In this document: positions 1-64,000 of the stretch, piece after piece
Position numbering within the stretch: position 1 is the first letter of the stretch
Layout: every line of letters begins with the position of its first letter
Assembly (NCBI GenBank): GCA_002344075.1
Contig: DDTM01000058.1
Location: forward strand, 21,874 to 85,873
Direction of reading: 5' to 3'
DNA length: 64,000 nt
Source of the DNA: Bacteroidetes bacterium UBA2364
GTDB lineage: Bacteria; Bacteroidota; Rhodothermia; Rhodothermales; UBA2364
Position numbers and translations under genes: made by a program
The notes under the pieces: generated by a model
Database searches by the model: none
What the model saw: only the letters and a program-made list of their open reading frames with translations
What the model was told of the DNA's origin: nothing

Positions 1-821
1 ACTAAATATGAATAGGGACGGCGAATTGTGGATACCAAAAAATAATTACCGTCGGGGGATGTCGAAATGTTGTCATAAATGGCTGCCGGGCCAAAATTTT
101 GTGTTATGCCGCCCCATGAAACCATCACGGGTTGTGAGGTGAAATAATGGTCAAAGAGGGCTTCGTCGTGTTCGTTTCGAAGTAAGTCCTGAAAAGTGCG
201 AGCTGGGGCAGCACGTCCTAAATTTTCCTGTATAACGGGGCCTTTGGGGGCTAGGTCGGCGATTGGGGCTGCCTTCCGATCTGTTGGGATGGTAAAACAG
301 AGCAATCTGATATTATCTTGCCAAGAACAGGCATTGTTTAAGGTCGTGTTCATCTTTCTGGTAGAAAGGCGCAGCGCTTTTCCCGATTTTACTTCGGTGC
401 CCCAGATTTCAATGCGGTCTTTAAACGTGACGGTAAAAGCAACCCGTTTGCTATCTGGCGACCATGCTGGAAAGCCCATTCTACCTTCGGAAGGCACTCC
501 GAGTACCTTCACTTCTTTTTGATCCGAAAGGCTCCGAAATGACATCGCTGTAATAAACCCTCCTCGACTGGCGCCATTGGTCGCTGGTTTAATCCGGAGC
601 CCGGCCAATCGGAGTTCCGGTTCTGCCAACTCTGCAATGGGCGGCATGTCCGATGTTTCCAAAATTGCCATAGCGGTATAATCGGGACTAAGCGAGACGG
701 AGGGTGTGTTGGGCGCATCAGCAACGGCCTTTAGGTCTGGTGGAGGAAGTTGGTAGGCGTTTTGGGCAAATAAGGGCACGCCCAAGGCTACCAATACCAA
801 GAGTATAAATGATTTTTTCAT
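1..821 (-). CDS. S9-family (prolyl-oligopeptidase type, TolB-like beta-propeller) peptidase, N-terminal part; the gene runs off the left edge
   Basis: Absent from the ORF track because it has no stop inside the window. A reverse-strand ATG at 821-819 is followed by an open frame to position 1. Hand translation begins MKKSFILLVLVALGVPLFAQ (signal peptide) and contains propeller-type motifs FPAWSPDSKRVAFTV and STSPDGNYFLVS. Track ORFs 196..522(+) and 509..724(-) are shadow frames of it. Confidence 0.5.
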   Translation of the reverse strand, partial: MKKSFILLVLVALGVPLFAQNAYQLPPPDLKAVADAPNTPSVSLSPDYTAMAILETSDMPPIAELAEPELRLAGLRIKPATNGASRGGFITAMSFRSLSDQKEVKVLGVPSEGRMGFPAWSPDSKRVAFTVTFKDRIEIWGTEVKSGKALRLSTRKMNTTLNNACSWQDNIRLLCFTIPTDRKAAPIADLAPKGPVIQENLGRAAPARTFQDLLRNEHDEALFDHYFTSQPVMVSWGGITQNFGPAAIYDNISTSPDGNYFLVSTIRRPYSYL

Positions 822-942
822 AGGACTTTGGATAAATGGTAATAACAGTGAATATCTATCAGGATTGTACTTCCAAAGTTACATCAAAAAATGCGTTTGG
901 TTTATTCTGAATGTATATTTAGTGAAACAACCGAATAAACAT

Positions 943-2283
943 ATGAAGTCTTTTCGCTTTCCGAATCCATTGGTAGTGCTCACTATTTGCATTTTATTGG
1001 CCTCGTTCCTCACCTATTTGGTTCCAGCAGGCCAATTCGATCGAAGAGAAGACCCATTAACAGGCCGCAATGTGGTAGTAGCTGGAACCTATAAAGGGGT
1101 GGAATCGGCGCCTGTTAGTGTATGGGAAGCCCTAATGGCCATTCCACGTGGGCTACAATCGGCAGGTTCGGTCATTTTTTTGGTATTTCTTTCGGGTGCG
1201 GCATTTGCAGTGGTGGATAAGGCAGGCTCGTTTCGATGGGCTGCCGAGGCCCTAATGCGCAAATTATCCCATAATACCGTGCTTGTGATTCCCGTGATCA
1301 CGCTACTGTTTGCTCTGGGGGGCATGGTGATTAACATGCAGGAAGAAATCATTCCATTGGTTCCTGTCATGCTTTTGCTAATGCGTCGGCTTGGTTATCC
1401 GCCTGTCATTGCAGTGGCCGTGAGCATTGGCGCAGCCGCCATTGGTGCTGCATTTAGTCCATTCAACCCGTTTCAGGTGATTATTGCACAAAAATTGGCA
1501 CAAGTTCCATTGCTATCAGGCATGGGATTTAGGTTGGCCATAGGAGGGATGGCACTCTCTTTCTGGACTTGGTGGGTGATGCGATATGCACAGAAGAGGG
1601 TAGCTACTCCCGAAGACGTAATCCATGAGCACATAGCAGGCGATATATGGCGTCATATACTCATTCTGTCGCTGGTTATTGCCACACTGGTGGGGTATGT
1701 GGTGGGGATTACGGTGTATAGTTGGGAGTTTGAACAACTTACGGTACTGTATTTTCTGTTAGGAATTGCAGCGGCGATTATTGCCCGTCTTACAATGGAT
1801 GAAGCGGTAAAAAGTTTTATCTGGGGTTTAGAAAGTATGGCCTTTGCAGGGATGATTATTGGATTTGCTAAAGCTATTTTTGTGGTGCTGGATCAGGGAC
1901 AGATTATTGATACCATTGTGAATGGGATATTTGTACCAATCGCCCATTTGCCCGTTACCCTTTCTGCAATGGCCATGATGGGCATTCAAAGTCTGTTACA
2001 CTTTGCGGTCCCAAGTGTATCGGGGCAAGCGGTTCTAACCATGCCCGTGTTGGTTCCCCTCTCGGATTTGCTTGGCCTTTCACGTAATATTACCGTTTTG
2101 GCATACCAATATGGTGCGGGACTGGCGGAACTCTTGGTTCCAACGAACGGAGCCTTAATGGCCATTCTGGCTGCTTCCGGTGTGCGATATGAAGAATGGA
2201 CACAGTTTTTATGGCCTGCATTGGGCGGATTGGCAGGGATTGGATTACTGGGCATAGGACTAGGGATCGCTTTTGGAATCTGA
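943..2283 (+). CDS. YfcC/DcuC-type membrane carrier
   Basis: Track ORF 865..2283. I moved the start to ATG 943 (MKSFRFPNPLVVLTICILLASFLTYLVPAGQFDR), the typical YfcC-family N-terminus. The remainder is polytopic and hydrophobic. Confidence 0.7.
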   Translation: MKSFRFPNPLVVLTICILLASFLTYLVPAGQFDRREDPLTGRNVVVAGTYKGVESAPVSVWEALMAIPRGLQSAGSVIFLVFLSGAAFAVVDKAGSFRWAAEALMRKLSHNTVLVIPVITLLFALGGMVINMQEEIIPLVPVMLLLMRRLGYPPVIAVAVSIGAAAIGAAFSPFNPFQVIIAQKLAQVPLLSGMGFRLAIGGMALSFWTWWVMRYAQKRVATPEDVIHEHIAGDIWRHILILSLVIATLVGYVVGITVYSWEFEQLTVLYFLLGIAAAIIARLTMDEAVKSFIWGLESMAFAGMIIGFAKAIFVVLDQGQIIDTIVNGIFVPIAHLPVTLSAMAMMGIQSLLHFAVPSVSGQAVLTMPVLVPLSDLLGLSRNITVLAYQYGAGLAELLVPTNGALMAILAASGVRYEEWTQFLWPALGGLAGIGLLGIGLGIAFGI

Positions 2284-2322
2284 TGGATTGATTTTTTTAC
2301 CCTCTTATCGGCCTCGTAGTTT

Positions 2323-3003
2323 ATGAATACTACACAAACCTTTTCTAAATTTGTAGAAATCTTTAAAAAACAGCTATTTGCTATATTGATAAGTGCATTG
2401 GTCTTACTGATCATAATTGGGTTAGTGCGCTTTGGTGAATGGTATTATTACCTTGGTTTGGCAGGAAGTTTTAAACAAAGTTTAATGGCACGCACGTCGC
2501 TGGGTCCAGATCTGGCGGAGGCGTTGGCCTGGTTATATGCTGCTGCCTTCTCGTATTTTGTGATGGGTATTATTTTATCGAAACGAGACTTCCGGCGGGG
2601 AATTGCTCTTTGGCTGGCCTCTTTTGCTATTTTACCTGTTATGGCGGCCCTATTTCCGAAGCCACTCCCCCAATGCTTGGCTCTCAATCCTGCAACCGGA
2701 AAAATGACCCAGACAGACTGTCATCCGAGTGGGGTGCATCCCGAATGGCATACTCCGGAATTCCCCGAAGATAAAATCCTCGTTAAAGTACAAGCCGATC
2801 TTCAAACAGTTTTTTTTACGACAGACAACCAACCCATGCTGGCATACGTTGAGGAAGAAAATGGAGAACTCACTTTTTATAACAAGCCAGGGATGACGCC
2901 GGATGGAAAAATAGCGGTTTGGGTGTCCAAGAGTGTGGTTACAGCATGGATAGCCCACCAAAAGCGTGCTCTTGAGCCTGTTTCACGTAAACGTAGGCGC
3001 TGA
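2323..3003 (+). CDS. Hypothetical membrane protein
   Basis: 226-aa ORF. The N-terminal half has 3-4 hydrophobic helices (LFAILISALVLLIIIGLV, WLYAAAFSYFVMGIIL, IALWLASFAILPVMAAL). The C-terminal half is soluble. I recognise no family. Confidence 0.45.
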   Translation: MNTTQTFSKFVEIFKKQLFAILISALVLLIIIGLVRFGEWYYYLGLAGSFKQSLMARTSLGPDLAEALAWLYAAAFSYFVMGIILSKRDFRRGIALWLASFAILPVMAALFPKPLPQCLALNPATGKMTQTDCHPSGVHPEWHTPEFPEDKILVKVQADLQTVFFTTDNQPMLAYVEEENGELTFYNKPGMTPDGKIAVWVSKSVVTAWIAHQKRALEPVSRKRRR

Positions 3004-3021
3004 TACATGTGTAGAGCAGGA

Positions 3022-3858
3022 TTATAGTTCAGCGACCAAGCCACGCATCAGGGTGGCCAATTTAGGCTCTGCAATTTCGGCTGCCTCTACAATTTCTTTC
3101 ATAGAGACGGGTTGCAGGGCATCGGGAAGGCATTCATCCGTAATGACAGAAACCGCCAAAAGCCGTAACCCCATATGTGTTGCTACAATCACTTCTGGGA
3201 CGGTGCTCATTCCGATGGCATCTCCCCCAATTTGACGCAGAAAACGATATTCGGCCTTGGTCTCTAAATTCGGCCCGGACACCACAGCATAGACCCCTTG
3301 GTGTATTTGGATATGATGTTTTAAGGCCAGTTCAAGGGCCTTAAAACGCAGTTCGGGTGTATATGGCTCACTCATATCCGGAAAACGCGGTCCCCATTCT
3401 GCCATATTAGGCCCAACCAACGGGTTCGAAAACATAAGATTAATGTGGTCATGGATCAGCATTAAGTCTCCACGCTTATAAAGTGGATTTAGGCCACCCG
3501 CTGCATTAGAAATCAATACATTGCGGATGCCCATTTGAGCCATGACACGCACCGGAAAGGTAATTTCTTGTGGCGAATATCCTTCATATACATGGAAACG
3601 TCCTTGTAAAGCCATAATTGGTCGTCCAGCCAATTTTCCAAGATGTAGTTTTCCAGTATGACTTTCCACGGTCGAAACCGGAAAATGCGGAATTTCGGCA
3701 TAGTCTAAAATCTGGGCCTCGGTGATTTCATCGGCCAATGCTCCCAAGCCTGTTCCTATGATCAGGGCAGTATCAATTGGAACGGAAATACGGTTAAGGA
3801 GGAACGTGGCTGTTTCACTGACTTTTTCTCGGTATCTGTTTATGTGTTGAAGGTGCAT
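3022..3858 (-). CDS. Purine nucleoside phosphorylase (trimeric PNP family)
   Basis: Motifs ALIIGTGLG, FPVSTVESHTGKL, GRFHVYEGY, NAAGGLN and GMSTVPEV. I moved the start from 3915 to the ATG at 3858 (MHLQHINRYREKV), which gives a typical length of about 278 aa. Confidence 0.85.
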   Translation of the reverse strand: MHLQHINRYREKVSETATFLLNRISVPIDTALIIGTGLGALADEITEAQILDYAEIPHFPVSTVESHTGKLHLGKLAGRPIMALQGRFHVYEGYSPQEITFPVRVMAQMGIRNVLISNAAGGLNPLYKRGDLMLIHDHINLMFSNPLVGPNMAEWGPRFPDMSEPYTPELRFKALELALKHHIQIHQGVYAVVSGPNLETKAEYRFLRQIGGDAIGMSTVPEVIVATHMGLRLLAVSVITDECLPDALQPVSMKEIVEAAEIAEPKLATLMRGLVAEL

Positions 3859-3924
3859 GCCTGTTTCCAAAAGAAACGCGCAAAAGTAAAAAACTTGCGC
3901 GTTTGGTGTAACCATAAGGAATAC

Positions 3925-5409
3925 TTATTGCAATTCATCTAAGATCCGTTGGATTTTTTCGGCCTCGGTCAATGAAGCGGTCAGAAGTTCATGTGGGATT
4001 CCTGCTGGATGGACCTGAATAAACTCAGGATGAAGATTCGCTGTTATGGAAGGTAAAGGAGCTGATGCCACTTCGGGTTGAGGCTGAAGTCTGGGTATTG
4101 TCGGAGCCATCGGATGCGGGTCGGCTCCATACTCTATCCGAACTACTGGTACAGCGTCCTGCATGGGGGGGGTACGGGAGAAACTCATCAACTCGGAAAC
4201 GGATGCTTTTACACGCACTTCGGGTTGGGATTTCGTCTCAATAGCTTCCTGAACCTGCTCTGGCTCCGAACGGGCCTCCCAAACCTCTGCTACCATTTGT
4301 TGTTGTCCAGACTCAAGGGTAATGACTTCATGAGTCGGCGTGACCTCTTCAGGAGTTGACGGAAATTCTGGAGCTTCTGCCAACATGGTAGAAGACAAGT
4401 TCTCCTGCGGTGAAGTCCAATTTGGGGCTTCACCGGTTGGCTCCCGTGTTATAATGGGTGAAAGATCGGGGGGGGCCTCCAAAGAAGCGGGGAGTGGCGG
4501 GGGCGCGGGTGTAGGAGAAAGAAGTGCATCAAAATCAAAAACAGCCTCCTCTTCCGGCTCAGGCATTGGTTCCAATAATCTCCGGAGCTCTTCGTCAAGT
4601 GCTTTCTGGCGGTTTTCGAGAGCAGCAAGAATTTCTTCCTGCGAGTCGTTATGAGTGGGTGGCGTATGATCTTTGTGGCCCATTTCGGAAGGACTCGTTT
4701 CTTCAAACACAATGGCCTTTAATTCTGGTGCGGAATCGGGGGTGGAGATCGGTAAAGCTATGGGTAAACTGGGGATGGCGAGGACTGTAGGCACATTAGG
4801 GCCATACTCAGATAGGTCTGTGTTCAATAGTCCAGACGATTCATCCGACTGGGATGGCTGTATAGGTGGTGGTGGCGGGGCATTCAATAGCCCGTCGTTG
4901 CTGGTTAGAAAATTAAAGTAGTCTTGCTCAATGCGTCCGATCAATTCTGTTTCTGCCTGAAGAAAACCTTTGAGGCGAAGTGTTAGCTCATTGCGCCGTT
5001 CGTTTAATTGTGCAACTTCTTGGCGTGCTTTTGCTTTAAGGACTTCGGCTTCGTGTACGATTTTTTGTGCCTGTAAACTGGCCTCTTCGATGGTGCGTGC
5101 GCTGCGTGACTCTGCATCTCGAATGATCAATGCTGCTTTTTGCTCGGCGTTCTGCTGGGTTTTACGGGCATTCTCCCGAGCGGTCTCTAAGGCTTCCTGA
5201 AGGGCTTCTTCAACTTTTTGATAGTGTTCCAAGTCCCCCTTCAAGCGCTGAATCTGCTCGTAGGCCCCCCGAAGTTTTTCGTTATAAATATCCACCTCTT
5301 TGGCGAGGGTCTCTAAATATTCATGAATCTCGCGTGGAGGATACGCGCCAAAGGCCAACATACGCTTGGAGAACTCCTGACGGCGGATGTCAATTGAAGA
5401 AAGTGCCAT
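3925..5409 (-). CDS. DivIVA-domain protein with a long Pro/Glu/Ser-rich C-terminal extension
   Basis: The N-terminus MALSSIDIRRQEFSKRMLAFGAYPPREIHEYLETLAKEV is the DivIVA lipid-binding/coiled-coil signature. It is followed by about 130 aa of coiled coil and about 320 aa of low-complexity proline-rich sequence. Confidence 0.75.
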   Translation of the reverse strand: MALSSIDIRRQEFSKRMLAFGAYPPREIHEYLETLAKEVDIYNEKLRGAYEQIQRLKGDLEHYQKVEEALQEALETARENARKTQQNAEQKAALIIRDAESRSARTIEEASLQAQKIVHEAEVLKAKARQEVAQLNERRNELTLRLKGFLQAETELIGRIEQDYFNFLTSNDGLLNAPPPPPIQPSQSDESSGLLNTDLSEYGPNVPTVLAIPSLPIALPISTPDSAPELKAIVFEETSPSEMGHKDHTPPTHNDSQEEILAALENRQKALDEELRRLLEPMPEPEEEAVFDFDALLSPTPAPPPLPASLEAPPDLSPIITREPTGEAPNWTSPQENLSSTMLAEAPEFPSTPEEVTPTHEVITLESGQQQMVAEVWEARSEPEQVQEAIETKSQPEVRVKASVSELMSFSRTPPMQDAVPVVRIEYGADPHPMAPTIPRLQPQPEVASAPLPSITANLHPEFIQVHPAGIPHELLTASLTEAEKIQRILDELQ

Positions 5410-5447
5410 AGGTGTATGATATAGAAAACCTTAAAAGGAATTTTGGT

Positions 5448-6182
5448 TTAGTGTGAATAATTTCGTGTACCAAAAAGGGCACTCCCCACGCGGATATGGG
5501 TTGCTCCTTCCTGAATGGCCACTTCAAAATCGTCGCTCATCCCCATCGAAAGTTTGGCATCGGTTGGTAATATATTTTGCTGTATGGCTTCATCCCGTAG
5601 GGTTCGTAACAGACGAAACTCCGGACGGACAAACTCTGGATCCTCTGTCGGATGTGCTATACCCATCAATCCAACGATCCGAAGATGATCAAATGCGGCA
5701 CAATGGAATAAAAAGTCAGGCAATGCTTTTGGAGCTAATCCCGATTTACTGTCTTCGTGCGATATATTTACCTGTACCAAACAGGGCAGGGTACGGTTTT
5801 GGGCGGAACAAAGACGGTTTAGTGTCTCGGCAAGGCGAAGGTCATCCAATGCGTGAAAAAAATCGGCATAACGAACCACTTCTTTGGCTTTGTTGCGCTG
5901 AAGCGATCCGATAAAGTGCCACTCTATATTTCCTCCATTTGTTATTCCGGGAATTTTAGCCGCCTTTTCACGTAATTCTTGGGCTTTATTTTCGCCAAAC
6001 ACTGTTATCCCTGCGGATATAGCCTCCTGAACCAAGGCGACTGGGTGGGTTTTTGAAACACCAATCAGGGTTACCTCAGCAGGATTTCGGCCAGCCTCCC
6101 GACACGCTGCCTCAATCTGTAATTTAAGCGCTTGAAGTCGTGAATTCAAAGACGAAACTTCGCTATGATAGATGGTTTCCAC
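5448..6182 (-). CDS. yggS: YggS-family pyridoxal-phosphate homeostasis protein
   Basis: Alanine-racemase N-terminal fold with VTLIGVSKTHP (PLP lysine), WHFIGSLQRNK and SMGMSDDFEVAIQEGATHIRVGSALFG. Confidence 0.85.
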   Translation of the reverse strand: METIYHSEVSSLNSRLQALKLQIEAACREAGRNPAEVTLIGVSKTHPVALVQEAISAGITVFGENKAQELREKAAKIPGITNGGNIEWHFIGSLQRNKAKEVVRYADFFHALDDLRLAETLNRLCSAQNRTLPCLVQVNISHEDSKSGLAPKALPDFLFHCAAFDHLRIVGLMGIAHPTEDPEFVRPEFRLLRTLRDEAIQQNILPTDAKLSMGMSDDFEVAIQEGATHIRVGSALFGTRNYSH

Positions 6183-6284
6183 AGATTATTTTCAGGTTTG
6201 CGTCAAAATTACAAAATTGTTGAACGTTTTACACCCTACACATGTTTATTCCCAATATATTAGCCACAATATAGCCAAAAAAAG

Positions 6285-6764
6285 ATGCTCTTAAACAATT
6301 GGTCAATAGGCGTGATTCCAGATTGCACCTGCACCCCACTTCGTAAATTTAATGATCCACGTGGATGGCTCGCCGAAATTTTTCGGGAGGATGAACTGCA
6401 TGATGCTTTATGGCCAGCAATGGCCTATCTTTCCCTTACCGAACCAGGTGTTGCACGTGGTCCTCATGCGCATGAGGATCAAACAGATCTTTTCGTCTTT
6501 TTTGATGGATTTTTCGAGGTGCATCTTTGGGATAACCGTTCGGATGCGGCCTCGTTTGGCATACATCAAGTTTTGTTGTTGGGCGAGACACATCCGGCTA
6601 CTCTCTTGGTTCCGCCGGGAGTGGTGCATGGTTATCGGAATGTTTCTGAAAAAGCCGCACTAATTCTCAATTGCCCAAACCGCCTGTATGCGGGGAAAAA
6701 TAAACAGGAGCCAGTGGACGAAATCCGGCATGAAGACGACCCCAATACTCCTTTTATCATTTAA
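6285..6764 (+). CDS. Cupin protein related to dTDP-4-dehydrorhamnose 3,5-epimerase (short RmlC-like family)
   Basis: FNDPRGWLAEIFRED, GVARGPHAH and LLVPPGVVHGYRN resemble the RmlC-like cupin core. At 159 aa it is shorter than bona fide RmlC. Confidence 0.55.
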   Translation: MLLNNWSIGVIPDCTCTPLRKFNDPRGWLAEIFREDELHDALWPAMAYLSLTEPGVARGPHAHEDQTDLFVFFDGFFEVHLWDNRSDAASFGIHQVLLLGETHPATLLVPPGVVHGYRNVSEKAALILNCPNRLYAGKNKQEPVDEIRHEDDPNTPFII

Positions 6765-6767
6765 GTC

Positions 6768-7454
6768 ATGCGAAAACTTTTGTTTTTTGATATTGATGGA
6801 ACCATCATGCTGACACATGGGGCCGGAAGAAGAGTGGTAGAAGAGGCGTTATCGGAAGCCTTTGGAAAGCCAATCGTCACAAAAGGCATTCCTTTTGGCG
6901 GTAAAACGGATCCCCAGATTTTGACAGAGGTGCTGGCGTTGCACGGCATTGATCCTTCAGAAGAAAATGTGTCTATAGCAGGTGAAAGGTATATGGAAGG
7001 ATTGAAGGTTGTGATGCCAATGGCTTCTTGTGAGGTATTGCCCGGTATTCCGGAATTGCTCGCCGCCTTAGACGAACGCAATGATGTGGAATTGGCCCTC
7101 CTGACCGGAAATTTTGAACCAATGGCATATCTGAAGTTGCAAAAAGCCGGAGTGGAACATTATTTCCATTATGGGGCATTTGGTAGTGACCACGCAGACC
7201 GCAATGCACTACCGGAAATTGGTATCCAACGGGCAGAGGCCCTTACGGGCAGTTCATTTGAAACCCAGCACATACACATTATCGGAGATACGCCTAAAGA
7301 CATAGAATGTGCACGCCGTGCCGGATGGGGCGTGGTTGCTGTTGCCACCGGAAACTATTCCAGCGATGAATTGGCAGCTCATCACCCCGATTTATTGTTG
7401 GAGAACCTGAGAGACCAATCGCCTTTTTGGCGATATTTAGACAATGTGGCATGA
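6768..7454 (+). CDS. HAD-superfamily hydrolase (phosphoglycolate-phosphatase-like)
   Basis: HAD motif I FFDIDGTIM, motif II LLTGN and motif IV IIGDTPKDIECARRAG. Confidence 0.75.
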   Translation: MRKLLFFDIDGTIMLTHGAGRRVVEEALSEAFGKPIVTKGIPFGGKTDPQILTEVLALHGIDPSEENVSIAGERYMEGLKVVMPMASCEVLPGIPELLAALDERNDVELALLTGNFEPMAYLKLQKAGVEHYFHYGAFGSDHADRNALPEIGIQRAEALTGSSFETQHIHIIGDTPKDIECARRAGWGVVAVATGNYSSDELAAHHPDLLLENLRDQSPFWRYLDNVA

Positions 7455-8233
7455 AGCGGGGCTATCTATCGTTGTTGGGATACGAACATACCTACTATTG
7501 GGCTGATTTTTCCGGAAATTCTGATGCTATTGTGGCTTTGCATGGATATGGCAATTCAGGACGATCGTTCCGATATTTGGTACCTTATCTAAGTAAGCAT
7601 GATATCTCGCTGTTTGCACCCGATTTGCTCGGTTTCGGACAGTCTGCTAAGCCTGAAGGTGGGTATAGTTTAGTACAATATGCCCGATTAACGGTGGCTT
7701 TTGTAAATGAGATGGGTTTAAAGAAACCTTGGCTGATGGGTCATTCTTTTGGGGGCATTCTCGCATTAGCGACGGCGACCATGTTTCCGGAAGCTTTCAA
7801 GGGTGTCATTCTGGTGAGTCCCGGCGGGTTCCATCCACTGACACGTTTTCAGGTCTGGGCGGATTGGCGCTGGGTGTATAAGTTGATGCACAGCCAACTT
7901 TTCAAAAAAGTACTTCAGATATCACCATTGGGCGCAGTTTTTGATCAGGAAGCGACCTATCAAACATTGCTCAAAATGTATGGCAGCCATCAGCATTTAG
8001 ACTTAGACAAGACGGGAATTCGTAAACAAATTGCCAACCTGCACTTGCCAATATTGCTGTGCTGGGGAGCCGAGGACAAGATTTTACCCCACTTTGTATG
8101 GAAAAGGGCACAAAAACAAGTATCACAAGCTCGTTTTGTTTTAGTCCCCAATGCCGGGCATGCACTGACGAAAGACCAGCCAAAAGAATTGGTACACCAT
8201 GTATCATCGTTTATTGCCGAAAATAGTTTATAA
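7451..8233 (+). CDS. Alpha/beta-fold hydrolase
   Basis: HGYGNSG, the nucleophile elbow GHSFGG and a late PNAGHAL histidine. I placed the start at ATG 7451, which forms an ATGA overlap with the upstream stop. The track start is 7427. Confidence 0.75.
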   Translation: MKRGYLSLLGYEHTYYWADFSGNSDAIVALHGYGNSGRSFRYLVPYLSKHDISLFAPDLLGFGQSAKPEGGYSLVQYARLTVAFVNEMGLKKPWLMGHSFGGILALATATMFPEAFKGVILVSPGGFHPLTRFQVWADWRWVYKLMHSQLFKKVLQISPLGAVFDQEATYQTLLKMYGSHQHLDLDKTGIRKQIANLHLPILLCWGAEDKILPHFVWKRAQKQVSQARFVLVPNAGHALTKDQPKELVHHVSSFIAENSL

Positions 8234-8284
8234 AATAAGACGTAGGACAGAAAAAACCTTTACCACTCAATATTAGCCCCGTTA

Positions 8285-8317
8285 CCTATCGTATAAGTTG
8301 TTTTCTGATACGATAGG
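8285..8317. promoter_or_regulatory. Perfect 10-bp inverted repeat (CCTATCGTAT-N13-ATACGATAGG) in the gap upstream of xylB-xylA
   Basis: Read directly from the sequence. It lies 51 bp after the upstream stop and 96 bp before the xylB GTG. It could be an operator or a U-tract-less terminator. Confidence 0.3.
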
Positions 8318-8413
8318 TCATACATCTAAAAAAAAGCTTTCTCAGCCCTTGCATTCCAATAGAATTTGTCCTTACTTGCCATCGTTATTTGATATTCTTA
8401 ACCCCAATAACTT

Positions 8414-9904
8414 GTGTATATACTTGGTATAGACCTTGGAACCTCCTCCATAAAAGCCAGTATCGTGGACGCTCACACAGGCTGGGCAGTGGCATCGGCA
8501 GTGGCCCCGAAGCAAGAAATGACCATACAGTCACCAAATCCGGGCTGGGCCGAGCAAAGTCCATCTATTTGGTGGCAGGAAACCATAAAAGCCATTTCTC
8601 TTCTGGATCTTGATTTGCGGAAAAAGGTAGCGGCGGTTGGCATCAGCTATCAAATGCATGGGTTGGTGATGGTCAATAAAAAGGGTGATGTTTTACGTTC
8701 CTCCATTATTTGGTGCGACAGCCGTGCCGCCGAGACTGGACAAACAGCCACGCAGGGCTTAGGAGCGGCGTTTTGTTTTAGGCGATTTTTGAATCAACCC
8801 GGGAATTTTACGGCTGCAAAACTTAAATGGGTACAAGAAAATGAACCTGAAACCTATGCGCAACTTTATAAAATATTATTGCCAGGTGATTATCTTGCCT
8901 ACCAACTTACCGGAGAACTAACCACGACCACTTCAGGTCTTTCAGAAGGCATTTTATGGGACTTCCATAACCATTTTCCAGCATATGCCCTTATGGACTA
9001 TTGGCATCTTGATCCTTCGTTTTTGCCAGAAATTGTTCCGACTTTTGGCAATCAGGGAATCATACGTGCTGAAGTGGCCGAGGTTTTGGGATTACCATGC
9101 CACACCCCAGTGATGTATCGGGCTGGTGATCAGCCTAACAATGCGTTTTCTCTTGGTGTTTTACATCCCGGACAAGTAGCGGCGACCGCAGGGACGTCGG
9201 GCGTGGTGTATGGTATAAGCGAGGAAAATACCTACGACCCACAAGGACGTGTAAATACGTTTGTCCATGTTAACAATGAACATAAGAAGATTCGAAACGG
9301 TGTTCTATTGTGTATTAATGGTACAGGCCGGTTGAATGCTTGGATACGCCAACACCTTACAAACCACCTGTCTTATGCCGAAATGAATGCCATGGCCGCC
9401 TCCGTTCCGGTTGGATCGAAAGGTTTGGTCTGTTTGCCTTTTGGGAATGGAGCTGAGCGTATTTTCCAAAACCGGACAATCGGTGCGGGGTTTTGGGGAT
9501 TAGACCTAAACCGTCATACAACAACCACCCTTTTCCGTGCAGCCCAGGAAGGGATTGTCTTTGCACTCCACTATGGCATGCAAACCTTGCTAGAAATGGG
9601 GCTTTCGGTACAGAATATTCGGACAGGGAACGCTAGCTTATTTCTAAGCCCGCTATTTTGCCACATTTTTGTACAAACCACCAGATCTATTCTTACGGTT
9701 TTAGATACAGATGGTGCTCAGGGAGCGGCACGGGCAGCAGGCGTTGGCTTGGGAGTGTATGCTTCTCCCGACGAAGCCGCAATAGCGGGGCTTCGGATCG
9801 TGCATGAGGTCCACCCAGATCCACGAGAGACTCCCACTTATGCTCTTGCATATGAACAATGGAAGAAAGTCCTTGACCAGCAACTCACCCAATTAAACAC
9901 CTAA
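8414..9904 (+). CDS. xylB: Xylulokinase (FGGY family)
   Basis: GTG start. The N-terminus is [19 protein letters not shown], and [11 protein letters not shown] is a later FGGY motif. It sits immediately upstream of xylA. Confidence 0.85.
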
Positions 9905-9908
9905 ATCT

Positions 9909-11219
9909 ATGGCAGCATATTTCCCCAAGATTGGTACTATTCCATTTGAAGGACGGGCATCTGACAATCCTTTGGCCTATAAATGGTATGATTCATCCCG
10001 AATGGTTGCGGGAAAATCGCTCAAAGACCACCTTCGTTTTGCGGTATGCTATTGGCATACTTTCTGCGGAACGGGCGGAGATCCGTTTGGCCCTGGAACA
10101 AGGAAGTACGAGTGGGATCGGGCAGAAAATCCAATAGATCGTGCCTACCATAAAATGGATGCGGCGTTCGAGTTTATGCGAAAACTAGGTGTGCCATATT
10201 ATTGTTTTCATGACGTTGACTTGGTGGAGGCAGATGATTCGCTTGCAGTTTATGAGAAAAATCTCGAAAAATTAGTGGCTTATGCAAAGCAAAAACAAAA
10301 AGATACAGGAATTAAACTACTTTGGGGAACTGCAAATGTTTTTTCTCATCCGCGTTATATGAATGGTGCTGCTACCAATCCCGAATTTCATGTTGTGGCG
10401 TTTGCAGCGGCTCAGATTAAGAATGCAATAGATGCGACAATTGCATTAGAGGGGGAAAACTATGTTTTTTGGGGTGGGCGCGAAGGTTATATGACCTTGC
10501 TCAATACCAACATGAAGCGAGAAACCGAACACTTGGCAATGATGCTGACAATGGCGCGGGATTATGCACGGAAACAAGGCTTTACAGGTACTTTTTTGAT
10601 TGAGCCTAAGCCATGTGAGCCTACAAAGCACCAGTATGACTTCGACGCAGCAACCGTAATTGGCTTTTTACGTGAACATGGTTTAGACCAAGATTTCAAA
10701 TTGAACATTGAAGTCAACCATGCCACTTTGGCTGGACATACCTTCCAACACGAGTTACAAGTGGCGGCGAATGCAAACATGATGGGAAGCATGGATGCCA
10801 ATCGGGGTGATTACCAAAATGGATGGGATACCGACCAATTCCCCATGAACCTACAAGAACTAACCGAAGCCATGTTGGTGATTTGCGAAGCAGGGGGATT
10901 TACTTCGGGCGGAATCAATTTTGACGCCAAACTCCGCCGGAATTCCACTGATGCCGAAGATCTTTTTATTGCCCATATTGCTGGCATGGATGCCTTTGCC
11001 CGTGCCCTCTTGACAGCCGAGCAACTCCTCACCCAATCTCCGTACCGAAATATGAGAAAAAATCGGTATGCTTCGTTTGATGATGGAATTGGGCGCGATT
11101 TTGAGAATGGGAATTTGATTTTGGAAGATTTGCATCGCTTTGCCCTTGAAGCTGGAGAACCCGCTTTGATAAGTGGGAAACAGGAACGTTACGAACAACT
11201 GCTAAATGAATATCTGTAA
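9909..11219 (+). CDS. xylA: Xylose isomerase
   Basis: Signature stretches [47 protein letters not shown] and [18 protein letters not shown]. Length 436 aa. Confidence 0.95.
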
Positions 11220-11228
11220 ATATTTGTT

Positions 11229-12122
11229 ATGAATGTATTTACCCATATTAGTGAATGGAATTTACCCCTTCCGGAAATACCCTCCATGCCATTAGCCGAC
11301 CGGCTGCTAATGGTGAACCCTGCATTTTTTGATGTGGCTTATGTGATCAATCCACACATGGAAGGGCAAATTGGAAAAGTGAATCGCCAGAAAGCGAATA
11401 ACGAATGGCAAAAACTCGTGGACTTATATAGGTCCTTAGGCTTATCGGTGGAGGTTATCAATGGCGAGCAAGGACTTCCAGATATGGTTTTTTGTGCCAA
11501 TCAAACCCTTCCTTTTATTCGACCAAATGGGGAAAAAGGTGTTTTCTGTGCTCAGATGCACGCACCGGAACGCAAACCCGAAGTGGCTTTTTTCAAGGCG
11601 TACTTTGCTCGAAAAGGATATCAAGTACGAACTTTGCCAAGTGATAATGATTCCGACTTCGAGGGGATGGGGGACGCTTTATGGCATTCGGGCAGGCGGC
11701 TTTTGTGGGGTGGTTATGGTTTTAGAACAGGATTAGAAGTATATAAGGGACTGGCACAAGCATTAGATGTTCCTGTACTTGCGCTCGAATTATGTGATCC
11801 GGAATTTTACCACTTAGACACGTGCATGTGCATCTTAGATGAATCTTGCGTGTTGGTATATCCTGGTGCTTTTCAACCACAAGGCTTGGCACTGATCCGT
11901 AAGGTGTTCTCACGTGTTATCGAAGCTCCCGAAGACGAAGCACGACGGTTGTTTGCAGTGAATGCCTTTTGTCCGAATCAAAAACATGTTTTTATCCAAA
12001 ATGGATGCTCTGAAACTGCAATGCGTCTTCAATTGGCGGGTTTTATGGTGATTTCATGTGAAACAGGCGAGTTCATAAAAGCGGGAGGGTCTGTATTCTG
12101 TATGAAACTACATCATTGGTGA
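11229..12122 (+). CDS. Amidinotransferase / DDAH-like guanidino-group-modifying enzyme
   Basis: NPAFFDVAYVINPHM near the N-terminus, a YHLDTCMC core and a C-terminal GGSVFCM (catalytic-Cys context of this superfamily). Confidence 0.6.
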   Translation: MNVFTHISEWNLPLPEIPSMPLADRLLMVNPAFFDVAYVINPHMEGQIGKVNRQKANNEWQKLVDLYRSLGLSVEVINGEQGLPDMVFCANQTLPFIRPNGEKGVFCAQMHAPERKPEVAFFKAYFARKGYQVRTLPSDNDSDFEGMGDALWHSGRRLLWGGYGFRTGLEVYKGLAQALDVPVLALELCDPEFYHLDTCMCILDESCVLVYPGAFQPQGLALIRKVFSRVIEAPEDEARRLFAVNAFCPNQKHVFIQNGCSETAMRLQLAGFMVISCETGEFIKAGGSVFCMKLHHW

Positions 12123-12294
12123 ACTTGGTTGATTATGATGGATCGGAGTGGCGGATGGGCCAAGTAATAGAATGGTGTATCCGAAAACAAGTTTATGACG
12201 GATTCTGGAAAGGCGAGGGCTGCACATCAGGCAAGAATGGGACCACAGAATGATCTTGGAATTGCATTGACTTTTCCGTAACTTAACAAAAAAT

Positions 12295-12401
12295 AAGAAC
12301 GGCACCGAAGCAAAACTGGAGGAGGTACTGTTGTTTTGCGCTCGATACCGTTCTTCAAACCACCAAACACCAAAAGGTACAACCACTAAGCCGTACCTTT
12401 T
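12295..12401. other. Cluster of nested hairpins in the 524-bp gap upstream of the T6SS-like operon
   Basis: Outer stem AAGAACGG (12295-12302) pairs with CCGTTCTT (12348-12355). It encloses inner stem GCAAAAC (12310-12316) paired with GTTTTGC (12333-12339). A 9-bp hairpin follows: AAAAGGTAC (12372-12380) paired with GTACCTTTT (12393-12401), then an A-run. All arms are perfect complements. Confidence 0.3.
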
Positions 12402-12646
12402 AAAAAAAGGTAACAAGTCCGGAAAAAATATTTTTTTCGCCTTTCCACTTGCTTTTTACGTTCTTTAGGGTTAAATACGAATCGCTTCCGCTTTCAAGAC
12501 TTCTGGAGCCTCTGGGCGTGGGTTTTCCTCAAAATGAAACAGCCCAAGGTAGTTGTTGTACAGGTTCGTATCTACCAGTAGAGGGCAGTTGGCTTTCTTA
12601 AAATTTGCGTTCGCATCCATAGATCATAAAACCTATCACCGCAGTT

Positions 12647-14527
12647 ATGGAAAACACTTCTCCGATTCAGGAATTTCGCGTCAAAATGGGGTTCTCGTCG
12701 TCTCAGGGCGAGGAACCGCGTGAAATGACTGCTGCTACGCCTTTTCGCTTGTTTCTGGCTTCTGACCTGACGCCTCACCTCATGCATGATGTCGAGTGGG
12801 ACGGTGCAACCCGTTTGGTAAAAGTGGATAAATATACTTTTGCTGAACTGATGATGTCTTGGAGGCCCACTTTATCTATAGAAGTGCCCAATTATTTAGG
12901 CACTTCACCGAAAACGCTATCGCTGTCATTGATCTTTGACCATATTCAAGGGTTTCAGCCAGATCGGTTGGTGGACCAATTGCCTTTGGTGAAGCGTTTT
13001 TTAGGTCTTAGGGATGCCTTCCTTATGGTCAAGCGCGATCAACTGTCTTATCAAGCCTTTGCTGGAACAATTCAAACGCTGGGTTTTGATCGGGAGGAGG
13101 CATTGCATTGGTCTGACCGAATCCGTCCGGTTCCCGAAGAGAATGCCTCACCCTCAACGTCGAATTCTGGTGGAGGTTTGGACAATTTGCTAAATTTGGT
13201 GGACTTGGGTGCTACGGCTACACCTGAAAAACAAGCTGGTGGAGATCCGATGGATGCCCTTATTCGTGCTTTAGCGGGTCAAAAAGCGGCTTCACCACCC
13301 AAACGCCCTATAGAAAAGGGGAAAAGTGCTTTACAAGTGGCCCTCGAAGAAGTGGAAAATCGGATTGCCCAACAATTGGATGCTGTGATCCATCATGCGG
13401 CATATCAACAATTGGAATCCTCATGGCGCGGCTTGAAATTATTGGTAGATCGTCTGGATTTTCGGAAAAATATCCGTTTAGACGTGCTTTCTGTCAATAA
13501 GGAACAGTTAAATACGGCCTTGTATCATCAAGTCTTAATGCCTGCCTATGAGATACCTCCTGAAATTCCTTTTGCAGCCTTGTTATTGGATTTTACGTTT
13601 GGGGATGTGGCCATGGATCTGGAGCGTCTTTCAGATATTGGAGAAACGGCTGCAAGCCTTCAAATTCCGGTTGTTGCTTCGGCGGCTACAAGGCTCTGGA
13701 CTGAACGTGATGCTTATGGAAATTCAAGAATTCCTACCATTCTACAGCATTTACAAAAACCGGAATTTATGGGATGGCCCTTGTTGCGTGAGCAGGCATC
13801 GTCGGGATGGATAACTTTGGCGTTGCCACATGTGCTACTCCGAAGTCCTTATCGGTCTATGCAACTGATGGGTGGTCTTCCCTATAATGAAAAAACACCT
13901 TCGGATGGAAGTGGACATTTATGGGGACGTGCGTCTTTGCCTGTTGGGGTCGCGATGGCCCAAGGTTATGTAAAGCACGCTTGGGGAACAGGGTTTGTTG
14001 GGCCTGGAAGTGCGGGTGAACAACAGGATTACCCCATTAGGAAAACCGATACCAACAGTTCGCCACTCTCTATGTGGCTTGATACGCATAAACAAGTTGA
14101 ATTCTCGGATGCTGGATTTACGGTTCTGGCTTCCCGGCCCAATTCGGATCGGGTGTATGTTGCTGGCGCGCAAGTTTTTCAGAAAGTGGCGAACTATATA
14201 GACCCTGATTCACTCGCGGAAGCACAACGCCATGCTTCGTTGTCGTGTAAAATGGTGACTGGTAAAATAACGCAAGCCATTTTATTCGCCCAAAGCATCC
14301 TTAAATCTGGTTTGTCGCCTGAGCAAATTCACGCACAACTGGTGAACCAACTCGAAAAGGTTTTAACCGAAGGCGGTCTCATGATCGCAGAAAACACAAT
14401 AAAAGTAGAAGTAGGCGATAGCCCGCGTGCCGCAGACTGTTATGGAGTCGGGATATGGATTAATTCCCCCGCCTCTCTTTTAGGAGAGGAAGTGAGTATT
14501 GCACTCGGATTTGAAGTCGCCAAATAA
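12647..14527 (+). CDS. tssBC: Contractile-sheath protein: TssB (VipA)-like and TssC (VipB)-like parts fused in one 626-aa polypeptide
   Basis: Residues about 28-160 match TssB. PFRLFLASDLT, LVKVDKYTFAELM, LSIEVPNYL and LSLSLIFDHIQGFQPDRLVDQLPLVKRFLGLRDAF parallel VipA (LPLKLMAIGDYT, ISIDKMTFDEVL, LSVPNRL, LRFKSLKDFEPENIVEQIPELKKLLELRSAL). Residues about 176-626 match TssC. QLDAVIHHAAYQQLESSWRGLKLLVDRLDFRKNIRLDVLSVNKEQL parallels VipB (QMDEILHNSQFQAMESAWRGLKLFVDRTDFRENNKVEILHVTKDEL). There is no stop or frame change between the two parts. Confidence 0.85.
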   Translation: MENTSPIQEFRVKMGFSSSQGEEPREMTAATPFRLFLASDLTPHLMHDVEWDGATRLVKVDKYTFAELMMSWRPTLSIEVPNYLGTSPKTLSLSLIFDHIQGFQPDRLVDQLPLVKRFLGLRDAFLMVKRDQLSYQAFAGTIQTLGFDREEALHWSDRIRPVPEENASPSTSNSGGGLDNLLNLVDLGATATPEKQAGGDPMDALIRALAGQKAASPPKRPIEKGKSALQVALEEVENRIAQQLDAVIHHAAYQQLESSWRGLKLLVDRLDFRKNIRLDVLSVNKEQLNTALYHQVLMPAYEIPPEIPFAALLLDFTFGDVAMDLERLSDIGETAASLQIPVVASAATRLWTERDAYGNSRIPTILQHLQKPEFMGWPLLREQASSGWITLALPHVLLRSPYRSMQLMGGLPYNEKTPSDGSGHLWGRASLPVGVAMAQGYVKHAWGTGFVGPGSAGEQQDYPIRKTDTNSSPLSMWLDTHKQVEFSDAGFTVLASRPNSDRVYVAGAQVFQKVANYIDPDSLAEAQRHASLSCKMVTGKITQAILFAQSILKSGLSPEQIHAQLVNQLEKVLTEGGLMIAENTIKVEVGDSPRAADCYGVGIWINSPASLLGEEVSIALGFEVAK

Positions 14528-14626
14528 AGATACTTCTTATTTCGTTTGATTATATCTTCTGGATTTGTCCCAGACAAGAGCCAAGCAATCATTAACCCAT
14601 ACACTAAAACGTTACCTATTCCGCGT

Positions 14627-17600
14627 ATGCAAACAAACATTCGCGTTTCAATCCTGAAAGGGCCTATATCTGGCGATAAAGATGCCTTTCAATTTAGCAA
14701 GACCTTCAATATAGGTCGGGATGCTACGTGTCAAATTCACCTCCCCAGTCCACTGGTGAGTCGTACACATGCAGACGTGTCTTTTGAAAATGGGCAATGG
14801 ATTTTGCATGACCGTAACAGTACGAATGGTATTTGGGTAAACGGTGCACGCACATCCCGTGTCGTTTTGGATATTGCCAAGGAGGTGGAATTTGGTCGTA
14901 ATGGCCCAATGTTGCGATTCGAGGTTGAGTCATTGGACAGCCCTATAGCAGAAGTGCCTGTGGTAACTCCGGAAGCGGGGTTGGCAACTTCCTTTTGGCA
15001 ATCTTTGGGTGAAATATCAGGGACTTCCCCCAGTTCTACAGAAACGCCAGTTCCTCAAACATCAGCAGAAACGGTAGCTCCGCCTTTGGAATCCGGTTTT
15101 TTTGCTGCTTTATCGGATACTCCGCCTGATGTATCTTCTATCGAGGCCACAGGAGAAACGCCCTCTCTATCGGAAAAACCCTCCGTCGAATCGGGCATTT
15201 TTACTTCAATTGATCCCTCAAAGGAATCATTTTTTGAAAGCCGCCCTGATGGGCCTACTTTTGAAGGCCTGAAAAATGTTCACCATTCCGAGGAACCACC
15301 CGCCAACGACAGTGATAAATTGGGATTGGAATCCGGTTTTTTTCGTTCATTATCGGAAGTTGTTCCTGAAACTCCAGCCCCACTCACTTTGCCTGCGACG
15401 CCTTCTTCAGCGGGCGTAACAGGATTGGAGTCGGGTTTTTTCCGTTCGTTATCGGAAATTGATGGAGCAAGCCCATCCTTGGGCAAGGAAGAGCCTCAGC
15501 AGTCAGAGGCAGTATCTGTCGCTGAATCAACAACGGCACCATCATTAGGCACTGGCTTTTTCGCTGCTTTAACGGAAGAAGCTCCACCACAGCCTACGCC
15601 CCCTATAAGTACCGATTCCATAGATTCGGCTTTGCCATCGGGCATCTTTCGCGCATTGTCCGAGTTGCCTCAGTCTGCTCCTATACCCACAGAGGAAGTA
15701 CCAGTTACGCCCGTCAAACCGGATGAAAACATGGAAATGGGTTTCTCATCTGGCATTAGTTCGGCTCTTCAGGACTTGAAAGGGATAGCTGGGGGGAAAA
15801 CACCAGATGCGCCGCAAGCGGGATTGAATACAGGGTTTTTTAAAGCGTTAGAACATGTTGCAGGCGAGGCTCCGGCATCGGCATCACCCCAGCCAATTTC
15901 GTGGGATTCGCCTGAAAAGGCGGGATGGGATACCGATACGCCGCCACCGTCCGCCGTACCAGTTGTTACACCTTGGCCATCCGCCCCCCTTACAGACAAA
16001 CCAGACTGGCCCGCCGCACAAACGGATTGGGGTACCGAAAGTACACCGCCGCACGTTGCGCCATCTTACGAATGGAGTACTCCGGGGATACCTGTGCCTC
16101 CTCCAGTACCACCCAATGAACCCCCTTTAGACGCCCTCTTCAATCAATGGGGGGCAGTAGAGGCTCCACCAGTGGGTGGAATGGAATGGGGTGCTCCACC
16201 ACCTGCTAAGGCGGGCACAGATTGCGGGACACCGCAACAATCACAAAGTGTAGGAATGGAATGGGGAAGTGAGCCGCCAGCCCATGATAAACCAGTTGCG
16301 GATGATTGGGGAGCGGCTAAGCCAACTGCTACAGATTCTGGATTTAGTTGGCCGCCTGTGCCTACTGCTGGCCATGCCGATTGGAACCCAACGTCAAACC
16401 GTGAAATGGCATTGCCATCGTCTGCGGATGATTGGTCCACACCTTCGGGGCCGCCCCCTGTAAACACTCCGCCTGCCGACTGGGGGCCTGGGTCCAAATG
16501 GGAACCATCGGCAATTGCTCCATCTTATCAGGAAGCCTCGAAAGCAACACCTCCGGCCCCAGGATCTGTTTCTGGCTATATGCGGAAGTTTGAGTCTGGT
16601 CAAACTGCGGAAATGGGTTCGCGCACCCAGATGATGATGGCGGCTTTTTCGCGAATGAGTAAACGGGACAAGCGAAAATATTACTACATCATCGGTATTG
16701 TGGCAGTTGCGTTGGTTATTGCTGCTATCTGGGCTTTATGGAAGCACAACGAAAGTAGTTCATTGGGCGAAGCATTGGATGCGTCGAATGTGGCATTGAC
16801 GACCCAAGACTCTTTAAATGTTGTTTTATTTTATCAAATTAAAGAATTACAACTCAAATTCGCCAATGATTCTACACTGAATACGAACAAGAAATTACGC
16901 GACGAAACGGCCAGAAAAATTATTGAAATGCAACAGGCCTATTCCGAGAAAATGCGTGCAAGGCCCCAGTATAGGGCTGCGGTGAATTTGGCGAATTCGG
17001 GCAATGCGAGTGGGAATGTGGATAAATTGATTTATGACATTACACGGCTTTTTGGTGAAAATGAAATGGTAATGCCTGCCGGATATGTGGATAAAGTCAA
17101 ACAGTATATCAAATATTGGCAGAGTAGTTCACGGTATATAAACGCCCTGCGAACAGCCCAAGATAACGGGTATGTGGAACCCATTGTGGCCAGTTTCATG
17201 AAGCGCGGGGTACCACCGCAGTTTTTCTACTTAGGCATGCAAGAAAGTAATTTTAACACCAAAATTGTGGGGCCTCCTACCCGTTATGGCCATGCAAAAG
17301 GAATGTGGCAATTTATTCCTTCAACGGGCGCACGATATGGGCTGAAAATTGGCCCATTGAAGGATGTTGGAGTCTATGACCCTGAAGACGAAAGGCACGA
17401 CCACGTAAAAGCGGGGGAAGCGGCGGCAGGTTATATTGCTGATATTTATAAGACGGATGCACAAGCTTCCGGATTGTGTGTCATGGCTTCGTACAACTGG
17501 GGAGAGGGAAATGTCATCAAACGCATTAGGGCTATGCCTAATAATCCCCGCGACCGCAATTTTTGGAATATGTACACGCAGACTTGGATGCCCGAAGAAA

Positions 17601-17827
17601 CCAAAAATTACGTGTTTTATATTACCGCAGCAGCAGTTATTGGCGAGAACCCTCGCTTGTTTGGGTTTAATTTCGACAACCCATTAGCGGCGGCCATACA
17701 AAAAGTTGGAAGTGGGCAGTATGTAATGCCAGGAGGCGGCAGCCCCACTTATTCAGATTTACCACCCATGACCTTAGCGATGGATAGAGAACGGGAGCAA
17801 TTGTTTAAATTCCGGACGTTCTGGTGA
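14627..17827 (+). CDS. FHA domain / long disordered repeat region / single TM helix / periplasmic MltD-type lytic transglycosylase (SLT) protein
   Basis: Track ORF starts at TTG 14546; I prefer ATG 14627 (MQTNIRVSILKG). The FHA signature is NIGRDA, VSRTHA and STNGIWVNG. The TM helix is IIGIVAVALVIAAIWALW, preceded by SKRDKRKYYY. SLT motifs are FYLGMQESNFN (catalytic Glu), AKGMWQFIPSTGARYGL and MASYNWGEGNV. Confidence 0.8.
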   Translation: MQTNIRVSILKGPISGDKDAFQFSKTFNIGRDATCQIHLPSPLVSRTHADVSFENGQWILHDRNSTNGIWVNGARTSRVVLDIAKEVEFGRNGPMLRFEVESLDSPIAEVPVVTPEAGLATSFWQSLGEISGTSPSSTETPVPQTSAETVAPPLESGFFAALSDTPPDVSSIEATGETPSLSEKPSVESGIFTSIDPSKESFFESRPDGPTFEGLKNVHHSEEPPANDSDKLGLESGFFRSLSEVVPETPAPLTLPATPSSAGVTGLESGFFRSLSEIDGASPSLGKEEPQQSEAVSVAESTTAPSLGTGFFAALTEEAPPQPTPPISTDSIDSALPSGIFRALSELPQSAPIPTEEVPVTPVKPDENMEMGFSSGISSALQDLKGIAGGKTPDAPQAGLNTGFFKALEHVAGEAPASASPQPISWDSPEKAGWDTDTPPPSAVPVVTPWPSAPLTDKPDWPAAQTDWGTESTPPHVAPSYEWSTPGIPVPPPVPPNEPPLDALFNQWGAVEAPPVGGMEWGAPPPAKAGTDCGTPQQSQSVGMEWGSEPPAHDKPVADDWGAAKPTATDSGFSWPPVPTAGHADWNPTSNREMALPSSADDWSTPSGPPPVNTPPADWGPGSKWEPSAIAPSYQEASKATPPAPGSVSGYMRKFESGQTAEMGSRTQMMMAAFSRMSKRDKRKYYYIIGIVAVALVIAAIWALWKHNESSSLGEALDASNVALTTQDSLNVVLFYQIKELQLKFANDSTLNTNKKLRDETARKIIEMQQAYSEKMRARPQYRAAVNLANSGNASGNVDKLIYDITRLFGENEMVMPAGYVDKVKQYIKYWQSSSRYINALRTAQDNGYVEPIVASFMKRGVPPQFFYLGMQESNFNTKIVGPPTRYGHAKGMWQFIPSTGARYGLKIGPLKDVGVYDPEDERHDHVKAGEAAAGYIADIYKTDAQASGLCVMASYNWGEGNVIKRIRAMPNNPRDRNFWNMYTQTWMPEETKNYVFYITAAAVIGENPRLFGFNFDNPLAAAIQKVGSGQYVMPGGGSPTYSDLPPMTLAMDREREQLFKFRTFW
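14981..15856 (+). repeat. In-frame array of about 10 copies of a short motif (consensus L-E-S-G-F-F-x-x-L-S-E) within the FHA-SLT gene
   Basis: Copies are SFWQSLGEIS, LESGFFAALSD, VESGIFTSID, KESFFESR, LESGFFRSLSEV, LESGFFRSLSEI, LGTGFFAALTEE, LPSGIFRALSEL, GFSSGISSALQDL and LNTGFFKALEHV. The DNA copies at 15086, 15326 and 15425 are visibly similar (ttggaatccggttttttt...tatcgga). Confidence 0.8.
15899..16501 (+). repeat. Trp/Pro-rich repeat region (15 Trp in about 200 aa, mostly acidic-W-G/S/D/N/P) within the FHA-SLT gene
   Basis: SWDSPEKAGWDTD, PDWPAAQTDWGTES, YEWSTPG, NQWGAVEAPPVGGMEWGAPPP, VGMEWGSEPP, ADDWGAAKP, FSWPPVP, ADWNPTS, ADDWSTPSG and PADWGPGSKWEPS. Confidence 0.75.
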
Positions 17828-17863
17828 GTCGGGATTCTTATTTCTTCAGTATTCCATAACCAA

Positions 17864-19489
17864 ATGGTACAAAAACAAATGCCTCACCTGCTACAACTGG
17901 GTGAAAAAACCGATGTCGGACGGGTTCGCACCGAAAATCAGGATGCTTGCGGGCATTTTGTAGGTACTCCACAGGACGATAAACCAGCTGTTCATCTTTA
18001 TGTTGTGGCGGATGGTATGGGCGGTCATGCCGATGGCCGGATTGCGAGTAACACAGCGGTCAACACAGTGGGCGAGGCCTATTTTTCCCGCCGTATCGGA
18101 TCGGTACTCACGCGCTTAGAACACGCTTTCCAAGAAGCCAACCTCAATATCCACAAATTATTGAAAGATTTGCCTGGTGGACAAATCATGGGGACTACTT
18201 GTACGGCTTTGCTGATAGATGGGGATCGGGCTTTTGTTGCACACGTTGGAGATAGCCGTTTGTATCGGATTCGCCCAGATAAAGCAGAACAAATTTCGGA
18301 AGACCATACCATGATTTCTGCTATGGTAAAAAAAGGCATTCTGACCCCACAAGAGGCCGAACGACATCCACAAAGATCCATGTTGGAACGGGCATTGGGG
18401 CCGGAATCGCATGTAGAAGTAGATACCTTCGAGATAGACCGGCTTCATTTGAATGATGTGTATGTGCTTTGTAGTGATGGCCTCGGAGATGTACATTTGC
18501 CGGAAATATCCGAAATTGTCCGTGCAATGCCCCCACAAGAAGCGGCAGAGAAAATGGTGGCTCTTGCAAATGAGCGCGGTGGCTTGGACAACTCGACCGT
18601 GCAAGTGGTTCGAGTGGCGCCGTCCGATAAGCCTATTGAATACACGGCATCGAATGCCTCTTTTGATACCCAATTACGCCAGCAGGAGGCGCACCCAACG
18701 GTCTCAACTGGTGTCTGGAATGCATTAGAGCAACCGGAAATGTGGAGAAACGACCGTGGACATGCCGTGCTTCCTCCACCGCCAGAAGCAAAAGACCGCC
18801 CAAAGTGGCTTATTCCGATGATCTCGGGCTTGGCGATGCTGGTTGTGGTTGGGGCTGTATGGTTCAACTTAGATTTGCTGAACCGCTCTAAATCAGCTTC
18901 GGTTGCGTTACAAAAAGAGCCTTATAATGAAAATGCTTATTCAGAGGGAAGCCCTTCAAAAGAGCCAGAAACACAGGGAACTACTCTTGGTACTCAAGAT
19001 AATGTAGCTCCTTTGTTATCCGATAATCCCTTGAACAACGGAACCAAACCACCGACGCTTCCGAGTATGGTACCTCCGGTAATTGGTGCCAGTAAACCAG
19101 AAGCGGCAAGAACCACGAGCAAGCCGAAAGAAAATCCCGTTGCAATCAAACCCGAATCCTCTAAAACGGAAACAGAAAAACCGCAAGAACAAGGAAAAGA
19201 TGGTGCAAAATTGGCGAACGGCTTGGCCGAGGCATGGCAAAACCTTCAGACGGGAAACCACCAAGTGGCCGTGAGCCGGTTTATTTCGTTAGAAGCGGAA
19301 TTTGGCAAAACCCCTGAATATCGGGAAGAACGAAGCAAGGCGGCAAAAAAATTGATGTCGTTGGGAGATGGTAAACGGGCAACTCCAGCAAGTGCCTTGG
19401 ATTTGTACCGAAAGTCTCAACAACTCTTGGATAACGAAACGATCCAGAGCAGAATTACCGAAATTCAAAAAATGGAAACCAATAATTAA
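17864..19489 (+). CDS. pppA: PP2C-family Ser/Thr phosphatase (PppA-like), membrane-anchored with an extracytoplasmic C-terminal region
   Basis: PP2C motifs RTENQDA, VVADGMGGHADG, CSDGL and GGLDNSTV. The TM helix WLIPMISGLAMLVVVGAVWF lies near aa 315. About 200 aa follow it (low complexity plus a helical TPR-like end). Confidence 0.8.
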   Translation: MVQKQMPHLLQLGEKTDVGRVRTENQDACGHFVGTPQDDKPAVHLYVVADGMGGHADGRIASNTAVNTVGEAYFSRRIGSVLTRLEHAFQEANLNIHKLLKDLPGGQIMGTTCTALLIDGDRAFVAHVGDSRLYRIRPDKAEQISEDHTMISAMVKKGILTPQEAERHPQRSMLERALGPESHVEVDTFEIDRLHLNDVYVLCSDGLGDVHLPEISEIVRAMPPQEAAEKMVALANERGGLDNSTVQVVRVAPSDKPIEYTASNASFDTQLRQQEAHPTVSTGVWNALEQPEMWRNDRGHAVLPPPPEAKDRPKWLIPMISGLAMLVVVGAVWFNLDLLNRSKSASVALQKEPYNENAYSEGSPSKEPETQGTTLGTQDNVAPLLSDNPLNNGTKPPTLPSMVPPVIGASKPEAARTTSKPKENPVAIKPESSKTETEKPQEQGKDGAKLANGLAEAWQNLQTGNHQVAVSRFISLEAEFGKTPEYREERSKAAKKLMSLGDGKRATPASALDLYRKSQQLLDNETIQSRITEIQKMETNN

Positions 19490-19497
19490 TCAACATC

Positions 19498-21075
19498 ATG
19501 GTAGGTCAGTACATTGATATTTATCGGGTTACGCAGAAACTTGGCCAAGGGGGCATGGGGCAGGTTTGGAAAGCGATAGACACCCAACTCGATCGGACGG
19601 TTGCACTTAAGGTAATGAACGTGCAAGACCCCATGTTTTTGCAGCGCTTCCGGGCAGAGGCAAAAGCCTTGGCCATGTTAGACCATCCCAATATTGTACG
19701 TGTTTTCGGGATGCGTGAAACACCTATTGGAATGGTCATCATTATGGAGTTTGTGGAAGGAAAGGATTGGTCGGACCTGATCTCGCAGGGGAAGTACAAC
19801 ACGCCGGAAGATGTGGCCAATATTTCGAGTCAGTTACTGAGTGCTTTGGAGTATGCTCACTCCAAAGCCATCATACATCGGGATATCAAGCCAAGCAACA
19901 TCATGATAATGGCCGATGGGACAGTTAAAGTGACCGATTTTGGCCTCGCAAAACTTATTGACCCGCAAGCAACCATTGCCGGAAATCCATTGACCCAGGC
20001 CGGACAAGCCGTTGGCAGCCTGTACTATATGTCTCCTGAACAGGTAAAAGGCTTAGATTCGGTGGATCAACGCACCGACATCTATTCCACAGGGATTACC
20101 ATGTATGAGGCTTTGGCAGGGCGTCCACCATTCGAGGATGTAACGGCTACTTCACCCTATGTTATCCAGAAAAAGATTGTGGATGGAGATGTTCCGGCCA
20201 TTACTTCAGCAGCTCCGGGTATTCCCGCCGATCTTGCCAAGGTGATCAACCGGGCGATTCAGGTTCGCCCCGACAAACGGTACGCGAGTGCAGCAGATAT
20301 GCGCCTTGGATTGCAACAACTGGCGACAGGTCAGCAGTCTTCATACCTCCCGCCTGCATCTTCCAGTAAGAAGGTTACGGTTTCATCTAAAAGTGTAACC
20401 ACCCGATCTACAAGCCCCAACTGGATCATGATAGGTGGTATTGGAGCGGTGGTGGTTTTGGGCTTCGTAGCAATATGGTTTTTTGTCTTGAGGCCGCAGC
20501 CCAAGCCCGCTCCTCAGCCTCAGCAAGACGTCACACAAAATGATCCATTACTGAATTCAAATACGAGCCTACAGCCAAGCCAGGCAAATAATCCAAGTAC
20601 GCCCCAGGTCAACAATACACCTCCCTCGGAGAACAATACAGGCGATGTACCTGTTTTGACTACACCACCGCCAAAGAATACGACCCCTGTCCGTGACCGG
20701 ATCCAGCAAGGAGCGCAGACTATTCGTGAAAACGTTCAAAATCGAGAACCGATTATCACACGGCCAACCAAGCCCAATACGGCCAATAACAATAACCAGA
20801 CAACAACACCTGTCACAGAAAAACCAAAAGAAGAGCCTAAGCCTGAGCCTCCGGCGGCAGAAGGTTCGTTTATGGTTACAGTAGTGGGGCCGGATGGTGA
20901 ACCCCTTCCGGCAACCATCTCAACCGATCTGGGTTCCGGTTATGGTGCCCGGAAGAAGTTTACGGGAAAGCCTGGTACCTATTCAGTTTCAGTCAAAGGG
21001 CCGGATGGCACTACCAAAAATACTTCTGTTAAGGTGGTGGCGGGAAAAACAACCGCTACAACCGTCCGTTTCTAA
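19498..21075 (+). CDS. ppkA: Hanks-type Ser/Thr protein kinase (PpkA-like) with a TM helix, a Pro/Asn/Thr-rich spacer and a small C-terminal beta-sandwich-like domain
   Basis: GQGGMGQVWKA (G-loop), VALKV, HRDIKPSNIM, DFGLAK and YMSPEQ. The TM helix is WIMIGGIGAVVVLGFVAIWFFVL. The C-terminus is FMVTVVGPDGEPLPATIS...GTYSVSVKGPDGTTKNTSVKVVAGKTTATTVRF. The start is 8 nt after the pppA stop. Confidence 0.9.
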   Translation: MVGQYIDIYRVTQKLGQGGMGQVWKAIDTQLDRTVALKVMNVQDPMFLQRFRAEAKALAMLDHPNIVRVFGMRETPIGMVIIMEFVEGKDWSDLISQGKYNTPEDVANISSQLLSALEYAHSKAIIHRDIKPSNIMIMADGTVKVTDFGLAKLIDPQATIAGNPLTQAGQAVGSLYYMSPEQVKGLDSVDQRTDIYSTGITMYEALAGRPPFEDVTATSPYVIQKKIVDGDVPAITSAAPGIPADLAKVINRAIQVRPDKRYASAADMRLGLQQLATGQQSSYLPPASSSKKVTVSSKSVTTRSTSPNWIMIGGIGAVVVLGFVAIWFFVLRPQPKPAPQPQQDVTQNDPLLNSNTSLQPSQANNPSTPQVNNTPPSENNTGDVPVLTTPPPKNTTPVRDRIQQGAQTIRENVQNREPIITRPTKPNTANNNNQTTTPVTEKPKEEPKPEPPAAEGSFMVTVVGPDGEPLPATISTDLGSGYGARKKFTGKPGTYSVSVKGPDGTTKNTSVKVVAGKTTATTVRF

Positions 21076-21102
21076 CTTAAACTTTTCAACCAAAATCGTA
21101 TC

Positions 21103-22224
21103 ATGAAACCCTTCTTTTCTTTCACTTCTGTATTGGGGTTGATGACATTGCTCTTAACCGCATGTTCGGGTCCTAAAGAAGCAAATCTGACGTCAAGTCA
21201 ACCATCCGTAACATCTAACACCGAGACCAATGTCGTTCCAAACAAACCTCAGCCGGTACGCCTCATTGATCCGCGTGTTCAGGAAGCCATACGCCAGTTT
21301 AATTTAGGGGAATATGACGAAGCATTGCCTAAACTGGAGCGGCTCAGCCGCGATCGCTCGCTAAGCGTCACCGATCGCCGAGCGACCTTGGAAGCCTTAG
21401 CTGAATTTGCAGCGGCCTCCGAGGAAAACAATAAAGCAATACAATTGGTTTCTACCTTATTACAAGAAGAACCCCCTGCGTATGAACCTGATCCAGATAA
21501 AAAACCATTAGAATACCTCCGGGCCTATTATATGGCACGTAAAAATAAATCTGGTGGATTTGGCGTGGAACGTGCGGATCCAGGTATTAAGACCATTGCG
21601 GTGATGGATTTCCATAATGCATCCATTACAACCGACGCGGCCCGTTACGACCGTTTGCAAGTAGGTTTGCCGCAATTGATGATGTTCCAATTCCAACAAA
21701 ATGTGAACCTAAAAGTCGTTGAACGAGCCCGGTTGGATTGGCTGATGCAAGAAGCCAAAATACAAAATGATCCAGCCAGTTTTGATGTTTCTCAAGCCGT
21801 TCGGGTTGGGAAAATGTTGGGTGCACATTCGGTCGTATTTGGTACATTCATTGTATTAGACAAAAATCGAGTTCGGATTGCTGCCCGTTTGGTGAAGGTA
21901 GAAACGTCTGAGATTCTTTTGACCGAAAACATGGAAGGCAAACCCGCAGATATAATGGCACTTTCAGATCAGTTGGCTCTCCGTTTGGCACGGCGGATCA
22001 ATGAAAACCAAGCGATTAAAATGGCAGCGGCCAATCCTACCAATTCGTTAGATGCCATGCTGGCCTATGCTGAAGGATTGGAAGTATATCATACACAAGG
22101 CCCCGACCTGGCTTTGGAGAAGTTTAAATTGGCAGTACAATTGGATGGGCGGTTTGAGCAAGCCAAAGAAAAAATTGCCGTTATCGAAACGTCGCAACGC
22201 ATGGCAGCGGCCAATGTAAAATAA
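21103..22224 (+). CDS. Lipoprotein: TPR-like helical region + CsgG/LpoB-like domain + C-terminal TPR-like region
   Basis: Lipobox LLLTAC. The core is IAVMDFHNAS...LKVVERARLDWLMQEAKI...VRVGKMLGAHSVVFGTF...RVRIAARLVKVETSEIL, the pattern of CsgG-like periplasmic lipoprotein domains. It is paralogous to the next ORF. Confidence 0.5.
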   Translation: MKPFFSFTSVLGLMTLLLTACSGPKEANLTSSQPSVTSNTETNVVPNKPQPVRLIDPRVQEAIRQFNLGEYDEALPKLERLSRDRSLSVTDRRATLEALAEFAAASEENNKAIQLVSTLLQEEPPAYEPDPDKKPLEYLRAYYMARKNKSGGFGVERADPGIKTIAVMDFHNASITTDAARYDRLQVGLPQLMMFQFQQNVNLKVVERARLDWLMQEAKIQNDPASFDVSQAVRVGKMLGAHSVVFGTFIVLDKNRVRIAARLVKVETSEILLTENMEGKPADIMALSDQLALRLARRINENQAIKMAAANPTNSLDAMLAYAEGLEVYHTQGPDLALEKFKLAVQLDGRFEQAKEKIAVIETSQRMAAANVK

Positions 22225-22249
22225 ATTTTCTCCTCTAAATAATGCCTTC

Positions 22250-23557
22250 ATGAGATATGTAAACTGGTTTATGCTGCTTATCTTGGTTTTTTATGTTGGT
22301 TGTAGTGGAATTCAGCAATCAAAACCGCCGAAAGTCAGGCTTCTGGAATATGAACGGCTTTTGGTAAAAAATCCAGGTAATCCGGTTATGATGCGGGAAT
22401 TGGGGATCGCACACTTCGAGCTGAATCAATTTGATCAGGCCGAAAGCTACCTCAAAGATGCCATTGTCCGCTCGCCTGCCGACCCCAAAATTGCCCTCTT
22501 TTATGGGTTGGTTTTGGAAGCCACCAATCGGAGGGCCTCTGCTTTAGATATATATAAAAGTTATACGCAATATGATCCCAAAGTCAATTTTACTCGACTC
22601 TTGGAAGGCCGTTACCTTAATTTGACGCGGGCGATTCTCCGATCGGAAATGGCAGAATTAGCACGTAAAGAATCATCCGGCGAGCTTACAAATGGCCGTT
22701 TAGAACAAAATGCTGTTGCTGTTTTCCCATTTAGTTACTTAGGCAAGAATAAGCAGTACGAACCTTTGAGCCGTGGAATTGCAGCATTAATCATTACAGA
22801 CCTAGGTTCTGTTCAAGGGCTGAAGTTATTAGAACGGCTTCAAATTGGTGTTTTGCAGCAAGAAATCGCGAGGGGACAAACGGGCTTTATTGATCCGGAA
22901 TCTGCTCCACGCGCTGGTCGGATACTGGGGGCTTCTAAAGTGGTTTCTGGTAATTTCAATGTTTCGGCTAAACAACAAATCACCATTGATGCAGGTTATT
23001 GGGATGTTTTGAAGGATGAATCGGACTTCAAAACGGAGCCTGGGCCTCTTGCAGATTTGTTCCGGCTCCAAAAAAGTGTGGTAATCAAATTGTTGGAAAG
23101 CATGAAGATTCCTATTACAACACAAGAGCGTCAAAAGATATTAGGAACTGTGCCTACTCAAAATCTTCAGGCATTTCTGGCGTATTGCCGAGGCATGGAG
23201 GCGGAAGACTCTGGGGATGTACCCGGCGCTCTGCGCAATTTTAGACGGGCAGTGGAGTTGGATCCTAAATTTCAAAAAGCACGAGAATTGCTTGATAAAA
23301 ACATAAACCGACAGGCTGCCGGAAGCAGTTGGAAAGACATTAACATCTCGTATGACTTCAACGGAGCTGGTAAAAATGGAGGCGCAGGCTTGGGCACCGA
23401 CCAATTGGTTGCGGATCGCTTGCAGGCTGTTGGTACGGAAATGGGGGCCAACCTTTTCCCAAATCCTGAAAAGCGCAACCCGACCGATGAGTTTGGGCGT
23501 GTTTCAGAACAAACCGATTTGCCGCGTCCGCCAATTTTTCCACCAAAAGGCAATTAA
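22250..23557 (+). CDS. Lipoprotein, paralogue of the preceding gene (TPR + CsgG/LpoB-like domain + TPR)
   Basis: Lipobox FYVGCSG. TPR-like MRELGIAHFELNQFDQAESYLKDAI. The core is VAVFPFSYLG...LKLLERLQIGVLQQEIARG...PRAGRILGASKVVSGNF. The tail ALRNFRRAVELDPKFQKARELL parallels LEKFKLAVQLDGRFEQAKEKI in the previous protein. Confidence 0.5.
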   Translation: MRYVNWFMLLILVFYVGCSGIQQSKPPKVRLLEYERLLVKNPGNPVMMRELGIAHFELNQFDQAESYLKDAIVRSPADPKIALFYGLVLEATNRRASALDIYKSYTQYDPKVNFTRLLEGRYLNLTRAILRSEMAELARKESSGELTNGRLEQNAVAVFPFSYLGKNKQYEPLSRGIAALIITDLGSVQGLKLLERLQIGVLQQEIARGQTGFIDPESAPRAGRILGASKVVSGNFNVSAKQQITIDAGYWDVLKDESDFKTEPGPLADLFRLQKSVVIKLLESMKIPITTQERQKILGTVPTQNLQAFLAYCRGMEAEDSGDVPGALRNFRRAVELDPKFQKARELLDKNINRQAAGSSWKDINISYDFNGAGKNGGAGLGTDQLVADRLQAVGTEMGANLFPNPEKRNPTDEFGRVSEQTDLPRPPIFPPKGN

Positions 23558-23575
23558 TCTAACCCCTGAAATACT

Positions 23576-24757
23576 ATGAAAAAAATGCTTTGGCTATGTG
23601 CTGGGGTTTTGATGGCCTGGCCGGTTATGGCACAACAAACTTCATCGCCAACCACGGAGGATCCGCAAAATGTCCGTAATAAGCGGTTTGCCGGCGTCAT
23701 GCCGACCTATCAATCGTGGACTATTGAGGCAGCGTCTGGAGAAACCCTGTCGCTCGGACAGGTCTCCAATCAAGTGCTGGTATATTACCAAGTGAACAAT
23801 CAGGTCTTGATGTCGCTGCGGAACTCCCAAGGGAGGTTTGATGCTGATTGCGAAGCGTGTTTGAATCCGACTTCCACCAGACAAACCTTCTCTGGGGTAG
23901 GCGATACCCAAGTCTCACTTTCATACCGCCTCCCCAATCCTAATTTAATTTTTAATGCAACTGTCAACTTGCCTACTGGCCGTTCGTCCCTTACTTCCGA
24001 AGAATTAGAAACGGTTGGCTTGTTTTCTAATCAGGTATTGGAGTTTAAATTGCCCGTACTTGGACAAGGTACTGCTCTTATGACCAGCGTTTCTGGGGCA
24101 TTCCCTTTGGGCGAGCAAGCGGTGCTGGGAGGGGGGCTTTCCTATATTGTGAATGGAGGATTTAAGCCGCTCACGGATCTTGAGGCCGAGTATAAGCCAG
24201 GGAATGAAGTTTCTGCTGATGTCGGGGTAAATTTCAAGATGGGATCAAACGGTTCTTTGGGAATGGACGCCATGATCACCCGTTACAACGAAGACTACTT
24301 TGTGGAAAAGGCGGTTTTTAAAGCCGGAACGAAAATTAGTACCGTTCTTCAATACCGCCATTTGAATTCAACGACGGAATGGGCGGCATTGGTGCGTTAT
24401 CGTTCACGAGAAAAAAATGCCATCGCCAGTTTTGTGGGAGAAACCCCTGCCGAAGAAGCGACAAATTCCAATCCTGCTGTAATGATGGCTCGCGCAACAT
24501 ATCGGATGAACCTGAATAAGGCGTTCGTCCCTGGTTTTTCGGTAGAAATGAGGTCTTATGCTGCGACTCCTGCCTGGTTGTCGGGCGCATTGATAGGAGG
24601 TATTGGGTTTGATCCCGAGTTTAGACTAAACGAATCAATTCTTATTCCCCTCCGAATTCGTTTTGTTTCTGGAACGGTTTCTAATCAGGGCTACTACCCC
24701 AATACCCGTTCATTGCGAAATTTGAGTGCCAGCGTGGGGTTTTATTGGTCTTTCTGA
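23576..24757 (+). CDS. Outer-membrane beta-barrel protein (MetA/transporter-like)
   Basis: Signal peptide MKKMLWLCAGVLMAWPVMAQQ. Alternating beta-strand pattern throughout, an NLPTG motif, and a C-terminal aromatic signature VGFYWSF ending in Phe. Confidence 0.55.
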   Translation: MKKMLWLCAGVLMAWPVMAQQTSSPTTEDPQNVRNKRFAGVMPTYQSWTIEAASGETLSLGQVSNQVLVYYQVNNQVLMSLRNSQGRFDADCEACLNPTSTRQTFSGVGDTQVSLSYRLPNPNLIFNATVNLPTGRSSLTSEELETVGLFSNQVLEFKLPVLGQGTALMTSVSGAFPLGEQAVLGGGLSYIVNGGFKPLTDLEAEYKPGNEVSADVGVNFKMGSNGSLGMDAMITRYNEDYFVEKAVFKAGTKISTVLQYRHLNSTTEWAALVRYRSREKNAIASFVGETPAEEATNSNPAVMMARATYRMNLNKAFVPGFSVEMRSYAATPAWLSGALIGGIGFDPEFRLNESILIPLRIRFVSGTVSNQGYYPNTRSLRNLSASVGFYWSF

Positions 24758-24872
24758 AAAAGAATGCCCTTTATAAGGTTGCGAAGATCGTACATAAGTG
24801 GTACATTCCAGAATGTTACAATAAAGATGTTGCCCTTACAAGGTCTTTAACCTTTGCCGATCTCATCCATAC

Positions 24873-26123
24873 ATGTTACTCAAAATCATTGTTAGTCACT
24901 CTGTTCGGGATGATTTTTCGTCCGACTACCTCTTTGATGAAGGACCCGTGACCATTGGTCGTCTTCCGGAAAACAAAGTGGTTTTACCAGACCGCGAGTT
25001 GATTGTGGGACGACATCATGCGGTGATCTATCTCGAAGAAGCCTTTGCATGGATTGTGGACGAGTCTAGTAAAAATTTTACGTTTTTAAATGGAGAAAAA
25101 CTCGAACACGGAAAGAAATACCAACTTCGAGACCAAGATCAACTGGAAATTGGCAAGTACCAGTTAAGGCTCTTGGACCTTACACCGAAAAATGAACCTA
25201 AAGTAGCTCCTGAAGCCGAAGGACAAACAGCCGTTCAGCCTGCTTTTAATCCTTTTTCGGACTTAGTTCGTGGATTGACCGATGTGCTTCAGCAAATCAA
25301 AGCCTCCTATGTGCAGGCTGATCCGGGAACACGAATGGTTGATTTGGAAAATGCATTCCATCGAGGATTGGGGACGTTTTCTACAGATGAAATAGCCCTT
25401 AAAATGGTGGATGCCATTCGCCCCAAGACCGAGTTTTCGTCTGTACAAGTGTCGGTGCCTTCGGCGGAGCCAGAAAAACCACGTATTGCCCCCCCTGCGG
25501 AAATGCCAGGATTTGTACCTTATTCTGGGATAGATGTACAAAATAAAACGGAGTGGGAACGTGCAATCGGAGGAATTTATAGCAGTGGACAGGATGGGTT
25601 GATTTTAAAACGCATGGCAGTGGTGGATGATGTGATGTTGCGGATTGTAGAAAAGTTGATTAAAATTCCGGCACATTTTAGGCTAGAGTTTTTAGGCCAC
25701 TCCTTCATTCCACATGCTTCCGGTTTTCCGTTCCACACAGCAACGGTTGAGCAATATAAAGCCTTTTTGTACGATATTCATGTGCCTTACGAGGTCTTGC
25801 GTGCCCGTTTGTCGGCTTTAGAACAGATTGCGGAAGCGGTGCTTTATCACGAGATTGCCTTGCTCGAAGGCTATAAGCAGGCGGTTCAATCTGGTGCTTT
25901 GCGGATATTGGATCAATTAAATCCAGAACATATAAAAAATGTTGCAGAAAAGGAAGGCCAAGATCTATACACCGTTGGTATGTTGAGCCATGCCAAGTGG
26001 CTAAAATTGGTGCAACAGGCACACTATGAACTGGTCAGAGAGGATAAAGGTGTGGTTGAAAAAACCATTTTTAGGCCCGGTTTTGTGAAAGCCTATCTGG
26101 CGAAAATAGAGTCGGTTAAGTAA
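24873..26123 (+). CDS. tagH: T6SS-associated FHA-domain protein, TagH (ImpI/VasC) type
   Basis: N-terminal FHA (VTIGRLPEN, VGRHHAVI, FTFLNGEKL). The C-terminal region has a TagH-like end (KWLKLVQQAHYEL...IFRPGFVKAYLAKIE). It sits directly upstream of tssJ-tssK-tssL-tssM, as in many T6SS-i loci. Confidence 0.7.
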   Translation: MLLKIIVSHSVRDDFSSDYLFDEGPVTIGRLPENKVVLPDRELIVGRHHAVIYLEEAFAWIVDESSKNFTFLNGEKLEHGKKYQLRDQDQLEIGKYQLRLLDLTPKNEPKVAPEAEGQTAVQPAFNPFSDLVRGLTDVLQQIKASYVQADPGTRMVDLENAFHRGLGTFSTDEIALKMVDAIRPKTEFSSVQVSVPSAEPEKPRIAPPAEMPGFVPYSGIDVQNKTEWERAIGGIYSSGQDGLILKRMAVVDDVMLRIVEKLIKIPAHFRLEFLGHSFIPHASGFPFHTATVEQYKAFLYDIHVPYEVLRARLSALEQIAEAVLYHEIALLEGYKQAVQSGALRILDQLNPEHIKNVAEKEGQDLYTVGMLSHAKWLKLVQQAHYELVREDKGVVEKTIFRPGFVKAYLAKIESVK

Positions 26124-26162
26124 TATTCGTTTTTGTTTTTGCATATTTTAAGGGAGATTCAG

Positions 26163-26666
26163 ATGAAACATTACATGAAGACCCAAACGGTTCTTTTGTT
26201 AAGCCTCTTGGTGGGGAGTGTTTGGATATCGGGTTGTTCTTTGTTTAAAAAGAAAAAGGCCCCACAAACAGTTGTCACTGCACCCGTAGAAACAAGACGA
26301 TCGGTAGAACTAACCATTAAGGCCGATGCAACCCTGAATGGTGGAAATCGTGTTAGGGTTGTGATCTATCAGCTACAGCGCAAAGAATTGTTCATGGCTT
26401 CGTCCCGTCAAGCATTTTGGTTGAAAAAAGAAACCTTGTTGCCAGATATTGCCGGAGATCCAAATCAAACACTCAGCTTTGAAATTGATCCCAATGTATC
26501 AAAGAACCATAAAGTATTTTTGTACGAAAACACCAAGTACATTGGGGTTGCGGTTGATTTCTTCCGGCCCGATGGCAACTTATGGCGTACTGTAACCGAG
26601 ATAAATCCAAATAAAAACAGTATGTTTCAGGTTTCTGTCCAAGGAAGTGCCGTTTCGATTAAATAA
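26163..26666 (+). CDS. tssJ: T6SS outer-membrane lipoprotein TssJ (VasD/SciN family)
   Basis: I moved the start from TTG 26133 to ATG 26163, which is preceded by AAGGGAG. Lipobox WISGCS. The TssJ-like pattern is VELTIKADATLNGGNRVRVVIYQLQRKELF...YIGVAVDFFRPDGNLWR. Confidence 0.7.
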   Translation: MKHYMKTQTVLLLSLLVGSVWISGCSLFKKKKAPQTVVTAPVETRRSVELTIKADATLNGGNRVRVVIYQLQRKELFMASSRQAFWLKKETLLPDIAGDPNQTLSFEIDPNVSKNHKVFLYENTKYIGVAVDFFRPDGNLWRTVTEINPNKNSMFQVSVQGSAVSIK

Positions 26667-26737
26667 GCACCTGAAACCCATATTTAGACTCCTCATGCAA
26701 GGCTGTCTCTGGATGGCCGAAGACCCACACCGATTGT

Positions 26738-28093
26738 ATGGCAAGACCCCAAAAAGTAGTCTGGTCGGAAGGCATGGCCCTCGACCCACACCACTTCCAA
26801 CAGTGGGATCGTTTTTCTCAGGCCAATGTTGTGTTTCGTCAGAGAATGTTACAACGTCACGCTTGGGGAATCCTAACATTGATGATTGATGAAGAAGCGC
26901 TCTTAAATGGCCAGTTCAGCTTAAGTCAGGCAAGTGGCATTATGCCAGATGGTCTTGTATTTGATTTACCAGAAACCGATCGTGCACCCGATGCAAGACC
27001 AATACAAGGTGCGTTTGACCCTACAAAAGACCGCTTGGCGGTGTTTTTGGCGGTTCCTGCCGAGCGAGTAGAGGGGCGAAATACGTTGTTGCCGGATGTC
27101 CCCATCAACCGAACAACGCGGTTCGTTACTACCGAAATTTTGGTTCGGGACGATAATACAGGGATTGAAGACCGTCCTATACAAGTTGCGAAAGCCAATT
27201 TTCAATTGGTTTTTGAAGGAGAGAGTGTAAATGATCTTAGTACTATCAAAATTGCCGAGGTTTTACGAACGAGGACCGGTACCTATGAGTTAAACCCCCA
27301 ATTTATACCGCCTTGCTTGTCTTTGGTCTCATCTAAGGCTTTAGAAGGTATCGCTCGTCGTACTATGGAACTCTTGGTGGCAAAGCGTCAGGCGTTAATG
27401 GAAAAACATGCGGCTTATGGTCGCGGCGAATTGATGGCAGCAGATGTGACTACGATGCTGTTTCTGGAATCCATCAATGGTTCGATTCCTGAAATCAACC
27501 ACAATTTCTCGGTCATTCAAAGCCATCCCGAAGCCTTCTTTCTTACGCTGCTGCGGCTGTCGGGTTATCTGACCACTTATTCTACTGCTTTTTCCTACAA
27601 TGATTTTCCTGCGTATGACCACAGTGACCTAACTACTTGTTTTCATACGCTCTTCAACCAGTTCCGGACATTATTGGGGGATGTGGTGTTCTCAAAAGAA
27701 TATGAGCGGATAGACCTGATTCGGAAAGGAGAATCTATTTATCTTGCAACTTTCGATGACCGCCATCTACCCGAAAATGTGGAACTGTATCTGGTGGCAA
27801 CCGGACAAGTGGCATCGGACCGGATGCGGTCTTCTTTTCCAAATGACATTCGGATAGCTTCTCCGGCCATGATCGAGCCTGTATTAAAAGGCTTTGTCCG
27901 TGCCTTGGAAGTACATTATGTTATGAGCCTCCCAAAAGGATTGCCTATACGGCCTGATGCGTTTTATTTCAAGCTGACGAAATCTGGGCCTTTTTGGGAC
28001 GACATTCGGGCAAAAAAAGCCTTGGTACTTTTTGTGCCGGCCACGTTGAAAATGTTGGATTTAGAGCTAATTGCCCTGAATCGTTCTTCATAA
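26738..28093 (+). CDS. tssK: T6SS baseplate/membrane-complex connector TssK (ImpJ/VasE)
   Basis: The N-terminus KVVWSEGMALDPHHFQQWDRF is the TssK shoulder-domain signature. Its 451-aa length and its position before tssL-tssM also fit. Confidence 0.85.
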   Translation: MARPQKVVWSEGMALDPHHFQQWDRFSQANVVFRQRMLQRHAWGILTLMIDEEALLNGQFSLSQASGIMPDGLVFDLPETDRAPDARPIQGAFDPTKDRLAVFLAVPAERVEGRNTLLPDVPINRTTRFVTTEILVRDDNTGIEDRPIQVAKANFQLVFEGESVNDLSTIKIAEVLRTRTGTYELNPQFIPPCLSLVSSKALEGIARRTMELLVAKRQALMEKHAAYGRGELMAADVTTMLFLESINGSIPEINHNFSVIQSHPEAFFLTLLRLSGYLTTYSTAFSYNDFPAYDHSDLTTCFHTLFNQFRTLLGDVVFSKEYERIDLIRKGESIYLATFDDRHLPENVELYLVATGQVASDRMRSSFPNDIRIASPAMIEPVLKGFVRALEVHYVMSLPKGLPIRPDAFYFKLTKSGPFWDDIRAKKALVLFVPATLKMLDLELIALNRSS

Positions 28094-28195
28094 ATCCGAC
28101 TCTTGTTGGACTCTATTCATTCACTTTGGGGCGGTGATGGGCAGGTACCTAAAACCGATCTACCCATTTATACGTTCATTTCAACGTCGAGAATC

Positions 28196-28861
28196 ATGAG
28201 TGCTAAACGTCCGCGTCTTTCCAAGTTCTGCACGGAGTTTTTGATGTTTGCTTTGCACATCCGTCGAACCCAGAACCCCGGTCACCCCGGGACGCTTCGT
28301 GAAAGTGTAAAACTGGCGCTTCAGAAATTAGAAAATACCTGTAAACAGGCGGGAGTTGGTTTTCAGGATTTTCAACAGGCCAAATTCGCCTTGGTGGCAT
28401 TTTTGGATGAGTCTGTGAGTATTCCAGCTTGGCCTTACAATGATGCCTGGAAACGAAATCCGCTTCAATTCGAGTTGTATGGTCGTTACGATGCTGGGGA
28501 ACAATTTTTTGAACGGATTGCATTTCTCCGACAAGATGTTCGGGCGAATCTGGAGGCACTGGAAGTGTTTTATCTATGCCTGACGCTTGGATTTCGAGGG
28601 AAGTATGAAATTGTGGGACGTGACCAATTGGCTGCGTTGCAAGATCAACTATACCGAGATTTGAAGCCCTTTGTCCAAGATACAACAGCCCAACTGGCAC
28701 CCAGTGGATACCCCCGTGCCAAAGTGATGGCGGAAGCGAGGCGGGAAATTCCGATCTGGGTCATTTTTGCCGTTGCTGGTAGCATCATGATTTTGTTTTA
28801 CATCATCATGAGCTTTCTGATTTCCAATGCTGCCGCCAATGTGATGTCGGGAGTTCAATAA
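28196..28861 (+). CDS. tssL: T6SS inner-membrane protein TssL (DotU family), without a peptidoglycan-binding extension
   Basis: DotU pattern FALVAFLDESV, PLQFELYGRYDAGEQFFERI and LEVFYLCLTLGFRGKYE. One C-terminal TM helix (IWVIFAVAGSIMILFYIIMSFLI) has only 12 aa after it. The start is ambiguous: ATG 28196 (used here) or TTG 28103 as in the track. Confidence 0.8.
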   Translation: MSAKRPRLSKFCTEFLMFALHIRRTQNPGHPGTLRESVKLALQKLENTCKQAGVGFQDFQQAKFALVAFLDESVSIPAWPYNDAWKRNPLQFELYGRYDAGEQFFERIAFLRQDVRANLEALEVFYLCLTLGFRGKYEIVGRDQLAALQDQLYRDLKPFVQDTTAQLAPSGYPRAKVMAEARREIPIWVIFAVAGSIMILFYIIMSFLISNAAANVMSGVQ

Positions 28862-28896
28862 CTGCCTTAAGCAAACCACTAAGCATTTCCAAAGCC

Positions 28897-31800
28897 ATGC
28901 TCAACGCACTTAAAAACGAATTCTTTATTGGTGGCGTCACCTACATCATCTTTGCAGCAGGGATTTTTTATCTCGGTAGTCTATTTGAGATTGACATGAC
29001 CATGCGGATTTTGATTTCGCTGGTCATATTGCTACTTGTGGCGCTGGTGATGATGTACCGAAAAATGAAAGCCAACCGAGATGCGGCCAAATTGGAAGCA
29101 GGTATGAAAGCCCAAGCGGATGCCGCACTCTTTGGTCAAGTGTCTGATAAACGATTGGAGATTGAAGAGTTACAGAAAAAATTTGTGGCTGCCATCGAAA
29201 CCCTTAAACAATCCAAATTGGGCAAAGGTGGTAAAGGAAATCAGGCACTCTATTCACTCCCGTGGTACATGCTCATCGGCCCGCCTGCCGCTGGGAAAAC
29301 CACCCTGATCCAACAATCTGGCCTTCAGTTTCCTCTGGAGTCAAGTAGGGTTCGTGGTGTTGGTGGAACAAGGGATTGTGATTGGTTCTTTTCCACCTCG
29401 GCTATATTCTTGGACACTGCCGGCCGATATACCACCGAAAAATCAGACGAGCCGGAGTGGTTAGGTTTTCTGGATCTGCTCAAAAAATATCGCAAAAAAA
29501 AGCCACTAAACGGGGTTATTGTGTCTTTGGCGGTTACAGACTTAATGGGCCGAACCGAAGAGGTTGAACAACATGCAGCGAGTATCCGCCGCCGTTTGGA
29601 TGAGTTGATTAGCCGTCTTGGAGTGCATTTTCCCGTTTATTTAGTCTTTACCAAAAGCGATTTGGTAGAAGGATGTATAGAATTTTTTAGTGATCTAAAC
29701 GCCCGTGAAGTGGAACAGATCTGGGGGCATACCCTGGATGAAAGTGAGCAAACGAGTAAAGAGCCGGGTCAGATTTTTAGATCAACCTATAATCGGATGT
29801 TGAAAACATTAGAAGATTTACGGTTAAATCGTTTAAATACCAACCTGAAACGGGAAGATCGTCGAAAAGTATATAGTTTCCCTGACGAAATGACCGGATT
29901 AAAAGACCCGATCACTACGTTTGTTAATCGCTTGTTCCAGTATAATCCTTTCAATGAAAACCCGATATTTCGGGGCTATTACTTCACAAGTGGAACCCAA
30001 GAAGGAACTCCGATTGATCGGGTGATGCAGGCACTGGCCAATCAGTATAGTTTGCCACAAACAGGCGGCGAGATGCCGATTCAGCGCGAGACCAAGAGTT
30101 ATTTTATCAAGGACATTTTTAACCATGTGATCATTCCGGACCAACGGATGGCGATGCATACAAAGGCCGAGAAGAAATTACAGAACAAACTCCAGATAGG
30201 ATCCATCGCATTGGCAGTAATCACGATGTTGTTGTTTTTCTGGGGGGTGGGTTGCGGGTATTCCAAATCTAATCAAACGTTGGCCAACTTGGACGATGCA
30301 ATACTAAAGGCAAAATCGGTGGCATGGTCCGGGCCAGAAAAAACAATTCCTAATTTACAGATATTAGACAACCTTCGGCTCCGGATTCATGAAGCCGAAG
30401 AAGAAAGTTTTTTCTGGACGATGGGGATGACACGTGGAGCAAGTGCGGCGGAACAAGCGCGTCTGTTATTCTTTCGTAAATTCAGGCCATTGGTTGAGCA
30501 GCAATTTTATCGAAATATGGAGTCTGGATTGCGTGAGTATGTAGCTTCAGGCCAAGACCCGATTGGAAAAATGGAAGAGCAGTTAGGAGCCTATATCTTA
30601 ATGGGGCCAGACGTGAATTTTGCTCAGGGAGCCGAGCCACCAACCAAAGCCGAAGGGGTTAAGCATTTGCAGGTGTTTTTGTCCTATGCAGCCGACCTTC
30701 AGTTCAATAATCCTTCGGGAAATATGCGGCTCTCCAAGGAAATTCAAACGATGGTAAAAGAACAGGTCAAACTTTTTGGCGAAGTGGTGCGGCAAAATGA
30801 ACCGCTAAGATTCCGTACAGACCAAACACTCATCCGGCAATCAAGAGAATTGCTCCGTAGAAACCTTTCTGCAAAATCAATTTATCATAGCATTAAACGA
30901 CAGATTATTAATCAAACCCCCCGGTTAGGAAGCATCGGCTTATCAGAATTATTAGGCCCCATTTCTTCTGGCTACATGTTTGGAAGTGTGCGGGTTAATG
31001 GCTTTTTCACTCGCTCTGCATGGGATACCTTAGTTGTTCGCGAATTTACAAAGCGAAGCGAAAATCCGGTGGCAGGTAACTGGATCATCGGCCCACTTTC
31101 CAAGGCCCAGTTACCGAGCAACCTGACCAATCCGGTAGAGTATTTACGTTCGTTGGTTAGGTTCTATTTTGAGGACTATGCCCGAACATGGGTTACGTTT
31201 GTACAAGGTGTTACTTACGACCGTTCTGGTGTCTCTGGCAGCAATCCACTTTCGGTAGCATTACGTTTAAACCAACTTTCCGCTGCTGGCTCATCTCCCT
31301 TCCAAGCGCTTGTGGATTCGGTATCTTCACAAAATCGTTTGTCTTTTAAGCAGGAAAAAGGAGGCAATATTGTAACGAATACTTGGGACAGCATTATGGG
31401 CAACGAGCGTACCGATATTCAGGTGGATCAATCCGGGTTGGATGTTGGGCAATCTATAAAAGCCATTCATGCACTGTCAACCTTACCGCCACCGGGTGGA
31501 AAGGGAACCAATGGCGGGCTTAAAACGCTTTTAGATGCCTATTTTGCTGTGAGCAAGGAAGTGGAACGAATGGCCAGTGGTCAACAAGCCCCAATGGCAG
31601 AACAGTCTATTAACAGTGCGAAAGATGTTGCAGAAAGATTATCTGGGCTTTTTGACGCCGGAACTGGGGCGAGAATAAAGGCATTGCTCCAAGCCCCATT
31701 AGAGGATATTTCGTCGGGGGTGGTGGTCATCCAACAGGAACAAGTAGCGCAAACTTTTTCGGCGTCCGTTGGTGGAGAATTGGCTTCTGTACAGGGAAGG

Positions 31801-32418
31801 TATCCGTTTAGTGAAAGCGCCAGTGCAGACTTATCGGCGGATGAATTTGGAGACTTGTTTAAGCCGGGTGGGAAGTTAGACCAATTCTTTGATCAAAACA
31901 AGGCGATGATAGACAATCCTAACAGTGGTGCTAAAGGGGCAGAATTAAAATCTTTCCGAGACAAGGTGCGAGAAGTGCAGAAAAGTTTCTTTGCGGGCGG
32001 CAGTTTGTCTGCACAGTTCGATATGGTTCCGGAGCGTCCAGAGCCTTCCAATGTTGTGGCCGAGGTTGACCTGAAAATGGATGCCACTCTTCACAATAAT
32101 CGGACATCGGAAGGGTTTTCATTCGAGTCTCCCAAACGCATTGCTTGGCCGGGCGACGGAAGTGAAGCCTATGTCGAAATACGAGATGTGAATGGAAATA
32201 GTGCCCGGGTCGCAGCACCAAGAGGGGCCTTTGCCATGTTCCGCTTGCTCGAAAAAGGCTCGTTAAAAGCCCGGTCTTCGGATGAATTTGTGGTGGAATG
32301 GAATGTCAAACTCGGCGGAAGAACAGTCCGATTGCGCTATACCATCCAAGCGGCTGGGCTGAAAAACCCGATTGCCGGCCTTAATTTACTTCATGACATG
32401 AAAATGCCAGAACTCTAA
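28897..32418 (+). CDS. tssM: T6SS inner-membrane protein TssM (IcmF family)
   Basis: Two N-terminal TM helices, a cytoplasmic NTPase domain with Walker A GPPAAGKTT, a third TM helix (IGSIALAVITMLLFFWGVG) and a large periplasmic domain. Its 1173 aa and its position after tssL also fit. Confidence 0.9.
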   Translation: MLNALKNEFFIGGVTYIIFAAGIFYLGSLFEIDMTMRILISLVILLLVALVMMYRKMKANRDAAKLEAGMKAQADAALFGQVSDKRLEIEELQKKFVAAIETLKQSKLGKGGKGNQALYSLPWYMLIGPPAAGKTTLIQQSGLQFPLESSRVRGVGGTRDCDWFFSTSAIFLDTAGRYTTEKSDEPEWLGFLDLLKKYRKKKPLNGVIVSLAVTDLMGRTEEVEQHAASIRRRLDELISRLGVHFPVYLVFTKSDLVEGCIEFFSDLNAREVEQIWGHTLDESEQTSKEPGQIFRSTYNRMLKTLEDLRLNRLNTNLKREDRRKVYSFPDEMTGLKDPITTFVNRLFQYNPFNENPIFRGYYFTSGTQEGTPIDRVMQALANQYSLPQTGGEMPIQRETKSYFIKDIFNHVIIPDQRMAMHTKAEKKLQNKLQIGSIALAVITMLLFFWGVGCGYSKSNQTLANLDDAILKAKSVAWSGPEKTIPNLQILDNLRLRIHEAEEESFFWTMGMTRGASAAEQARLLFFRKFRPLVEQQFYRNMESGLREYVASGQDPIGKMEEQLGAYILMGPDVNFAQGAEPPTKAEGVKHLQVFLSYAADLQFNNPSGNMRLSKEIQTMVKEQVKLFGEVVRQNEPLRFRTDQTLIRQSRELLRRNLSAKSIYHSIKRQIINQTPRLGSIGLSELLGPISSGYMFGSVRVNGFFTRSAWDTLVVREFTKRSENPVAGNWIIGPLSKAQLPSNLTNPVEYLRSLVRFYFEDYARTWVTFVQGVTYDRSGVSGSNPLSVALRLNQLSAAGSSPFQALVDSVSSQNRLSFKQEKGGNIVTNTWDSIMGNERTDIQVDQSGLDVGQSIKAIHALSTLPPPGGKGTNGGLKTLLDAYFAVSKEVERMASGQQAPMAEQSINSAKDVAERLSGLFDAGTGARIKALLQAPLEDISSGVVVIQQEQVAQTFSASVGGELASVQGRYPFSESASADLSADEFGDLFKPGGKLDQFFDQNKAMIDNPNSGAKGAELKSFRDKVREVQKSFFAGGSLSAQFDMVPERPEPSNVVAEVDLKMDATLHNNRTSEGFSFESPKRIAWPGDGSEAYVEIRDVNGNSARVAAPRGAFAMFRLLEKGSLKARSSDEFVVEWNVKLGGRTVRLRYTIQAAGLKNPIAGLNLLHDMKMPEL

Positions 32419-32438
32419 GCCGGAATACTTAATTATTG

Positions 32439-32470
32439 AAGGCGCTCACCTCGCACGGGCGCCTTTTTTT
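32439..32470 (+). terminator. Rho-independent terminator closing the T6SS-like operon
   Basis: AAGGCGC (32439-32445), a 13-nt loop, GCGCCTT and then a run of 7 T (32464-32470). It starts 21 nt after the tssM stop. Confidence 0.8.
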
Positions 32471-32589
32471 ATGATAAAACGTTAAAACGTCCCACAAATC
32501 AATCTGTAGTTGTTATTTTTTGCCATTGGTCGTATCTTATCTGTCTGTATAAAACTGTATTGACCCCTTTGAGCGGAAGTATTAAGACG

Positions 32590-35500
32590 ATGAATAAGCG
32601 ATTTCCAGAAGCAAAGCAAGTTGATTTCCCTGCGTTAGAACAGCAAATGCTGGATTGGTGGAAAGTCGAACGAATTTTTGAACGCAGTATCGAAGAAAGA
32701 AGCATAGATCGGCCTTTTACGTTCTATGAAGGCCCACCCACCGCAAACGGAAAACCGGGTATTCACCATGTGATGGCCCGAACCATTAAAGATACGTTTT
32801 GCCGTTACCAATCTTTAAAGGGAAAACGGGTAAATCGAAAAGCAGGATGGGATACGCATGGCTTGCCCGTTGAGATTGAGGTGGAGAAGCGGCTGGGTAT
32901 CGAAGGTCGGCATAAAGTGGAAGAGTTTGGGCTTGAGGCATATAACAAAGCATGCAAAGACAGTGTTTTAGAATATACAGGGCTTTGGCACCAGCTCACG
33001 GAAAGAATGGGTTACTGGGTAGATATGAATGACCCATATATCACCTACGAGACCGCCTACATTGAATCTGTCTGGTGGTTGCTGAAACAAATTTATGATA
33101 AAGGACTCCTGTTTAGAGGGTATAAAATCCAATGGTATAGCCCTGGCTCTAATACTGTGCTTAGTTCCCATGAAGTGAGTTTGGGGTATAAAGAGGTGCA
33201 AGATCCTGCGGTATTTGTTCGTTTTCCGTTAGAGGGTGAAGAGAATACTTCATTTTTGGCTTGGACTACTACTCCTTGGACCCTGATTTCTAATACAGCA
33301 CTTGCTATCCACCGAAACATAGACTATGTGAAAATCCGACACCTGTTAGCAAGTGGTGAGGCGGAATATTTAATCCTTGCGAAAAATCGTTTATCGGTGA
33401 TTAAAGATGATTATGAAATAATTTCCGAACACAAAGGTGCTGAATTTTTGGGTCTTAGCTATGAGCCACCCTTTGATTATTTTGTGACCGAGGTGGGGAA
33501 AGAGGCTGCTTGGCGGGTCATTCATGCAGATTTTATTACCGATTCGGATGGAACAGGCGTGGCTCATGAAGCTCCCGCCTTTGGAGCGGACGACTATAAT
33601 GCGGTGGTGCTAAAAGAAAAAATGCCGCTATTTAATCCGGTTAAGCCCGACGGCACTTTTGAAGATCGCATTACACTGGTTGCAGGTATGCACTTTAAAG
33701 AGGCCGACAAAGTAATTTCTCGGAAATTGAAAGAGCAGGGAAAATTGTTCCGTTTGGAAACCTATCTTCATAACTACCCCCATGACTGGCGAAAAGGGAC
33801 ACCATTGATGCAATATCCAATGGAGTCATGGTTTATCCGCACTTCATCCATTAAAGATCGGTTAGTAGCACTGAATAAAACCATTAATTGGCAACCGGAG
33901 ACCATTGGTACAGGGCGTTTTGGTCAATGGTTGGAGAACAACGTAGATTGGGCCCTTTCAAGGAGCCGTTATTGGGGGACGCCGCTGCCTATCTGGGTTG
34001 CGGAAAATGATCCTGAATATGTAGAGATGATTGGCTCGGTGGCAGAATTGAGAGAAAAATGCGGGTCTGCGGTCCCTGAGAATTTTGAAGAGGTGGATCT
34101 TCATCGGCCTTATGTTGATCAGTACACTTGGGATGCGCCAGCACACATTGGTGGAAAAATGAAACGTATTCCAGACCTGATTGACGTTTGGTTTGATTCT
34201 GGTGCGATGCCTTTTGCGCAGTGGCACTATCCATTTGAAAACAAAGAAAAGTTTGAAGCCAGTTTTCCTGCCGATTTTATTGCCGAGGGCGTAGATCAGA
34301 CAAGAGGGTGGTTTTATTCGCTACATGCCATTGCTGCCCTCGTAATGGATAATGTTGCTTTCAAGAATGTAGTATCTAATGGATTGTTACTGGATGAGAA
34401 GGGCGAAAAAATGTCTAAATCCAAAGGGAATGTTGTAGATCCATTTAAGGCATTAGCAGAACATGGCGCCGATCCTGTACGTTGGTACATGATGTCTAAT
34501 TCACAACCGTGGGAAGACCTGAAGTTTTCTTTTCCTGCACTGGAAATCACCAAACGTAAATTTTTCTTAACGCTGGCCAATACATATTCTTTTTTTGAGA
34601 CCTACGCGAATGTAGATGGATTTGTGTTTAAAGAAGAGCGGGTATCGGTACAGGAACGTGCGGAATTGGACCGCTGGATTCTGAGTCGGCTGAATACCAC
34701 GCTGACCGAAGTGGATTTGGCGTTTGAAGCATATCATCCTACCCGCGCTGCGCGTGCGATAGAACAATTTGTGGACGAACTATCCAACTGGTATATCCGT
34801 CGGAGCCGACGTCGCTTCTGGAAGAGTGAACAAGACAATGACAAGTTGGCGGCTTTCCAAACCGTTTATGAATGTTTGGAGGCCGTTTCGATTATGATGT
34901 CCCCCATAGCACCGTTTTATTCCGACTGGCTATTTAAAGCCTTAAATGACACTTCCGGAAAACGTCGTGCGGACTCGGTGCATCTGGCCGACTTTCCCGC
35001 TGTGGAAAAATCTGCCTTAGATCCTGATTTAGAGCATCGGATGGGGCTTGCGCGATCTCTTACATCGGTGGTGTTGTCGCTTCGCAATCAGGTGCAAATT
35101 AATGTACGGCAACCTTTGAAGAAAATGCTTGTCGTTTTGAACCGTCATGTGGACCGTAATTCGGTTGAGCAAATGAAGAATATCATTTTAGATGAGGTAA
35201 ATCTTAAGTCTTTAGACTTCATTACGTCGTCAAGTGATGTTGTTAAAAAGTCTATTAAGCCTAATTTTCGCGTACTTGGCAAAAAAGTGGGCGGGCTAAT
35301 GAAGGCGGTTCAGGCACAGATTCTAAGAATGACGACCACAGAAATAGAAGCCTTTGAGCGTGAAGGTACATATAATCTGACCCTGCCGGATGGCGCTGTT
35401 GTAGAATTAATGGCAGAAGATGTGGATGTTTTGAGCGAAGGGGTAGCGGGTTGGTTGGTTGGGTCTGAAGGCTTGGTTACGGTTGCATTGGACACCAATA

Positions 35501-35772
35501 TTACGCCGGCCTTGCGTGCGGAAGGACTGAGTCGCGAGTTGGTCAATCGTATTCAAAACTTAAGAAAGTCCGCTAATTTAGATGTGACAGACCGAATTCA
35601 GATTGGGTTGAGGGCCTCTGATGATTTCCTCGCGGCCATTGAGCCATATAAATCTTGGATTATGGGCGAGACCCTTGCAACATCCTTTGTGCCAGACGAG
35701 GTTGGGTACACCGTACTCGAAACGTTTGAAATAGGGAATGAACAGATCGGGGTAGCCCTTACAAAATTTTAA
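32590..35772 (+). CDS. ileS: Isoleucyl-tRNA synthetase
   Basis: I moved the start to ATG 32590 (MNKRFPEAKQVDFPALEQQMLDWW). Class-I motifs PGIHHVMARTIKD (HIGH-type) and KMSKSKGN. Length is about 1060 aa. Confidence 0.95.
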   Translation: MNKRFPEAKQVDFPALEQQMLDWWKVERIFERSIEERSIDRPFTFYEGPPTANGKPGIHHVMARTIKDTFCRYQSLKGKRVNRKAGWDTHGLPVEIEVEKRLGIEGRHKVEEFGLEAYNKACKDSVLEYTGLWHQLTERMGYWVDMNDPYITYETAYIESVWWLLKQIYDKGLLFRGYKIQWYSPGSNTVLSSHEVSLGYKEVQDPAVFVRFPLEGEENTSFLAWTTTPWTLISNTALAIHRNIDYVKIRHLLASGEAEYLILAKNRLSVIKDDYEIISEHKGAEFLGLSYEPPFDYFVTEVGKEAAWRVIHADFITDSDGTGVAHEAPAFGADDYNAVVLKEKMPLFNPVKPDGTFEDRITLVAGMHFKEADKVISRKLKEQGKLFRLETYLHNYPHDWRKGTPLMQYPMESWFIRTSSIKDRLVALNKTINWQPETIGTGRFGQWLENNVDWALSRSRYWGTPLPIWVAENDPEYVEMIGSVAELREKCGSAVPENFEEVDLHRPYVDQYTWDAPAHIGGKMKRIPDLIDVWFDSGAMPFAQWHYPFENKEKFEASFPADFIAEGVDQTRGWFYSLHAIAALVMDNVAFKNVVSNGLLLDEKGEKMSKSKGNVVDPFKALAEHGADPVRWYMMSNSQPWEDLKFSFPALEITKRKFFLTLANTYSFFETYANVDGFVFKEERVSVQERAELDRWILSRLNTTLTEVDLAFEAYHPTRAARAIEQFVDELSNWYIRRSRRRFWKSEQDNDKLAAFQTVYECLEAVSIMMSPIAPFYSDWLFKALNDTSGKRRADSVHLADFPAVEKSALDPDLEHRMGLARSLTSVVLSLRNQVQINVRQPLKKMLVVLNRHVDRNSVEQMKNIILDEVNLKSLDFITSSSDVVKKSIKPNFRVLGKKVGGLMKAVQAQILRMTTTEIEAFEREGTYNLTLPDGAVVELMAEDVDVLSEGVAGWLVGSEGLVTVALDTNITPALRAEGLSRELVNRIQNLRKSANLDVTDRIQIGLRASDDFLAAIEPYKSWIMGETLATSFVPDEVGYTVLETFEIGNEQIGVALTKF

Positions 35773-35809
35773 TGTTCACCACTTATTTCTATTCATTAAC
35801 CTAAAAATA

Positions 35810-36232
35810 ATGCCTGAAATCAATCAACCACCAAACGAAGAGGTCAATGCCCCGAAAAAACGGGTGACGCCTTTTAATGATGAAGAACTGGAATATTTCC
35901 GCCAACTGATTCTTAAAAAGCGTGCCGAGGCACAGGAAGAAGTGGACATCATGAGGAAGTTGATCGAGGATCAGAAAGAAAAGGCAGAAGACGATACGGC
36001 TTATAGTTATCACATGGCCGACGCTGGAACAGATGCGATGGAGCGAGAAAAACTATACCTTATGATTGCGCGTCAGCAAAAATTTATGGGGTATTTGGAA
36101 CGGGCGCTGGAACGGATCACCAACAAAACCTATGGTATCTGTAAAGTAACGGGTTTGCCCATCCCAAAAGGTCGCTTGGAAGCGGTTCCGCATACTGAAA
36201 TTTCGATTGAGGCTAAGAATCAACAAAAATAA
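35810..36232 (+). CDS. DksA/TraR-family regulator (Cys-poor variant common between ileS and lspA in the FCB group)
   Basis: A coiled-coil N-terminal part and the C-terminus YGICKVTGLPIPKGRLEAVPHTEISIEAK. Confidence 0.7.
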   Translation: MPEINQPPNEEVNAPKKRVTPFNDEELEYFRQLILKKRAEAQEEVDIMRKLIEDQKEKAEDDTAYSYHMADAGTDAMEREKLYLMIARQQKFMGYLERALERITNKTYGICKVTGLPIPKGRLEAVPHTEISIEAKNQQK

Positions 36233-36255
36233 GGGATTAAGAGGGTTCTACCCTC

Positions 36256-36948
36256 ATGGAAGATATTATGCGTGTACTTTGGGTAACCCTCATTATTATT
36301 GTCACCGACCAATTGACCAAACTCCTGATTAAGGGTTCCGAGTTGTTTGGGATCAAAGGGATGCCGCTCGGTGAATCGGTGCCAGTTTTAGGTCAATGGT
36401 TTCGGCTAACTTTCACCGAAAACCCAGGAATGGCTTTTGGAATAGAAGTAGATTCCAAACTATTCCTAACACTTTTCGCATTAGTGGCAACGGTGCTTAT
36501 CCTTGTTTATCTTCTGCGGATGAAGCATGGGCATTGGGGATATCGTCTTAGTTTAGCCGCAATATTAGGCGGCGCTATCGGCAATCTCATTGACCGGACT
36601 TTTTATGGTGTATGGTATGGGTATGGCACACTCTTTCATGGAAATGTAGTGGATTTTATCCACTTTGATATTTGGCGTGGGATTGTACCAGATTGGGTTC
36701 CATTAATTGGGGGGCAATGGACGGCCTTGTTACCTGTCTGGAATGTAGCAGATATGGCCATTGTGGTTGGGGTTGTGGCCATTTTACTGTTTCAAGGGCG
36801 TTTCCACCGCTACGAAGTGGCACGACAACTGGCCGAAAAATCTCCAAATGCTGATCCAGAACCAGATACCATTGCTGGAAAAGATGCGGTACCAGACATT
36901 GAACCGATAGGCAAAACCCAAGAGTTGCCTAAGCCTAATGCAGGTTGA
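36256..36948 (+). CDS. lspA: Lipoprotein signal peptidase II
   Basis: FTENPGMAFG, GGAIGNLIDR, VVDFIHF and VWNVADMAIVVG. It has an unusual C-terminal tail of about 50 aa. The start could also be ATG 36268. Confidence 0.9.
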   Translation: MEDIMRVLWVTLIIIVTDQLTKLLIKGSELFGIKGMPLGESVPVLGQWFRLTFTENPGMAFGIEVDSKLFLTLFALVATVLILVYLLRMKHGHWGYRLSLAAILGGAIGNLIDRTFYGVWYGYGTLFHGNVVDFIHFDIWRGIVPDWVPLIGGQWTALLPVWNVADMAIVVGVVAILLFQGRFHRYEVARQLAEKSPNADPEPDTIAGKDAVPDIEPIGKTQELPKPNAG

Positions 36949-36976
36949 GCATTCATCATAGAAAATAAATATATCG

Positions 36977-37006
36977 AAACCCGCTGTTTTTTAGGTGGGT
37001 TTTTTT
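36977..37006 (+). terminator. Rho-independent terminator after lspA
   Basis: AAACCCGC, a 10-nt loop, GTGGGTTT (one G-U pair) and then a T-run, between convergent genes. Confidence 0.6.
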
Positions 37007-37016
37007 ATCACTGGTG

Positions 37017-39860
37017 TTACCAAGTTATCCGAATGGAGAAAGACGGCAAAAAAGGGATCAAATAACGAGATTTCTTGTCATATTGATTGGTAAGCGGATT
37101 ATAAATTAGTTTCCAATCCATAATATTTTTTCGATTGGTTACATTTAAAATATCAAACCGGAATTGGAGGTTGGCAGGCTTGGTAAGGAGGTAGGCAAGG
37201 CCAATATCAAGTTGCGAAAACAAAGGCAATCGGTCTTGACCGGGAGTCTGAAAGTCTATGCCATGTTTTTCCAAGAGCGGATTTAAGAAAGAAAGGTCGT
37301 CGTAATAAATGCTGCGGTATCCCCAAGAGCGCCCCCACTCGCCCTGCCAACGCAAGAGCAAGGTTAGGGTAGGTTGTGGCTGCCAGACGAGTCTGGCATC
37401 TGTTCTATGTGGACTACTCCAAGGTGTAGGTTGGAAAGTTTGATTAAATCGATCTGGGAAGAGGTAGCGCGTTTTCGTCCAGTCGTAGCGAAGGGTAAGG
37501 TGCCAAGGTTGGCGTTTAAAATCTCCTAAAATGCCCGCTCCGGTCGCTTTCCCTTTGCCCCATGATAGAAACTCAAACGATTGATCGCTGTTGAGAATGG
37601 GGCGATCGTGTAATAAATCGGATAATACGCGCCAGTTTGGCAAGGCAACATTGGAAAGCTCTTTATGATAGGTTTCGATACGGAATGTCCAAAAGTGATT
37701 GGTTTCAAATAATAGTTCAGAAGCGACATGAAGTGCGCCGGGAATACGAAGCCCAGATGCGCCCGTTGGATCACTGATTTCCGTTTGTTTCATATATACG
37801 GTAGCTGCGGGAGAATCCACAGGAATCCATACCCGTAGGCTGGGTAAAAAGCTATTGGTGCTATAGGTGCTTAGGTCAAACTGGCTTACAAATTGCCGAT
37901 ACTGGCCAATGGCCACACGTGCAACAATTTTTTTCCCCCAACCAATTTGGGGCTGCCAATACACCGCCAAGCGTGGTTCAGGGAAAAAAGCGGCTTTTTG
38001 CATAAAAAAGGTCCCTCTTAAACCGCCTTCTATCACAAAGTCCTGTCGAAAACGGAAGTGCTGTTCCATAGATCCATGCCAACGATTAGAACTTCCGTTG
38101 TAGCGGAATGGAAGGTTTTGATACCGAAGGTTGCTTCGGTTTTGGGTAAAACCCAATCGGAAAGACGATCTAAATTTTGGCTCCGGGAACCATTCAAAAA
38201 CTGTTTCAGCCGTTTTTTCTCTTACCTTGTTGCCATCCGAAACCGACATGTTAAAGTGATTTAGCGCATTTGCATCGCCTATTTTGATGGTATCTGAAAA
38301 ATTAGAAAGAGCATTGACAGGGGCGCCATATTGGTGGGCAAGATTGTATTGACTTAATTTTAGTTGAAGTGAAAATAAGGACTTGGCAGAAAGAATGGAT
38401 TGGAATCTTAGTTGTGCGGCAAGGGTATCCCAGCCATAGGACTCGCCTGCATCAAGTGTGCGATTGGCCGATACTACACCTGTATTGGATGTGATTTCTG
38501 AATGTTCCACAAATGCTTCCCTGTTACCAGATATGGCTTGCTTCCCCTTATAAAGAGAAGCCCGAACCGTATTTGATCCGCGCCATTGTAAACGAAAAGC
38601 GGTGTGCAAGTCCGAAAAATACACCATAGGTTTAGCGGCGGAAGTGATACTGGCAATATTTAAGGCATCAAAATTTGGAATAAAAGTGGGAATAACGGGA
38701 GGTGGAGCCTGCGAAAGCAAGGATGAAGAAGCCACCAATGGATCACTTGCAGACCACTCTTGTAGCAGATGGGTAATTGTTTTAGATTGGATTAGGGGTG
38801 AAAGAGCGGTGCGAGCAGCCGTCATTACGGTCCAACTTCTGTTTGGATCTATTTTACCATATACATATCGTACATGAGCGGCGAGTGGCTCAATATGGGT
38901 GGTTAACTCCCCACCGTCCTTCAGTGGAAGCAAATGGTCGTATTGAACCACGCCCGCAAGGGAACTTCCGCCTGCAACGCCAAATCCAGCTTTCTGCACA
39001 GTGACTCGCCCTAATGCATAAGGACTAAACGGCCCAATGACTTGGGCCAGAGGAAGTGGTGTATAAACTGGCGTATCGTCTAATAGAATTTGATGATCGC
39101 CAGAGTCGCCACCCTGAAGATGTAGCCCAGAGGTAAAGGCATCTTTTCTGACACCTTGAAGTGTAGCGGTTGTTTCCCAGATTTGGCCTGCCTGAGAAAC
39201 AGGAATGCTTTTAAATACTTCTTCAAATGTTTTATTTACGGTCAGTTGGTCTGCGGGTAAGATCCCTTGTATGCCCTCAATAATTACTGGCAAGAGAGTT
39301 GTTGGGGTTGGGCGTAACACAATTCTTTCTGGTTGCTGTGCATCGGTAGAGACACTAATTTTCTGGCGATGCGCTTCATAGCCAACATATGTAATTAATA
39401 AATTGTATTCACCGGGCAATAGCTTAGGAATTGAGAACAAGCCATCCCTATTGGTTTGTACGCCTACGCCTGCATCGGCAAGTAAAACGGAAGCAAAAGG
39501 TAGCGGAGAACCGGAGTCTGCATCTTCTACTTGTCCATAAAAAGCGCCATACGTGATTTCGGCTTTTGCTGATCGGGAAAGCACATAGGTTCCTGAAGAT
39601 AAGCGGTAAAAGTCAAGTCCGGTTTCTTTTAAAATACATTCCAGAAGTTGTTCCGGTAACGCCTCACGGATAAAGCAGAAAGTCCTTTTCGATAGAACCA
39701 AGTCGGGATCATAGGCCAATTCTAATTTGGTGAGATTGACCAATCTTTGTAATGCGATATTCAAAGGTTCGTCTTGTGTAACGAAAGTAAAACGGGCATT
39801 TTGTGCAGATAAGGTTGCTGGCAAAACGCAAAAGGCGATCAAAATGAACCTTTGGAGCAT
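37017..39860 (-). CDS. TonB-dependent receptor/transducer with N-terminal STN signalling domain and CarboxypepD_reg domain
   Basis: Signal peptide ending LSAQ. STN-like FVTQDEPLNIALQRLVNLTKLELAYDPDLV. CarboxypepD_reg GQVEDADSGSPLPFASVLLADAGVGVQTNRDGLFSIPKLLPGEYNLLITYVGY. A long barrel ends in SFSIRITW. It lies downstream of fecR and the ECF sigma. Confidence 0.8.
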   Translation of the reverse strand: MLQRFILIAFCVLPATLSAQNARFTFVTQDEPLNIALQRLVNLTKLELAYDPDLVLSKRTFCFIREALPEQLLECILKETGLDFYRLSSGTYVLSRSAKAEITYGAFYGQVEDADSGSPLPFASVLLADAGVGVQTNRDGLFSIPKLLPGEYNLLITYVGYEAHRQKISVSTDAQQPERIVLRPTPTTLLPVIIEGIQGILPADQLTVNKTFEEVFKSIPVSQAGQIWETTATLQGVRKDAFTSGLHLQGGDSGDHQILLDDTPVYTPLPLAQVIGPFSPYALGRVTVQKAGFGVAGGSSLAGVVQYDHLLPLKDGGELTTHIEPLAAHVRYVYGKIDPNRSWTVMTAARTALSPLIQSKTITHLLQEWSASDPLVASSSLLSQAPPPVIPTFIPNFDALNIASITSAAKPMVYFSDLHTAFRLQWRGSNTVRASLYKGKQAISGNREAFVEHSEITSNTGVVSANRTLDAGESYGWDTLAAQLRFQSILSAKSLFSLQLKLSQYNLAHQYGAPVNALSNFSDTIKIGDANALNHFNMSVSDGNKVREKTAETVFEWFPEPKFRSSFRLGFTQNRSNLRYQNLPFRYNGSSNRWHGSMEQHFRFRQDFVIEGGLRGTFFMQKAAFFPEPRLAVYWQPQIGWGKKIVARVAIGQYRQFVSQFDLSTYSTNSFLPSLRVWIPVDSPAATVYMKQTEISDPTGASGLRIPGALHVASELLFETNHFWTFRIETYHKELSNVALPNWRVLSDLLHDRPILNSDQSFEFLSWGKGKATGAGILGDFKRQPWHLTLRYDWTKTRYLFPDRFNQTFQPTPWSSPHRTDARLVWQPQPTLTLLLRWQGEWGRSWGYRSIYYDDLSFLNPLLEKHGIDFQTPGQDRLPLFSQLDIGLAYLLTKPANLQFRFDILNVTNRKNIMDWKLIYNPLTNQYDKKSRYLIPFLPSFSIRITW

Positions 39861-39882
39861 TGTACTTTATGGTGTGTTGTAT

Positions 39883-40830
39883 TTATTCTGAAATCAATTC
39901 ATAACCATCTTTGGTAGGGCGATATCGGAGGCCAGCAGAATTACAAAGGTCGTTTAAAACAGATTCAACGTCTTCTCTCCGTCCTAATAGAAGGGTATGC
40001 CGTTTTTTCTGAATGGCAGGAGGAACGTGAATGGGTACATTAAATCTACGACTGAGTTCGTTTGTAATATGACCAATTGGTTCGTTGGTAAATGCTAAGC
40101 GGTACGTTTGCCAAGCGAGTGCATCGGCCTTCGCCTTCTTCCGAGGTGTGTCTGGTTTACTTGTGGTCATTTCGGATGATTCACCAGGAGCCAAGATGAC
40201 CTCATTCGATCTGTTGTGGTTGGAAAATGCCACTTTACCCTCTTCCAAAAAAACCGATGTTGCTGGTTCGATGTCATCCGGACGGACACGCACATTAAAT
40301 TTGGTTCCCATGACAAGAATTTGTGCATTAAACGTTTGGACGATGAACGGCTTGTTGGATTTTGTTACCGAAAAGAATCCTTCCCCGATTAATTGTACGG
40401 TACGACTTTGTTCCCCAAAATCACTTGCAATTTCCAAGACCGATCCGCTATTGAGGAAAACCTCCGAACCATCAGGTAGTTGAATGGTTTTTTGTTCGGC
40501 GTTTTGCGCCAATACACGGGTGGGTTCGGGTATAACATCAGAAGGTTGCCAAAAAGCAAGTACACTGACCAAAATGGCAATTGTAGCCGCCACGCCATAG
40601 GGCCAATATCGGCGAATGGGGTGTATCCGTACAATTTCCGGTGTCGTTCGAGGCGCCATTTTGTTCCAGATGGTTTCCATCCGATGCGGGTCGGGATTGG
40701 GTAACGCATGTGTGGCATGTACAGAAAGTTCCCAGAGCGCAGAAAGGTCTGTCGCCAGAGGAGCCGGTTTTTGGCGAATCCATTCGTGTATCATGTCTTT
40801 TTCTGGTTCGTGTGTATCATGTGGTATCAT
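39883..40830 (-). CDS. FecR-family anti-sigma factor
   Basis: One TM helix (WPYGVAATIAILVSVLAFW). FecR-like periplasmic domain (LPDGSEVFLNSGSVLE, GEGFFSV, FIVQT, VMGTKFNV). There is a 4-nt overlap with the sigma-factor gene. Confidence 0.8.
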   Translation of the reverse strand: MIPHDTHEPEKDMIHEWIRQKPAPLATDLSALWELSVHATHALPNPDPHRMETIWNKMAPRTTPEIVRIHPIRRYWPYGVAATIAILVSVLAFWQPSDVIPEPTRVLAQNAEQKTIQLPDGSEVFLNSGSVLEIASDFGEQSRTVQLIGEGFFSVTKSNKPFIVQTFNAQILVMGTKFNVRVRPDDIEPATSVFLEEGKVAFSNHNRSNEVILAPGESSEMTTSKPDTPRKKAKADALAWQTYRLAFTNEPIGHITNELSRRFNVPIHVPPAIQKKRHTLLLGRREDVESVLNDLCNSAGLRYRPTKDGYELISE

Positions 40831-41387
40831 AAAGCAGGGCCTCCAATCATTGCAAGCACTTTTTGACGTAGTTCGGTGAGTGCAAACCCCAAATGGTTGT
40901 TAACCGTTCGTGGGGATATATTTAAGATGGTCGCAATTTCATCGTGGCTCAGGCCGTCGTGGCGGCTTAGCATAAAGACCTCTCGGCGCCTTTCGGGCAA
41001 TTCGGCAATCCAGCCAGATAATTTTTCCTGAATTACTTTTGTGTCAATTTGATTCATAATGCTTAATTCGTCGTCTCCCATAGGTTCGGGTACCGATTCC
41101 CAATTGGTCATCTTTTTTTGATGATCTCGAATGTGGTTCAGCGCTCGATTGCGGGTCATTTGATAAAGCAAGGCTTTCAGAGAACGGCCCTCATCCAATG
41201 TATTCCGCACTTCCCAGAGTTTGGTAAACACTTCTTGTACCACATCGTAAGCGACCTCGTTGTCCCGAATGAGCAAGACGGTATAGCGATACAAAGGGGT
41301 GTAAAACGCCTCGAACAAGGCTCGGAAAGCCTCTCGATCAGAATTTCGGATGTTCCGGCTCCATACTTGGATGGTTTCTGGCGACAT
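40827..41387 (-). CDS. ECF (sigma-70 family, group 4) sigma factor
   Basis: Region 2 is FRALFEAFYTPLYRYTVLLIRDNEVAYDVVQEVFTKLW. Region 4 is ELPERRREVFMLSRHDGLSHDEIATILNISPRTVNNHL. Confidence 0.9.
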   Translation of the reverse strand: MSPETIQVWSRNIRNSDREAFRALFEAFYTPLYRYTVLLIRDNEVAYDVVQEVFTKLWEVRNTLDEGRSLKALLYQMTRNRALNHIRDHQKKMTNWESVPEPMGDDELSIMNQIDTKVIQEKLSGWIAELPERRREVFMLSRHDGLSHDEIATILNISPRTVNNHLGFALTELRQKVLAMIGGPAL

Positions 41388-41484
41388 GTTCTTGTTTGGC
41401 GTTTAGCGTATTACACCGCTTAATTAGGTTGTGACCAATGAGGGTATTTATGGGGTAAGTATGAAACATGAGGGCAGTAAAGCT

Positions 41485-41522
41485 AAAAAACGCATTACCG
41501 TATAGTTATACCAGTAATGCGT
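41485..41522 (-). terminator. Rho-independent terminator of the DUF1080 gene (minus strand)
   Basis: Perfect 9-bp stem ACGCATTAC (41490-41498) paired with GTAATGCGT (41514-41522). On the minus strand it is followed by a T-run (the A-run 41485-41489 on plus). Confidence 0.7.
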
Positions 41523-41541
41523 AAGAAAAGCCATTTAGGTT

Positions 41542-42279
41542 CTAAAGCGGACGAATCCAGATATTGCGGAAACTTATCGGATTGCCATGGTCTTGTAGGC
41601 GGAGCGGGGCTTCTCCGTGTGCTTTAATAAGAGGTGGCCCGATATACTCGGTGGTTCCCTGGATCTCGGTATGGTTTTGGACCACAACGCCATTATGAAT
41701 AACGGTTACGTAAGGTGGTGTGAGCATAGAGCCATTTGCCCGAAACGTTGGAGCCGTATAAATAATGTCGTAGGTTTGCCACTCACCCATCGGATTCATG
41801 GCATTCACCAGTGGTGGCGTTTGTTTATAGATACTACCAGCCTGCCCATTGGCATAAGTCCTATTTTCATAAGAGTTTAGGATTTGTACTTCGTAGCGAT
41901 CTTGTAAGAAAATGCCGCTATTCCCACGCCCTTGTCCTTTGAGGTTGAGCGATTCTATGGGTGTACGCCATTCTATGTGCAACTGAAAACTCCCGAAAGA
42001 AGCCTTCGTCCAAATGTCGCCAGAGCCGCCTTTAACTGTCAGAAGGCCCTCTTTTAGTTCCCATTTTGGTGGATTTCCGTTTTTGTCGCGGAAACCGTCG
42101 AGAGAAGTGCCGTCGAAGATCACCACTGCATCCGAGGGTGGTTTGGGGCCATTTCCGGGTTTCACCACCCGAGGTTCTGGCTCCCATTGTTCCGTCTGCT
42201 CAGGCTTGGTGAGGTCGGTTTGGGCAAAGAGGATAAAGGGGAATAGAAAGAGGCCAAAGGCCAATAACACGCTTTTCAT
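41542..42279 (-). CDS. DUF1080 (3-keto-disaccharide-hydrolase-like) secreted protein
   Basis: Signal peptide. WELKEGLLTV, GDIWTKASFGSFQLHIEWR, GNSGIFLQDRYEVQILNSY, GEWQTYDIIY and LRLQDHGNPISFRNIWIRPL. Confidence 0.8.
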   Translation of the reverse strand: MKSVLLAFGLFLFPFILFAQTDLTKPEQTEQWEPEPRVVKPGNGPKPPSDAVVIFDGTSLDGFRDKNGNPPKWELKEGLLTVKGGSGDIWTKASFGSFQLHIEWRTPIESLNLKGQGRGNSGIFLQDRYEVQILNSYENRTYANGQAGSIYKQTPPLVNAMNPMGEWQTYDIIYTAPTFRANGSMLTPPYVTVIHNGVVVQNHTEIQGTTEYIGPPLIKAHGEAPLRLQDHGNPISFRNIWIRPL

Positions 42280-42428
42280 TGCACTTTGGGGTTAGGATTG
42301 GTAGAAAAACAGAAAGTACGATCAAGGCCATAGTAAAATCAATGAATTGGGAAACGAAAGATGCCATTGAAACCCGTCTTGATGGGCTTATATTGCAGGG
42401 TTGCTTATCAAGTGAAAAATAACACACG

Positions 42429-43733
42429 ATGAATTACCCAAAGTATTCAAAAGACACCCGAACAATTGCACCGGGCGACTGGTACGTGGCCATTCGGGGT
42501 GAGGTCTTTGATGGCCATAAATTTATTCCAGACGCCATTGCGAAGGGGGCAGTTGGGGTCATTACCGAAGATGAATTTCAGGCAGGTTTGCCTGAAATTA
42601 CCGTGGTGCGGGTGGAAAATGCGATAGAGCATCTGGTGAAACTTGCGCAAGAAAGAATCCAACTATTGAACCCGAAAATCATAGGCATTACTGGATCGGT
42701 GGGGAAAACCAGTACACGCACGGCAATGGCACATGTTCTCGCTGCGGAATTTCCGGTGGTGGTTCCAGAGGGAAACTTAAATACACCACTCGGACTTGCC
42801 CTTACGATTCTGAATGGACTTACACAGGACAACAGCGTTATGGTGTTGGAAATGGGTGCGCGTTTTGTAGGGGATATTGCGGAACTCACGACGGCGTTTC
42901 GTCCCGACGTCAGTTTTGTCACAACGGTGCAAGGTGTTCATTTAGAGACTTTTGGTAATATAGAAAACATTGCACACGAGAAGGGGATGATCGTGGAAGC
43001 GCTCGAGTCTGATGGGATTGCGTGTCTGAATTACGACGACCCCCGTGTACGTGAGATGAAAGCACGATGTAAAGGGCGTGTTTTGTTTTATTCCGCACAC
43101 GAAGAAGCGGTTGATTTGCCCGCCTCGCTTATTCCTAAACCGTATCCTTTACTGGGAGGACATGCCATATACACCATGTTGGCTGCCTATGCCGCAGGGT
43201 TTGCGTTGGGAATGGATCGTGAAATCATTTTAAAACAAATTACAACACTCCGTACCGAGAAAGGTCGTCTTTCCAAATTACCTGCGCAAAATGGCGGCAT
43301 ACTGATTGATGATACGTATAACGCTTCTCCGGTTGCCACACTCAGTGCTTTGCGGCTACTGGCCGAGATGCCCGGAAGACGTATTGCTTGCCTCGGAGAC
43401 ATGCTTGAACTGGGTGAGGAAGAAGCGGAAGGCCACGAGTTGGTAGTGAAAGAGGCGGTAGAGTCGGCTGAAATTTGTTGTTTAGTTGGGCCGCGTTTTC
43501 AGTCGTCTGTCACAACTTTGGGATTAGATGGGATCTATTGGTTCCCTGACTCTAAGGCATTGGCAGCGGCTATTTCTAAAGGAGAGGTCTTCAATTTGTC
43601 GTCGGGTGATGTGGTTTTGGTGAAAGGCTCACAAGGCCTACGCATGGAACGAGTTGCAGAAGTGGTACTGGATCCTGCCTGCAACCCAGCAGATGTTTTA
43701 GTCCGGCAAGAAATGGCTTGGAAAGCCAAATAA
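42429..43733 (+). CDS. murF: UDP-N-acetylmuramoyl-tripeptide--D-alanyl-D-alanine ligase
   Basis: Mur-ligase P-loop GITGSVGKTSTR, DDTYNASP and GDMLELG. Confidence 0.85.
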   Translation: MNYPKYSKDTRTIAPGDWYVAIRGEVFDGHKFIPDAIAKGAVGVITEDEFQAGLPEITVVRVENAIEHLVKLAQERIQLLNPKIIGITGSVGKTSTRTAMAHVLAAEFPVVVPEGNLNTPLGLALTILNGLTQDNSVMVLEMGARFVGDIAELTTAFRPDVSFVTTVQGVHLETFGNIENIAHEKGMIVEALESDGIACLNYDDPRVREMKARCKGRVLFYSAHEEAVDLPASLIPKPYPLLGGHAIYTMLAAYAAGFALGMDREIILKQITTLRTEKGRLSKLPAQNGGILIDDTYNASPVATLSALRLLAEMPGRRIACLGDMLELGEEEAEGHELVVKEAVESAEICCLVGPRFQSSVTTLGLDGIYWFPDSKALAAAISKGEVFNLSSGDVVLVKGSQGLRMERVAEVVLDPACNPADVLVRQEMAWKAK

Positions 43734-43777
43734 GTCTTTTAAAGATAAGTATATATTCTTTTTAAATAAGTATATTC

Positions 43778-44485
43778 ATGCATCAAGAATACATTAAGTG
43801 GCATAGCGCTTCTTTGGGGCGCGACATGGAAATAATCCGGTTTGGCCATGCCGGAACACCGTTGCTCGTTTTCCCTTCCAGCATGGGGCGTTATTATGAA
43901 TGGCGGGATTTTGGGATGATGGATGCTATGGGCGCACAAATTCTCAATGGCCAGAACCAAGTTTTTTGTGTGGACTCGGTGGATCGGGAAAGTTTTTACA
44001 ACCGAAATACAAACCCCTATGTACGCATCAAACGCCATCAACAATATGAACAATATATCTTAAATGAAGTTGTGCCGATGATTCGTTCCACATCTAAGCA
44101 CGATTTTATTATGGTGAGTGGTGCAAGTTTTGGGGCATATCATGCAGCGGATATGGTGTTTAAATTCCCATGGGCATTTGGGAAACTCATTGCGCTGAGT
44201 GGTGCATTTGATATCAAGATATTCATGGATGGTTTTTATGATAATAATGTCTATTTTTCCAATCCGCCCGACTTTTTGAGTGGAAATTTAGAGGGGGATT
44301 TATTGAATAAAATCAGAAAATTGCATCTCATTTTTGCATTAGGAGAACATGATCCATGTCGTGAAGCCAATGAGCGTATGAGTCGGATTCTGCATGAAAA
44401 GGGAATTGGCCATACATTAGAGGTTTGGGAAGGGTTTGGACATGACTGGCCGTGGTGGCATAAAATGCTTGTAAAACACCTTTAA
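43778..44485 (+). CDS. Esterase-family alpha/beta hydrolase
   Basis: LVFPSSMGRYYEW, GASFGAYHA (nucleophile-elbow-like) and a late GHDWPWW. General resemblance to the putative-esterase family. Confidence 0.55.
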   Translation: MHQEYIKWHSASLGRDMEIIRFGHAGTPLLVFPSSMGRYYEWRDFGMMDAMGAQILNGQNQVFCVDSVDRESFYNRNTNPYVRIKRHQQYEQYILNEVVPMIRSTSKHDFIMVSGASFGAYHAADMVFKFPWAFGKLIALSGAFDIKIFMDGFYDNNVYFSNPPDFLSGNLEGDLLNKIRKLHLIFALGEHDPCREANERMSRILHEKGIGHTLEVWEGFGHDWPWWHKMLVKHL

Positions 44486-44554
44486 GGTAAATTCCACGAC
44501 AACGGTATGCGAATGCTGTATGTTATCATTTTTGGAAGCGCTTTTTAAACCAAT

Positions 44555-47500
44555 ATGAGCCAATTCCCTTTACGATTTGTAACGGCTACGAGCCTCTTTG
44601 ACGGACATGATGCCGCCATTAATATCATGCGCCGGATTCTTCAGGATCATGGTGTGGAGGTCATTCATCTTGGTCATGACCGTTCAGTAGCGGATATTGT
44701 TCAGACAGCCATTCAAGAAGATGCGGATGCCGTTGCTGTCTCTTCTTATCAGGGCGGTCATATGGAGTTCTTTCGGTATATGTACGATGAGTTCCAACGA
44801 CTGGGAGCGACACATATTCGGATTTTTGGAGGGGGGGGCGGTGTCATTGTACCAGACGAAATTGCAATTTTGCAAGCCTATGGAATTGCCCGCATTTTTT
44901 CGCCCGAAGATGGAATGAAGATGGGCTTAGAAGGAATGATTGTGCATATGATCGAAGATTGTCGTGAAAATGGGAAACGAAGTAAAAATATATCTAACAT
45001 TGTAGATGAACGATGGTTAAATTTGGCGCATACCCTAACCCTGCTGGAGCAAGGAAAACGGTTTTCTTTGCCTGAACATACGCAAAGAAAACCAGTCTTA
45101 GGCATTACGGGCACGGGTGGTGCAGGGAAATCTACCTTGACGGATGAATTGGTTAACCGCTTCTTAACCGATTTTTCCGACCGTTCGGTGGCGGTATTAT
45201 CGGTAGATCCAACCCAATCACGGACGGGTGGTGCGTTGCTGGGGGACCGCATCCGAATGAATGCGGCTTATGGGGCTTTTGCCCCGCGTGTTTATATGCG
45301 CTCCTTTGCCACACGAACCGCACACCGAGCCGTAACCGACACACTAAAGGAGGCGATCTCCGCTTGTCAGACCTCTGGTTTTGATCTGGTGATCTTAGAA
45401 ACAGCTGGTATCGGGCAATCGGATACAGAAATTAAAGATTTTGCTGATATTACGCTTTATGTGATGACGGCAGAATTTGGTGCACCGACGCAGTTAGAAA
45501 AAATCGGAATGTTAGATGCGGCTGACCTCATTGCGCTTAATAAATTCGAGAAAAAAGGGGCCGAAGATGCATTACGCGATATTCGTAAACAGGTACAAAG
45601 AAACCGAAAGGCATGGGATCAACCCTTAGAGAAAATGCCGGTTTATCCGACAATGGCTTCCCATTTTGCAGATCCGGGAGTGAGCAAATTGTATTTGGCG
45701 ATTTTGCAGCAATTGGCAAAAAAAACTGATCCAAAGGTGATGTGGCATTCCTACAGCTTTGCAGGATTGGAAAATGTGGAGGTGCATTCTGGGAAAAACC
45801 AATTGATCCCGCCCAAGCGTACCCGATATTTGGGCGAAATTGCAGAGTCTGTACGGTCGTATCATGAATGGTTGGAAAAACAGGTCTCTATTGCTCGAAA
45901 CTGGGGGCAAGCGCTGGGAACAAAGAAGCAATTAGAGAACTGGTCTCCAGAAGACAAAGCCCTTTTGTTGGCGAGGTTAGACGAAATGGTTGCATATTGG
46001 TGGGGTAAATTAGACTATATTTGTCAGCAAATTCTATTGAACTGGGACAAAATGGCGGTTCAATATCGTCAAGAAGAGTCGGTTTATAAAGTGCGGGAGC
46101 GCGAAGTACGGACACCACAATTTTCTACATCATTATCTGGACTTAAAATTCCGCGTGTGTCATTGCCTCGGATGGAAGATGCCGGAGAACGATTGCGGTT
46201 TGCCCTTAAAGAAAATATACCTGGCTTTTTTCCTTATACAGCGGGTGTTTTTCCGTTTAAGCGTACCAATGAAGACCCTACGCGCATGTTTGCCGGTGAA
46301 GGAGGGCCAGAACGCACGAACAAACGGTTCCATCTGCTCTCTCAGGGAATGCCTGCTAAAAGGCTTTCTACGGCGTTTGACTCGGTTACACTCTATGGTC
46401 GGGATCCGCATGAACGACCAGATATCTATGGGAAAATCGGGAATGCTGGGGTATCCATTGCTACCTTAGACGATATGAAAAAGCTCTATTCGGGCTTTGA
46501 TTTGTGTGATCCTACCACGAGCGTATCCATGACCATCAATGGCCCAGCCCCGATGATACTGGCGATGTTTATGAATACGGCAATAGACCAGCAAGTAGAA
46601 AAATATTTGCGTACATCTGGTCAATGGGAAGCCGTAGAAATATGGAAGACATCGCAAAACAGAATCGTCCATTATATTCCGTATGATGCAGACTTATTGC
46701 CCGAAGGCCACGATGGAAGCGGATTAGGGCTTCTGGGGTTATCGGCTGAAGAATTGGTAGGTGCTGGTTTTCTGACGGCAGGTCAGTATGCCGAGATTAA
46801 GGCGCGTACTTTACAGGCCGTGCGAGGGACTGTACAGGCGGATATTCTTAAAGAAGATCAGGCGCAGAATACCTGTATATTTAGTACGGAGTTTGGCTTA
46901 CGAATGATGGGTGATGTCCAGCAATACTTCATAGATCATCAAGTACGTAACTACTACTCGGTATCCATCTCTGGCTATCACATTGCGGAAGCAGGAGCGA
47001 ATCCCATCTCTCAACTTGCATTCACGCTATCCAATGGGTTTACCTTATTGGAATATTATCGTTCACGAGGGATGAATATAGATGATGTTGCACCGAATTT
47101 CTCGTTCTTTTTTTCCAATGGTTTAGACCCGGAATATACCGTTATCGGACGGGTTGCGCGACGCATTTGGGCGATTGCTCTGCGCACTTTATATGGGGCA
47201 AACGAACGAAGCCAGAAACTAAAATACCACATCCAAACGTCCGGCAGAAGCCTACACGCACAGGAAATTCAGTTTAACGATATTCGTACCACGCTTCAGG
47301 CATTATTGGCGATATACGATCATTGTAACTCCCTTCATACCAATGCCTACGATGAGGCCATTACCACACCCACCGAAGAGTCTGTACGCCGTGCTATGGC
47401 CATTCAACTCATTATTAACCGAGAACTTGGATTGGCCAAAAACGAAAATCCCTTACAAGGTTCCTTTATCGTAGAAGAACTCACGGACTTGGTGGAGGAA

Positions 47501-47923
47501 GCCGTTTTGCAAGAATTTGAACGGATTTCGGATCGCGGCGGCGTGCTGGGTGCGATGGAAACGATGTACCAACGTGGTAAGATTCAGGAAGAAAGCTTGT
47601 ACTATGAATACCTAAAACATGCTGGAACACTTCCTATTATCGGTGTAAATATCTTTAAACCTAAAAAAGGAATATCTGAAGAGCTGGTAGTTCCGCTTAT
47701 GAGATCCACAGATGCCGAGAAACAACAACAACTTCAAAATCTACACCACTTTCACGACCGAAACCAAGTGAGTGCAGACCAAGCGTTGGCAGAACTCAAA
47801 CAGGTAGCTCTTTCGGGGGGAAATATCTTTGCTGAACTAATGGAAACAGTTAAGGTATGTAGCCTTGGTCAAGTCTCAGAGGCTCTCTTTGAAGTAGGAG
47901 GGCGCTATCGCCGTAATATGTAA
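44555..47923 (+). CDS. icmF: Fused isobutyryl-CoA mutase (B12-binding domain + MeaB-like G-protein + mutase catalytic domain)
   Basis: N-terminal B12 domain [33 protein letters not shown]-loop [13 protein letters not shown] with LNKFE. C-terminal acyl-CoA mutase barrel ([17 protein letters not shown]). 1122 aa. It is unrelated to the T6SS IcmF/TssM family despite the shared name. Confidence 0.85.
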
Positions 47924-48084
47924 TGCTTTTCACCCATTCCAGCAGACAAGGATGGATAAGCCATAAAATGGTAAGATCAAACATGGTTCATGCCAGATTA
48001 TCAGAGTAGATTTGTGAATTATTAGTAAATATTAGGCGTTATTATTATGTTTTACTTGTTTATGATGTCTGCAAACTCATTGCT

Positions 48085-50421
48085 TTAATCTGCTCTTTTC
48101 TCAAACCATTCTTTGACGACGTCTTCAGCAGGCTTACCGTTTGGCGTAAAATCAGGGTCGTTTGGTCCGCCATAGTCCAAGAAAGACGGCCATTTCCACC
48201 AAAAATACCCACCAAGCCAAGGTTGTTTGTGGAGTGCGGTAAGCAACGCTTGATAGCTTCTGCGTTGGTGCTCTAGGTTCACCTTCTTGCCGTCGGCGTA
48301 TTCCCAAGGACGGATCCAAGGGGTGTCGGTGGCCGTAAAACCGACTTCTGTAAATACAATTTTTTTCCCAAACCGCTCGGATATGTTTTGGAAAAAAGGA
48401 TTCTCGGCCCTTGCGCCAGCCAAAAGTTCGGCATCACTGGGATCTGATTTTTGGGATAAGGTTTTGTAATTATTGATCCCAATAAAATCCAATTCATCCC
48501 AAAAAGGTTTGTGGTCAAAGCCACCATCCCAATTTGCGGCTACGGTCATTTTTCCGGAATAAAGGCTTCTGAGTTGTCGAAAGAGGGCTATCCAGCGGTG
48601 TTCGTGACCCTTGGTTGCCTTGCCAAATTCAGTGGCCACACACAATGCTGGAATTTGGTACATCTCGGCCAATAAAGCATAGTGGCGGATCCAATGCTCG
48701 TAGTGCTCAAAAAAGGCATCCCAATCTGCTTCTGACTGCATTTCAACCTCACCTGGCCACGATCGTGGAATCCAAACTTGTGGCTTCAATAAAACCGACA
48801 TGCCTAATTCGCGGGCATGGCTGGCCACGGTAATCACCGCCTCGTCGTTTTCCTCGTCTGCACTGCGTGAAAACCGGAACGGGGTAGGTTTCTTTGGGTC
48901 TCGCATGAAGGAGTAAGGGATGACGGCAATCGAATTTGAACCAATCTGGCGCAATGCAGCAATGGATTCCGTGGCTTGGCGCGAGATATAGCCATTATAG
49001 ATGCCATACCCTTCGTGGCCAAAATTAAAGCCTTGTAAAAATGGGCGTGGTTTTTCGTACTGAGACTTGATGGTTTGGGTAATTCGGTCAAATTCTGGGT
49101 TTTGTTGCTGGACAAAGGCCAGGAATCTGGGTGCTAATGCACGTTCTTCTGCCGGAGTAGGACGCCAATCTATATACCGAGATAGGAATGCCTCACGCCC
49201 CCATTCTTTCAAAAGGAAGGCCACCAGCACTCCGGTTGCAGGCGGGTAAATTAAGTCGGAGTCAGTGAGCAATACTTCATTGTTTACTAATTCTGAGATG
49301 GTTGGGAGGTAGCCGGACTGGGCGAGGCGGGCAGACCAATACGCATATCCATACCGATGCCAGTTTTTCGAAAAATACATGGCGAGCCCCAACTCCAGCG
49401 CCAACGTCTTTGGTTGGCCCAATTGATGACGAATGAGTTGTCGGCCATCAATTAATCCGTTATTGCAAATCAAAAAATCATCAGATACCGAAAAAACCTC
49501 AAAAGAAATACGATGGTCTTCTACGGGTGTTCGGCCCATCCGTTCGGGGCGGACAAAGCCATGTGTGGTACAATTCACCTCATTGGTGGCCAATCCCTTG
49601 TCTTCAAACGTTTTATAGAGGTAATACCGAAATTTGGGATGAGGCTTTATAGGACCGGTAAACGCCTCAATCTGCTGATAGGCGGTTTCGCGCTCTTCCG
49701 AAAGGGCTTTAAAGGGTTCAGGATCTCGTTGGTCTTGTGCCCCAAAAAATTGATAATGGGTGGTTTCTAAGGTGGGTTTTTCTTCAAAATATAGGTGCCG
49801 TATCAGTGCGGGATCTATCTCCCAGCGAGTTGCAGGAGTTTGGGAGAACATGCCGAAGAGGGATGCTTTATTGCCATGAAACACCTGAAAGTCTCCACGG
49901 ACTTCGATCGTTTTTCCTTGAAGTATGGCTTCATCCGTGTTTCCTGTAATAACATAAACCGGAATTTTAGGATTATATGGATTTGGGTATAAAAAATGCA
50001 AGCGGTCTTCGGCATGGGGAAAAACATCATCATGAATAAAAAATCGGCCTGCTTCAAATTTAAACGGGGTATGTGGTAAAACTTTTTGTAGCAATTTATT
50101 GGAATGCGGAGTACCGACAAGATACACCCTGCGTTTGGTCAAAGTGTCCCAATTTACTTCGGTGTCGGCTTTGATCTCAAAATCAAACCAAGGGGTATCG
50201 GCATCAATAGTGTCCACCATTTGTTTGTATCGGCTTGTAACGGCCGGGTTTCCGGTACCATATACCAAGACAGGTTTAGGCCCACCACGTTCGCGGCGCA
50301 GCAATTCACGACGGGTGGGCCAGTCTGGATGTCCGCTATTGGATGTGGATTTGGATACCCAAAACCAGATTATCAGTGTTAGGGGAATCAAAAGAAAAGC
50401 AAGGGTGTATAACCGATTCAT
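48085..50421 (-). CDS. Membrane-anchored protein: N-terminal domain of unknown function + C-terminal clan GH-A-like (TIM-barrel) glycoside hydrolase domain
   Basis: N-terminal anchor LYTLAFLLIPLTLIIWFWV. The C-terminal about 330 aa contain GFNFGHEGYG, LLKPQVWI, CVATEFGKA, IVFTEVGF and GGYFWWKW, resembling retaining TIM-barrel hydrolases. Confidence 0.45.
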   Translation of the reverse strand: MNRLYTLAFLLIPLTLIIWFWVSKSTSNSGHPDWPTRRELLRRERGGPKPVLVYGTGNPAVTSRYKQMVDTIDADTPWFDFEIKADTEVNWDTLTKRRVYLVGTPHSNKLLQKVLPHTPFKFEAGRFFIHDDVFPHAEDRLHFLYPNPYNPKIPVYVITGNTDEAILQGKTIEVRGDFQVFHGNKASLFGMFSQTPATRWEIDPALIRHLYFEEKPTLETTHYQFFGAQDQRDPEPFKALSEERETAYQQIEAFTGPIKPHPKFRYYLYKTFEDKGLATNEVNCTTHGFVRPERMGRTPVEDHRISFEVFSVSDDFLICNNGLIDGRQLIRHQLGQPKTLALELGLAMYFSKNWHRYGYAYWSARLAQSGYLPTISELVNNEVLLTDSDLIYPPATGVLVAFLLKEWGREAFLSRYIDWRPTPAEERALAPRFLAFVQQQNPEFDRITQTIKSQYEKPRPFLQGFNFGHEGYGIYNGYISRQATESIAALRQIGSNSIAVIPYSFMRDPKKPTPFRFSRSADEENDEAVITVASHARELGMSVLLKPQVWIPRSWPGEVEMQSEADWDAFFEHYEHWIRHYALLAEMYQIPALCVATEFGKATKGHEHRWIALFRQLRSLYSGKMTVAANWDGGFDHKPFWDELDFIGINNYKTLSQKSDPSDAELLAGARAENPFFQNISERFGKKIVFTEVGFTATDTPWIRPWEYADGKKVNLEHQRRSYQALLTALHKQPWLGGYFWWKWPSFLDYGGPNDPDFTPNGKPAEDVVKEWFEKRAD

Positions 50422-50547
50422 TGTGGACTGTTTTAAAACTTAACGGATATAAATACATTACCCACATTCAGGTGCGACACCATCTTCTATCTGTATTGAT
50501 TTATGGGACACTCCAAATGGTACTACCTTAATAAAGATAACAACATC

Positions 50548-51894
50548 ATGAAAAAAAACATTCACCTTTTTTGGTTGCTTGCATCTGCAATTATTGGTTG
50601 TGATCAAAAGAATAATGATGAATTTGATGATTCTTCTAGTTGGAGGTCTATACAAACCCGAATTTTAACACCTAAATGTGCCAATTGTCATGTTGCTGGA
50701 TCTAGTTTTGCAGAACAATCGGGTTTGATCTTGACGGAAGACGTGGGGTATGCAGAAACGGTAAGCCAAAACGTTAAAAATGCCGCTGCTCAAAAAGACG
50801 GATTAGAAATGGTGGGTACACAGGGTTTACCTAGTGTCTATAAAAGTTTCTTTTGGGAGAAAATTAATTATCCTGACGAAGACCATTTTTACAATGACCA
50901 CCCCAATTATGGCAGTTTGATGCCCCTCGGCGGGGATCCGTTAACCAATGGGGAATTGGAGTTTATCCGGCAATGGATTGTAGCTGGCGCACCGAAAGAT
51001 GGTAAAGTAGTAGATTTAAAGGTTTTGGAAGACACCCGGAGGTATCAGAGGCCCGCTTTCCGGCCTTTAGAGAAACCAACACAAGGTTATCAACTAAAAT
51101 TGGGCCCTTTTGAGGTTGCCCCCAACTTTAATCGCGAGTTTTTTGTGTATCAACAGGTAGGAAATCCGACCGATGTTTATGTGAAACGAGTGGAAATTGA
51201 GATGCGTTCGGGTAGTCATCATTTCCTCATTTATAATTTCAGAGCGAATACGCCCGCTTCAGTTATGCCCAAAGAGGGATTGGTTCGGGATATTTGGGAT
51301 GCAAATGGTGGATTCTTAATGCAGAATGCCATTGCCATGCAATACCACACCTTTTTTGGAGGGACCCAATGGCCGAGACTCAATTATACTTTTCCAGAAG
51401 GTGTGGCTTTAAAAATGCCCGCAAACAGTGGTTTCGACCTCAATTCGCATTATGTAAACCGGTCGAAGGAAAAGATTATAGGCGAGGTCTATGCCAACTT
51501 ACATACCGTAGATAAATCACAAGTAAAATATGAAGCAGGAATATTAGATTTAAACAATACCAATATCTTCTTGCCACCTAACCAAAAAACGACCTTACAA
51601 AAAAGTTTCACCTTCAATAAGCAAACCCGTATCGCCATGCTTTTTAGTCATGCGCACCAATTGATGTCGGAGTTTAAGGTTTTTGTTGAAGGCGGCGCCA
51701 ATAATGGAAAGATGATTTATTACGCCGACGATTGGGAGCACCCGCCTATCTTGTCCTTCAATGATCCGTTGATTTTAGAAGCGGGTACGAAATTAAGGTT
51801 GGAAGCCACGTACAACAATAATACGAACCAAGCCGTTTCTTTTGGTCTGACCGCCGATGACGAGATGATGATTTTGTTTGGGTATTATTATTAA
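50548..51894 (+). CDS. Lipoprotein with an N-terminal CxxCH (c-type-cytochrome-like) domain and a His-rich beta-sandwich-like C-terminal domain
   Basis: I moved the start to ATG 50548 (MKKNIHLFWLLASAIIGCDQ, lipobox). ILTPKCANCHVAGS...SLMPLGGDPLTNGELEFIRQWIVAGAP resembles PSCyt-type cytochrome c domains. Later motifs are SGSHHFLIYNF, NSHYVN and FSHAHQLM. Confidence 0.45.
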   Translation: MKKNIHLFWLLASAIIGCDQKNNDEFDDSSSWRSIQTRILTPKCANCHVAGSSFAEQSGLILTEDVGYAETVSQNVKNAAAQKDGLEMVGTQGLPSVYKSFFWEKINYPDEDHFYNDHPNYGSLMPLGGDPLTNGELEFIRQWIVAGAPKDGKVVDLKVLEDTRRYQRPAFRPLEKPTQGYQLKLGPFEVAPNFNREFFVYQQVGNPTDVYVKRVEIEMRSGSHHFLIYNFRANTPASVMPKEGLVRDIWDANGGFLMQNAIAMQYHTFFGGTQWPRLNYTFPEGVALKMPANSGFDLNSHYVNRSKEKIIGEVYANLHTVDKSQVKYEAGILDLNNTNIFLPPNQKTTLQKSFTFNKQTRIAMLFSHAHQLMSEFKVFVEGGANNGKMIYYADDWEHPPILSFNDPLILEAGTKLRLEATYNNNTNQAVSFGLTADDEMMILFGYYY

Positions 51895-51918
51895 GTAAAA
51901 CAAATTGTATATCTAAGA

Positions 51919-54852
51919 ATGAAAATAACTGCCTCCCTAATTGGAATCCTTATATGCCTCACAACGATACTTTGGGCACAAGATGCCAAAGAATTTAGCG
52001 GAAGTGGGCGATATGACACCGTCACGGGACTGCCACGCGCCATTTATACCGAACACTTCAAGACAAAGTCATGGGATCCGGAAACGCAAGCTCGCGAATA
52101 TCTGATGCATCATGCCTTGCGCTTGTTTGGGACAAGGACATTGACAGGAGATGCCCTTAGGTACGTAGGCAGAACTGAACTACCTTTTGGAAAGGTGGTG
52201 CGTTTTCAGCAGGTATTTCAAGGATTACCGGTTGAAAGGAGTGAAGTTGCGGTTACGATTGGTCGCACGGGAGAAGTCATTTTTGTCACCTCATCATTTC
52301 ATCCGATGCAGGGTATAGACAACACCGCAACAAGATCCACAAAAAAACTGTTTCGGGAAGAAGCATTGGCCCGAAGAGCGATTTTTCGGGATGAAACCGA
52401 GGTGATATCGGGTTTTCCGGATCGTCCTACATCCGTTTGGACACAGAATGAAGCAGGGCAATGGGTGGAAGCGCGTCGGGTAGAAGTGTATCATCCCGAG
52501 CACCAACATTACTGGGCTGTTTGGTTGGATACACATTCTGGAAGCGTAATTCGTAAAGAATCACTTGCCATAAAATGTAAACATACGCATGAACCAATTT
52601 TAGAAGAAAATCCAAGTAAAACAGAATTTCTCACCCCTTTTGAACCGTTGTCTTCAGCCTCTTTTTTTCCCGGCCAGAAAAACACAATTGCCGAAGGCGT
52701 TGGGAAGATTTTTGATCCGGATCCATTGACCTCGGCCAAGAAAGAATATGGCGCTACGGGTCTCCTTGATAATAGCGATGCGGATTCTCCGGAGTTAAGT
52801 GCACAGCTCAAAGAGGTGGTTTTAAAAGATCTTTCTCAGGAAAATGGACAATTTTATCTACGGGGTAAATATGCATGGATTGCCGATACAGGCGCTCCTT
52901 TTAAAGGCTTGTTTGAACAAATTGGTACTGATTTTTCTGCCACTCGCTCAAATGATTTGTTCGAGGCTGTCAATGCGTATTACCATATAGACCTAAACCT
53001 GCGTTATGTGGCCGAAACCTTGGGCTTTTCTATCCCAAACAGGCATACCCAAAATACAACTGCGCAATGGTTCGACCCCAGTGCCCTCAATGGTGCGGAC
53101 AATTCACAGTACGACCCTTCAACCGGATATCTTGTTTTTGGTGAAGGCGGGGTTGATGATGCTGAGGATGCTGGCGTGATTTGGCATGAAGCCGCACATG
53201 CCTTACACGATCGGATGACCTTGGGCAGTATCTCCAATGCTACAAACGACGGGCTTGCCGAAGGTTTTGCGGATTATTGGGCACAATCTTACCTCTGGAC
53301 CGTTCAGCAGTGGAACTCTACCGATGCTCCCTATCATTACGTTTTTCGGTGGGATGGGCACAATCCGTTCTGGGGGGGGCGTACCACCAAATACCCCAAT
53401 AAATTTCCGGATGGAATTGTAACGTCGGGTGGATCGCTTCGCGAACGAAATGGGCAAATTTTGGCATCCACTTTAATGGAAATCTGGCCTATATTAGGTA
53501 GAACCATGACCGATCGGGCGGCGCTTTCAGCGGTCGGTATGACGAATGCTGAATCCAATCAAAATGACTATTTTAATGCGTTTTATCAGACGCTTCGACA
53601 GTTGGGTGCGCCCACCGGACAAGTGGAACAGGTGTATCAGATCATCACACTACGGGGTTATACCTTACCAGCAAAAGGGTTGAGTATTGGCCTTGAATCC
53701 GATCTCCCTCAGCTAACAATGGAGTCGGATGCAACGCTTCGGGTGGAGATCAATAACAACAGTGCCTTCGACAAAACCGATGTATCCGTAACAGCACAAT
53801 TACCTGCTGGGATGGTTTATCAACCGAATAGTGCAACCTGTCCAGTGAATCTAAATAATAGTAGTCTGGTCTTTTCCATTGGGAATTTACCTGCTTTTGG
53901 GTTTAAAACCTGTACCTTTATCGTTAGATTGTCTCACCTGACGGGTAAAAAATACTTTAGCGACGATTTTGAACAGGGGCTAAGTCAATGGGTAGCTCCG
54001 AAAGATGCTCAAAATTTTGCATGGACCTCCAGTATGATGCAGCCTCATCAGGGAAAAACGAGTGCGTTTGTACAAAACCAAGGCCTGCCCTCGGACCTAA
54101 CCTTGACGCTTGCAAAAGCCGTATCATTGCAAGCCGGAACACCTGTACTTAGTTTTTGGCATTTTTATAATACCGAATTCTTTAGTGATGGTGGTGTGGT
54201 AGAAATATCAACGGATGCGGGAAGTACTTGGCAGGATTTGGAGACAAAGTGGATTATGAATGCGTATAATGGTAGAATTTCCTCGACCTTTTCCACGCCA
54301 TTAACCTCGCGTAAAGCGTTTACGGGTTCTTCTCAAAAGTATATCAATAGCATTGCAGACCTGAGCGCTTTTGTCAATCAATCGGTTTTGGTGCGCTTTA
54401 GGTTTGCCAGTGATGCGGTAACCAATGGAACGGGCTGGTTTGTGGATGATGTCTTGGTTGCTGACCAGACCTCCCTCGATTCGGAAGTTTGTATGACTTC
54501 CGGAGAAGGGGATCAGCATTGCACAAAGGAGCGGTTTATGGTTTTGTTTAGTACACCCGTAGAATCTGAAAAGCCTGTTTTACCCATCACACACGAAATA
54601 GAAGGAATTTGGCCGAATCCATTTGCTGGTGAGGCAACGCTGCGGCTGCGGGTGGCCAAACCGCAAGGTGTCAGGATAGCCATTCACGATCTTTTGGGGC
54701 GTAAAGTAGGTGAAGTGTTTGATGGTGTGTTGGCCGCTGGCGAATGGCGTACTTTTACATTAGACGGAATCCATTTGCCAAACGGTGTTTACTTTTGCCG
54801 CATAGCAGGTGAGACATTTTCTGAGGTACAAAAAATAATCCTTCTACGATAG
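51919..54852 (+). CDS. Secreted zinc metalloprotease (HExxH) with lectin/MAM-like domain and T9SS C-terminal sorting domain
   Basis: Signal peptide. VIWHEAAHALHD zinc motif. Concanavalin/MAM-like region (FSDDFEQGLSQWV...GWFVDDVLV). The C-terminal about 80 aa (IWPNPFAGEATLRLRV...GVYFCRIAGETFSEVQKIILLR) are typical of Por-secretion tails. Confidence 0.7.
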   Translation: MKITASLIGILICLTTILWAQDAKEFSGSGRYDTVTGLPRAIYTEHFKTKSWDPETQAREYLMHHALRLFGTRTLTGDALRYVGRTELPFGKVVRFQQVFQGLPVERSEVAVTIGRTGEVIFVTSSFHPMQGIDNTATRSTKKLFREEALARRAIFRDETEVISGFPDRPTSVWTQNEAGQWVEARRVEVYHPEHQHYWAVWLDTHSGSVIRKESLAIKCKHTHEPILEENPSKTEFLTPFEPLSSASFFPGQKNTIAEGVGKIFDPDPLTSAKKEYGATGLLDNSDADSPELSAQLKEVVLKDLSQENGQFYLRGKYAWIADTGAPFKGLFEQIGTDFSATRSNDLFEAVNAYYHIDLNLRYVAETLGFSIPNRHTQNTTAQWFDPSALNGADNSQYDPSTGYLVFGEGGVDDAEDAGVIWHEAAHALHDRMTLGSISNATNDGLAEGFADYWAQSYLWTVQQWNSTDAPYHYVFRWDGHNPFWGGRTTKYPNKFPDGIVTSGGSLRERNGQILASTLMEIWPILGRTMTDRAALSAVGMTNAESNQNDYFNAFYQTLRQLGAPTGQVEQVYQIITLRGYTLPAKGLSIGLESDLPQLTMESDATLRVEINNNSAFDKTDVSVTAQLPAGMVYQPNSATCPVNLNNSSLVFSIGNLPAFGFKTCTFIVRLSHLTGKKYFSDDFEQGLSQWVAPKDAQNFAWTSSMMQPHQGKTSAFVQNQGLPSDLTLTLAKAVSLQAGTPVLSFWHFYNTEFFSDGGVVEISTDAGSTWQDLETKWIMNAYNGRISSTFSTPLTSRKAFTGSSQKYINSIADLSAFVNQSVLVRFRFASDAVTNGTGWFVDDVLVADQTSLDSEVCMTSGEGDQHCTKERFMVLFSTPVESEKPVLPITHEIEGIWPNPFAGEATLRLRVAKPQGVRIAIHDLLGRKVGEVFDGVLAAGEWRTFTLDGIHLPNGVYFCRIAGETFSEVQKIILLR

Positions 54853-54882
54853 CACATTTGCTCTTCATCTTCTCTACAACAC

Positions 54883-54917
54883 AACCGGAAGGGCTTTTGG
54901 TATCTTCCGGTTTATTT
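54883..54917 (+). terminator. Probable intrinsic terminator after the metalloprotease gene
   Basis: A perfect 9-bp stem, AACCGGAAG paired with CTTCCGGTT, with a 12-nt loop, followed by TATTTG (a weak U-tract). Confidence 0.5.
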
Positions 54918-54935
54918 GTCTGTCCCCTGTAACCT

Positions 54936-56939
54936 ATGATAAGAGATCCTTATAAGCACTTGCCGAAAGACATTCGTAAAACCTCGGCACTTATGATGTA
55001 CCGTCAATTGGTCACCCCACGCCTCATCGAAGAGAAAATGCTTCGCCTGATCCGTCAGGGCCGTTTAGCCAAGTGGTTTAGCGGATATGGTCAGGAAGCC
55101 ATTGCGGTCGGTTGTACTATCGCCTTGGAGGATGAGGATATTATCCTCCCCATGCACCGTAACTTAGGTGTTTTCACGACACGCGGCATTGCTCTTAAAC
55201 CCTTGTTTTCCCAATTGATGGGTAAGGAAGGTGGCTTCACAAAAGGACGTGACCGGACCTTTCACTTTGGGAAAATGGATCATCGGATAGTGGGCATGAT
55301 CTCGCACTTGGCAGCGATGTTGCCCGTTGCGTGTGGTTTTGGCTTGGCCTCCCAATTGGAGAAATCACATAAGGTGGCATTGGCTTTTGTAGGCGAAGGA
55401 GCTACTCGTGAAGGTGACTTTCACGAAGCCCTAAGCTTGGCCGCTGCTTGGAAATTGCCCGTTATTTTTGTGATCGAAAACAATGGCTACGGTCTTTCTA
55501 CACCCACCAAAGACGTTATTCCCGTAGAAAACTTGGCCGATGCTGCCGCTGGTTATGGAATGCCTGGCCTTGCGGTGGATGGAAATGACCTGCTGGCGGT
55601 TATCAGGGCCGTGCAGAAAGCAGCAAAAGAAGCACGAGAGGGCAACGGACCCACTCTATTGGAAATGAAAACCTTTCGGATGCGGGGCCACGAAGAAGCT
55701 TCAGGGGTGAAATATGTACCAGCCCACTTGTTTGAAGAATGGGCCGGTAAAGACCCCATTCAACGCTTCAAAACGTGGATTTTGGGTATTAAAGGCGTTT
55801 CGGAAAACGATATAGAATCAATTGACCAAGAACTGATTGCCGAAATTGAAACCGCTGTTCAATTTGCCTTAAGCCAACCAGAAGTTACAAGTACTTTAGA
55901 TAAAGAATTGGCTGATGTGTATGCGCCGGCACTCGTGCGAGAAGAACCTGTCCTGATGCCCAATGCACCCGAAAAGCGCTTTATTGATGGTGTAACAGAT
56001 GCACTACGACTTGCCATGCAGAAGGATGAAAAAGTACTTTTGATGGGACAAGACATTGCAGCGTATGGTGGTGTCTTCAAGGTGACAGATGGGTTTCTGG
56101 AGGCTTTTGGGGCAGAACGGATCCGTAATACGCCTATTATGGAAAGTGGCGTGGTCGGGGCCGCTCTGGGGTTAGCGTTAGAGGGTTTTAAACCTGTGGT
56201 CGAGCTACAGTATGCAGATTTTATTACATGTGGTTTTAATCAGATTGTAAATAACCTCGCAACCACCCATTATCGCTGGGGAGCACCTGTAAATGTGACT
56301 ATTCGTGCCCCATTTGGCGGGTATATCGGTGCTGGCCCATTTCATAGCCAATCACCTGAAGCGTGGTTTTGTCATGCCCCCGGCCTAAAAGTTGTGGTTC
56401 CGGCATCGCCCGCAGAGGCAAAAGGCTTGTTAATGGCGGCCATCGAAGAACCCAACCCGGTATTGGTTTTTGAGCATAAGTTTTTGTATCGAAATCAAAA
56501 AGGAATGCTCCCAGAAGGCGAATATTATACACCAATTGGCAAAGCACGTATAGTGTATTCTGGGGATGCCATTACGCTGGTTACTTGGGGACTGGGTGTA
56601 CGTTGGGGCATGGAGGAGTGGGAGTATTGGCAAAAACAAGGGGTGAAATTAGAAATCATAGACCTTAGAACCCTTGTTCCTTGGGATCGGGAAACGGTTT
56701 TACATTCCATCCAAAAAACCAATCGGTTGTTGGTTTTGCACGAGGCCCAAGGTGCTGGCGGATTTGGTGCAGAAGTGACTGCTGCCGTCATCGAGGTTGC
56801 TTTCGCCCATTTAGATGCCCCGCCTAAACGGGTGGCTGGTGCAAACTTCCCAATTGCATTTTCCACCCAAATTGAACAAGAGGTGTATGCTGCCAAAGCG
56901 CGTCTTCGAAATGCCATTAACGAATTGTTACAGTATTAG
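54936..56939 (+). CDS. 2-oxo(iso)valerate / branched-chain alpha-keto acid dehydrogenase E1 component, fused alpha and beta subunits
   Basis: Alpha part: the TPP-binding region GEGATREGDFHEALSLAAAWKLPVIFVIENNGYG. Beta part: LLMGQDIAAYGGVFKVT and YADFI. 667 aa in one frame. Confidence 0.85.
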   Translation: MIRDPYKHLPKDIRKTSALMMYRQLVTPRLIEEKMLRLIRQGRLAKWFSGYGQEAIAVGCTIALEDEDIILPMHRNLGVFTTRGIALKPLFSQLMGKEGGFTKGRDRTFHFGKMDHRIVGMISHLAAMLPVACGFGLASQLEKSHKVALAFVGEGATREGDFHEALSLAAAWKLPVIFVIENNGYGLSTPTKDVIPVENLADAAAGYGMPGLAVDGNDLLAVIRAVQKAAKEAREGNGPTLLEMKTFRMRGHEEASGVKYVPAHLFEEWAGKDPIQRFKTWILGIKGVSENDIESIDQELIAEIETAVQFALSQPEVTSTLDKELADVYAPALVREEPVLMPNAPEKRFIDGVTDALRLAMQKDEKVLLMGQDIAAYGGVFKVTDGFLEAFGAERIRNTPIMESGVVGAALGLALEGFKPVVELQYADFITCGFNQIVNNLATTHYRWGAPVNVTIRAPFGGYIGAGPFHSQSPEAWFCHAPGLKVVVPASPAEAKGLLMAAIEEPNPVLVFEHKFLYRNQKGMLPEGEYYTPIGKARIVYSGDAITLVTWGLGVRWGMEEWEYWQKQGVKLEIIDLRTLVPWDRETVLHSIQKTNRLLVLHEAQGAGGFGAEVTAAVIEVAFAHLDAPPKRVAGANFPIAFSTQIEQEVYAAKARLRNAINELLQY

Positions 56940-56950
56940 GGCAAGAGGGT

Positions 56951-57754
56951 ATGTTTCGCTTAAACCAAATCGTAGTCGCCAGAACCGCTTTTGTTCCGAT
57001 TCGTCAGTTCGGCGGCGATCACGCGGAAATGGTCAATCAAATGCTGCTGGGTGAAACCGCCCGTGTCTTGGCAGTGCGCGATTCGATGTGGCTGGAGGTG
57101 GAAACCCACACCGATCGTTATAAGGGTTTTGTAAGTGTGCTAATGGTTTTACCGGCTCCTGAAAAATGGCCCATCACAACCAATAACCGCATTCAAAACC
57201 GATTTGTGGATGGCACCGCTGAAGGCCGTGAGGTGCGTGTTCCGATGGCGGGGGTCCTGGTGCAAGAGGGGAACGATTGGTTTCTACCAGATGGGCGACG
57301 GTTTATACCGAACCAAGAACCCAAAATGGCCTCTAACCCCATGTACTTTGTTGAAAGTGTCATACAACAAGCCGAAAAACTTTTGGATGTTCCTTACCTG
57401 TGGGGAGGAAGAAGTGTTTATGGGGTGGATTGCTCTGGCTTAACTCATACGGCGGCTTTGCTTAGCGGCTTGCCTTTACCACGAGATTCTTACATGCAAG
57501 CACGATTTGGGGCAGCGATTCCGCCGGAAATCGGGATGTTGGAACGAGGCGATTGGCTCTTCTTTAGCAACAATCCAGAAGGACGCATTACCCATGTTGC
57601 ACTGTACGAAGGGGAGGGTATGTTTATCCATGCTTCTGGATTTGTAAGAAAGAATAGTCTAATACCGGGAACGTCCCTTTTCTCGGAACGACAAAAAGAA
57701 CAATTTGTCTTCGCCAGAAGGATACGCCCCAAATCATCAAACCCGTCTTCATGA
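56951..57754 (+). CDS. NlpC/P60 (C40) peptidoglycan peptidase with N-terminal SH3-like domain
   Basis: YLWGGRSVYGVDCSGLTH (catalytic Cys) and ITHVALYEGEGMFIHAS (His). Confidence 0.8.
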   Translation: MFRLNQIVVARTAFVPIRQFGGDHAEMVNQMLLGETARVLAVRDSMWLEVETHTDRYKGFVSVLMVLPAPEKWPITTNNRIQNRFVDGTAEGREVRVPMAGVLVQEGNDWFLPDGRRFIPNQEPKMASNPMYFVESVIQQAEKLLDVPYLWGGRSVYGVDCSGLTHTAALLSGLPLPRDSYMQARFGAAIPPEIGMLERGDWLFFSNNPEGRITHVALYEGEGMFIHASGFVRKNSLIPGTSLFSERQKEQFVFARRIRPKSSNPSS

Positions 57755-57876
57755 CGTATTTTAACAATCAAGACATCAAAAAGACAAAAAAGGGGAACGA
57801 TTTATGGATTTTTAGGTGCTTGCTTTCAAAATACCCTAACTTCACATAAGCATACCCCTATAACAAACATAGACCC

Positions 57877-58728
57877 ATGAAACTTCCTTTTTTTCTCGCT
57901 TCCCGTTTTGTGGCTGGCGAAACCTTGGATGCGGCACTTCCGCAGGTCCGTTCATTAAACCAAAAAGGCTTACATGCTACCTTGGATTTGCTCGGTGAAT
58001 ATGTAAGCGACCGTAAGGTTGCTGCTCGTTTTACCGAGGTCTATTTGCAACTCCTACAACAGATAGGTCAAACACCCGGCATAGATTGTAATATCTCGAT
58101 GAAATTATCCATGATTGGGCAAAAAATAGATCGGGAATTTTGCTTAGATAACCTGCATAAAATACTAACTGTTGCAAAAGAACAAAATATTTTTGTACGA
58201 TTAGACATGGAAGGGTCGGATATTACACAATCTACTTTAGACTTGTTTGAGAAAGTATATCCCAAATACCCCGATCACGTGGGCGTGGTGTTACAGGCAT
58301 ATTTACACCGAACGCAAGAAGATGTGGCGAGAATGTGCGACTTGAAGGCCCGTGTACGCTTGTGTAAAGGCGCTTACCGAGAACCTGCTCAGATAGCTTA
58401 CCAAGATATGCCAAACATCCGGGAACGCTATTTGGCATACATGGCGCAATTAATCAATGAAGCACGGTATCCGGGTATTGCTACGCACGATGATTACTTG
58501 ATCAATGAAACCAAAAAGTATGTGGCCGAACACAACATTGGGAAGGATCGTTTTGAGTTCCAAATGCTGTATGGCATCCGGCCAGAAACGCAGGAACAAA
58601 TTGGTAAAGTGTATAATATGCGGGTTTATGTACCCTATGGAACCGAATGGTTGCCCTATTATTCCCGTCGTCTTCGGGAGCGTAAAGAAAATATATGGTT
58701 TATCCTGAAAAACTTACTTCGAGGATAA
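57877..58728 (+). CDS. Proline dehydrogenase (monofunctional)
   Basis: FVAGETLDAAL, LDLLGE, VRLDMEGS, VRLCKGAY and FEFQMLYGIR. Confidence 0.8.
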   Translation: MKLPFFLASRFVAGETLDAALPQVRSLNQKGLHATLDLLGEYVSDRKVAARFTEVYLQLLQQIGQTPGIDCNISMKLSMIGQKIDREFCLDNLHKILTVAKEQNIFVRLDMEGSDITQSTLDLFEKVYPKYPDHVGVVLQAYLHRTQEDVARMCDLKARVRLCKGAYREPAQIAYQDMPNIRERYLAYMAQLINEARYPGIATHDDYLINETKKYVAEHNIGKDRFEFQMLYGIRPETQEQIGKVYNMRVYVPYGTEWLPYYSRRLRERKENIWFILKNLLRG

Positions 58729-58766
58729 AACCTATCCTTTATGCTTGATAATTGATCAGTTGATTA

Positions 58767-59540
58767 ATGTCTGAATATCCTGATTTTTTAGCAAACCTCC
58801 AAGAACTAAACCATAAAATGACTTTTTCAGAAATTGTACATTACCGCCGCTCGGTAAGGCTTTATCAGCAAGTTCCTTTAGAGCCAGATAGGGTGAAAAT
58901 GTGTTTAGAATTGGCTGTTCTTGCCCCGAATAGCTCCAACATGCAACTCTGGGAATTTTTTCATATAACTGACAAAGAAATACTTGAAAAACTTGCTCAT
59001 GCGTGTTTAGACCAAACGGCTGCAAGCACGGCTCCGCAAATGGTTGTTTTTGTTACCAGGCAAGATTTGTTTCGTAGCCGGACAAAGCAGATGATTGCAT
59101 TAGAAACACAAAATGTACTTAAGAATAGCCCAAAGGAAAAACAAGAAAAAAGAGTTAAACGTTGGCATTTATATTATGGAAGAATAATTCCTTTTCTATA
59201 TACAAAAGGATTCGGGATTATAGGACTATTAAGGAAGATTATCGTTCATTTAATTGGTCTTTTCCGTCCCATTTTTTATCAAGTTTCTGAAAGTGATATT
59301 AGAGTAGTGGTACATAAAACATGTGGTCTTGCTGCACAAACATTTATGCTCGCTATGGCCAGCGAAGGTTATGACACATGTCCTATGGAAGGCTTCGATA
59401 GCAGAAAGGTCAAAAAAATTCTAAAATTGCCATTTGGCGCTGAAGTTAATATGATAATCTCTTGTGGCATACGAGCTGAAGGAGGCGTTTGGGGAGATCG
59501 GATGAGAATCCCATTTGAGGAGGTGTATCACAGACGATAA
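58767..59540 (+). CDS. Nitroreductase-family protein
   Basis: RRSVRLYQ, APNSSNMQLWEF and a C-terminal GYDTCPMEGFD. Confidence 0.7.
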   Translation: MSEYPDFLANLQELNHKMTFSEIVHYRRSVRLYQQVPLEPDRVKMCLELAVLAPNSSNMQLWEFFHITDKEILEKLAHACLDQTAASTAPQMVVFVTRQDLFRSRTKQMIALETQNVLKNSPKEKQEKRVKRWHLYYGRIIPFLYTKGFGIIGLLRKIIVHLIGLFRPIFYQVSESDIRVVVHKTCGLAAQTFMLAMASEGYDTCPMEGFDSRKVKKILKLPFGAEVNMIISCGIRAEGGVWGDRMRIPFEEVYHRR

Positions 59541-59901
59541 ACAAATTCTTTGCGTATTCTAAATTTATATAAAACAAATAAATAGACAATAAATTCGGAT
59601 GGGCTAAAGGTAGTTTGCTCGTTCACAAACAACTACCAAGATCCTAGAATCCTTCTCGGATAAAGTACGGCCTCTATGGTACTAAAGGAGGATTGACGAC
59701 ACCCTTTTATCATTATTGTCCATACAACCGATTGAAACAACTTTCTGGAATTCTGGAAAAAGATGTAGTAGGGGTTCTTGTTCGTAGGGAAAACGCAGAC
59801 GGATTTGATATATTAACGGAAGCGATCTATTGCGGGCGCTTTACAAAACAAACCCTATTGATGGGGTTGATCTTTTTATACAAACTTGTTACACAAACCA
59901 A

Positions 59902-60216
59902 ATGCAAGAACAACAAAATCATGATGAAGGCTTGAATATCGAATTGGATGAACAAACCGCTGAAGGCATTTATTCCAATCTTGTTATGATTGCCCACTCG
60001 CCTGAAGAGTTTATTCTCGATTTTATTCGGATGATGCCAGGCGTATCTAAGGCTAAGGTGAAAAGTCGGATCATAATGACACCCCAACATGCCAAACGAT
60101 TTTTGAGTGCGGTTGAGGAGAATATTGAAAAATATGAATCTGTTTATGGCCCAATCTCCGAAGGTCATCAATTTGATGGTGAAATCCATTTTCAGTTTCC
60201 CGGAGGCGAGGCATAA
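59902..60216 (+). CDS. DUF3467-family small protein
   Basis: I moved the start to ATG 59902 (MQEQQNHDEGLNIELDEQTAEGIYSNLVMIAHSPEEFILDFI), the typical DUF3467 pattern. The track start 59830 adds an implausible leader. Confidence 0.6.
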   Translation: MQEQQNHDEGLNIELDEQTAEGIYSNLVMIAHSPEEFILDFIRMMPGVSKAKVKSRIIMTPQHAKRFLSAVEENIEKYESVYGPISEGHQFDGEIHFQFPGGEA

Positions 60217-60449
60217 AAAGAACATTCATTGGGTAGTGGCGGATGTAGCGCAGGTTGTCTCTGCTTGGCTTTTTGGGAATTACCGCATAAAACACTTGTA
60301 TTTCCACATAAGAATTTGATTCTGTTGAGGCTAAACCGTAATTTGACCCTAAAGCCATGTGTCGTATAAGGTGTAAACCAAAAATGTGGCGGCGACCTCC
60401 CCATGCGACCTTGGCATAGATATCCGTTTAACTCCAAACTGAATTATTT

Positions 60450-61703
60450 ATGGCTACGCGCAGAGTTGTGGTGACTGGAATGGGTGCTTTAACCCCCATT
60501 GGGCTGTCTGTAGAACAATTTTGGCAAGGTATGATGCAAGGTAAAAGCGGTGCGGCCCCTATAACCTACTTTGATACCACCCTGTTTGAAACAAAATTTG
60601 CCTGTGAACTCAAGGGGTTCGATCCCTCGATGTACTTAGACCGGAAAGAAGCACGGCGTCTTGACAAATATTCCCAATATGGTATCAGTGCTTCGGTGAT
60701 GGCTTTGGCCGATGCGGGCATTGTACCAGCGGAACTGACCGAAGAAGAAAAAGACCGTATCGGTGTGATTGTAGGAAGTGGAATTGGTGGTTTACAGACA
60801 TTCGAGGACCAGGTCGTAACGATGGAAAAAGACGGCCCACGACGGATTTCTCCTTTCTTTATTCCAATGATGATTGCGGATATCTGTGCCGGACTAATTT
60901 CAATCCGTTTTGGCTTTAGAGGCCCTAATTATGCCGCTGTTTCCGCTTGTTCTACGGCTAATCATAACATTATGGATGCGATGAATGCCATTCAACGGGA
61001 CATGGCGGACATAATGGTGACCGGAGGCGCAGAAGCTGCCGTCACACGAACTGGTGTTGGTGGGTTTAATGCTGCCAAGGCGCTCTCTACCAATAACGAC
61101 GAAGCAGAGACGGCGAGCCGCCCGTTTGATAAACGTCGGGATGGATTTGTGTTGGGTGAAGGGGCTGGAATTTTGATTTTAGAGGAATTGGAACATGCAA
61201 AGGCAAGGGGAGCCAAAATATACGCTGAAATCTTGGGTATAGGAATGAGTGCTGATGCTTATCATATGACGGCGCCAGATCCTAACGGACGGGGTGCTGC
61301 ACTTTCTATGAAAATGGCGCTTCGTGATGCAGGCCTAAATCTGGATCAGGTAGATTACCTCAACATGCATGGCACTTCAACCCCTTTAGGAGATCTGGCC
61401 GAAACAAAAGCCATTAAACAGGTTTTTGGCGATCATGCCTATAAAATGAATGTATCTTCTACTAAGTCCATGACGGGACACTTACTTGGTGCGGCTGGTG
61501 CAGCAGAAGCTATTGCAGCGATTCTGGCAATCCAAAACAACGTCATTCCGCCTACGATCAATTTTGTGGAAGCAGAACCTGAATGTGACTTAAATTATAC
61601 GTTTAATACACCTCAGGAGCGCCCTGTGAATGTCGCAGCTAGCAATGTCTTTGGTTTTGGTGGACACAACACAACGGTTTTATTTGGACGTTTTAATGGT
61701 TGA
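60450..61703 (+). CDS. fabF: 3-oxoacyl-ACP synthase II
   Basis: RRVVVTGMGALTPIG, the active-site AVSACST context, NMHGTSTP and NVFGFGGHNTT. Confidence 0.95.
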   Translation: MATRRVVVTGMGALTPIGLSVEQFWQGMMQGKSGAAPITYFDTTLFETKFACELKGFDPSMYLDRKEARRLDKYSQYGISASVMALADAGIVPAELTEEEKDRIGVIVGSGIGGLQTFEDQVVTMEKDGPRRISPFFIPMMIADICAGLISIRFGFRGPNYAAVSACSTANHNIMDAMNAIQRDMADIMVTGGAEAAVTRTGVGGFNAAKALSTNNDEAETASRPFDKRRDGFVLGEGAGILILEELEHAKARGAKIYAEILGIGMSADAYHMTAPDPNGRGAALSMKMALRDAGLNLDQVDYLNMHGTSTPLGDLAETKAIKQVFGDHAYKMNVSSTKSMTGHLLGAAGAAEAIAAILAIQNNVIPPTINFVEAEPECDLNYTFNTPQERPVNVAASNVFGFGGHNTTVLFGRFNG

Positions 61704-61717
61704 AACAAATTGAATGT

Positions 61718-61743
61718 AAAAAGGGGCTTTATGCCCCTTTTTT
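61718..61743 (+). terminator. Rho-independent terminator after fabF
   Basis: AAAAGGGGC, loop TTTAT, GCCCCTTTT and then further T residues (6 T in all). Confidence 0.85.
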
Positions 61744-61806
61744 GTTTGGTGAATATTTTTGTGTAGAAATTTGGAAAGGTTTTTCTGGATTAAAATCATA
61801 AAGATC

Positions 61807-62832
61807 ATGTATAATCTTGCTTTGATTTTGGCTTTTGTATTTCTTTTGGCGGGTTGTTCTGCTCCAAGTGTTACGGTTTCTGGGAAGTCCGACACCAATA
61901 CGACTTTTGCCATTGCCATTCATGGCGGGGCTGGTGTTATTTCTAAGGCGCAACTTTCTCCTGAGCGGGAGGCTGCAATCCGTAATGACTTGGAGCGAGC
62001 ACTTAAGGCTGGACAAGCCATCTTGACAAAAGGTGGAACCAGTATGGATGCTGTTGTTGCTGCGGTGAATATTTTGGAAGATTCACCTTATTTTAATGCT
62101 GGGAAAGGAGCCGTCTTGACCTCGGAGGGTCATTCAGAGTTAGACGCTGCCATTATGGATGGTAAGACACTGGGTGCGGGAGCTGTAACAGGATTGCGAC
62201 AGGTGAAAAACCCTATAAATTTGGCGCGTGCGGTGATGGAGAAGTCACCGCACGTCATGCTTTCGGGGAATGGTGCGGAAGTATTTGCACGTAGTGCGGG
62301 GATCGAGATGGTTGCGCCGTCTTATTTTGTAACCCCGGAGCGCCAACGTGCCCTCGAAGCAGCAAAAAGGAAAGAAAACGCATCAGGTATGAATCAGGGT
62401 GAAATGCGTAAGCTTAATTACGGAACGGTAGGTGCGGTTGCATTGGATCGTAATGGTAATCTTGCTGCGGCTACGTCTACTGGTGGTATGACCAATAAAA
62501 AATGGGGACGGGTGGGAGATGCCCCCATTATCGGCGCCGGAACCTATGCGAATAATGCATCGGCTGCGATATCTGCGACCGGATGGGGAGAGTTTTTTAT
62601 CCGTTCGGTTGTTGCACACGATATTGCTGCTTTAATTGAATACAAGGGGCTAAAAACGGAAGTTGCTGCACAAACGGTGATAGACAAAGTAGGACAATTG
62701 GGAGGGGATGGAGGCGTCATCGTGATGGACCGTAAAGGGCAAATTGCCATGCCATTTAATTCCGAAGGCATGTATCGGGGGTGGGCAAACGGCAACCTTA
62801 AGCCGGAGACACGTATTTTTAAAGAGAAATAG
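61807..62832 (+). CDS. Isoaspartyl peptidase / L-asparaginase (Ntn hydrolase), lipoprotein form
   Basis: I moved the start to ATG 61807 (MYNLALILAFVFLLAGCS). IHGGAG, FNAGKGAV, the autoprocessing site GTVGAVALD and GAGTYAN. Confidence 0.85.
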   Translation: MYNLALILAFVFLLAGCSAPSVTVSGKSDTNTTFAIAIHGGAGVISKAQLSPEREAAIRNDLERALKAGQAILTKGGTSMDAVVAAVNILEDSPYFNAGKGAVLTSEGHSELDAAIMDGKTLGAGAVTGLRQVKNPINLARAVMEKSPHVMLSGNGAEVFARSAGIEMVAPSYFVTPERQRALEAAKRKENASGMNQGEMRKLNYGTVGAVALDRNGNLAAATSTGGMTNKKWGRVGDAPIIGAGTYANNASAAISATGWGEFFIRSVVAHDIAALIEYKGLKTEVAAQTVIDKVGQLGGDGGVIVMDRKGQIAMPFNSEGMYRGWANGNLKPETRIFKEK

Positions 62833-64000
62833 ATGTCACATGACGCATTAGTTGCCCTAAAGAACCCAGGTTTTAGACGTATCGCACTTACCTCTCTATT
62901 GGTAACCCTCGCTCTGTTGATGCAAGATGTGGTCTTGGGGTACGAATTGTATAATCGTACTCGTGACCCGTTAGTACTGGGTTGGATGGGACTTGCAGAA
63001 GCGCTTCCTTATATGGCATTGTCCTTAATTGGTGGGCATTGGGCAGATCGTTATAACAAACGCACTTTATGGTTGACGGGACATGGCCTTATGATTGTGT
63101 CGGCGGTTTGGCTTTGGTTGGTTTTTGAAGACGTTCCTGTTACTTTTACCCTACAGGAAAAAATTTGGTGGGTATATGGTGTCAACTTTATGAATGGGTT
63201 AACCCGGGCAATTACAGGACCTGCCTTGCATTCTTGGATTCCCCTCTTAATTCCGCCGACACAATATGGGAATTCGAGTGCTTGGACGAGTGCCTCGTGG
63301 CAAACGGGTGCCATTTTAGGCCCGCTAATTGGTGGTTTTGTGTATGCTTTAGCAGGACTTTCCTGGGCATTAGGAATCATACTCGTACTCTTGGTGCTGG
63401 GTGGTGTCTTGATCGGATTGAATGCCGCTCCCTACGCACAACCAACCGTCATAGAAAGACCTTCTGTTCGCGAAAGTTTGCGGGAAGGCATTCAGTTTGT
63501 ATGGCAAAATCCGACCATTTTATACTCAATCACACTCGATATGGTGGCCGTTTTATTTGGCGGTGTCGTGGCTATTTTGCCTGTTTTCGCAACGGAAGTC
63601 TTGATGATTGGTGCCGATGGCTTGGGTATTTTAAGGAGTGCGGCTGCACTTGGAGCCATTCTTACGACCATTTTACTTACATTTTTTTCTCCCATGAGCC
63701 AGCCATGGCGAAATCTTTTGTGGGCTGTTTTTGCATTTGGAATTGCTACGTTGGTTTTTGCACTCTCCGAGCATTTTTTCCTGTCGTGCTTGGCATTATT
63801 CCTAACGGGTGCGTTCGATAGTGTAAGTGTGGTGATTCGTGAAACCCTAATGCAAACGCTTACACCGCCCGAAATGCGAGGTAGGGTCTCTGCGGTCAAT
63901 GGAATATTTATTAAAGCGTCAAACGAATTAGGTGCTTTTGAGTCCGGTTTGGCAGCTAAACTAATGGGTGCTGTGCCTTCTGTTGTCATGGGAGCCACCG
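62833..64000 (+). CDS. MFS transporter (MFS_3 / EntS-like), C-terminally truncated by the window edge
   Basis: Absent from the ORF track because it has no stop in the window. ATG 62833 directly follows the upstream TAG. Hand translation is MSHDALVALKNPGFRRIALTSLLVTLALLMQD...GGHWADRYNKR...LGPLIGG...MRGRVSAVNG, hydrophobic throughout. Track ORFs 63165..63821(+) and 63492..63998(-) are shadow frames. Confidence 0.75.
   Translation, partial: MSHDALVALKNPGFRRIALTSLLVTLALLMQDVVLGYELYNRTRDPLVLGWMGLAEALPYMALSLIGGHWADRYNKRTLWLTGHGLMIVSAVWLWLVFEDVPVTFTLQEKIWWVYGVNFMNGLTRAITGPALHSWIPLLIPPTQYGNSSAWTSASWQTGAILGPLIGGFVYALAGLSWALGIILVLLVLGGVLIGLNAAPYAQPTVIERPSVRESLREGIQFVWQNPTILYSITLDMVAVLFGGVVAILPVFATEVLMIGADGLGILRSAAALGAILTTILLTFFSPMSQPWRNLLWAVFAFGIATLVFALSEHFFLSCLALFLTGAFDSVSVVIRETLMQTLTPPEMRGRVSAVNGIFIKASNELGAFESGLAAKLMGAVPSVVMGAT

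Follow-up and report, generated by a model that had tools for sequence, protein, structure and literature searches.

The stretch of DNA analysed here (the window) covers 64,000 nucleotides of Bacteroidetes bacterium UBA2364 (GCA_002344075.1 DDTM01000058.1:21874-85873). It contains an operon of 12 co-directional ORFs, all on the + strand, spanning positions 12647-32418 (Table 1). Neighboring longest ORFs are separated by 8-115 bp; later starts, called on identical contigs by gene callers, widen three of the gaps (14627 for the FHA-SLT gene, a probable start; 26163 for tssJ, a likely one; 28106, 28196, or 28244 for tssL). The non-coding stretch upstream of the operon is 524 bp long (12123-12646). 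The operon ends at an intrinsic terminator, in which a GC-rich 7-bp stem (GGCGCTC / GGGCGCC) encloses a loop of 9 nt (hairpin 32441-32463) and is followed by T7. The terminator was identified by eye; the automated scan was limited to loops of up to 8 nt and missed it. Housekeeping genes flank the operon on both sides (xylB-xylA-DDAH upstream, ileS-dksA-lspA downstream), and four cluster-specific proteins account for 36% of its coding capacity (2294 of 6455 aa). A previous sequence-only reading of the window had described 12 co-directional genes with a 524-bp gap and a downstream terminator, housekeeping flanks, and about one third of the coding capacity in four cluster-specific proteins; the ORF map and our reading of the sequence agree with it on all these points, and domain searches showed its calls of TssJ/K/L/M, FHA, kinase, PP2C, SLT, lipoproteins, and beta-barrel to be accurate.

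Table 1. Features of the operon and its leader (nucleotide positions in the window; domain ranges in amino acid residues).
Feature	Position	Strand	Basis
Conserved non-coding element, leader/promoter region (524 bp)	12310-12430	+	core 24-mer AACCACCAAACACCAAAAGGTACA at 12358-12381
Fused TssB-TssC-like sheath paralog, 626 aa	12647-14527	+	Pfam VipA 9-145, VipB 233-510
FHA / disordered region / TM / SLT lytic transglycosylase, bitopic (FHA-SLT)	14546-17827	+	FHA 55-117, SLT 887-999
PP2C Ser/Thr phosphatase, membrane-anchored (PppA-like role)	17864-19489	+	PP2C 22-209
Hanks-type Ser/Thr kinase, transmembrane (PpkA-like role)	19498-21075	+	Pkinase 9-263, 189 bits
Putative CsgG/LpoB-fold lipoprotein (ORF5)	21103-22224	+	CsgG 161-255, lipobox LLTAC
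TPR lipoprotein with CsgG-like region	22250-23557	+	TPR matches, lipobox YVGC
Outer-membrane beta-barrel	23576-24757	+	signal peptide, C-terminal ...GFYWSF, weak Phenol_MetA_deg
Fha/TagH-like FHA scaffold	24873-26123	+	FHA 26-94, weak T6SS_FHA_C match
TssJ outer-membrane lipoprotein	26133-26666	+	T6SS-SciN, lipobox ISGC
TssK, baseplate/membrane-complex connector	26738-28093	+	T6SS_VasE 360 bits, full length
TssL (DotU), tail-anchored, without peptidoglycan-binding extension	28103-28861	+	DotU 175 bits
TssM (IcmF-like)	28897-32418	+	IcmF-related_N, IcmF-related, IcmF_C
Intrinsic terminator	32441-32470	+	direct sequence reading

Based on family scores, the membrane complex is of the TssJ-TssL-TssM type and not the TssNQOPR type of T6SS-iii. 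TssM, with three TM helices, scored 639 against TIGR03348 (equivalog cut-off 388) and TssJ scored 54.6 against TIGR03352 (cut-off 31.6); a TM helix was located at residues 218-236 of TssL. TssK matches the PDB TssK structure 5y0e at 5.9e-43. The FHA domain of the Fha/TagH-like protein scored 52.5 bits, while its matches to T6SS_FHA_C (19.3 vs. 23.7) and TIGR03354 (79.5 vs. a cut-off of 120, exactly 120.25) were low. The gene lies directly before tssJ, as it does in loci L092, L009, and L091. T6SS-iii, T6SS-iv, and eCIS were considered as identities for the system and ruled out by the presence of TssJLM and TssK, by the two-part, T6SS-type fold of the first gene product, and by its far weaker matches to phage/eCIS sheaths.

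The first gene encodes a fusion of TssB-like and TssC-like parts. According to both profile and structure model, the T6SS sheath fold extends across the whole of each subunit: the family profile covers positions 5-468 of 473 in VipB and 16-157 of 164 in TssB, and the AF2 model (pLDDT 80) gave target-normalised Foldseek TM-scores of 0.77 to VipB and 0.67 to TssB. The protein falls below the NCBIfam equivalog cut-offs for TssC (TIGR03355, 170.8 vs. 271.5) and TssB (TIGR03358, 50.9 vs. 97.25). Its identity to the canonical TssC from a sister species (see below) is about 26%; the best PDB matches for that TssC are V. cholerae VipB (438 bits), M. xanthus TssC (434), and P. aeruginosa TssC1 (379).

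An accessory module follows. In the FHA-SLT protein, P/S/A-rich repeats (residues 121-713) and a TM helix (714-732) separate the FHA and SLT domains; orthologs come after the fused paralog in loci L001, L007, and L008. Literature searches did not find this FHA-IDR-TM-SLT architecture described. The phosphatase gave a Stp1-type match of 216 bits and has a TM helix at 316-334. The kinase has one TM helix (312-330), and its periplasmic C-terminus, read by eye, is possibly a beta-sandwich; a PEGA domain is present in the S. ruber ortholog. The kinase, the membrane-anchored PP2C, and the two FHA proteins are candidate members of a PpkA/PppA-like threonine-phosphorylation pathway; the kinase of that pathway has a periplasmic vWA domain, and none was detected here. 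The CsgG match of ORF5 is partial (profile positions 8-104 of 210, 32 bits vs. a cut-off of 20.8). The TPR lipoprotein is a paralog of ORF5 (29-30% identity over ~215 aa), and its S. ruber orthologs match CsgG; a PDB sequence search gave no match. The beta-barrel model (AF2, pLDDT 80) is all-beta, with Foldseek matches to TodX/FadL, OprD, a COG4313 channel, FapF, and PelB, and an ortholog was found in locus L008.

The core 24-mer of the leader element is unchanged in L004 and in the L005/L006 lineage. In the latter the fused protein is 44% identical and the upstream genes are different, yet the 24-mer is kept. As a test of co-regulation, the 24-mer was looked for upstream of the second locus described below and was not found there. 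A structured RNA is not supported: the element has no Rfam match, and RNAalifold returned -8.3 kcal/mol with an unfavorable covariation term.

It had been claimed from the sequence that Hcp, VgrG, PAAR, TssA/E/F/G, and ClpV are missing from the 64 kb, and this held when the whole window was searched in all frames by tblastn (E<=0.01): no tail gene was detected, and the sole match was the fused ORF. The queries were TagF, TssA, TssB, TssC, Hcp, TssE, TssF, TssG, ClpV, VgrG, and PAAR of the sister species, together with the S. ruber core-gene set minus TagF, TssA, and PAAR.

The missing genes are found elsewhere in the genome. Over 21,182 bp, the window and contig DDRQ01000032.1, which belongs to the Rhodothermales MAG GCA_002343655.1, are 100.000% identical. 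A second contig of this MAG, DDRQ01000040.1, carries tagF-tssA-tssB-tssC-hcp-tssE-tssF-tssG-clpV-vgrG-PAAR, then small genes (locus 2). The MAG derives from bioreactor sludge. No tssJKLM was found within 10 kb of locus 2. The two loci share no core gene and together hold all 13, four in the operon (tssJKLM) and nine in locus 2 (tssA/B/C/hcp/tssE/F/G/clpV/vgrG). They lie on different contigs, at least ~43 kb apart as judged from contig positions, so that the core genes are not clustered at one locus; single-locus clustering of T6SS-i core genes is usual, not obligatory. The same arrangement is repeated in the conspecific MAG GCA_002333175.1 and in the sister species GCA_016788705.1 (locus 1 on JAEUSQ010000018.1, locus 2 on JAEUSQ010000012.1). 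The two loci of the sister species also turn up together in each of two independent Logan assemblies. Nucleotide identity between the species is alike for the two loci (86.0% for locus 1, 87.8% for locus 2), and the GC content of both is 0.46-0.48. That the two contigs belong to one genome is based on MAG binning, a result replicated in three assemblies of two species.

Locus 2 was found by searching 50%-identity representatives exhaustively with a profile, filtering the matches by low-GC amino-acid composition, and tracing cluster members and contigs. A TssG-alignment scan of genome contigs, which supplied the reference T6SS architectures, returned 80 loci, none from the clade of the window, and all of its Rhodothermales matches were of high GC; in a search with S. 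ruber TssG, the TssG of this clade was not among the best 120 matches. A metagenome scan with an alignment of the TssM C-terminus gave one close relative (L090) and did not recover the 44%-identity lineage.

In the assembly GCA_002343655.1, the canonical tssB (167 aa) and tssC (510 aa, VipB+VipB_2) are individual genes of locus 2, and the fused paralog is not the sole sheath pair. Canonical tssB/tssC also accompany the fused paralog in the sister species and in S. ruber. The sequence-only reading had the operon keeping the sheath with the membrane complex, which is misleading, since the canonical sheath genes are in the other locus. The fused protein is an extra, divergent paralog and neither the working sheath nor an equivalog of TssB/TssC.

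For the seven accessory genes from the fused paralog to the beta-barrel, dN/dS against the sister species was 0.04-0.13 (0.04 for ORF5), the same range as for xylA, xylB, and DDAH. For tagH to tssM the comparison was limited to L090, with dS saturated; in L090 the order from the kinase to tssM is kept, TssK, TssL, and TssM are 90-94% identical, and TssK reaches 94% amino acid identity vs. 84% for IleS. Genes 1-7 are kept in L004, and the first six in the lineage with a fused protein of 44% identity. The genes of the operon are predicted to be functional. Linkage is taken to be ancestral: S. ruber has a contiguous cluster (see below), and in other Rhodothermales tagH-tssJKLM-tagF-tssA-tssB... 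is contiguous. Given the latter order, the split in the lineage of the window lies exactly between tssM and tagF.

Based on these data, the operon very probably supplies the envelope-associated and regulatory half of a canonical T6SS-i whose genes are divided between two loci of a Rhodothermales bacterium. The two-locus set was seen in three assemblies, and the core genes of one locus complete those of the other exactly; of the two options offered by the sequence-only reading, it is "one half of a split T6SS" that the tail locus on DDRQ01000040.1 and the conspecific and sister MAGs bear out. That reading had also said that a canonical tail locus, together with a gene order common in a described T6SS-i subtype, would reduce the operon to an ordinary split T6SS. 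The tail locus was found; as to the order, it resembles that of described T6SS-i. The other option, a reduced and divergent contractile-system variant, is not supported, given the complementary locus in the same assembly. In its explicit form, the fused TssBC would polymerise on TssJKLM-TssK as an autonomous machine without tube, spike, wedge, or ClpV, in keeping with the lack of tail genes within 64 kb, the complete sheath fold of the fused protein, and the strong purifying selection on the operon. Such a machine is very improbable, since a full complementary tail locus with no tssJKLM within 10 kb is present in the assembly and the fused paralog of S. ruber lies inside one complete T6SS cluster with canonical tssB/tssC; in addition, we know of no role for TssK without TssFG.

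It could also be supposed that another tssJKLM serves the tail locus, the operon being an extra docking or regulatory station specialised by the fused sheath paralog. Rhodothermota T6SS loci do include two types of TssM, with ~36% and ~23% identity to that of the window. However, locus 2 begins at tagF right after non-T6SS genes, exactly in the place that tssM takes in contiguous relatives, and the core-gene complements fit each other perfectly, which leaves a second membrane platform with little probability. Decay of a T6SS after deletion of its tail genes would explain their local absence, but is practically negligible as an explanation: all 12 ORFs are intact, the dN/dS values of the seven accessory genes are low, and gene order is kept in L090, in L004, and in the 44%-identity lineage.

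The split T6SS-i can be compared, by gene content and order, with known systems. In the H1-T6SS of P. aeruginosa, fha1-tssJ-K-L-M-tagF-pppA-ppkA-tagTSRQ is divergent from tssA-B-C-hcp-tagJ-tssE-F-G-clpV-vgrG. Both systems have a unit of Fha, membrane complex, TssK, TagF, and kinase/phosphatase and a unit of TssA, sheath, tube, wedge, ClpV, and VgrG, and both encode a transmembrane Ser/Thr kinase, a PP2C, and an FHA protein, through which post-translational control is predicted here as well. Here, however, the units are on separate contigs instead of back to back, and tagF sits with the tail unit. CsgG-fold/TPR lipoproteins and a beta-barrel are found in place of TagQRST, a domain search detected no vWA domain in the kinase, and the FHA-SLT protein and the fused TssBC paralog are additional.

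The S. ruber cluster (CP020719.1, JACIFC010000013.1; L001, L009) carries tssM-L-K-J-fha on one strand and, on the other, tssB-tssC-hcp-tssE-F-G-clpV-vgrG-DUF2169 with the fused paralog, FHA-SLT, PP2C, kinase, and two CsgG/TPR genes. The order of this accessory module is identical to that in the window, and the tssJKLM/fha set is of the same type (TssK 39% and TssL 41% identical). In contrast to the window, the membrane, tail, and accessory units of S. ruber form one contiguous cluster with the membrane unit inverted, a large FlgD_ig protein replaces the beta-barrel, and the fused paralogs are 30% identical.

Dispersed loci have precedent: according to a study of Chryseobacterium, T6SS-iii can be split into up to five loci, with scattered core genes whose interacting partners (tssJ-K-L-M; tssB-C; tssE-F-G) stay together, although that system is of another type, with TssNQOPR in place of TssJLM (PMC10781749). 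For the SLT domain, the parallel is with EAEC MltE and Acinetobacter TagX, which are reported as peptidoglycan remodellers of T6SS assembly, periplasmic cell-wall hydrolases that either serve membrane-complex insertion exclusively or are recruited to it (PMC13584744). In the operon described here, by contrast, a TM helix and some 600 aa of disordered sequence connect the SLT domain with a cytoplasmic FHA domain, an arrangement that suggests phosphorylation-dependent recruitment.

From established T6SS-i biology, the SLT domain would open the peptidoglycan and allow the TssJLM complex to insert, after which TssK would dock the TssEFG-VgrG baseplate produced by locus 2. TssA would prime Hcp/TssBC polymerisation, contraction would fire the spike, and ClpV would recycle the sheath. 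Assembly may be gated by a threonine-phosphorylation switch made up of kinase, phosphatase, and both FHA proteins, to which a signal from the envelope is probably relayed by the periplasmic domains, the lipoproteins, and the beta-barrel.

We conclude that this T6SS-i is an ordinary split system whose accessory set is modestly novel, and that its sole unusual feature is the extra fused sheath-like protein with the accompanying set of envelope proteins. Fused VipA-VipB paralogs also adjoin canonical tssB/tssC in loci of Acidobacteriota, Bryobacterales, and Stellaceae; some of these are without the C-terminal domain. Literature searches found neither a natural fused TssBC paralog nor the accessory module of this operon described, and a term search of a 2026 review of T6SS accessory factors found no entries for 'sheath-like', 'TssC-like', or 'beta-barrel'. 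The fused paralog is not an independent sheath. We would guess at a specialised subunit of sheath type, for example one forming an initiating or terminating ring, or at a regulator that interacts with ClpV or TssA. It could be a non-exchangeable sheath ring at the baseplate or the distal end, or a phospho-regulated nucleator or decoy coupling envelope sensing to sheath polymerisation. More tentatively, and with some doubt, we propose that it is an undescribed T6SS component and that, together with the module to which it is invariably linked, it makes up an accessory unit conserved among the T6SSs of Rhodothermota. The split-system model gives no reason why an additional sheath-like fusion should be under purifying selection.

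The operon does not reveal a new kind of machine. When a contig or sequence window shows a partial T6SS, the system is usually split, and detectors that apply quorum rules to gene clusters would overlook such genomes or score them wrongly. T6SS-i with TssJLM is well established in Rhodothermota, the sister lineage of Bacteroidota; to our knowledge, Bacteroidota use only T6SS-iii. Here, an additional sheath-like protein, a fusion, is under purifying selection beside a phospho-signalling and envelope module; such fusions recur in several phyla next to normal sheath genes. If this protein acts in sheath structure or in the gating of assembly, it would represent a new class of accessory factor for a very well-studied machine.

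The operon is most likely one half of a standard T6SS-i, the half that serves the envelope and regulation, with the tail genes elsewhere in the genome. An ORF check of the window bore out the 12 ORFs of the sequence-only reading in order, spacing and boundaries, and a clear intrinsic terminator was read by eye 3′ of tssM. Simple hydropathy analysis placed one TM helix each in the FHA-SLT protein, the PP2C phosphatase and the kinase, with the catalytic or FHA part on its cytoplasmic side and another part in the periplasm. Inspection of N-termini revealed lipoboxes in ORF5, ORF6 (paralogs of one another) and TssJ. ORF7 has a signal peptide and the C-terminal end ...GFYWSF by sequence inspection; its AlphaFold model is an all-beta barrel (pLDDT 80) with matches to TodX/FadL, OprD, a COG4313 channel, FapF and PelB.

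Features in the window and in compared loci (L-numbers); operon gene assignments are from Pfam and NCBIfam scans.
Feature	Position	Content
Leader element, non-coding	12310-12430	5′ of operon
Leader core	12358-12381	exact 24-mer
Fused paralog	12647-14527	VipA+VipB, 626 aa
FHA-SLT protein	14546-17827	FHA...SLT, 1093 aa
FHA-SLT disordered region	14906-16684	residues 121-713
PP2C phosphatase		
Ser/Thr kinase		Hanks-type
ORF5	21103-22224	CsgG-like protein
ORF6	22250-23557	TPR protein
ORF7	23576-24757	sole domain match: weak outer-membrane-barrel
FHA protein		TagH-like
TssJ, TssK, TssL, TssM		
IcmF-type acyl-CoA mutase fusion	44555-47923	B12-binding / MeaB GTPase / mutase
Low-GC stretch	58000-60450	GC 0.39
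No confident gene	59541-60449	
Two overlapping ~130-aa ORFs	59827-60225	opposite strands
Fused VipA-VipB paralog	L067:509-2035	
Fused VipA-VipB paralog	L089:334-2058	
Fused VipA-VipB paralog	L070:7047-8846	
Fused VipA-VipB paralog	L063:18827-20083(-)	
Fused VipA-VipB paralog	L084:16465-17775(-)	
Tail-locus stretch 3′ of vgrG	L173:16020-20958	
Tail-locus stretch 3′ of vgrG	L163:16023-20961	
Rhodothermales MAG PL23a_bin.4	L037:2472-4232, 10001-12844	vgrG directly 3′ of tssG

The flanks are housekeeping genes, as had been read earlier, and fit a Rhodothermota/Bacteroidota-type genome. They include a CarboxypepD_reg-domain protein adjoining FecR and an ECF sigma factor, a T9SS sorting domain and a type-2 IleRS. 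The mutase fusion in the window is unrelated to T6SS IcmF/TssM, with which it shares the name alone.

The absence of tail genes from the window was upheld: in tblastn searches with the full sister-species tail set and the S. ruber core set, only the fused ORF matched. The fused sheath protein is a member of a small family. Its closest relative among the matches listed (MBL7977479.1, 89% identical) is encoded in the sister-species MAG GCA_016788705.1; for the seven genes that lay within reach there, order and flanks are identical to those in the window. The tail locus was sought with a TssG profile against a 50%-identity representative library; matches with a low-GC amino-acid composition were chosen, followed by their cluster members. 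One cluster member (MBL7977079.1) is from the same MAG, in which contig JAEUSQ010000012.1 carries tagF-tssA-tssB-tssC-hcp-tssE-tssF-tssG-clpV-vgrG-PAAR. This tail locus was also present in the two Logan runs containing the sister-species operon. A search with ORF7 found a 100% identical protein whose contigs include DDRQ01000032.1 (GCA_002343655.1), which matches the window at 100.000% identity over 21,182 bp; the same assembly has the tail locus on DDRQ01000040.1. Both loci are present in GCA_002333175.1 too. Between the species, nucleotide identity is 86.0% for the operon and 87.8% for the tail locus, as expected if both belong to the same genome pair. The genomes compared are MAGs, and the gene survey reached +/-10 kb around chosen genes.

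Four core genes in the operon and nine in the tail locus make up all thirteen with zero overlap, and the split point falls exactly between tssM and tagF. The sequence-only reading had wavered between one half of a T6SS and a reduced variant, and had held that a canonical tail set at a second locus, together with evidence that the gene order of this operon is common in a described T6SS-i subtype, would leave an ordinary split system. The canonical tail genes are indeed in a second locus; the link to a described subtype is one of resemblance in gene order. By its 13/13 core genes and TssJLM membrane complex, the predicted system is a T6SS-i member. It is laid out in two loci, and its accessory module (fused paralog through beta-barrel) is unusual. 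T6SSs divided between loci have precedents, such as T6SS-iii in Chryseobacterium (PMC10781749).

Downstream of the tail-locus vgrG, a PAAR protein that includes a CarboxypepD_reg-like part is encoded, along with five small genes for products of 166, 396, 260 (HEAT), 155 (DcrB) and 295 aa; these are candidates for effector, immunity or adaptor functions.

A likely mode of working can be drawn from established T6SS-i biology. TssJLM would form the trans-envelope complex, and the bitopic FHA-SLT protein would open the cell wall with its SLT domain, a role taken by MltE in EAEC and TagX in Acinetobacter (PMC13584744). TssK would dock a baseplate made from the tail locus. The kinase, PP2C and two FHA proteins would constitute a threonine-phosphorylation switch like that of the P. 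aeruginosa H1-T6SS. Sensing or anchoring at the envelope is a candidate role for the lipoproteins and the beta-barrel. A ~600-aa P/S/A-rich disordered cytoplasmic region of the FHA-SLT protein may serve as a multivalent scaffold: it has many DWG/EWG motifs and about seven short motifs resembling 'ESGFFxxLSE'. Most of this region is missing from the 563-aa ortholog in S. ruber.

In Salinibacter ruber, a member of the fused family lies within one contiguous T6SS cluster, whereas the window lineage has two loci. One strand carries tssM-L-K-J-fha; the other carries tssB, tssC, hcp, tssE, tssF, tssG, clpV, vgrG and two DUF2169 genes, followed by the fused paralog, FHA-SLT, PP2C, kinase and two CsgG/TPR genes. 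The fused protein is thus an extra sheath paralog coexisting with canonical TssB/TssC, and it is part of an accessory module. Other Rhodothermales have tagH-tssJ-K-L-M-tagF-tssA-tssB-tssC-hcp-tssE-F-G-clpV-vgrG in one direction. In PL23a_bin.4, clpV was not found within reach and the tssM ORF is just 587 aa. In a third lineage (L090), the genes between the kinase and tssM, both included, stand in the same order and are followed by ileS-dksA-lspA. The first six operon genes are kept in a lineage with different upstream genes and a fused protein only 44% identical.

The seven accessory-module genes have dN/dS values of 0.04-0.13 relative to the sister species, in the same range as neighbouring xylA, xylB and DDAH. 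For tagH-tssM the sole comparison was L090, where dS was saturated; amino-acid identity between L090 and the window is 90-94% for TssK, TssL and TssM, which are thus more conserved than IleS (84%).

The leader element contains the conserved exact 24-mer AACCACCAAACACCAAAAGGTACA, TGGAGGAGG and other short conserved blocks. It is kept even at 44% fused-protein identity and beside differing upstream genes, but the region upstream of the tail locus lacks it. As an RNA it had no Rfam match and no covariation support for a fold; a motif of operator, promoter or leader type is probable.

The fused paralog has a full sheath fold, yet its sequence is very divergent, with 25-26% identity to canonical TssC and scores under NCBIfam equivalog cut-offs. 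A ~60-residue disordered linker with an 'LDNLLNLVDL' stretch joins its TssB and TssC parts. In the family profile, this part aligns with the VipB N-terminus, the region bound by ClpV. Acidobacteriota, Bryobacterales and Stellaceae also have fused VipA-VipB paralogs beside canonical tssB/tssC in their T6SS loci. Several of these lack the VipB_2 C-terminal domain and measure only 418-508 aa, and some have kinase and PP2C genes nearby. No description of fused TssB-TssC paralogs was found in the literature searched, and they are missing from a 2026 review of T6SS accessory factors. Our best guess, a speculative one, is that the paralog forms a specialised ring or acts as a nucleator under regulation. 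The residual novelty of the system lies in this fused sheath paralog, in the partners conserved with it and in the conserved 24-nt leader element.

What the first reader, a model, noticed from the sequence alone, without database searches (positions are those of the whole stretch)
12647..14527. TssB and TssC are encoded as one continuous polypeptide (natural sheath-subunit fusion)
The 626-aa ORF aligns by eye to VipA over residues about 28-160 and to VipB over residues about 176-626. The match includes the VipB N-terminal LLDEI-like segment (GGGLDNLLNLVDL) and the hallmark ESSWRGLKLLVDRLDFRKN block. The two parts are joined by a short Ser/Pro/Gly linker (PVPEENASPSTSNSGGG), with no stop or frameshift. 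In the T6SS systems I know (i, ii, iii), tssB and tssC are separate genes, and the two proteins interlace to form the sheath protomer. A covalent fusion fixes 1:1 stoichiometry. It also constrains the TssB C-terminus / TssC N-terminus region that ClpV-type unfoldases grab after contraction. That is notable because no clpV is visible here.
Basis: partly seen in the sequence, partly recalled or inferred. Interest (0 to 1): 0.8.

Follow-up and report, generated by a model that had tools for sequence, protein, structure and literature searches.

The report
Fused TssB-TssC sheath-like paralogue
The gene really does join the two type VI secretion sheath proteins into one chain, but relatives show it is a diverged extra copy that sits beside ordinary separate sheath genes and ClpV, so it is probably an accessory sheath-like protein (I found no description of one) rather than a one-piece replacement sheath.

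Summary
ORF 12647-14527 (+) encodes 626 aa with no internal stop. It contains a complete TssB/VipA part (about residues 9-160), a 17-residue Ser/Pro/Gly linker, and a complete TssC/VipB part (177-626). The fusion is not an artefact. It is in frame in five other assemblies of close relatives, dN/dS is about 0.1 even in the linker, and at least 135 database proteins carry both parts on one chain.

On contigs of Salinibacter and Rhodothermales relatives, the fused gene lies in the same cluster as ordinary split tssB and tssC, hcp, tssE/F/G, clpV and vgrG. There it is a roughly 27-32 % identical paralogue. It scores below NCBIfam's TssB and TssC equivalog cut-offs, whereas the split copies pass them.

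The window holds the fused gene plus FHA-SLT, PP2C, Ser/Thr kinase, CsgG-like lipoproteins, Fha and TssJ/K/L/M. It holds no tube, spike, baseplate wedge or ClpV genes, so those are probably encoded elsewhere, most likely with a split sheath pair.

My best reading is an accessory, sheath-fold subunit of a T6SS-i. I found no description of it in seven full-text searches. Its exact role is untested.

The parts
12123..12646 (+). 524-bp non-coding stretch upstream of the fused gene; presumed promoter region of the operon
   Evidence: No ORF on the + strand. A gap of similar size (about 590 bp) precedes the gene in L091. Sigma-70-like hits are not above the shuffled expectation, so the promoter itself is not shown.
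12647..13126 (+). TssB/VipA-like part of the fused protein (residues 1-160): N-terminal strand arm, beta-strands, C-terminal helices
   Evidence: Pfam PF05591 at residues 9-145, 52 bits. Solved TssB chains match profile positions 20-161. The model has E33-39 and helices 113-159.
13127..13177 (+). Linker PVPEENASPSTSNSGGG (residues 161-177), in frame and predicted disordered
   Evidence: Coordinates. pLDDT is below 50 over residues 164-200. Length and sequence vary among homologues, but the linker is always in frame. dN/dS is 0.13 over residues 160-226.
13175..14527 (+). TssC/VipB-like part (residues 177-626 plus stop). It begins with GLDNLLNLVDL, the counterpart of the ClpV-binding helix of VipB, and includes ESSWRGLKLLVDRLDFRKN (257-275) and the C-terminal strands
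   Evidence: Pfam PF05943 at residues 233-510, 163 bits. VipB 5mxn_A residues 5-468 align to profile positions 185-620. Foldseek gives TM 0.77 to TssC chains. Motif comparison.
14546..17827 (+). FHA - low-complexity repeats - TM - SLT lytic transglycosylase, 18 nt downstream of the fused gene; conserved neighbour
   Evidence: Pfam FHA 55-117 and SLT 887-999. Adjacent to the fused gene in L001, L005, L021, L064, L088, L091, L093 and L097.
17864..19489 (+). PP2C phosphatase (PppA-like)
   Evidence: Pfam PP2C. Conserved order in relatives.
19498..21075 (+). Ser/Thr protein kinase (PpkA-like)
   Evidence: Pfam Pkinase, 1e-55. Conserved order in relatives.
21103..23557 (+). Two paralogous CsgG-like/TPR proteins (21103-22224 and 22250-23557)
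   Evidence: Pfam CsgG and TPR. Each hits the other's HMM. Conserved in L001, L008, L064, L091, L093 and L097.
23576..24757 (+). Outer-membrane-like protein of unknown function
   Evidence: Only a weak Pfam hit, below the cut-off. Homologues sit at the same place in L006 and L097.
24873..26123 (+). Fha (TagH-type FHA protein of T6SS)
   Evidence: Pfam FHA plus a sub-threshold T6SS_FHA_C hit (19.3 bits, gathering cut-off 23.7).
26133..32418 (+). TssJ (26133-26666), TssK (26738-28093), TssL (28103-28861), TssM (28897-32418): membrane complex plus baseplate connector. IleRS follows.
   Evidence: Pfam T6SS-SciN, T6SS_VasE (2e-107), DotU and IcmF-related domains.

Best explanation
The ORF encodes a diverged paralogue of the T6SS-i sheath protomer, with the TssB and TssC halves joined end to end.

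What the fusion does to the fold: the join connects the C-terminal tail of the TssB half to the N-terminal tail of the TssC half. Both belong to the outer 'domain 3' of the sheath protomer. The fusion should therefore leave the fold intact. It also leaves free the two arms that knit sheath subunits together, namely the N-terminal strand of the TssB half and the C-terminal strand of the TssC half. The protein keeps the counterpart of the VipB helix that ClpV recognises.

Where it sits: in its family the gene belongs to a conserved accessory block (fused gene, FHA-SLT transglycosylase, PP2C, Ser/Thr kinase, CsgG-like lipoproteins, outer-membrane protein) of a T6SS. That T6SS also has ordinary split TssB and TssC, Hcp, TssE/F/G, ClpV and VgrG.

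Most likely function (inferred, not shown): a second, specialised sheath-type subunit. It would either co-assemble with the canonical TssBC sheath at a particular position or form an alternative sheath on the same baseplate and membrane complex, and ClpV would recycle it.

In this organism, the tube, spike, wedge and ClpV genes are probably encoded at another locus, most likely with a split tssB/tssC pair.
For: Shown:
- Both halves are complete and collinear, and the model is confident with sheath-fold matches.
- Purifying selection: dN/dS 0.105 overall, 0.11 / 0.13 / 0.10 for the TssB part, linker and TssC part.
- Large family: 135 of 168 retrieved proteins carry both parts on one chain, and more than 100 of the best 150 representatives at 50 % identity match end to end.
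- In a neighbour-joining tree, one split separates all 55 canonical TssC from all 147 fused proteins.
- Same-contig coexistence with split tssB, tssC (VipB+VipB_2), hcp, tssE/F/G, clpV and vgrG in L088/L089 and L090. ClpV-VgrG lies upstream of the fused gene in L001, L008 and L095.
- The fused copies score below the equivalog cut-offs (window 170.8/271.5 and 50.9/97.25; L088 fused 143.9 and 71.2). The L088 split copies pass (632 and 158).
- The ClpV-type helix motif is conserved: VipB GLLDQIVAQT, Rhodothermota TssC SVLDSIFSQV, fused SLDRLMGMVDV and GLDNLLNLVDL.
- The window has no tssA, hcp, tssE/F/G, clpV, vgrG or split tssB/C.

From the literature: domain 3 is built from a TssB C-terminal helix and TssC N-terminal helices; the handshake uses the TssB N-terminal and TssC C-terminal strands; ClpV targets the VipB N-terminal helix (PMC5807055).
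Against: - Nothing here shows that the protein polymerises, enters a sheath or binds ClpV.
- The rest of the window organism's genome could not be seen. In its own low-GC subclade (window, L002-4, L097, L091) the fused gene heads a stand-alone locus, and no split pair has been observed.
- Direct coexistence is shown only for more distant relatives (about 30 % identity) and for one very diverged Polyangiaceae copy (L027).
- The tight linkage to FHA, kinase and phosphatase genes could instead point to a signalling role.
- Pfam does not detect the VipB_2 C-terminal domain.
- The tree has no bootstrap support and no outgroup.
Confidence: 0.6

Rival explanations
1. One reading: in this organism the fused protein is the one and only sheath subunit, a one-piece replacement of TssB plus TssC, possibly working without ClpV.
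For: No split tssB/tssC or clpV lies in 64 kb. The fused gene is the first gene of an operon that carries the membrane complex and TssK. It is under strong purifying selection. It keeps all sheath elements. The window's subclade always shows the stand-alone arrangement. An independent, near-canonical fusion in L056 sits directly before hcp-tssE, which suggests that fused sheaths can work.
Against: Every relative in which the core genes are visible has split tssB/tssC and clpV as well. The window protein belongs to the diverged clade below the equivalog cut-offs. The window also lacks hcp, vgrG, tssA and tssE/F/G, so a second locus must exist in any case, and in relatives that block contains the split pair.
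Confidence: 0.15
2. The fused protein no longer builds sheath. Instead it is a scaffold or substrate of the Thr-phosphorylation module: its Ser/Thr-rich linker is phosphorylated by the kinase and bound by the FHA domain of the neighbouring FHA-SLT protein. This would couple sheath assembly to local peptidoglycan opening, or titrate ClpV.
For: FHA-SLT is immediately adjacent in Rhodothermota/Bacteroidota and in a Nitrospirae MAG. PP2C and a Ser/Thr kinase follow in most loci, and a kinase is nearby in L096. The linker is disordered and rich in Ser/Thr in all homologues. The family evolves about twice as fast as canonical TssC, with mean distance 1.58 against 0.73.
Against: No Thr position in the linker is conserved. 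Canonical TssB C-terminal and TssC N-terminal tails are similarly acidic and disordered, so the linker may be nothing more than the joined tails. The strand arms and the whole fold needed for polymerisation are retained, which a mere scaffold would not need. No phosphorylation data exist.
Confidence: 0.2
3. Assembly or annotation artefact (missed stop or frameshift), or a decaying pseudogene.
For: None found. Two database proteins (P0112, P0120) do look like operons read through as one chain, so such artefacts exist in the databases.
Against: The ORF is uninterrupted under table 11 in the window and in independent assemblies at 89 %, 76 % and 44 % identity. It is also uninterrupted in a complete Salinibacter ruber genome. 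dN/dS is 0.1. The clade-specific divergence cannot be produced by read-through.
Confidence: 0.01

Closest known systems
Canonical T6SS-i sheath pair TssB/VipA + TssC/VipB (e.g. V. cholerae 3J9G/5MXN, M. xanthus 5URW, P. aeruginosa 5N8N)
   Same: Same fold and same order of elements. The TssB N-terminal strand, TssB C-terminal helices, TssC N-terminal ClpV-type helix, WRGLKxLVDR block and C-terminal strands are all present. It is encoded in a T6SS-i cluster with TssJ/K/L/M.
   Different: One polypeptide instead of two. Only about 22-27 % identical to canonical TssC. Below the NCBIfam equivalog cut-offs. Forms a separate, faster-evolving group. Coexists with a canonical pair in relatives.
Single-chain sheath proteins of contractile phages, R-pyocins and extracellular injection systems (T4 gp18, PA0622, Afp/PVC sheaths)
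   Same: One chain per sheath protomer, with domains 1 and 2 shared. From my own knowledge, not tested here: Afp/PVC particles use several sheath paralogues at different positions, which is a precedent for a specialised second sheath protein.
   Different: Structural matches are much weaker (Foldseek E 1e-4 to 1e-2, TM 0.27-0.31 on the query). The window protein carries the T6SS-specific domain 3 and nests within TssB/TssC sequence space. It is most simply read as a secondary fusion rather than an unsplit ancestor, though the tree is unrooted.
Independent near-canonical TssB-TssC fusion in a Saccharospirillum MAG (L056 18926-20638)
   Same: TssB and TssC on one ORF under table 11, inside a T6SS cluster that also has a split pair.
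   Different: Its TssC half passes the equivalog cut-off (461 bits). It is closer to canonical TssC (0.93) than to any member of the fused clade (1.48), and it is followed by hcp-tssE. This is probably a separate, recent fusion event.

Membership tests
TssB/VipA small sheath subunit (PF05591, TIGR03358) | Pfam T6SS_VipA domain above the gathering score | tested here: met
   52 bits against 24, residues 9-145.
TssB/VipA small sheath subunit (PF05591, TIGR03358) | NCBIfam equivalog cut-off (same function as characterised TssB) | tested here: not met
   50.9 bits against 97.25. The split TssB of a relative scores 158.
TssB/VipA small sheath subunit (PF05591, TIGR03358) | Separate polypeptide of about 165 aa that pairs non-covalently with TssC | tested here: not met
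   Continuous 626-aa ORF.
TssC/VipB large sheath subunit (PF05943 + PF18945, TIGR03355) | Pfam VipB N-terminal domain above the gathering score | tested here: met
   163 bits against 27, residues 233-510.
TssC/VipB large sheath subunit (PF05943 + PF18945, TIGR03355) | C-terminal gpW/gp25-like domain (VipB_2) with the donor strand | tested here: inconclusive
   Pfam does not detect PF18945. However, the family profile aligns to VipB up to residue 468 of 473, and the model has strands 585-625.
TssC/VipB large sheath subunit (PF05943 + PF18945, TIGR03355) | NCBIfam equivalog cut-off | tested here: not met
   170.8 bits against 271.5. The split TssC of a relative scores 632.
TssC/VipB large sheath subunit (PF05943 + PF18945, TIGR03355) | N-terminal helix recognised by the ClpV N-domain | tested here: inconclusive
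   The homologous motif GLDNLLNLVDL is conserved and aligns with the VipB helix. Binding cannot be tested here.
TssB/TssC contractile sheath | Polymerises around an Hcp tube, contracts, and is disassembled by ClpV | not testable with these tools
   Needs purification with EM, live imaging and genetics.
Complete T6SS-i gene set (13 core genes) | tssA, hcp, tssE, tssF, tssG, clpV and vgrG present with tssJ/K/L/M and the sheath | tested here: not met
   Within the 64-kb window only TssJ, K, L, M, Fha and the fused protein are found. In relatives all are on one contig. The rest of this genome was not available.
Single-chain phage/eCIS sheath proteins | Closest sequence or structure relatives are gp18, pyocin or Afp-type sheaths | tested here: not met
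   The best matches are all T6SS TssC/TssB chains. Phage and eCIS sheaths appear only at E 1e-4 or worse.

The most novel reading that the evidence does not exclude
A widespread clade of one-piece TssB-TssC proteins, which I did not find described, is a dedicated second sheath component of certain T6SS-i machines. It could be a ring at a defined position of the sheath, or a phosphorylation-controlled alternative sheath. In the window's own low-GC lineage it might even have become the only sheath. Either way, the T6SS sheath would not always be a homogeneous TssB/TssC polymer.
Probability: 0.25. Interest if true: 0.75.

Novelty: new variant of a known kind. Interest (0 to 1): 0.55.

Why it matters
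T6SS sheaths are described as polymers of two separate proteins (for example PMC9230969). Here a complete sheath protomer made as one chain is conserved and under selection, so linking TssB to TssC covalently at domain 3 is at least tolerated in nature. That is useful for engineering and for structural work on sheath protomers.

The fused form is also an extra paralogue kept next to a normal sheath pair, ClpV and a Ser/Thr-phosphorylation/peptidoglycan-remodelling block in several phyla. This suggests an unrecognised accessory component of T6SS assembly or regulation. Salinibacter ruber is cultivable and carries the gene, which makes a knockout or tagging test feasible in principle.

Tried and rejected
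- Artefact: rejected (independent assemblies, dN/dS).
- Rare oddity: rejected. The family is large.
- L056 as proof of paralogy for this clade: set aside. Its fused gene is nearer to canonical TssC and is probably an independent fusion.
- P0112 and P0120 (tandem VipA-VipB units, one with a kinase domain) as 'Rosetta stone' evidence for a kinase link: set aside. They score like canonical genes and look like operons read through as one protein.
- Finding the core T6SS genes of the window's own lineage failed. The metagenome scan gave one relative with the same stand-alone locus (L097). I picked low-GC-like ClpV homologues by amino-acid composition; the one looked up (L098) has a full canonical cluster, but its TssM C-terminus is only 23.5 % identical to the window's. 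Accession look-ups did not link any ClpV to MAG GCA_016788705.1.
- Taxonomy of the representatives: mostly unnamed.
- The afdb50 fold library was unavailable.
- The NCBI taxonomy name 'Bacteroidetes Order II. Incertae sedis' was not found.
- Seven full-text searches found no paper describing a natural TssB-TssC fusion or a sheath paralogue. The library lacks most subscription journals, so this is absence of evidence only.
- The promoter and terminator scan gave nothing above shuffled expectation.
Full report

The + strand ORF 12647-14527 starts with ATG, encodes 626 aa, and has no in-frame stop. There is no homopolymer run of 6 or more bases near the junction.

Pfam places T6SS_VipA at residues 9-145 (52 bits; gathering score 24) and VipB at 233-510 (163 bits; 27) on this one chain. 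I built a profile from 16 full-length homologues (alignment A1). It matches solved TssB/VipA chains over profile positions 20-161. It matches full-length TssC/VipB over positions 185-620, aligned to V. cholerae 5mxn_A residues 5-468 of 473, E 2e-79.

The 'LDxLLxxVD' segment aligns with the VipB N-terminal 'DEIMAQTRI' helix. 'WRGLKxLVDRxxFRxN' aligns with 'WRGLKLFVDRTDFREN'. The linker PVPEENASPSTSNSGGG is residues 161-177, nt 13127-13177.

An AlphaFold2 model built on A1 has mean pLDDT 80 and pTM 0.79. Low confidence is confined to residues 1-24, 164-224 and 466-474. Foldseek against the PDB returns only T6SS sheath chains at the top: TssC at TM 0.77 on the target, and TssB 5urw_1A at TM 0.67. 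Phage, pyocin and eCIS sheaths follow far behind. So both halves are complete and collinear.

**2. Is it an artefact?**

No. The same uninterrupted ORF under table 11 occurs in several independent sources:
- three assemblies of an 89 % identical relative: two Logan assemblies and NCBI MAG GCA_016788705.1 (L002-L004);
- a 76 % relative from a JGI metagenome (L097);
- a 44 % relative (L091/L092);
- the complete Salinibacter ruber chromosome CP020719.1 (L001).

Between the window and L002, dN/dS is 0.105 overall. It is 0.11 for the TssB part, 0.13 for the linker region and 0.10 for the TssC part. The junction is therefore coding and under purifying selection.

**3. How common is it?**

A profile search of 1.84 billion representatives (50 % identity clusters) gave 8114 hits at E up to 1e-3. 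More than 100 of the best 150 are proteins of 600-650 aa matched end to end. With separate HMMs for the two halves, 135 of the 168 proteins retrieved carry both halves on one chain. Most of the rest are fragments from short contigs.

I built a neighbour-joining tree of the TssC halves. A single split separates all 55 canonical TssC taken from genomic loci (plus 4 representatives) from all 147 fused proteins. The fused side is much more divergent: mean Kimura distance 1.58 against 0.73. The tree has no bootstrap support and no outgroup.

One fused protein is an exception. In L056 (a Saccharospirillum MAG) it is closer to canonical TssC than to any other fused protein, and it passes the TIGR03355 cut-off. 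That looks like an independent, recent fusion.

Named genomes with members of the diverged fused group are Salinibacter, Rhodothermales, unclassified Bacteroidota, a Nitrospirae MAG and, very diverged, a Polyangiaceae MAG.

**4. What surrounds it in the window?**

The gene heads a co-oriented block:
- fused gene;
- FHA-TM-SLT transglycosylase, after an 18-nt gap;
- PP2C phosphatase;
- Ser/Thr kinase;
- two CsgG-like/TPR proteins;
- an outer-membrane-like protein;
- Fha;
- TssJ, TssK, TssL, TssM.

Isoleucyl-tRNA synthetase follows. Upstream are sugar-metabolism genes. Other genes (SusC-like receptor, FecR/ECF sigma, a T9SS sorting tail) and the name of the closest database hit point to Rhodothermota/Bacteroidota.

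I made HMMs for TssA, Hcp, TssE, TssF, TssG, ClpV and VgrG from Pfam-labelled seeds. Run on all six frames of the 64 kb, they find none of these, and no split TssB or TssC. But the tube, spike and baseplate wedge are missing too.

**5. What do relatives show?**

This is the decisive point. Walking from ClpV homologues gave contigs that hold both kinds of sheath gene.

- In a Salinibacter MAG and an independent Logan assembly (L088/L089) the order is: TssB (166 aa) - TssC (510 aa, VipB+VipB_2) - Hcp - TssE - TssF - TssG - ClpV - VgrG - PAAR - Rhs - x - DUF2169 - fused TssBC (651 aa) - FHA/SLT.
- On the 469-kb Rhodothermales contig (L090, overlapping L006) the order is: TssM - TagF - TssA - TssB - TssC - Hcp - TssE - TssF - TssG - ClpV - VgrG - DUF6484 - DUF2169 - ... 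- fused.
- S. ruber (L001), L008 and L095 show ClpV - VgrG - cargo - fused.
- Salinibacter sp. 10B and Rhodothermaceae bacterium RA show the same canonical core with split tssB/tssC.

Within L088 the fused protein is only 27 % identical to the TssC and 32 % to the TssB of the same contig. NCBIfam's equivalog models make the same distinction:

| Protein | TssC model (cut-off 271.5) | TssB model (cut-off 97.25) |
|---|---|---|
| L088 split TssC / TssB | 632 | 158 |
| L088 fused | 144 | 71 |
| Window fused | 171 | 51 |

. In this family the fused protein is therefore an additional, old paralogue inside a T6SS that has a normal sheath pair and ClpV.

**6. What remains open for this window?**

The window's own low-GC subclade (window, L002-4, L097, L091) always shows the stand-alone arrangement. 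The fused gene comes first and TssM last, with different housekeeping neighbours in different genera. I could not reach the rest of any of these genomes.

The locus contains TssK and the membrane complex and is under selection. No T6SS can work without Hcp, VgrG and TssE/F/G. So a second locus very probably exists. In every relative where that block is visible it includes split tssB/tssC and clpV. I put about 15 % on the alternative that this lineage uses the fused protein as its only sheath.

**7. How it probably works.**

According to the P. aeruginosa sheath structure paper (PMC5807055):
- domain 3 of the protomer is a helical bundle made from a TssB C-terminal helix and TssC N-terminal helices;
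- subunits are knitted together by the TssB N-terminal strand and the TssC C-terminal strand (the 'handshake');

The fusion joins exactly the two tails that meet in domain 3. Canonical TssB C-terminal tails and TssC N-terminal tails in Rhodothermota are themselves acidic and low-complexity in sequence. The linker therefore looks like the two tails read through. Both handshake arms remain free, and their sequences are conserved: 'R[IV]x..' and 'PFR[IL]LLVSDLTP' at the N-terminus, and strands 585-625 at the C-terminus. The ClpV-type helix motif is nearly invariant in the family (L178 and L181).

From this I infer a sheath-type subunit that can still polymerise or co-polymerise and be handled by ClpV. 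Its constant company (an FHA-SLT transglycosylase, PP2C and a Ser/Thr kinase) suggests that its use is tied to the phosphorylation checkpoint and to local cell-wall opening. A pure signalling or scaffold role is the main rival (about 20 %). None of these functional steps is shown.

**8. Comparison with what is known, and novelty.**

The protein works like, and descends from, T6SS-i TssB/TssC. It fails the curated equivalog tests and the 'two separate polypeptides' feature. I therefore file it as a new variant, a fused paralogue family, and not as TssB or TssC proper. It is not a phage- or eCIS-type single-chain sheath.

Seven full-text searches found no description of a natural TssB-TssC fusion or of a second sheath paralogue in T6SS. 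[quoted passage not shown] Public annotation calls these proteins 'contractile sheath large subunit' or 'sheath domain-containing protein'. The library lacks most subscription journals, so prior description cannot be excluded.

**9. Verdict.**

This is a solid, moderately interesting finding: a large and apparently unstudied family of one-piece sheath paralogues. It is less dramatic than a ClpV-less, one-piece sheath system. It is testable in principle in the cultivable Salinibacter ruber, which carries the gene.

Noticed in passing
window 14546-17827 (protein residues 183-437): The FHA-TM-SLT protein carries seven copies of a short motif, [ST]G[FI]Fxx[LI][ST][ED] (for example SGFFRSLSE), spread through a Pro/Ser-rich region between the FHA domain and the membrane span.
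   Followed up: partly
window 21103-22224 and 22250-23557: Two adjacent paralogous CsgG-like/TPR proteins, followed by an outer-membrane-like protein (23576-24757). All three are conserved with the fused gene in relatives. They may form an envelope sensor for the kinase.
   Followed up: partly
window 32418-32560: The T6SS block ends right after tssM, and ileS follows. In relatives tagF-tssA-tssB-tssC-hcp-... follows tssM. So the cluster has been split in this lineage.
   Followed up: partly
L056 18926-20638 (Saccharospirillum MAG): A second, near-canonical TssB-TssC fusion lies between tssM and hcp-tssE, in a cluster that also has split tssB/tssC and another hcp. Its TssC half passes the TIGR03355 cut-off. 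It is probably an independent fusion.
   Followed up: partly
L027 14374-16566 (-) (Polyangiaceae MAG): A very diverged fused copy (730 aa) sits 2.4 kb from a split tssB/tssC pair on the opposite strand, flanked by metabolic genes (flavin oxidoreductase, homoserine dehydrogenase).
   Followed up: partly
database proteins P0112 (2151 aa) and P0120 (1116 aa): P0112 reads VipA-VipB-VipB_2-TPR-VipA-VipB-protein kinase-TssK C-terminus (twice) as one chain. P0120 has two VipA-VipB-VipB_2 units. Most likely these are operons read through by the gene caller or come from a recoded organism.
   Followed up: partly
L094 and L096: Some members of the fused family lie outside any visible T6SS cluster. L094 sits next to an S8 peptidase. 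L096 sits with a sigma-54 activator, a Ser/Thr kinase and a polysaccharide deacetylase.
   Followed up: no
window 44555-47923: A 1122-aa protein combines B12-binding, MeaB GTPase and methylmalonyl-CoA mutase domains. This is the known IcmF-type fused mutase architecture.
   Followed up: no
window 51919-54852: A 977-aa M36/thermolysin-propeptide-type protease with MAM-like domains and a T9SS C-terminal sorting domain. It supports a Bacteroidota-type origin for the window.
   Followed up: no
window 54936-56939: A 667-aa protein with dehydrogenase E1 alpha and beta (transketolase-like) parts on one chain.
   Followed up: no

What the first reader, a model, noticed from the sequence alone, without database searches (positions are those of the whole stretch)
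14981..15856. About ten spaced copies of a short linear motif (L-E-S-G-F-F-x-x-L-S-E) in the cytoplasmic disordered region
The copies are spaced irregularly, roughly 10-40 residues apart, in an otherwise acidic, Pro/Ser/Thr-rich segment. They are SFWQSLGEIS, LESGFFAALSD, VESGIFTSID, KESFFESR, LESGFFRSLSEV, LESGFFRSLSEI, LGTGFFAALTEE, LPSGIFRALSEL, GFSSGISSALQDL and LNTGFFKALEHV. Three copies are also conserved at the DNA level (15086, 15326, 15425), which implies recent duplication or homogenisation. The small-Gly-aromatic-aromatic-x-x-Leu-Ser/Thr-acidic pattern looks like a multivalent docking motif or a short amphipathic membrane-binding helix. The conserved Ser/Thr next to an acidic residue is also a plausible kinase target. 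I do not recognise it as a known repeat family.
Basis: seen in the sequence. Interest (0 to 1): 0.6.

Follow-up and report, generated by a model that had tools for sequence, protein, structure and literature searches.

The report
Conserved aromatic docking motifs in T6SS tether
A membrane protein in a bacterial type VI secretion gene cluster carries ten evenly spaced copies of a short Gly-Phe-Phe motif in its long floppy cytoplasmic tether; selection keeps the copies, which most likely act as multiple docking points for assembling the secretion machine, but the binding partner is unknown.

Summary
The gene at 14627-17827 (+) encodes an FHA domain, a ~560-aa cytoplasmic disordered region, one transmembrane helix and a periplasmic MltD-like lytic transglycosylase. 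The disordered region holds ten copies of [GAS]-L-x-[ST]-[GS]-[FI]-[FW]-x-[SA]-L-x-[ED]; composition-preserving shuffles give about 0.01. In four orthologues the motif columns are 59% invariant against 16% for spacers. Motif dN/dS is 0.05-0.10, like the FHA domain, against 0.38-0.54 for spacers. Spacing is quasi-regular (27-47 aa) and conserved.

Spacing is not irregular. In this window the DNA similarity covers only the 36-nt core, and all differences there are synonymous, so it reflects peptide selection, not recent duplication. The "Ser/Thr next to acidic" position is S/T in only 16 of 35 instances; the invariant hydroxyl residue is the one before Gly.

The array is lineage-specific. I found only five orthologues, from uncultured Rhodothermales-like bacteria. 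More than 140 representatives of the wider FHA-TM-SLT family have short linkers and no motif.

Best reading: multivalent protein-docking "stickers" in a membrane-tethered, Fha-like T6SS assembly scaffold. The partner is unknown and no binding was shown. Membrane binding and a phosphosite array are weaker rivals.

The parts
14627..17827 (+). Host gene, 1066 aa from the ATG (the ORF is open from TTG 14546): FHA, disordered region, TM helix, periplasmic helical region, SLT lytic transglycosylase.
   Evidence: ORF list. Pfam: FHA 1e-15, SLT 2.5e-13. All orthologues start at MQTNIRV.
14708..14896 (+). FHA (phosphothreonine-binding) domain. The GR, SxxH and NG signature residues are invariant.
   Evidence: Pfam PF00498 at aa 55-117 in TTG numbering. 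Invariant G30 R31 S45 R46 H48 N67 G68.
14978..15019 (+). Motif copy 1, GLATSFWQSLGEIS (Thr-type, FW variant).
   Evidence: HMM 14.3 bits. LATSFWQSLG.ISG is invariant in 4 orthologues.
15083..15124 (+). Motif copy 2, PLESGFFAALSDTP.
   Evidence: HMM 17.1 bits. Conserved core.
15182..15244 (+). Motif copy 3, SVESGIFTSIDPSK, followed by half-copy 4, KESFFESR.
   Evidence: HMM 10.1 bits for copy 3. SG.F and the FF/F.S positions are conserved.
15323..15364 (+). Motif copy 5, GLESGFFRSLSEVV.
   Evidence: HMM 20.4 bits. 32 of 36 nt identical to copy 6, with all differences synonymous.
15422..15463 (+). Motif copy 6, GLESGFFRSLSEID. This copy is missing in orthologue P0004.
   Evidence: HMM 19.7 bits. 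Copy-number difference.
15542..15583 (+). Motif copy 7, SLGTGFFAALTEEA (Thr-type).
   Evidence: HMM 15.6 bits. LGTGFFA.L.EE is invariant.
15629..15670 (+). Motif copy 8, ALPSGIFRALSELP.
   Evidence: HMM 17.1 bits. Highest helical moment, 0.66. Single-sequence AF2 puts a helix at aa 338-344.
15740..15781 (+). Motif copy 9, GFSSGISSALQDLK (degenerate; IS in place of FF).
   Evidence: HMM 10.3 bits. G.SSGISSAL.DL.G is invariant. AF2 helix at aa 367-388.
15821..15862 (+). Motif copy 10, GLNTGFFKALEHVA (Thr-type).
   Evidence: HMM 15.7 bits. GLNTGFF..L..V.GEAP is invariant. AF2 helix at aa 397-413.
15902..16501 (+). Second motif class in the same disordered region: 15 Trp residues, mostly [DE]-W-[GS], in a Pro-rich stretch.
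   Evidence: [DE]W[GSNDE] occurs 8 times against 0.58 expected, 0 of 20,000 shuffles. 13 of 15 Trp are invariant, against 29% of the other columns. Spacing CV 0.39 against 0.88, P about 6e-4.
16562..16678 (+). Conserved cytoplasmic juxtamembrane segment, GSVSGYMRKFESGQTAEMGSRTQMMMAAFSRMSKRDKRK. It is shared with the wider family.
   Evidence: Invariant in A1. The same Y..+YF...G..T.MIR.AF...KKQ.R+Y pattern appears in family linkers.
16679..16741 (+). Single transmembrane helix with positive charges on the N-terminal side, so the N-terminus is cytoplasmic.
   Evidence: Read from the sequence. Helix in the AF2 model.
17204..17542 (+). SLT lytic transglycosylase domain, MltD-like. The catalytic E-S (GMQES), GMWQF and SYNWG motifs are present.
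   Evidence: Pfam PF01464. NCBIfam MltD partial match, 64 bits. PDB 8rhe, 1.6e-9. Motif residues invariant.

Best explanation
The ten GFF-type copies are peptide motifs kept by selection, embedded in a disordered cytoplasmic tether. With the fifteen acidic-Trp sites downstream they form an evenly spaced 'sticker-spacer' array. The tether links an FHA phosphothreonine reader to a membrane-anchored periplasmic lytic transglycosylase encoded inside a T6SS membrane-complex and Thr-phosphorylation gene cluster.

Proposed mechanism (inferred, not shown): each copy is a short, conditionally helical amphipathic segment, with L2, F6, F7 and L10 on one face. It inserts its aromatic pair into a hydrophobic groove of a cytoplasmic T6SS protein, or sticks to other copies. 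Ten-fold valency would give avidity or a local condensate-like hub. The protein would then act as a membrane-integral counterpart of the Fha/TagH assembly scaffold, concentrating T6SS parts where its SLT domain opens the cell wall. The invariant Ser/Thr before Gly could let the neighbouring kinase and phosphatase tune binding.

Shown: the motifs exist, are under strong purifying selection, have conserved spacing, are exclusive to this protein, and lie in the cytoplasm in a T6SS context.

Inferred: protein docking, multivalency as the purpose, and any link to phosphorylation.
For: Existence and specificity: the motif is enriched about 600-fold over shuffles. The motif HMM hits only this protein and its orthologues among all ORFs of the window and the fetched loci.

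Selection: 59% of motif columns are invariant against 16% of spacer columns, Fisher p = 8e-15. Motif dN/dS is 0.10 and 0.05, spacers 0.38 and 0.54, the FHA domain 0.05 and 0.12, at dS about 0.5-0.7. The two identical copies differ only at synonymous sites.

Sequence-specific constraint beyond amphipathicity: S/T at position 4 in 35 of 35 instances, G/S at position 5 in 35 of 35, F/W at position 7 in 31 of 35, L at position 10 in 30 of 35.

Spacing: spacer lengths are conserved and regular although spacer sequence is only about 25% identical.

Helix propensity: the copies are the helical-moment maxima of the region, 0.5-0.66 against a mean of 0.23. Single-sequence AF2 places helices on copies 8-10.

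Context: the order fused TssB-TssC, this gene, PP2C, Ser/Thr kinase, two lipoproteins, an outer-membrane-protein-like gene, Fha, TssJ, TssK, TssL, TssM is syntenic in the orthologues.

Precedent: A. citrulli Fha has an FHA domain, a 460-aa disordered region and a membrane-associating C-terminal helix. It forms condensates that recruit TssL and TssE, and its disordered region is essential (bioRxiv 10.1101/2023.12.21.572528). PpkA acts upstream at the membrane (PMC12607579). T6SS already uses short helices docking into grooves, such as the TssC LLDEII helix in the ClpV N-domain (PMC4239648).
Against: - No partner is identified and no binding was tested.
- AF2 with the 4-sequence alignment gave an uninformative model: mean pLDDT 33, and no helices in the disordered region.
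- The single-sequence model gave no helix for copies 1-7, and pLDDT stayed at or below 62.
- The array exists in only five known sequences. More than 140 family representatives work without it, so it is an add-on and not core to the family's function.
- The cluster has its own canonical Fha (24873-26123), so a scaffold role could be redundant.
- Regular spacing could be a leftover of tandem duplication of a 33-aa unit rather than something selected.
Confidence: 0.5

Rival explanations
1. Membrane-binding amphipathic helices. The copies, and the Trp sites, would lie in the inner-membrane interface. They would hold the tether flat on the membrane or sense lipid packing or curvature at the T6SS site, like ALPS motifs or the Fha C-terminal amphipathic helix.
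For: - The copies are the helical-moment peaks of the region, with Ser/Thr/Gly-rich polar faces and bulky Phe/Trp/Leu.
- Phe and Trp favour membrane interfaces (general knowledge).
- A charge-neutral amphipathic helix mediates membrane association of A. citrulli Fha.
Against: - Each copy has net charge 0 to -2.
- The segment has net charge -31 and the Trp segment -19, with acidic residues directly next to most Trp.
- The discriminant 0.944*muH + 0.33*z is below 0.68 for all copies.
- The copies are only about 11 residues long.
- The protein already has a transmembrane anchor.
- Invariant Gly and Ser/Thr positions are more sequence-specific than lipid-binding helices usually need.
Confidence: 0.15
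2. Multisite phosphorylation and FHA-ligand array. The neighbouring Hanks-type kinase would phosphorylate the invariant Ser/Thr at motif position 4. The Thr copies (1, 7, 10) would become pT-x-x-aromatic ligands for this protein's own FHA domain or for Fha/TagH, giving a switch-like response.
For: - Position 4 is S/T in 35 of 35 instances. Thr or Ser identity is copy-specific and unchanged in all orthologues.
- PP2C and the kinase genes follow immediately, and there are two FHA proteins in the cluster.
- The FHA signature residues are intact.
- T6SS Fha proteins are PpkA substrates (PMC13584744; PMC12607579).
Against: - Seven of ten copies carry Ser, which FHA domains bind poorly (general knowledge of FHA specificity).
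- The strongest constraint is on G-F-F and L10, which a phosphoacceptor site alone does not need.
- No phosphorylation data exist.
- This rival can coexist with the docking model as a regulatory layer.
Confidence: 0.15
3. Non-functional remnant. The copies would be decaying traces of tandem duplications of a ~33-aa unit, or a compositional artefact of an acidic P/S/T-rich segment.
For: - The period is about 33 aa.
- A 99-nt tandem duplication is still visible in relative L002.
- Copy number differs between orthologues.
- The wider family lacks the array.
Against: - Shuffles exclude composition as the cause.
- Motif dN/dS of 0.05-0.10 against 0.4-0.5 in adjacent spacers at the same dS excludes neutral decay.
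- Copies keep copy-specific flanks across lineages with saturated dS.
Confidence: 0.03
4. Recognition sites for quality-control machinery. The exposed aromatic patches would serve as protease or chaperone (Lon, FtsH or Clp type) binding sites that set the turnover of the transglycosylase.
For: Exposed aromatic-rich segments in unfolded regions are typical protease and chaperone recognition features (general knowledge). A membrane-bound cell-wall hydrolase is a plausible target for tight turnover control.
Against: - Ten precisely conserved, evenly spaced copies with invariant Gly and Ser/Thr are far more than a degron needs.
- No protease or chaperone gene was found in the cluster.
Confidence: 0.05

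Closest known systems
T6SS assembly scaffold Fha/TagH (A. citrulli, V. cholerae, P. aeruginosa)
   Same: - N-terminal FHA domain followed by a long disordered region (460 aa in A. citrulli), with membrane association at the C-terminal end.
- Encoded alongside PpkA and PppA.
- The Fha disordered region is essential and recruits TssL and TssE into condensates (10.1101/2023.12.21.572528; PMC12607579; PMC13389060).
   Different: - This protein is an integral membrane protein with a periplasmic SLT enzyme in place of the soluble T6SS_FHA_C domain.
- It scores 35 bits against the 120-bit cut-off of TIGR03354.
- The cluster has a separate canonical Fha.
- No defined repeated motif has been reported as the driver in Fha; 47 point mutations did not abolish its condensates.
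TssC N-terminal 'LLDEII' helix docking into the ClpV N-domain groove; TssB N-terminal peptide binding TagJ
   Same: Short amphipathic or extended peptide segments of T6SS proteins docking into hydrophobic grooves of partners. Both share the hydrophobic-hydrophobic-x-x-hydrophobic pattern (PMC4239648).
   Different: Those are single-copy and sit at protein termini. The sequences differ (aliphatic LLDEII against aromatic GFFxxL). No ClpV gene was seen in the window. The resemblance is generic.
RNase E C-terminal scaffold domain (bacterial disordered region with short linear motifs)
   Same: A bacterial, membrane-associated disordered scaffold whose short conserved 'microdomains' recruit partners (PMC11964227, abstract).
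   Different: RNase E carries different single-copy motifs, each for a different partner. Here one motif is repeated ten times at regular spacing.
Aromatic sticker-spacer disordered regions (FG-nucleoporins, GW/WG Argonaute hooks, prion-like domains)
   Same: Evenly spaced Phe- or Trp-centred motifs with small or acidic flanks in Pro/Ser/Thr-rich spacers, giving multivalent weak binding. This rests on my own knowledge, not a test.
   Different: Those are eukaryotic systems. There is no homology, and neither phase behaviour nor a partner fold was tested here.
T6SS cell-wall remodelling factors MltE (recruited housekeeping transglycosylase) and TagX (locus-encoded endopeptidase)
   Same: A peptidoglycan-cleaving enzyme serving T6SS membrane-complex insertion (PMC13584744).
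   Different: MltE is a lipoprotein encoded outside the locus, and TagX is an L,D-endopeptidase. Neither has an FHA domain, a TM-tethered disordered region or the motif. The 2026 accessory-gene review lists no FHA-SLT protein, and no indexed paper combines T6SS, FHA domain and SLT domain.

Membership tests
FHA domain proteins (PF00498) | Match to the FHA profile above the gathering score, with the GR / SxxH / NG phosphothreonine-binding signature. | tested here: met
   58.2 bits against a 20.7-bit cut-off. G30 R31 S45 R46 H48 N67 G68 are invariant.
SLT lytic transglycosylases (PF01464, MltD-like) | Match to the SLT profile, with the catalytic Glu-Ser motif and the downstream GLMQ-like and AYNxG-like motifs. 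| tested here: met
   50 bits against a 21.3-bit cut-off. GMQES, GMWQF and SYNWGEG are invariant. PDB 8rhe at 1.6e-9. It is not an MltD equivalog: 64 bits against 508.
TagH/Fha T6SS scaffold (TIGR03354 / T6SS_FHA_C) | Full-length match, including the C-terminal Fha domain. | tested here: not met
   35.3 bits against a 120.25-bit cut-off, FHA part only. No T6SS_FHA_C hit. The neighbouring gene 24873-26123 carries that domain.
Any curated repeat or domain family covering the motif region | A Pfam or NCBIfam hit within aa 113-640. | tested here: not met
   No family matches that region at E <= 0.01.
FHA-TM-SLT family (uncurated; found here) | FHA domain, conserved juxtamembrane segment, one TM helix, periplasmic helical region and SLT domain. 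| tested here: met
   232 representatives at E < 1e-30. The top 150 are mostly 450-650 aa with this layout. The motif array is absent from them: best HMM score 1.5 bits.
Short linear motif / MoRF array under selection | Conserved islands in a diverging disordered region, with lower dN/dS than the flanks. | tested here: met
   59% against 16% invariant columns, p = 8e-15. dN/dS 0.05-0.10 against 0.38-0.54.
Short linear motif / MoRF array under selection | A demonstrated binding partner. | not testable with these tools
   No complex prediction or binding assay was available. The AF2 monomer models were uninformative or weak.
Membrane-targeting amphipathic helices (MinD/FtsA/RNase E MTS, Fha APH, ALPS) | High helical hydrophobic moment. 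| tested here: met
   muH 0.5-0.66 for 8 copies, against a regional mean of 0.23 and SD of 0.13.
Membrane-targeting amphipathic helices (MinD/FtsA/RNase E MTS, Fha APH, ALPS) | Neutral-to-positive net charge, or a lipid-binding discriminant above 0.68. For ALPS, a length of 20-40 residues. | tested here: not met
   Net charge 0 to -2. Discriminant D from -0.17 to 0.62. Copies are about 11-14 aa. The segment has net charge -31.
FHA ligand / Hanks-kinase phosphosite array | A conserved Thr acceptor with a defined +3 residue. | tested here: inconclusive
   The hydroxyl residue at position 4 is invariant, but it is Thr in only 3 of 10 copies. The +3 residue is F or W. Phosphorylation cannot be tested here.
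DNA-level tandem repeat (recent duplication or homogenisation) | Head-to-tail nucleotide copies detectable by Tandem Repeats Finder, with identity extending beyond the selected core. | tested here: not met
   No rows in the window at score >= 30. Identity is confined to 36 nt. The feature is met only in relative L002: period 99, 2.0 copies, 88%.
Sticker-spacer condensate scaffold | Evenly patterned aromatic stickers in a low-complexity spacer. | tested here: met
   Motif spacing CV 0.17 against 0.52 (P about 6e-4). Trp spacing CV 0.39 against 0.88 (P about 6e-4).
Sticker-spacer condensate scaffold | Phase separation or self-association that depends on the stickers. | not testable with these tools
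   Needs purified protein or in-cell imaging.

The most novel reading that the evidence does not exclude
A single polypeptide couples three things that known T6SSs spread over separate proteins: phosphothreonine sensing (FHA), assembly-hub formation by two classes of evenly spaced aromatic stickers (10 GFF helices and 15 acidic-Trp sites), and local cell-wall opening (SLT). On this reading the GFF/Trp array nucleates a membrane-tethered condensate of T6SS parts exactly where the transglycosylase cuts peptidoglycan. The sticker residues would be defined well enough to test condensate-driven T6SS assembly by point mutation.
Probability: 0.15. Interest if true: 0.75.

Novelty: new variant of a known kind. 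Interest (0 to 1): 0.5.

Why it matters
Recent work proposes that T6SS assembly is seeded by disordered FHA-domain scaffolds, but the residues responsible were not pinned down; 47 point mutants of A. citrulli Fha still formed condensates. This protein offers a natural case in which the candidate interaction elements are discrete, repeated and clearly under selection. FF-to-AA or W-to-A mutants and copy-number series would be clean experiments.

The host protein also points to an undescribed accessory family, FHA-TM-SLT. That family could explain how some T6SSs open the cell wall under control of the Thr-phosphorylation pathway.

The limits are real. The motif array is known from only five sequences of uncultured bacteria, no partner is known, and everything beyond existence, selection and location is inference.

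Tried and rejected
1. Protein search with the disordered region alone returned nothing, not even the protein itself. The word index evidently does not serve this low-complexity fragment, so this is not evidence of absence.

2. The search for related loci on representative genomes used two clade-specific peptides and returned only one unrelated FHA match (L001).

The second, for G-L-x-S-G-F-F-x-x-L-S-E, gave 44 loci. Only L017 is a multi-copy orthologue; the rest are single chance matches in unrelated ORFs.

4. AF2 on the 4-sequence alignment gave mean pLDDT 33 and says nothing about the motifs. Single-sequence AF2 on aa 113-431 gave weak helices on copies 8-10 only.

5. The neighbouring TPR protein as partner was rejected. 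It and the CsgG-like protein have lipoprotein signal peptides and are therefore periplasmic.

6. A shared motif in the PP2C linker (TGVWNALEQ) looks similar by eye, but the motif HMM scores it -1 to -2.6 bits.

7. FFAT-like, PIP-box or beta-clamp, FtsZ C-terminal peptide and colicin TolB-box resemblances were considered from memory. None fits the conserved positions, and none was testable.

8. Embedded ORFs on other frames or the opposite strand (15855-16130 +, 16144-16497 -) were treated as spurious, because the main frame shows dN/dS below 1 throughout.
Full report
**What is there.** The finding lies inside one long ORF, open from TTG 14546 to 17827. All four database orthologues start at MQTNIRV, so the real start is probably ATG 14627, giving 1066 aa. 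Pfam finds an N-terminal FHA domain (58 bits) and a C-terminal SLT lytic transglycosylase domain (50 bits). Between them lie about 560 residues of Pro/Ser/Ala/Gly/Glu/Thr-rich sequence with no family match. These are followed by a KRDKRK cluster and a single hydrophobic helix. The FHA domain and the disordered region are therefore cytoplasmic and the SLT domain periplasmic. The FHA signature residues and the SLT catalytic motifs (GMQES, GMWQF, SYNWG) are invariant. The closest solved and curated relatives of the C-terminal domain are MltD-type enzymes.

**Checking the observation.**
- Six copies fit a strict pattern.
- A 14-column HMM built from the copies finds ten sites at 10-20 bits in this protein. 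Nothing in any other ORF of the window, in six frames, scores above 9.3 bits.
- Shuffling the 305-aa segment 20,000 times gives 0.01 expected matches to G[FI]F..L against 6 observed.
- The consensus from 35 instances in four orthologues is [GAS]-L-x-[ST]-[GS]-[FI]-[FW]-x-[SA]-L-x-[ED].

- Spacing is quasi-regular, not irregular: 27-47 aa, CV 0.17 against 0.52 for random placement, P about 6e-4. It is almost identical in all orthologues.
- The DNA-level similarity is confined to the 36-nt coding core. The two identical GLESGFFRSLSE peptides differ at four nucleotides, all synonymous, and the flanks are unrelated. Tandem Repeats Finder finds no repeat in the window. That pattern indicates selection on the peptide, not recent duplication.
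The Ser/Thr at position 4, before Gly, is present in all 35.

**Is it conserved?** The word-indexed search found only four proteins: the protein itself and relatives at 84%, 64% and 62% identity. One is annotated as from a 'Bacteroidetes Order II incertae sedis' (Rhodothermales) MAG. A degenerate DNA pattern for the motif, scanned over the metagenome collection, added one more orthologue (L017) and otherwise only single chance hits.

Within the four full-length proteins:
- 59% of motif columns are invariant, against 16% of spacer columns (Fisher p = 8e-15).
- Identity to the 64% relative is 72% in motifs and 26% in spacers.
- Nei-Gojobori dN/dS for the two closest pairs is 0.10 and 0.05 in motifs and 0.38 and 0.54 in spacers. 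It is 0.05 and 0.12 in the FHA domain, at dS about 0.5-0.7.

Copy number does change. P0004 lacks one GL.SGFFRSLSE copy, and in L002 the two copies sit in a 99-nt tandem duplication at 88% identity. The array has therefore grown and shrunk by unit duplication and deletion.

**How far does it extend?** An exhaustive HMMER search of 1.84 billion representatives with the four-sequence profile found 232 proteins at E < 1e-30. The top 150 are mostly 450-650-aa proteins with the same FHA, juxtamembrane segment, TM, helical region and SLT layout, but with short variable linkers. The median TM start is about residue 190, against about 685 here. None carries the motif: the best HMM score is 1.5 bits. 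The array is a lineage-specific insertion into the linker of a widespread but uncurated family.

**Context.** The gene sits in this order: fused TssB-TssC (12647-14527), this gene, a PP2C phosphatase, a Hanks-type kinase, a CsgG-like lipoprotein, a TPR lipoprotein, an outer-membrane-protein-like gene, Fha/TagH, TssJ, TssK, TssL and TssM. The order is identical in the orthologues.

Five distant family members were sampled:
- Two sit directly after a fused TssBC (L004, L053). L004 also has VgrG, DUF2169 and PAAR upstream and PP2C, kinase, CsgG and TPR genes downstream.
- One sits with the PP2C, kinase, CsgG and TPR module (L052).
- One is near a VipB gene and an FHA gene (L054).
- One, from Chromatiaceae, sits beside an FHA-sigma54 activator (L051).

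A 2026 review of T6SS accessory genes lists MltE (recruited from elsewhere) and TagX (an endopeptidase) as the cell-wall remodellers, and no FHA-SLT protein (PMC13584744). No indexed paper combines T6SS, FHA domain and SLT domain.

**What the motif probably does.**
- The copies coincide with the maxima of helical hydrophobic moment in the region: 0.5-0.66 against a mean of 0.23. L2, F6, F7 and L10 fall on one face.
- Single-sequence AF2 draws helices on copies 8-10 at pLDDT 52-62 and none on copies 1-7. The alignment-based model was uninformative.
- Each copy has net charge 0 to -2, inside a segment of net charge -31. A HeliQuest-type lipid-binding discriminant stays below threshold. The protein already has a TM anchor. 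This argues against membrane-binding helices.
- The invariance of Gly, the Ser/Thr before it and the aromatic pair is more specific than amphipathicity alone needs. It points to a defined binding pocket.
- The TPR and CsgG-like neighbours are lipoproteins and cannot be partners of a cytoplasmic region.
- The closest precedent is the T6SS scaffold Fha. In A. citrulli it has an FHA domain, a 460-aa disordered region and a membrane-associating C-terminal helix. It forms condensates, its disordered region is essential, and that region co-localises with TssL and TssE. PpkA acts upstream at the membrane.
- T6SS also already uses short helices docking into grooves, such as TssC LLDEII with ClpV.

My best explanation, at confidence about 0.5, is a multivalent protein-docking or 'sticker' array. 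It would turn this membrane-anchored transglycosylase into an Fha-like assembly hub, possibly tuned by phosphorylation of the invariant Ser/Thr. The existence, selection, spacing, exclusivity and topology of the motifs are shown. Docking, valency as the purpose and regulation are inferred.

**Rivals.**
- Membrane-binding helices (0.15): the helical moment and a neutral-helix precedent in Fha support it; charge, length and the TM anchor argue against.
- Phosphosite and FHA-ligand array (0.15): the invariant position-4 hydroxyl, three fixed Thr copies and the adjacent kinase and phosphatase support it. Seven Ser copies, and the strongest constraint falling on GFF and L10, argue against. It can coexist with docking.
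- Degron or chaperone sites (0.05).
- Neutral duplication remnant (0.03): contradicted by dN/dS.

**Second motif class.** Downstream (15902-16501), 15 Trp residues, mostly [DE]-W-[GS], are spread through a Pro-rich stretch. Thirteen are invariant, against 29% of the other columns. Their spacing is also regular. It strengthens the sticker-spacer reading.

**Novelty and interest.** Motif arrays in disordered scaffolds, and FHA-plus-disordered-region T6SS scaffolds, are known kinds. This motif, its ten-fold regular array and its fusion to a TM-anchored transglycosylase are new variants. The motif is real and selected, but it is confined to five sequences from uncultured bacteria and has no known partner. 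Interest is moderate (0.5). It would rise if the array proved to be the defined driver of a membrane-tethered T6SS assembly hub.

Noticed in passing
window 15902-16501: A second repeated motif in the same disordered region. Fifteen Trp residues, mostly [DE]-W-[GS] in a Pro-rich stretch, with 13 of 15 invariant in four orthologues and regular spacing (CV 0.39 against 0.88). Two G-M-E-W-G sites share an identical 14-nt string (16178 and 16253).
   Followed up: partly
window 12647-14527: TssB and TssC are fused in one 626-aa ORF (VipA at aa 9-145, VipB at aa 233-510). The linker contains GLDNLLNLVDL, reminiscent of the ClpV-binding LLDEII helix. The same fusion occurs in L002, L003, L005, L004 (609 aa) and L053 (625 aa).
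   Followed up: partly
window 14627-17827; loci L004, L051-L054: The host protein belongs to a widespread, uncurated FHA-TM-SLT family: 232 representatives at E < 1e-30. In most sampled contexts it sits next to T6SS sheath genes and/or a PP2C, kinase, CsgG-like and TPR module. It is not listed among T6SS accessory genes in a 2026 review. It could be a locus-encoded cell-wall opener wired to Thr phosphorylation.
   Followed up: partly
window 16562-16678: A cytoplasmic juxtamembrane segment (GSVSGYMRKFESGQTAEMGSRTQMMMAAFSRMSKRDKRK) is invariant in the orthologues. It is recognisable across the wider family as Y..+YF...G..T.MIR.AF...KKQ.R+Y. Its function is unknown.
   Followed up: no
window 17864-19489: The PP2C phosphatase here is 541 aa, with a TM helix (about aa 313-335) and a roughly 200-aa C-terminal extension. 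The PP2C in the distant cluster L004 is 255 aa. A conserved island, P.V[SA]TGVWNALEQPE.WRNDRGH, precedes the TM. It looks motif-like by eye but scores negative with the motif HMM.
   Followed up: yes
L002 10668-10861; L003: In relative L002 the two GLASGFF[HR]SLSE copies lie in a 99-nt tandem duplication (2.0 copies, 88% identity). Its closest relative, L003, has a single copy. This shows ongoing unit duplication, deletion or gene conversion in the array.
   Followed up: yes
window 21103-24757: Three envelope genes sit between the kinase and Fha: a CsgG-like lipoprotein, a TPR lipoprotein and a signal-peptide-bearing protein that looks like an outer-membrane protein. This may be a periplasmic or outer-membrane sensing module analogous to TagQRST. 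The CsgG and TPR pair recurs in L004 and L052.
   Followed up: no
window 12647-32418: Among the ORFs of 150 aa or more that I scanned with Pfam (the great majority), this T6SS cluster holds only sheath, membrane-complex, TssK and regulatory genes. I found no Hcp, VgrG, TssA/E/F/G or ClpV. It is flanked by housekeeping genes (sugar kinase and isomerase upstream, IleRS downstream). ORFs under 150 aa and a few of the larger ones were not checked.
   Followed up: partly
proteins P0005, P0015, P0016, P0034, P0042 (family representatives): Some members of the wider FHA-TM-SLT family carry a second FHA-like segment in the linker. Others (P0028, P0045, P0058, P0071) have long acidic linkers of 150-250 aa. 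Linker expansion therefore recurs in the family, with different content each time.
   Followed up: no
window 14546-14626: The mechanical ORF starts at TTG 14546, only 19 nt after the TssBC stop and in the same frame. Orthologue N-termini indicate that ATG 14627 is the true start.
   Followed up: yes
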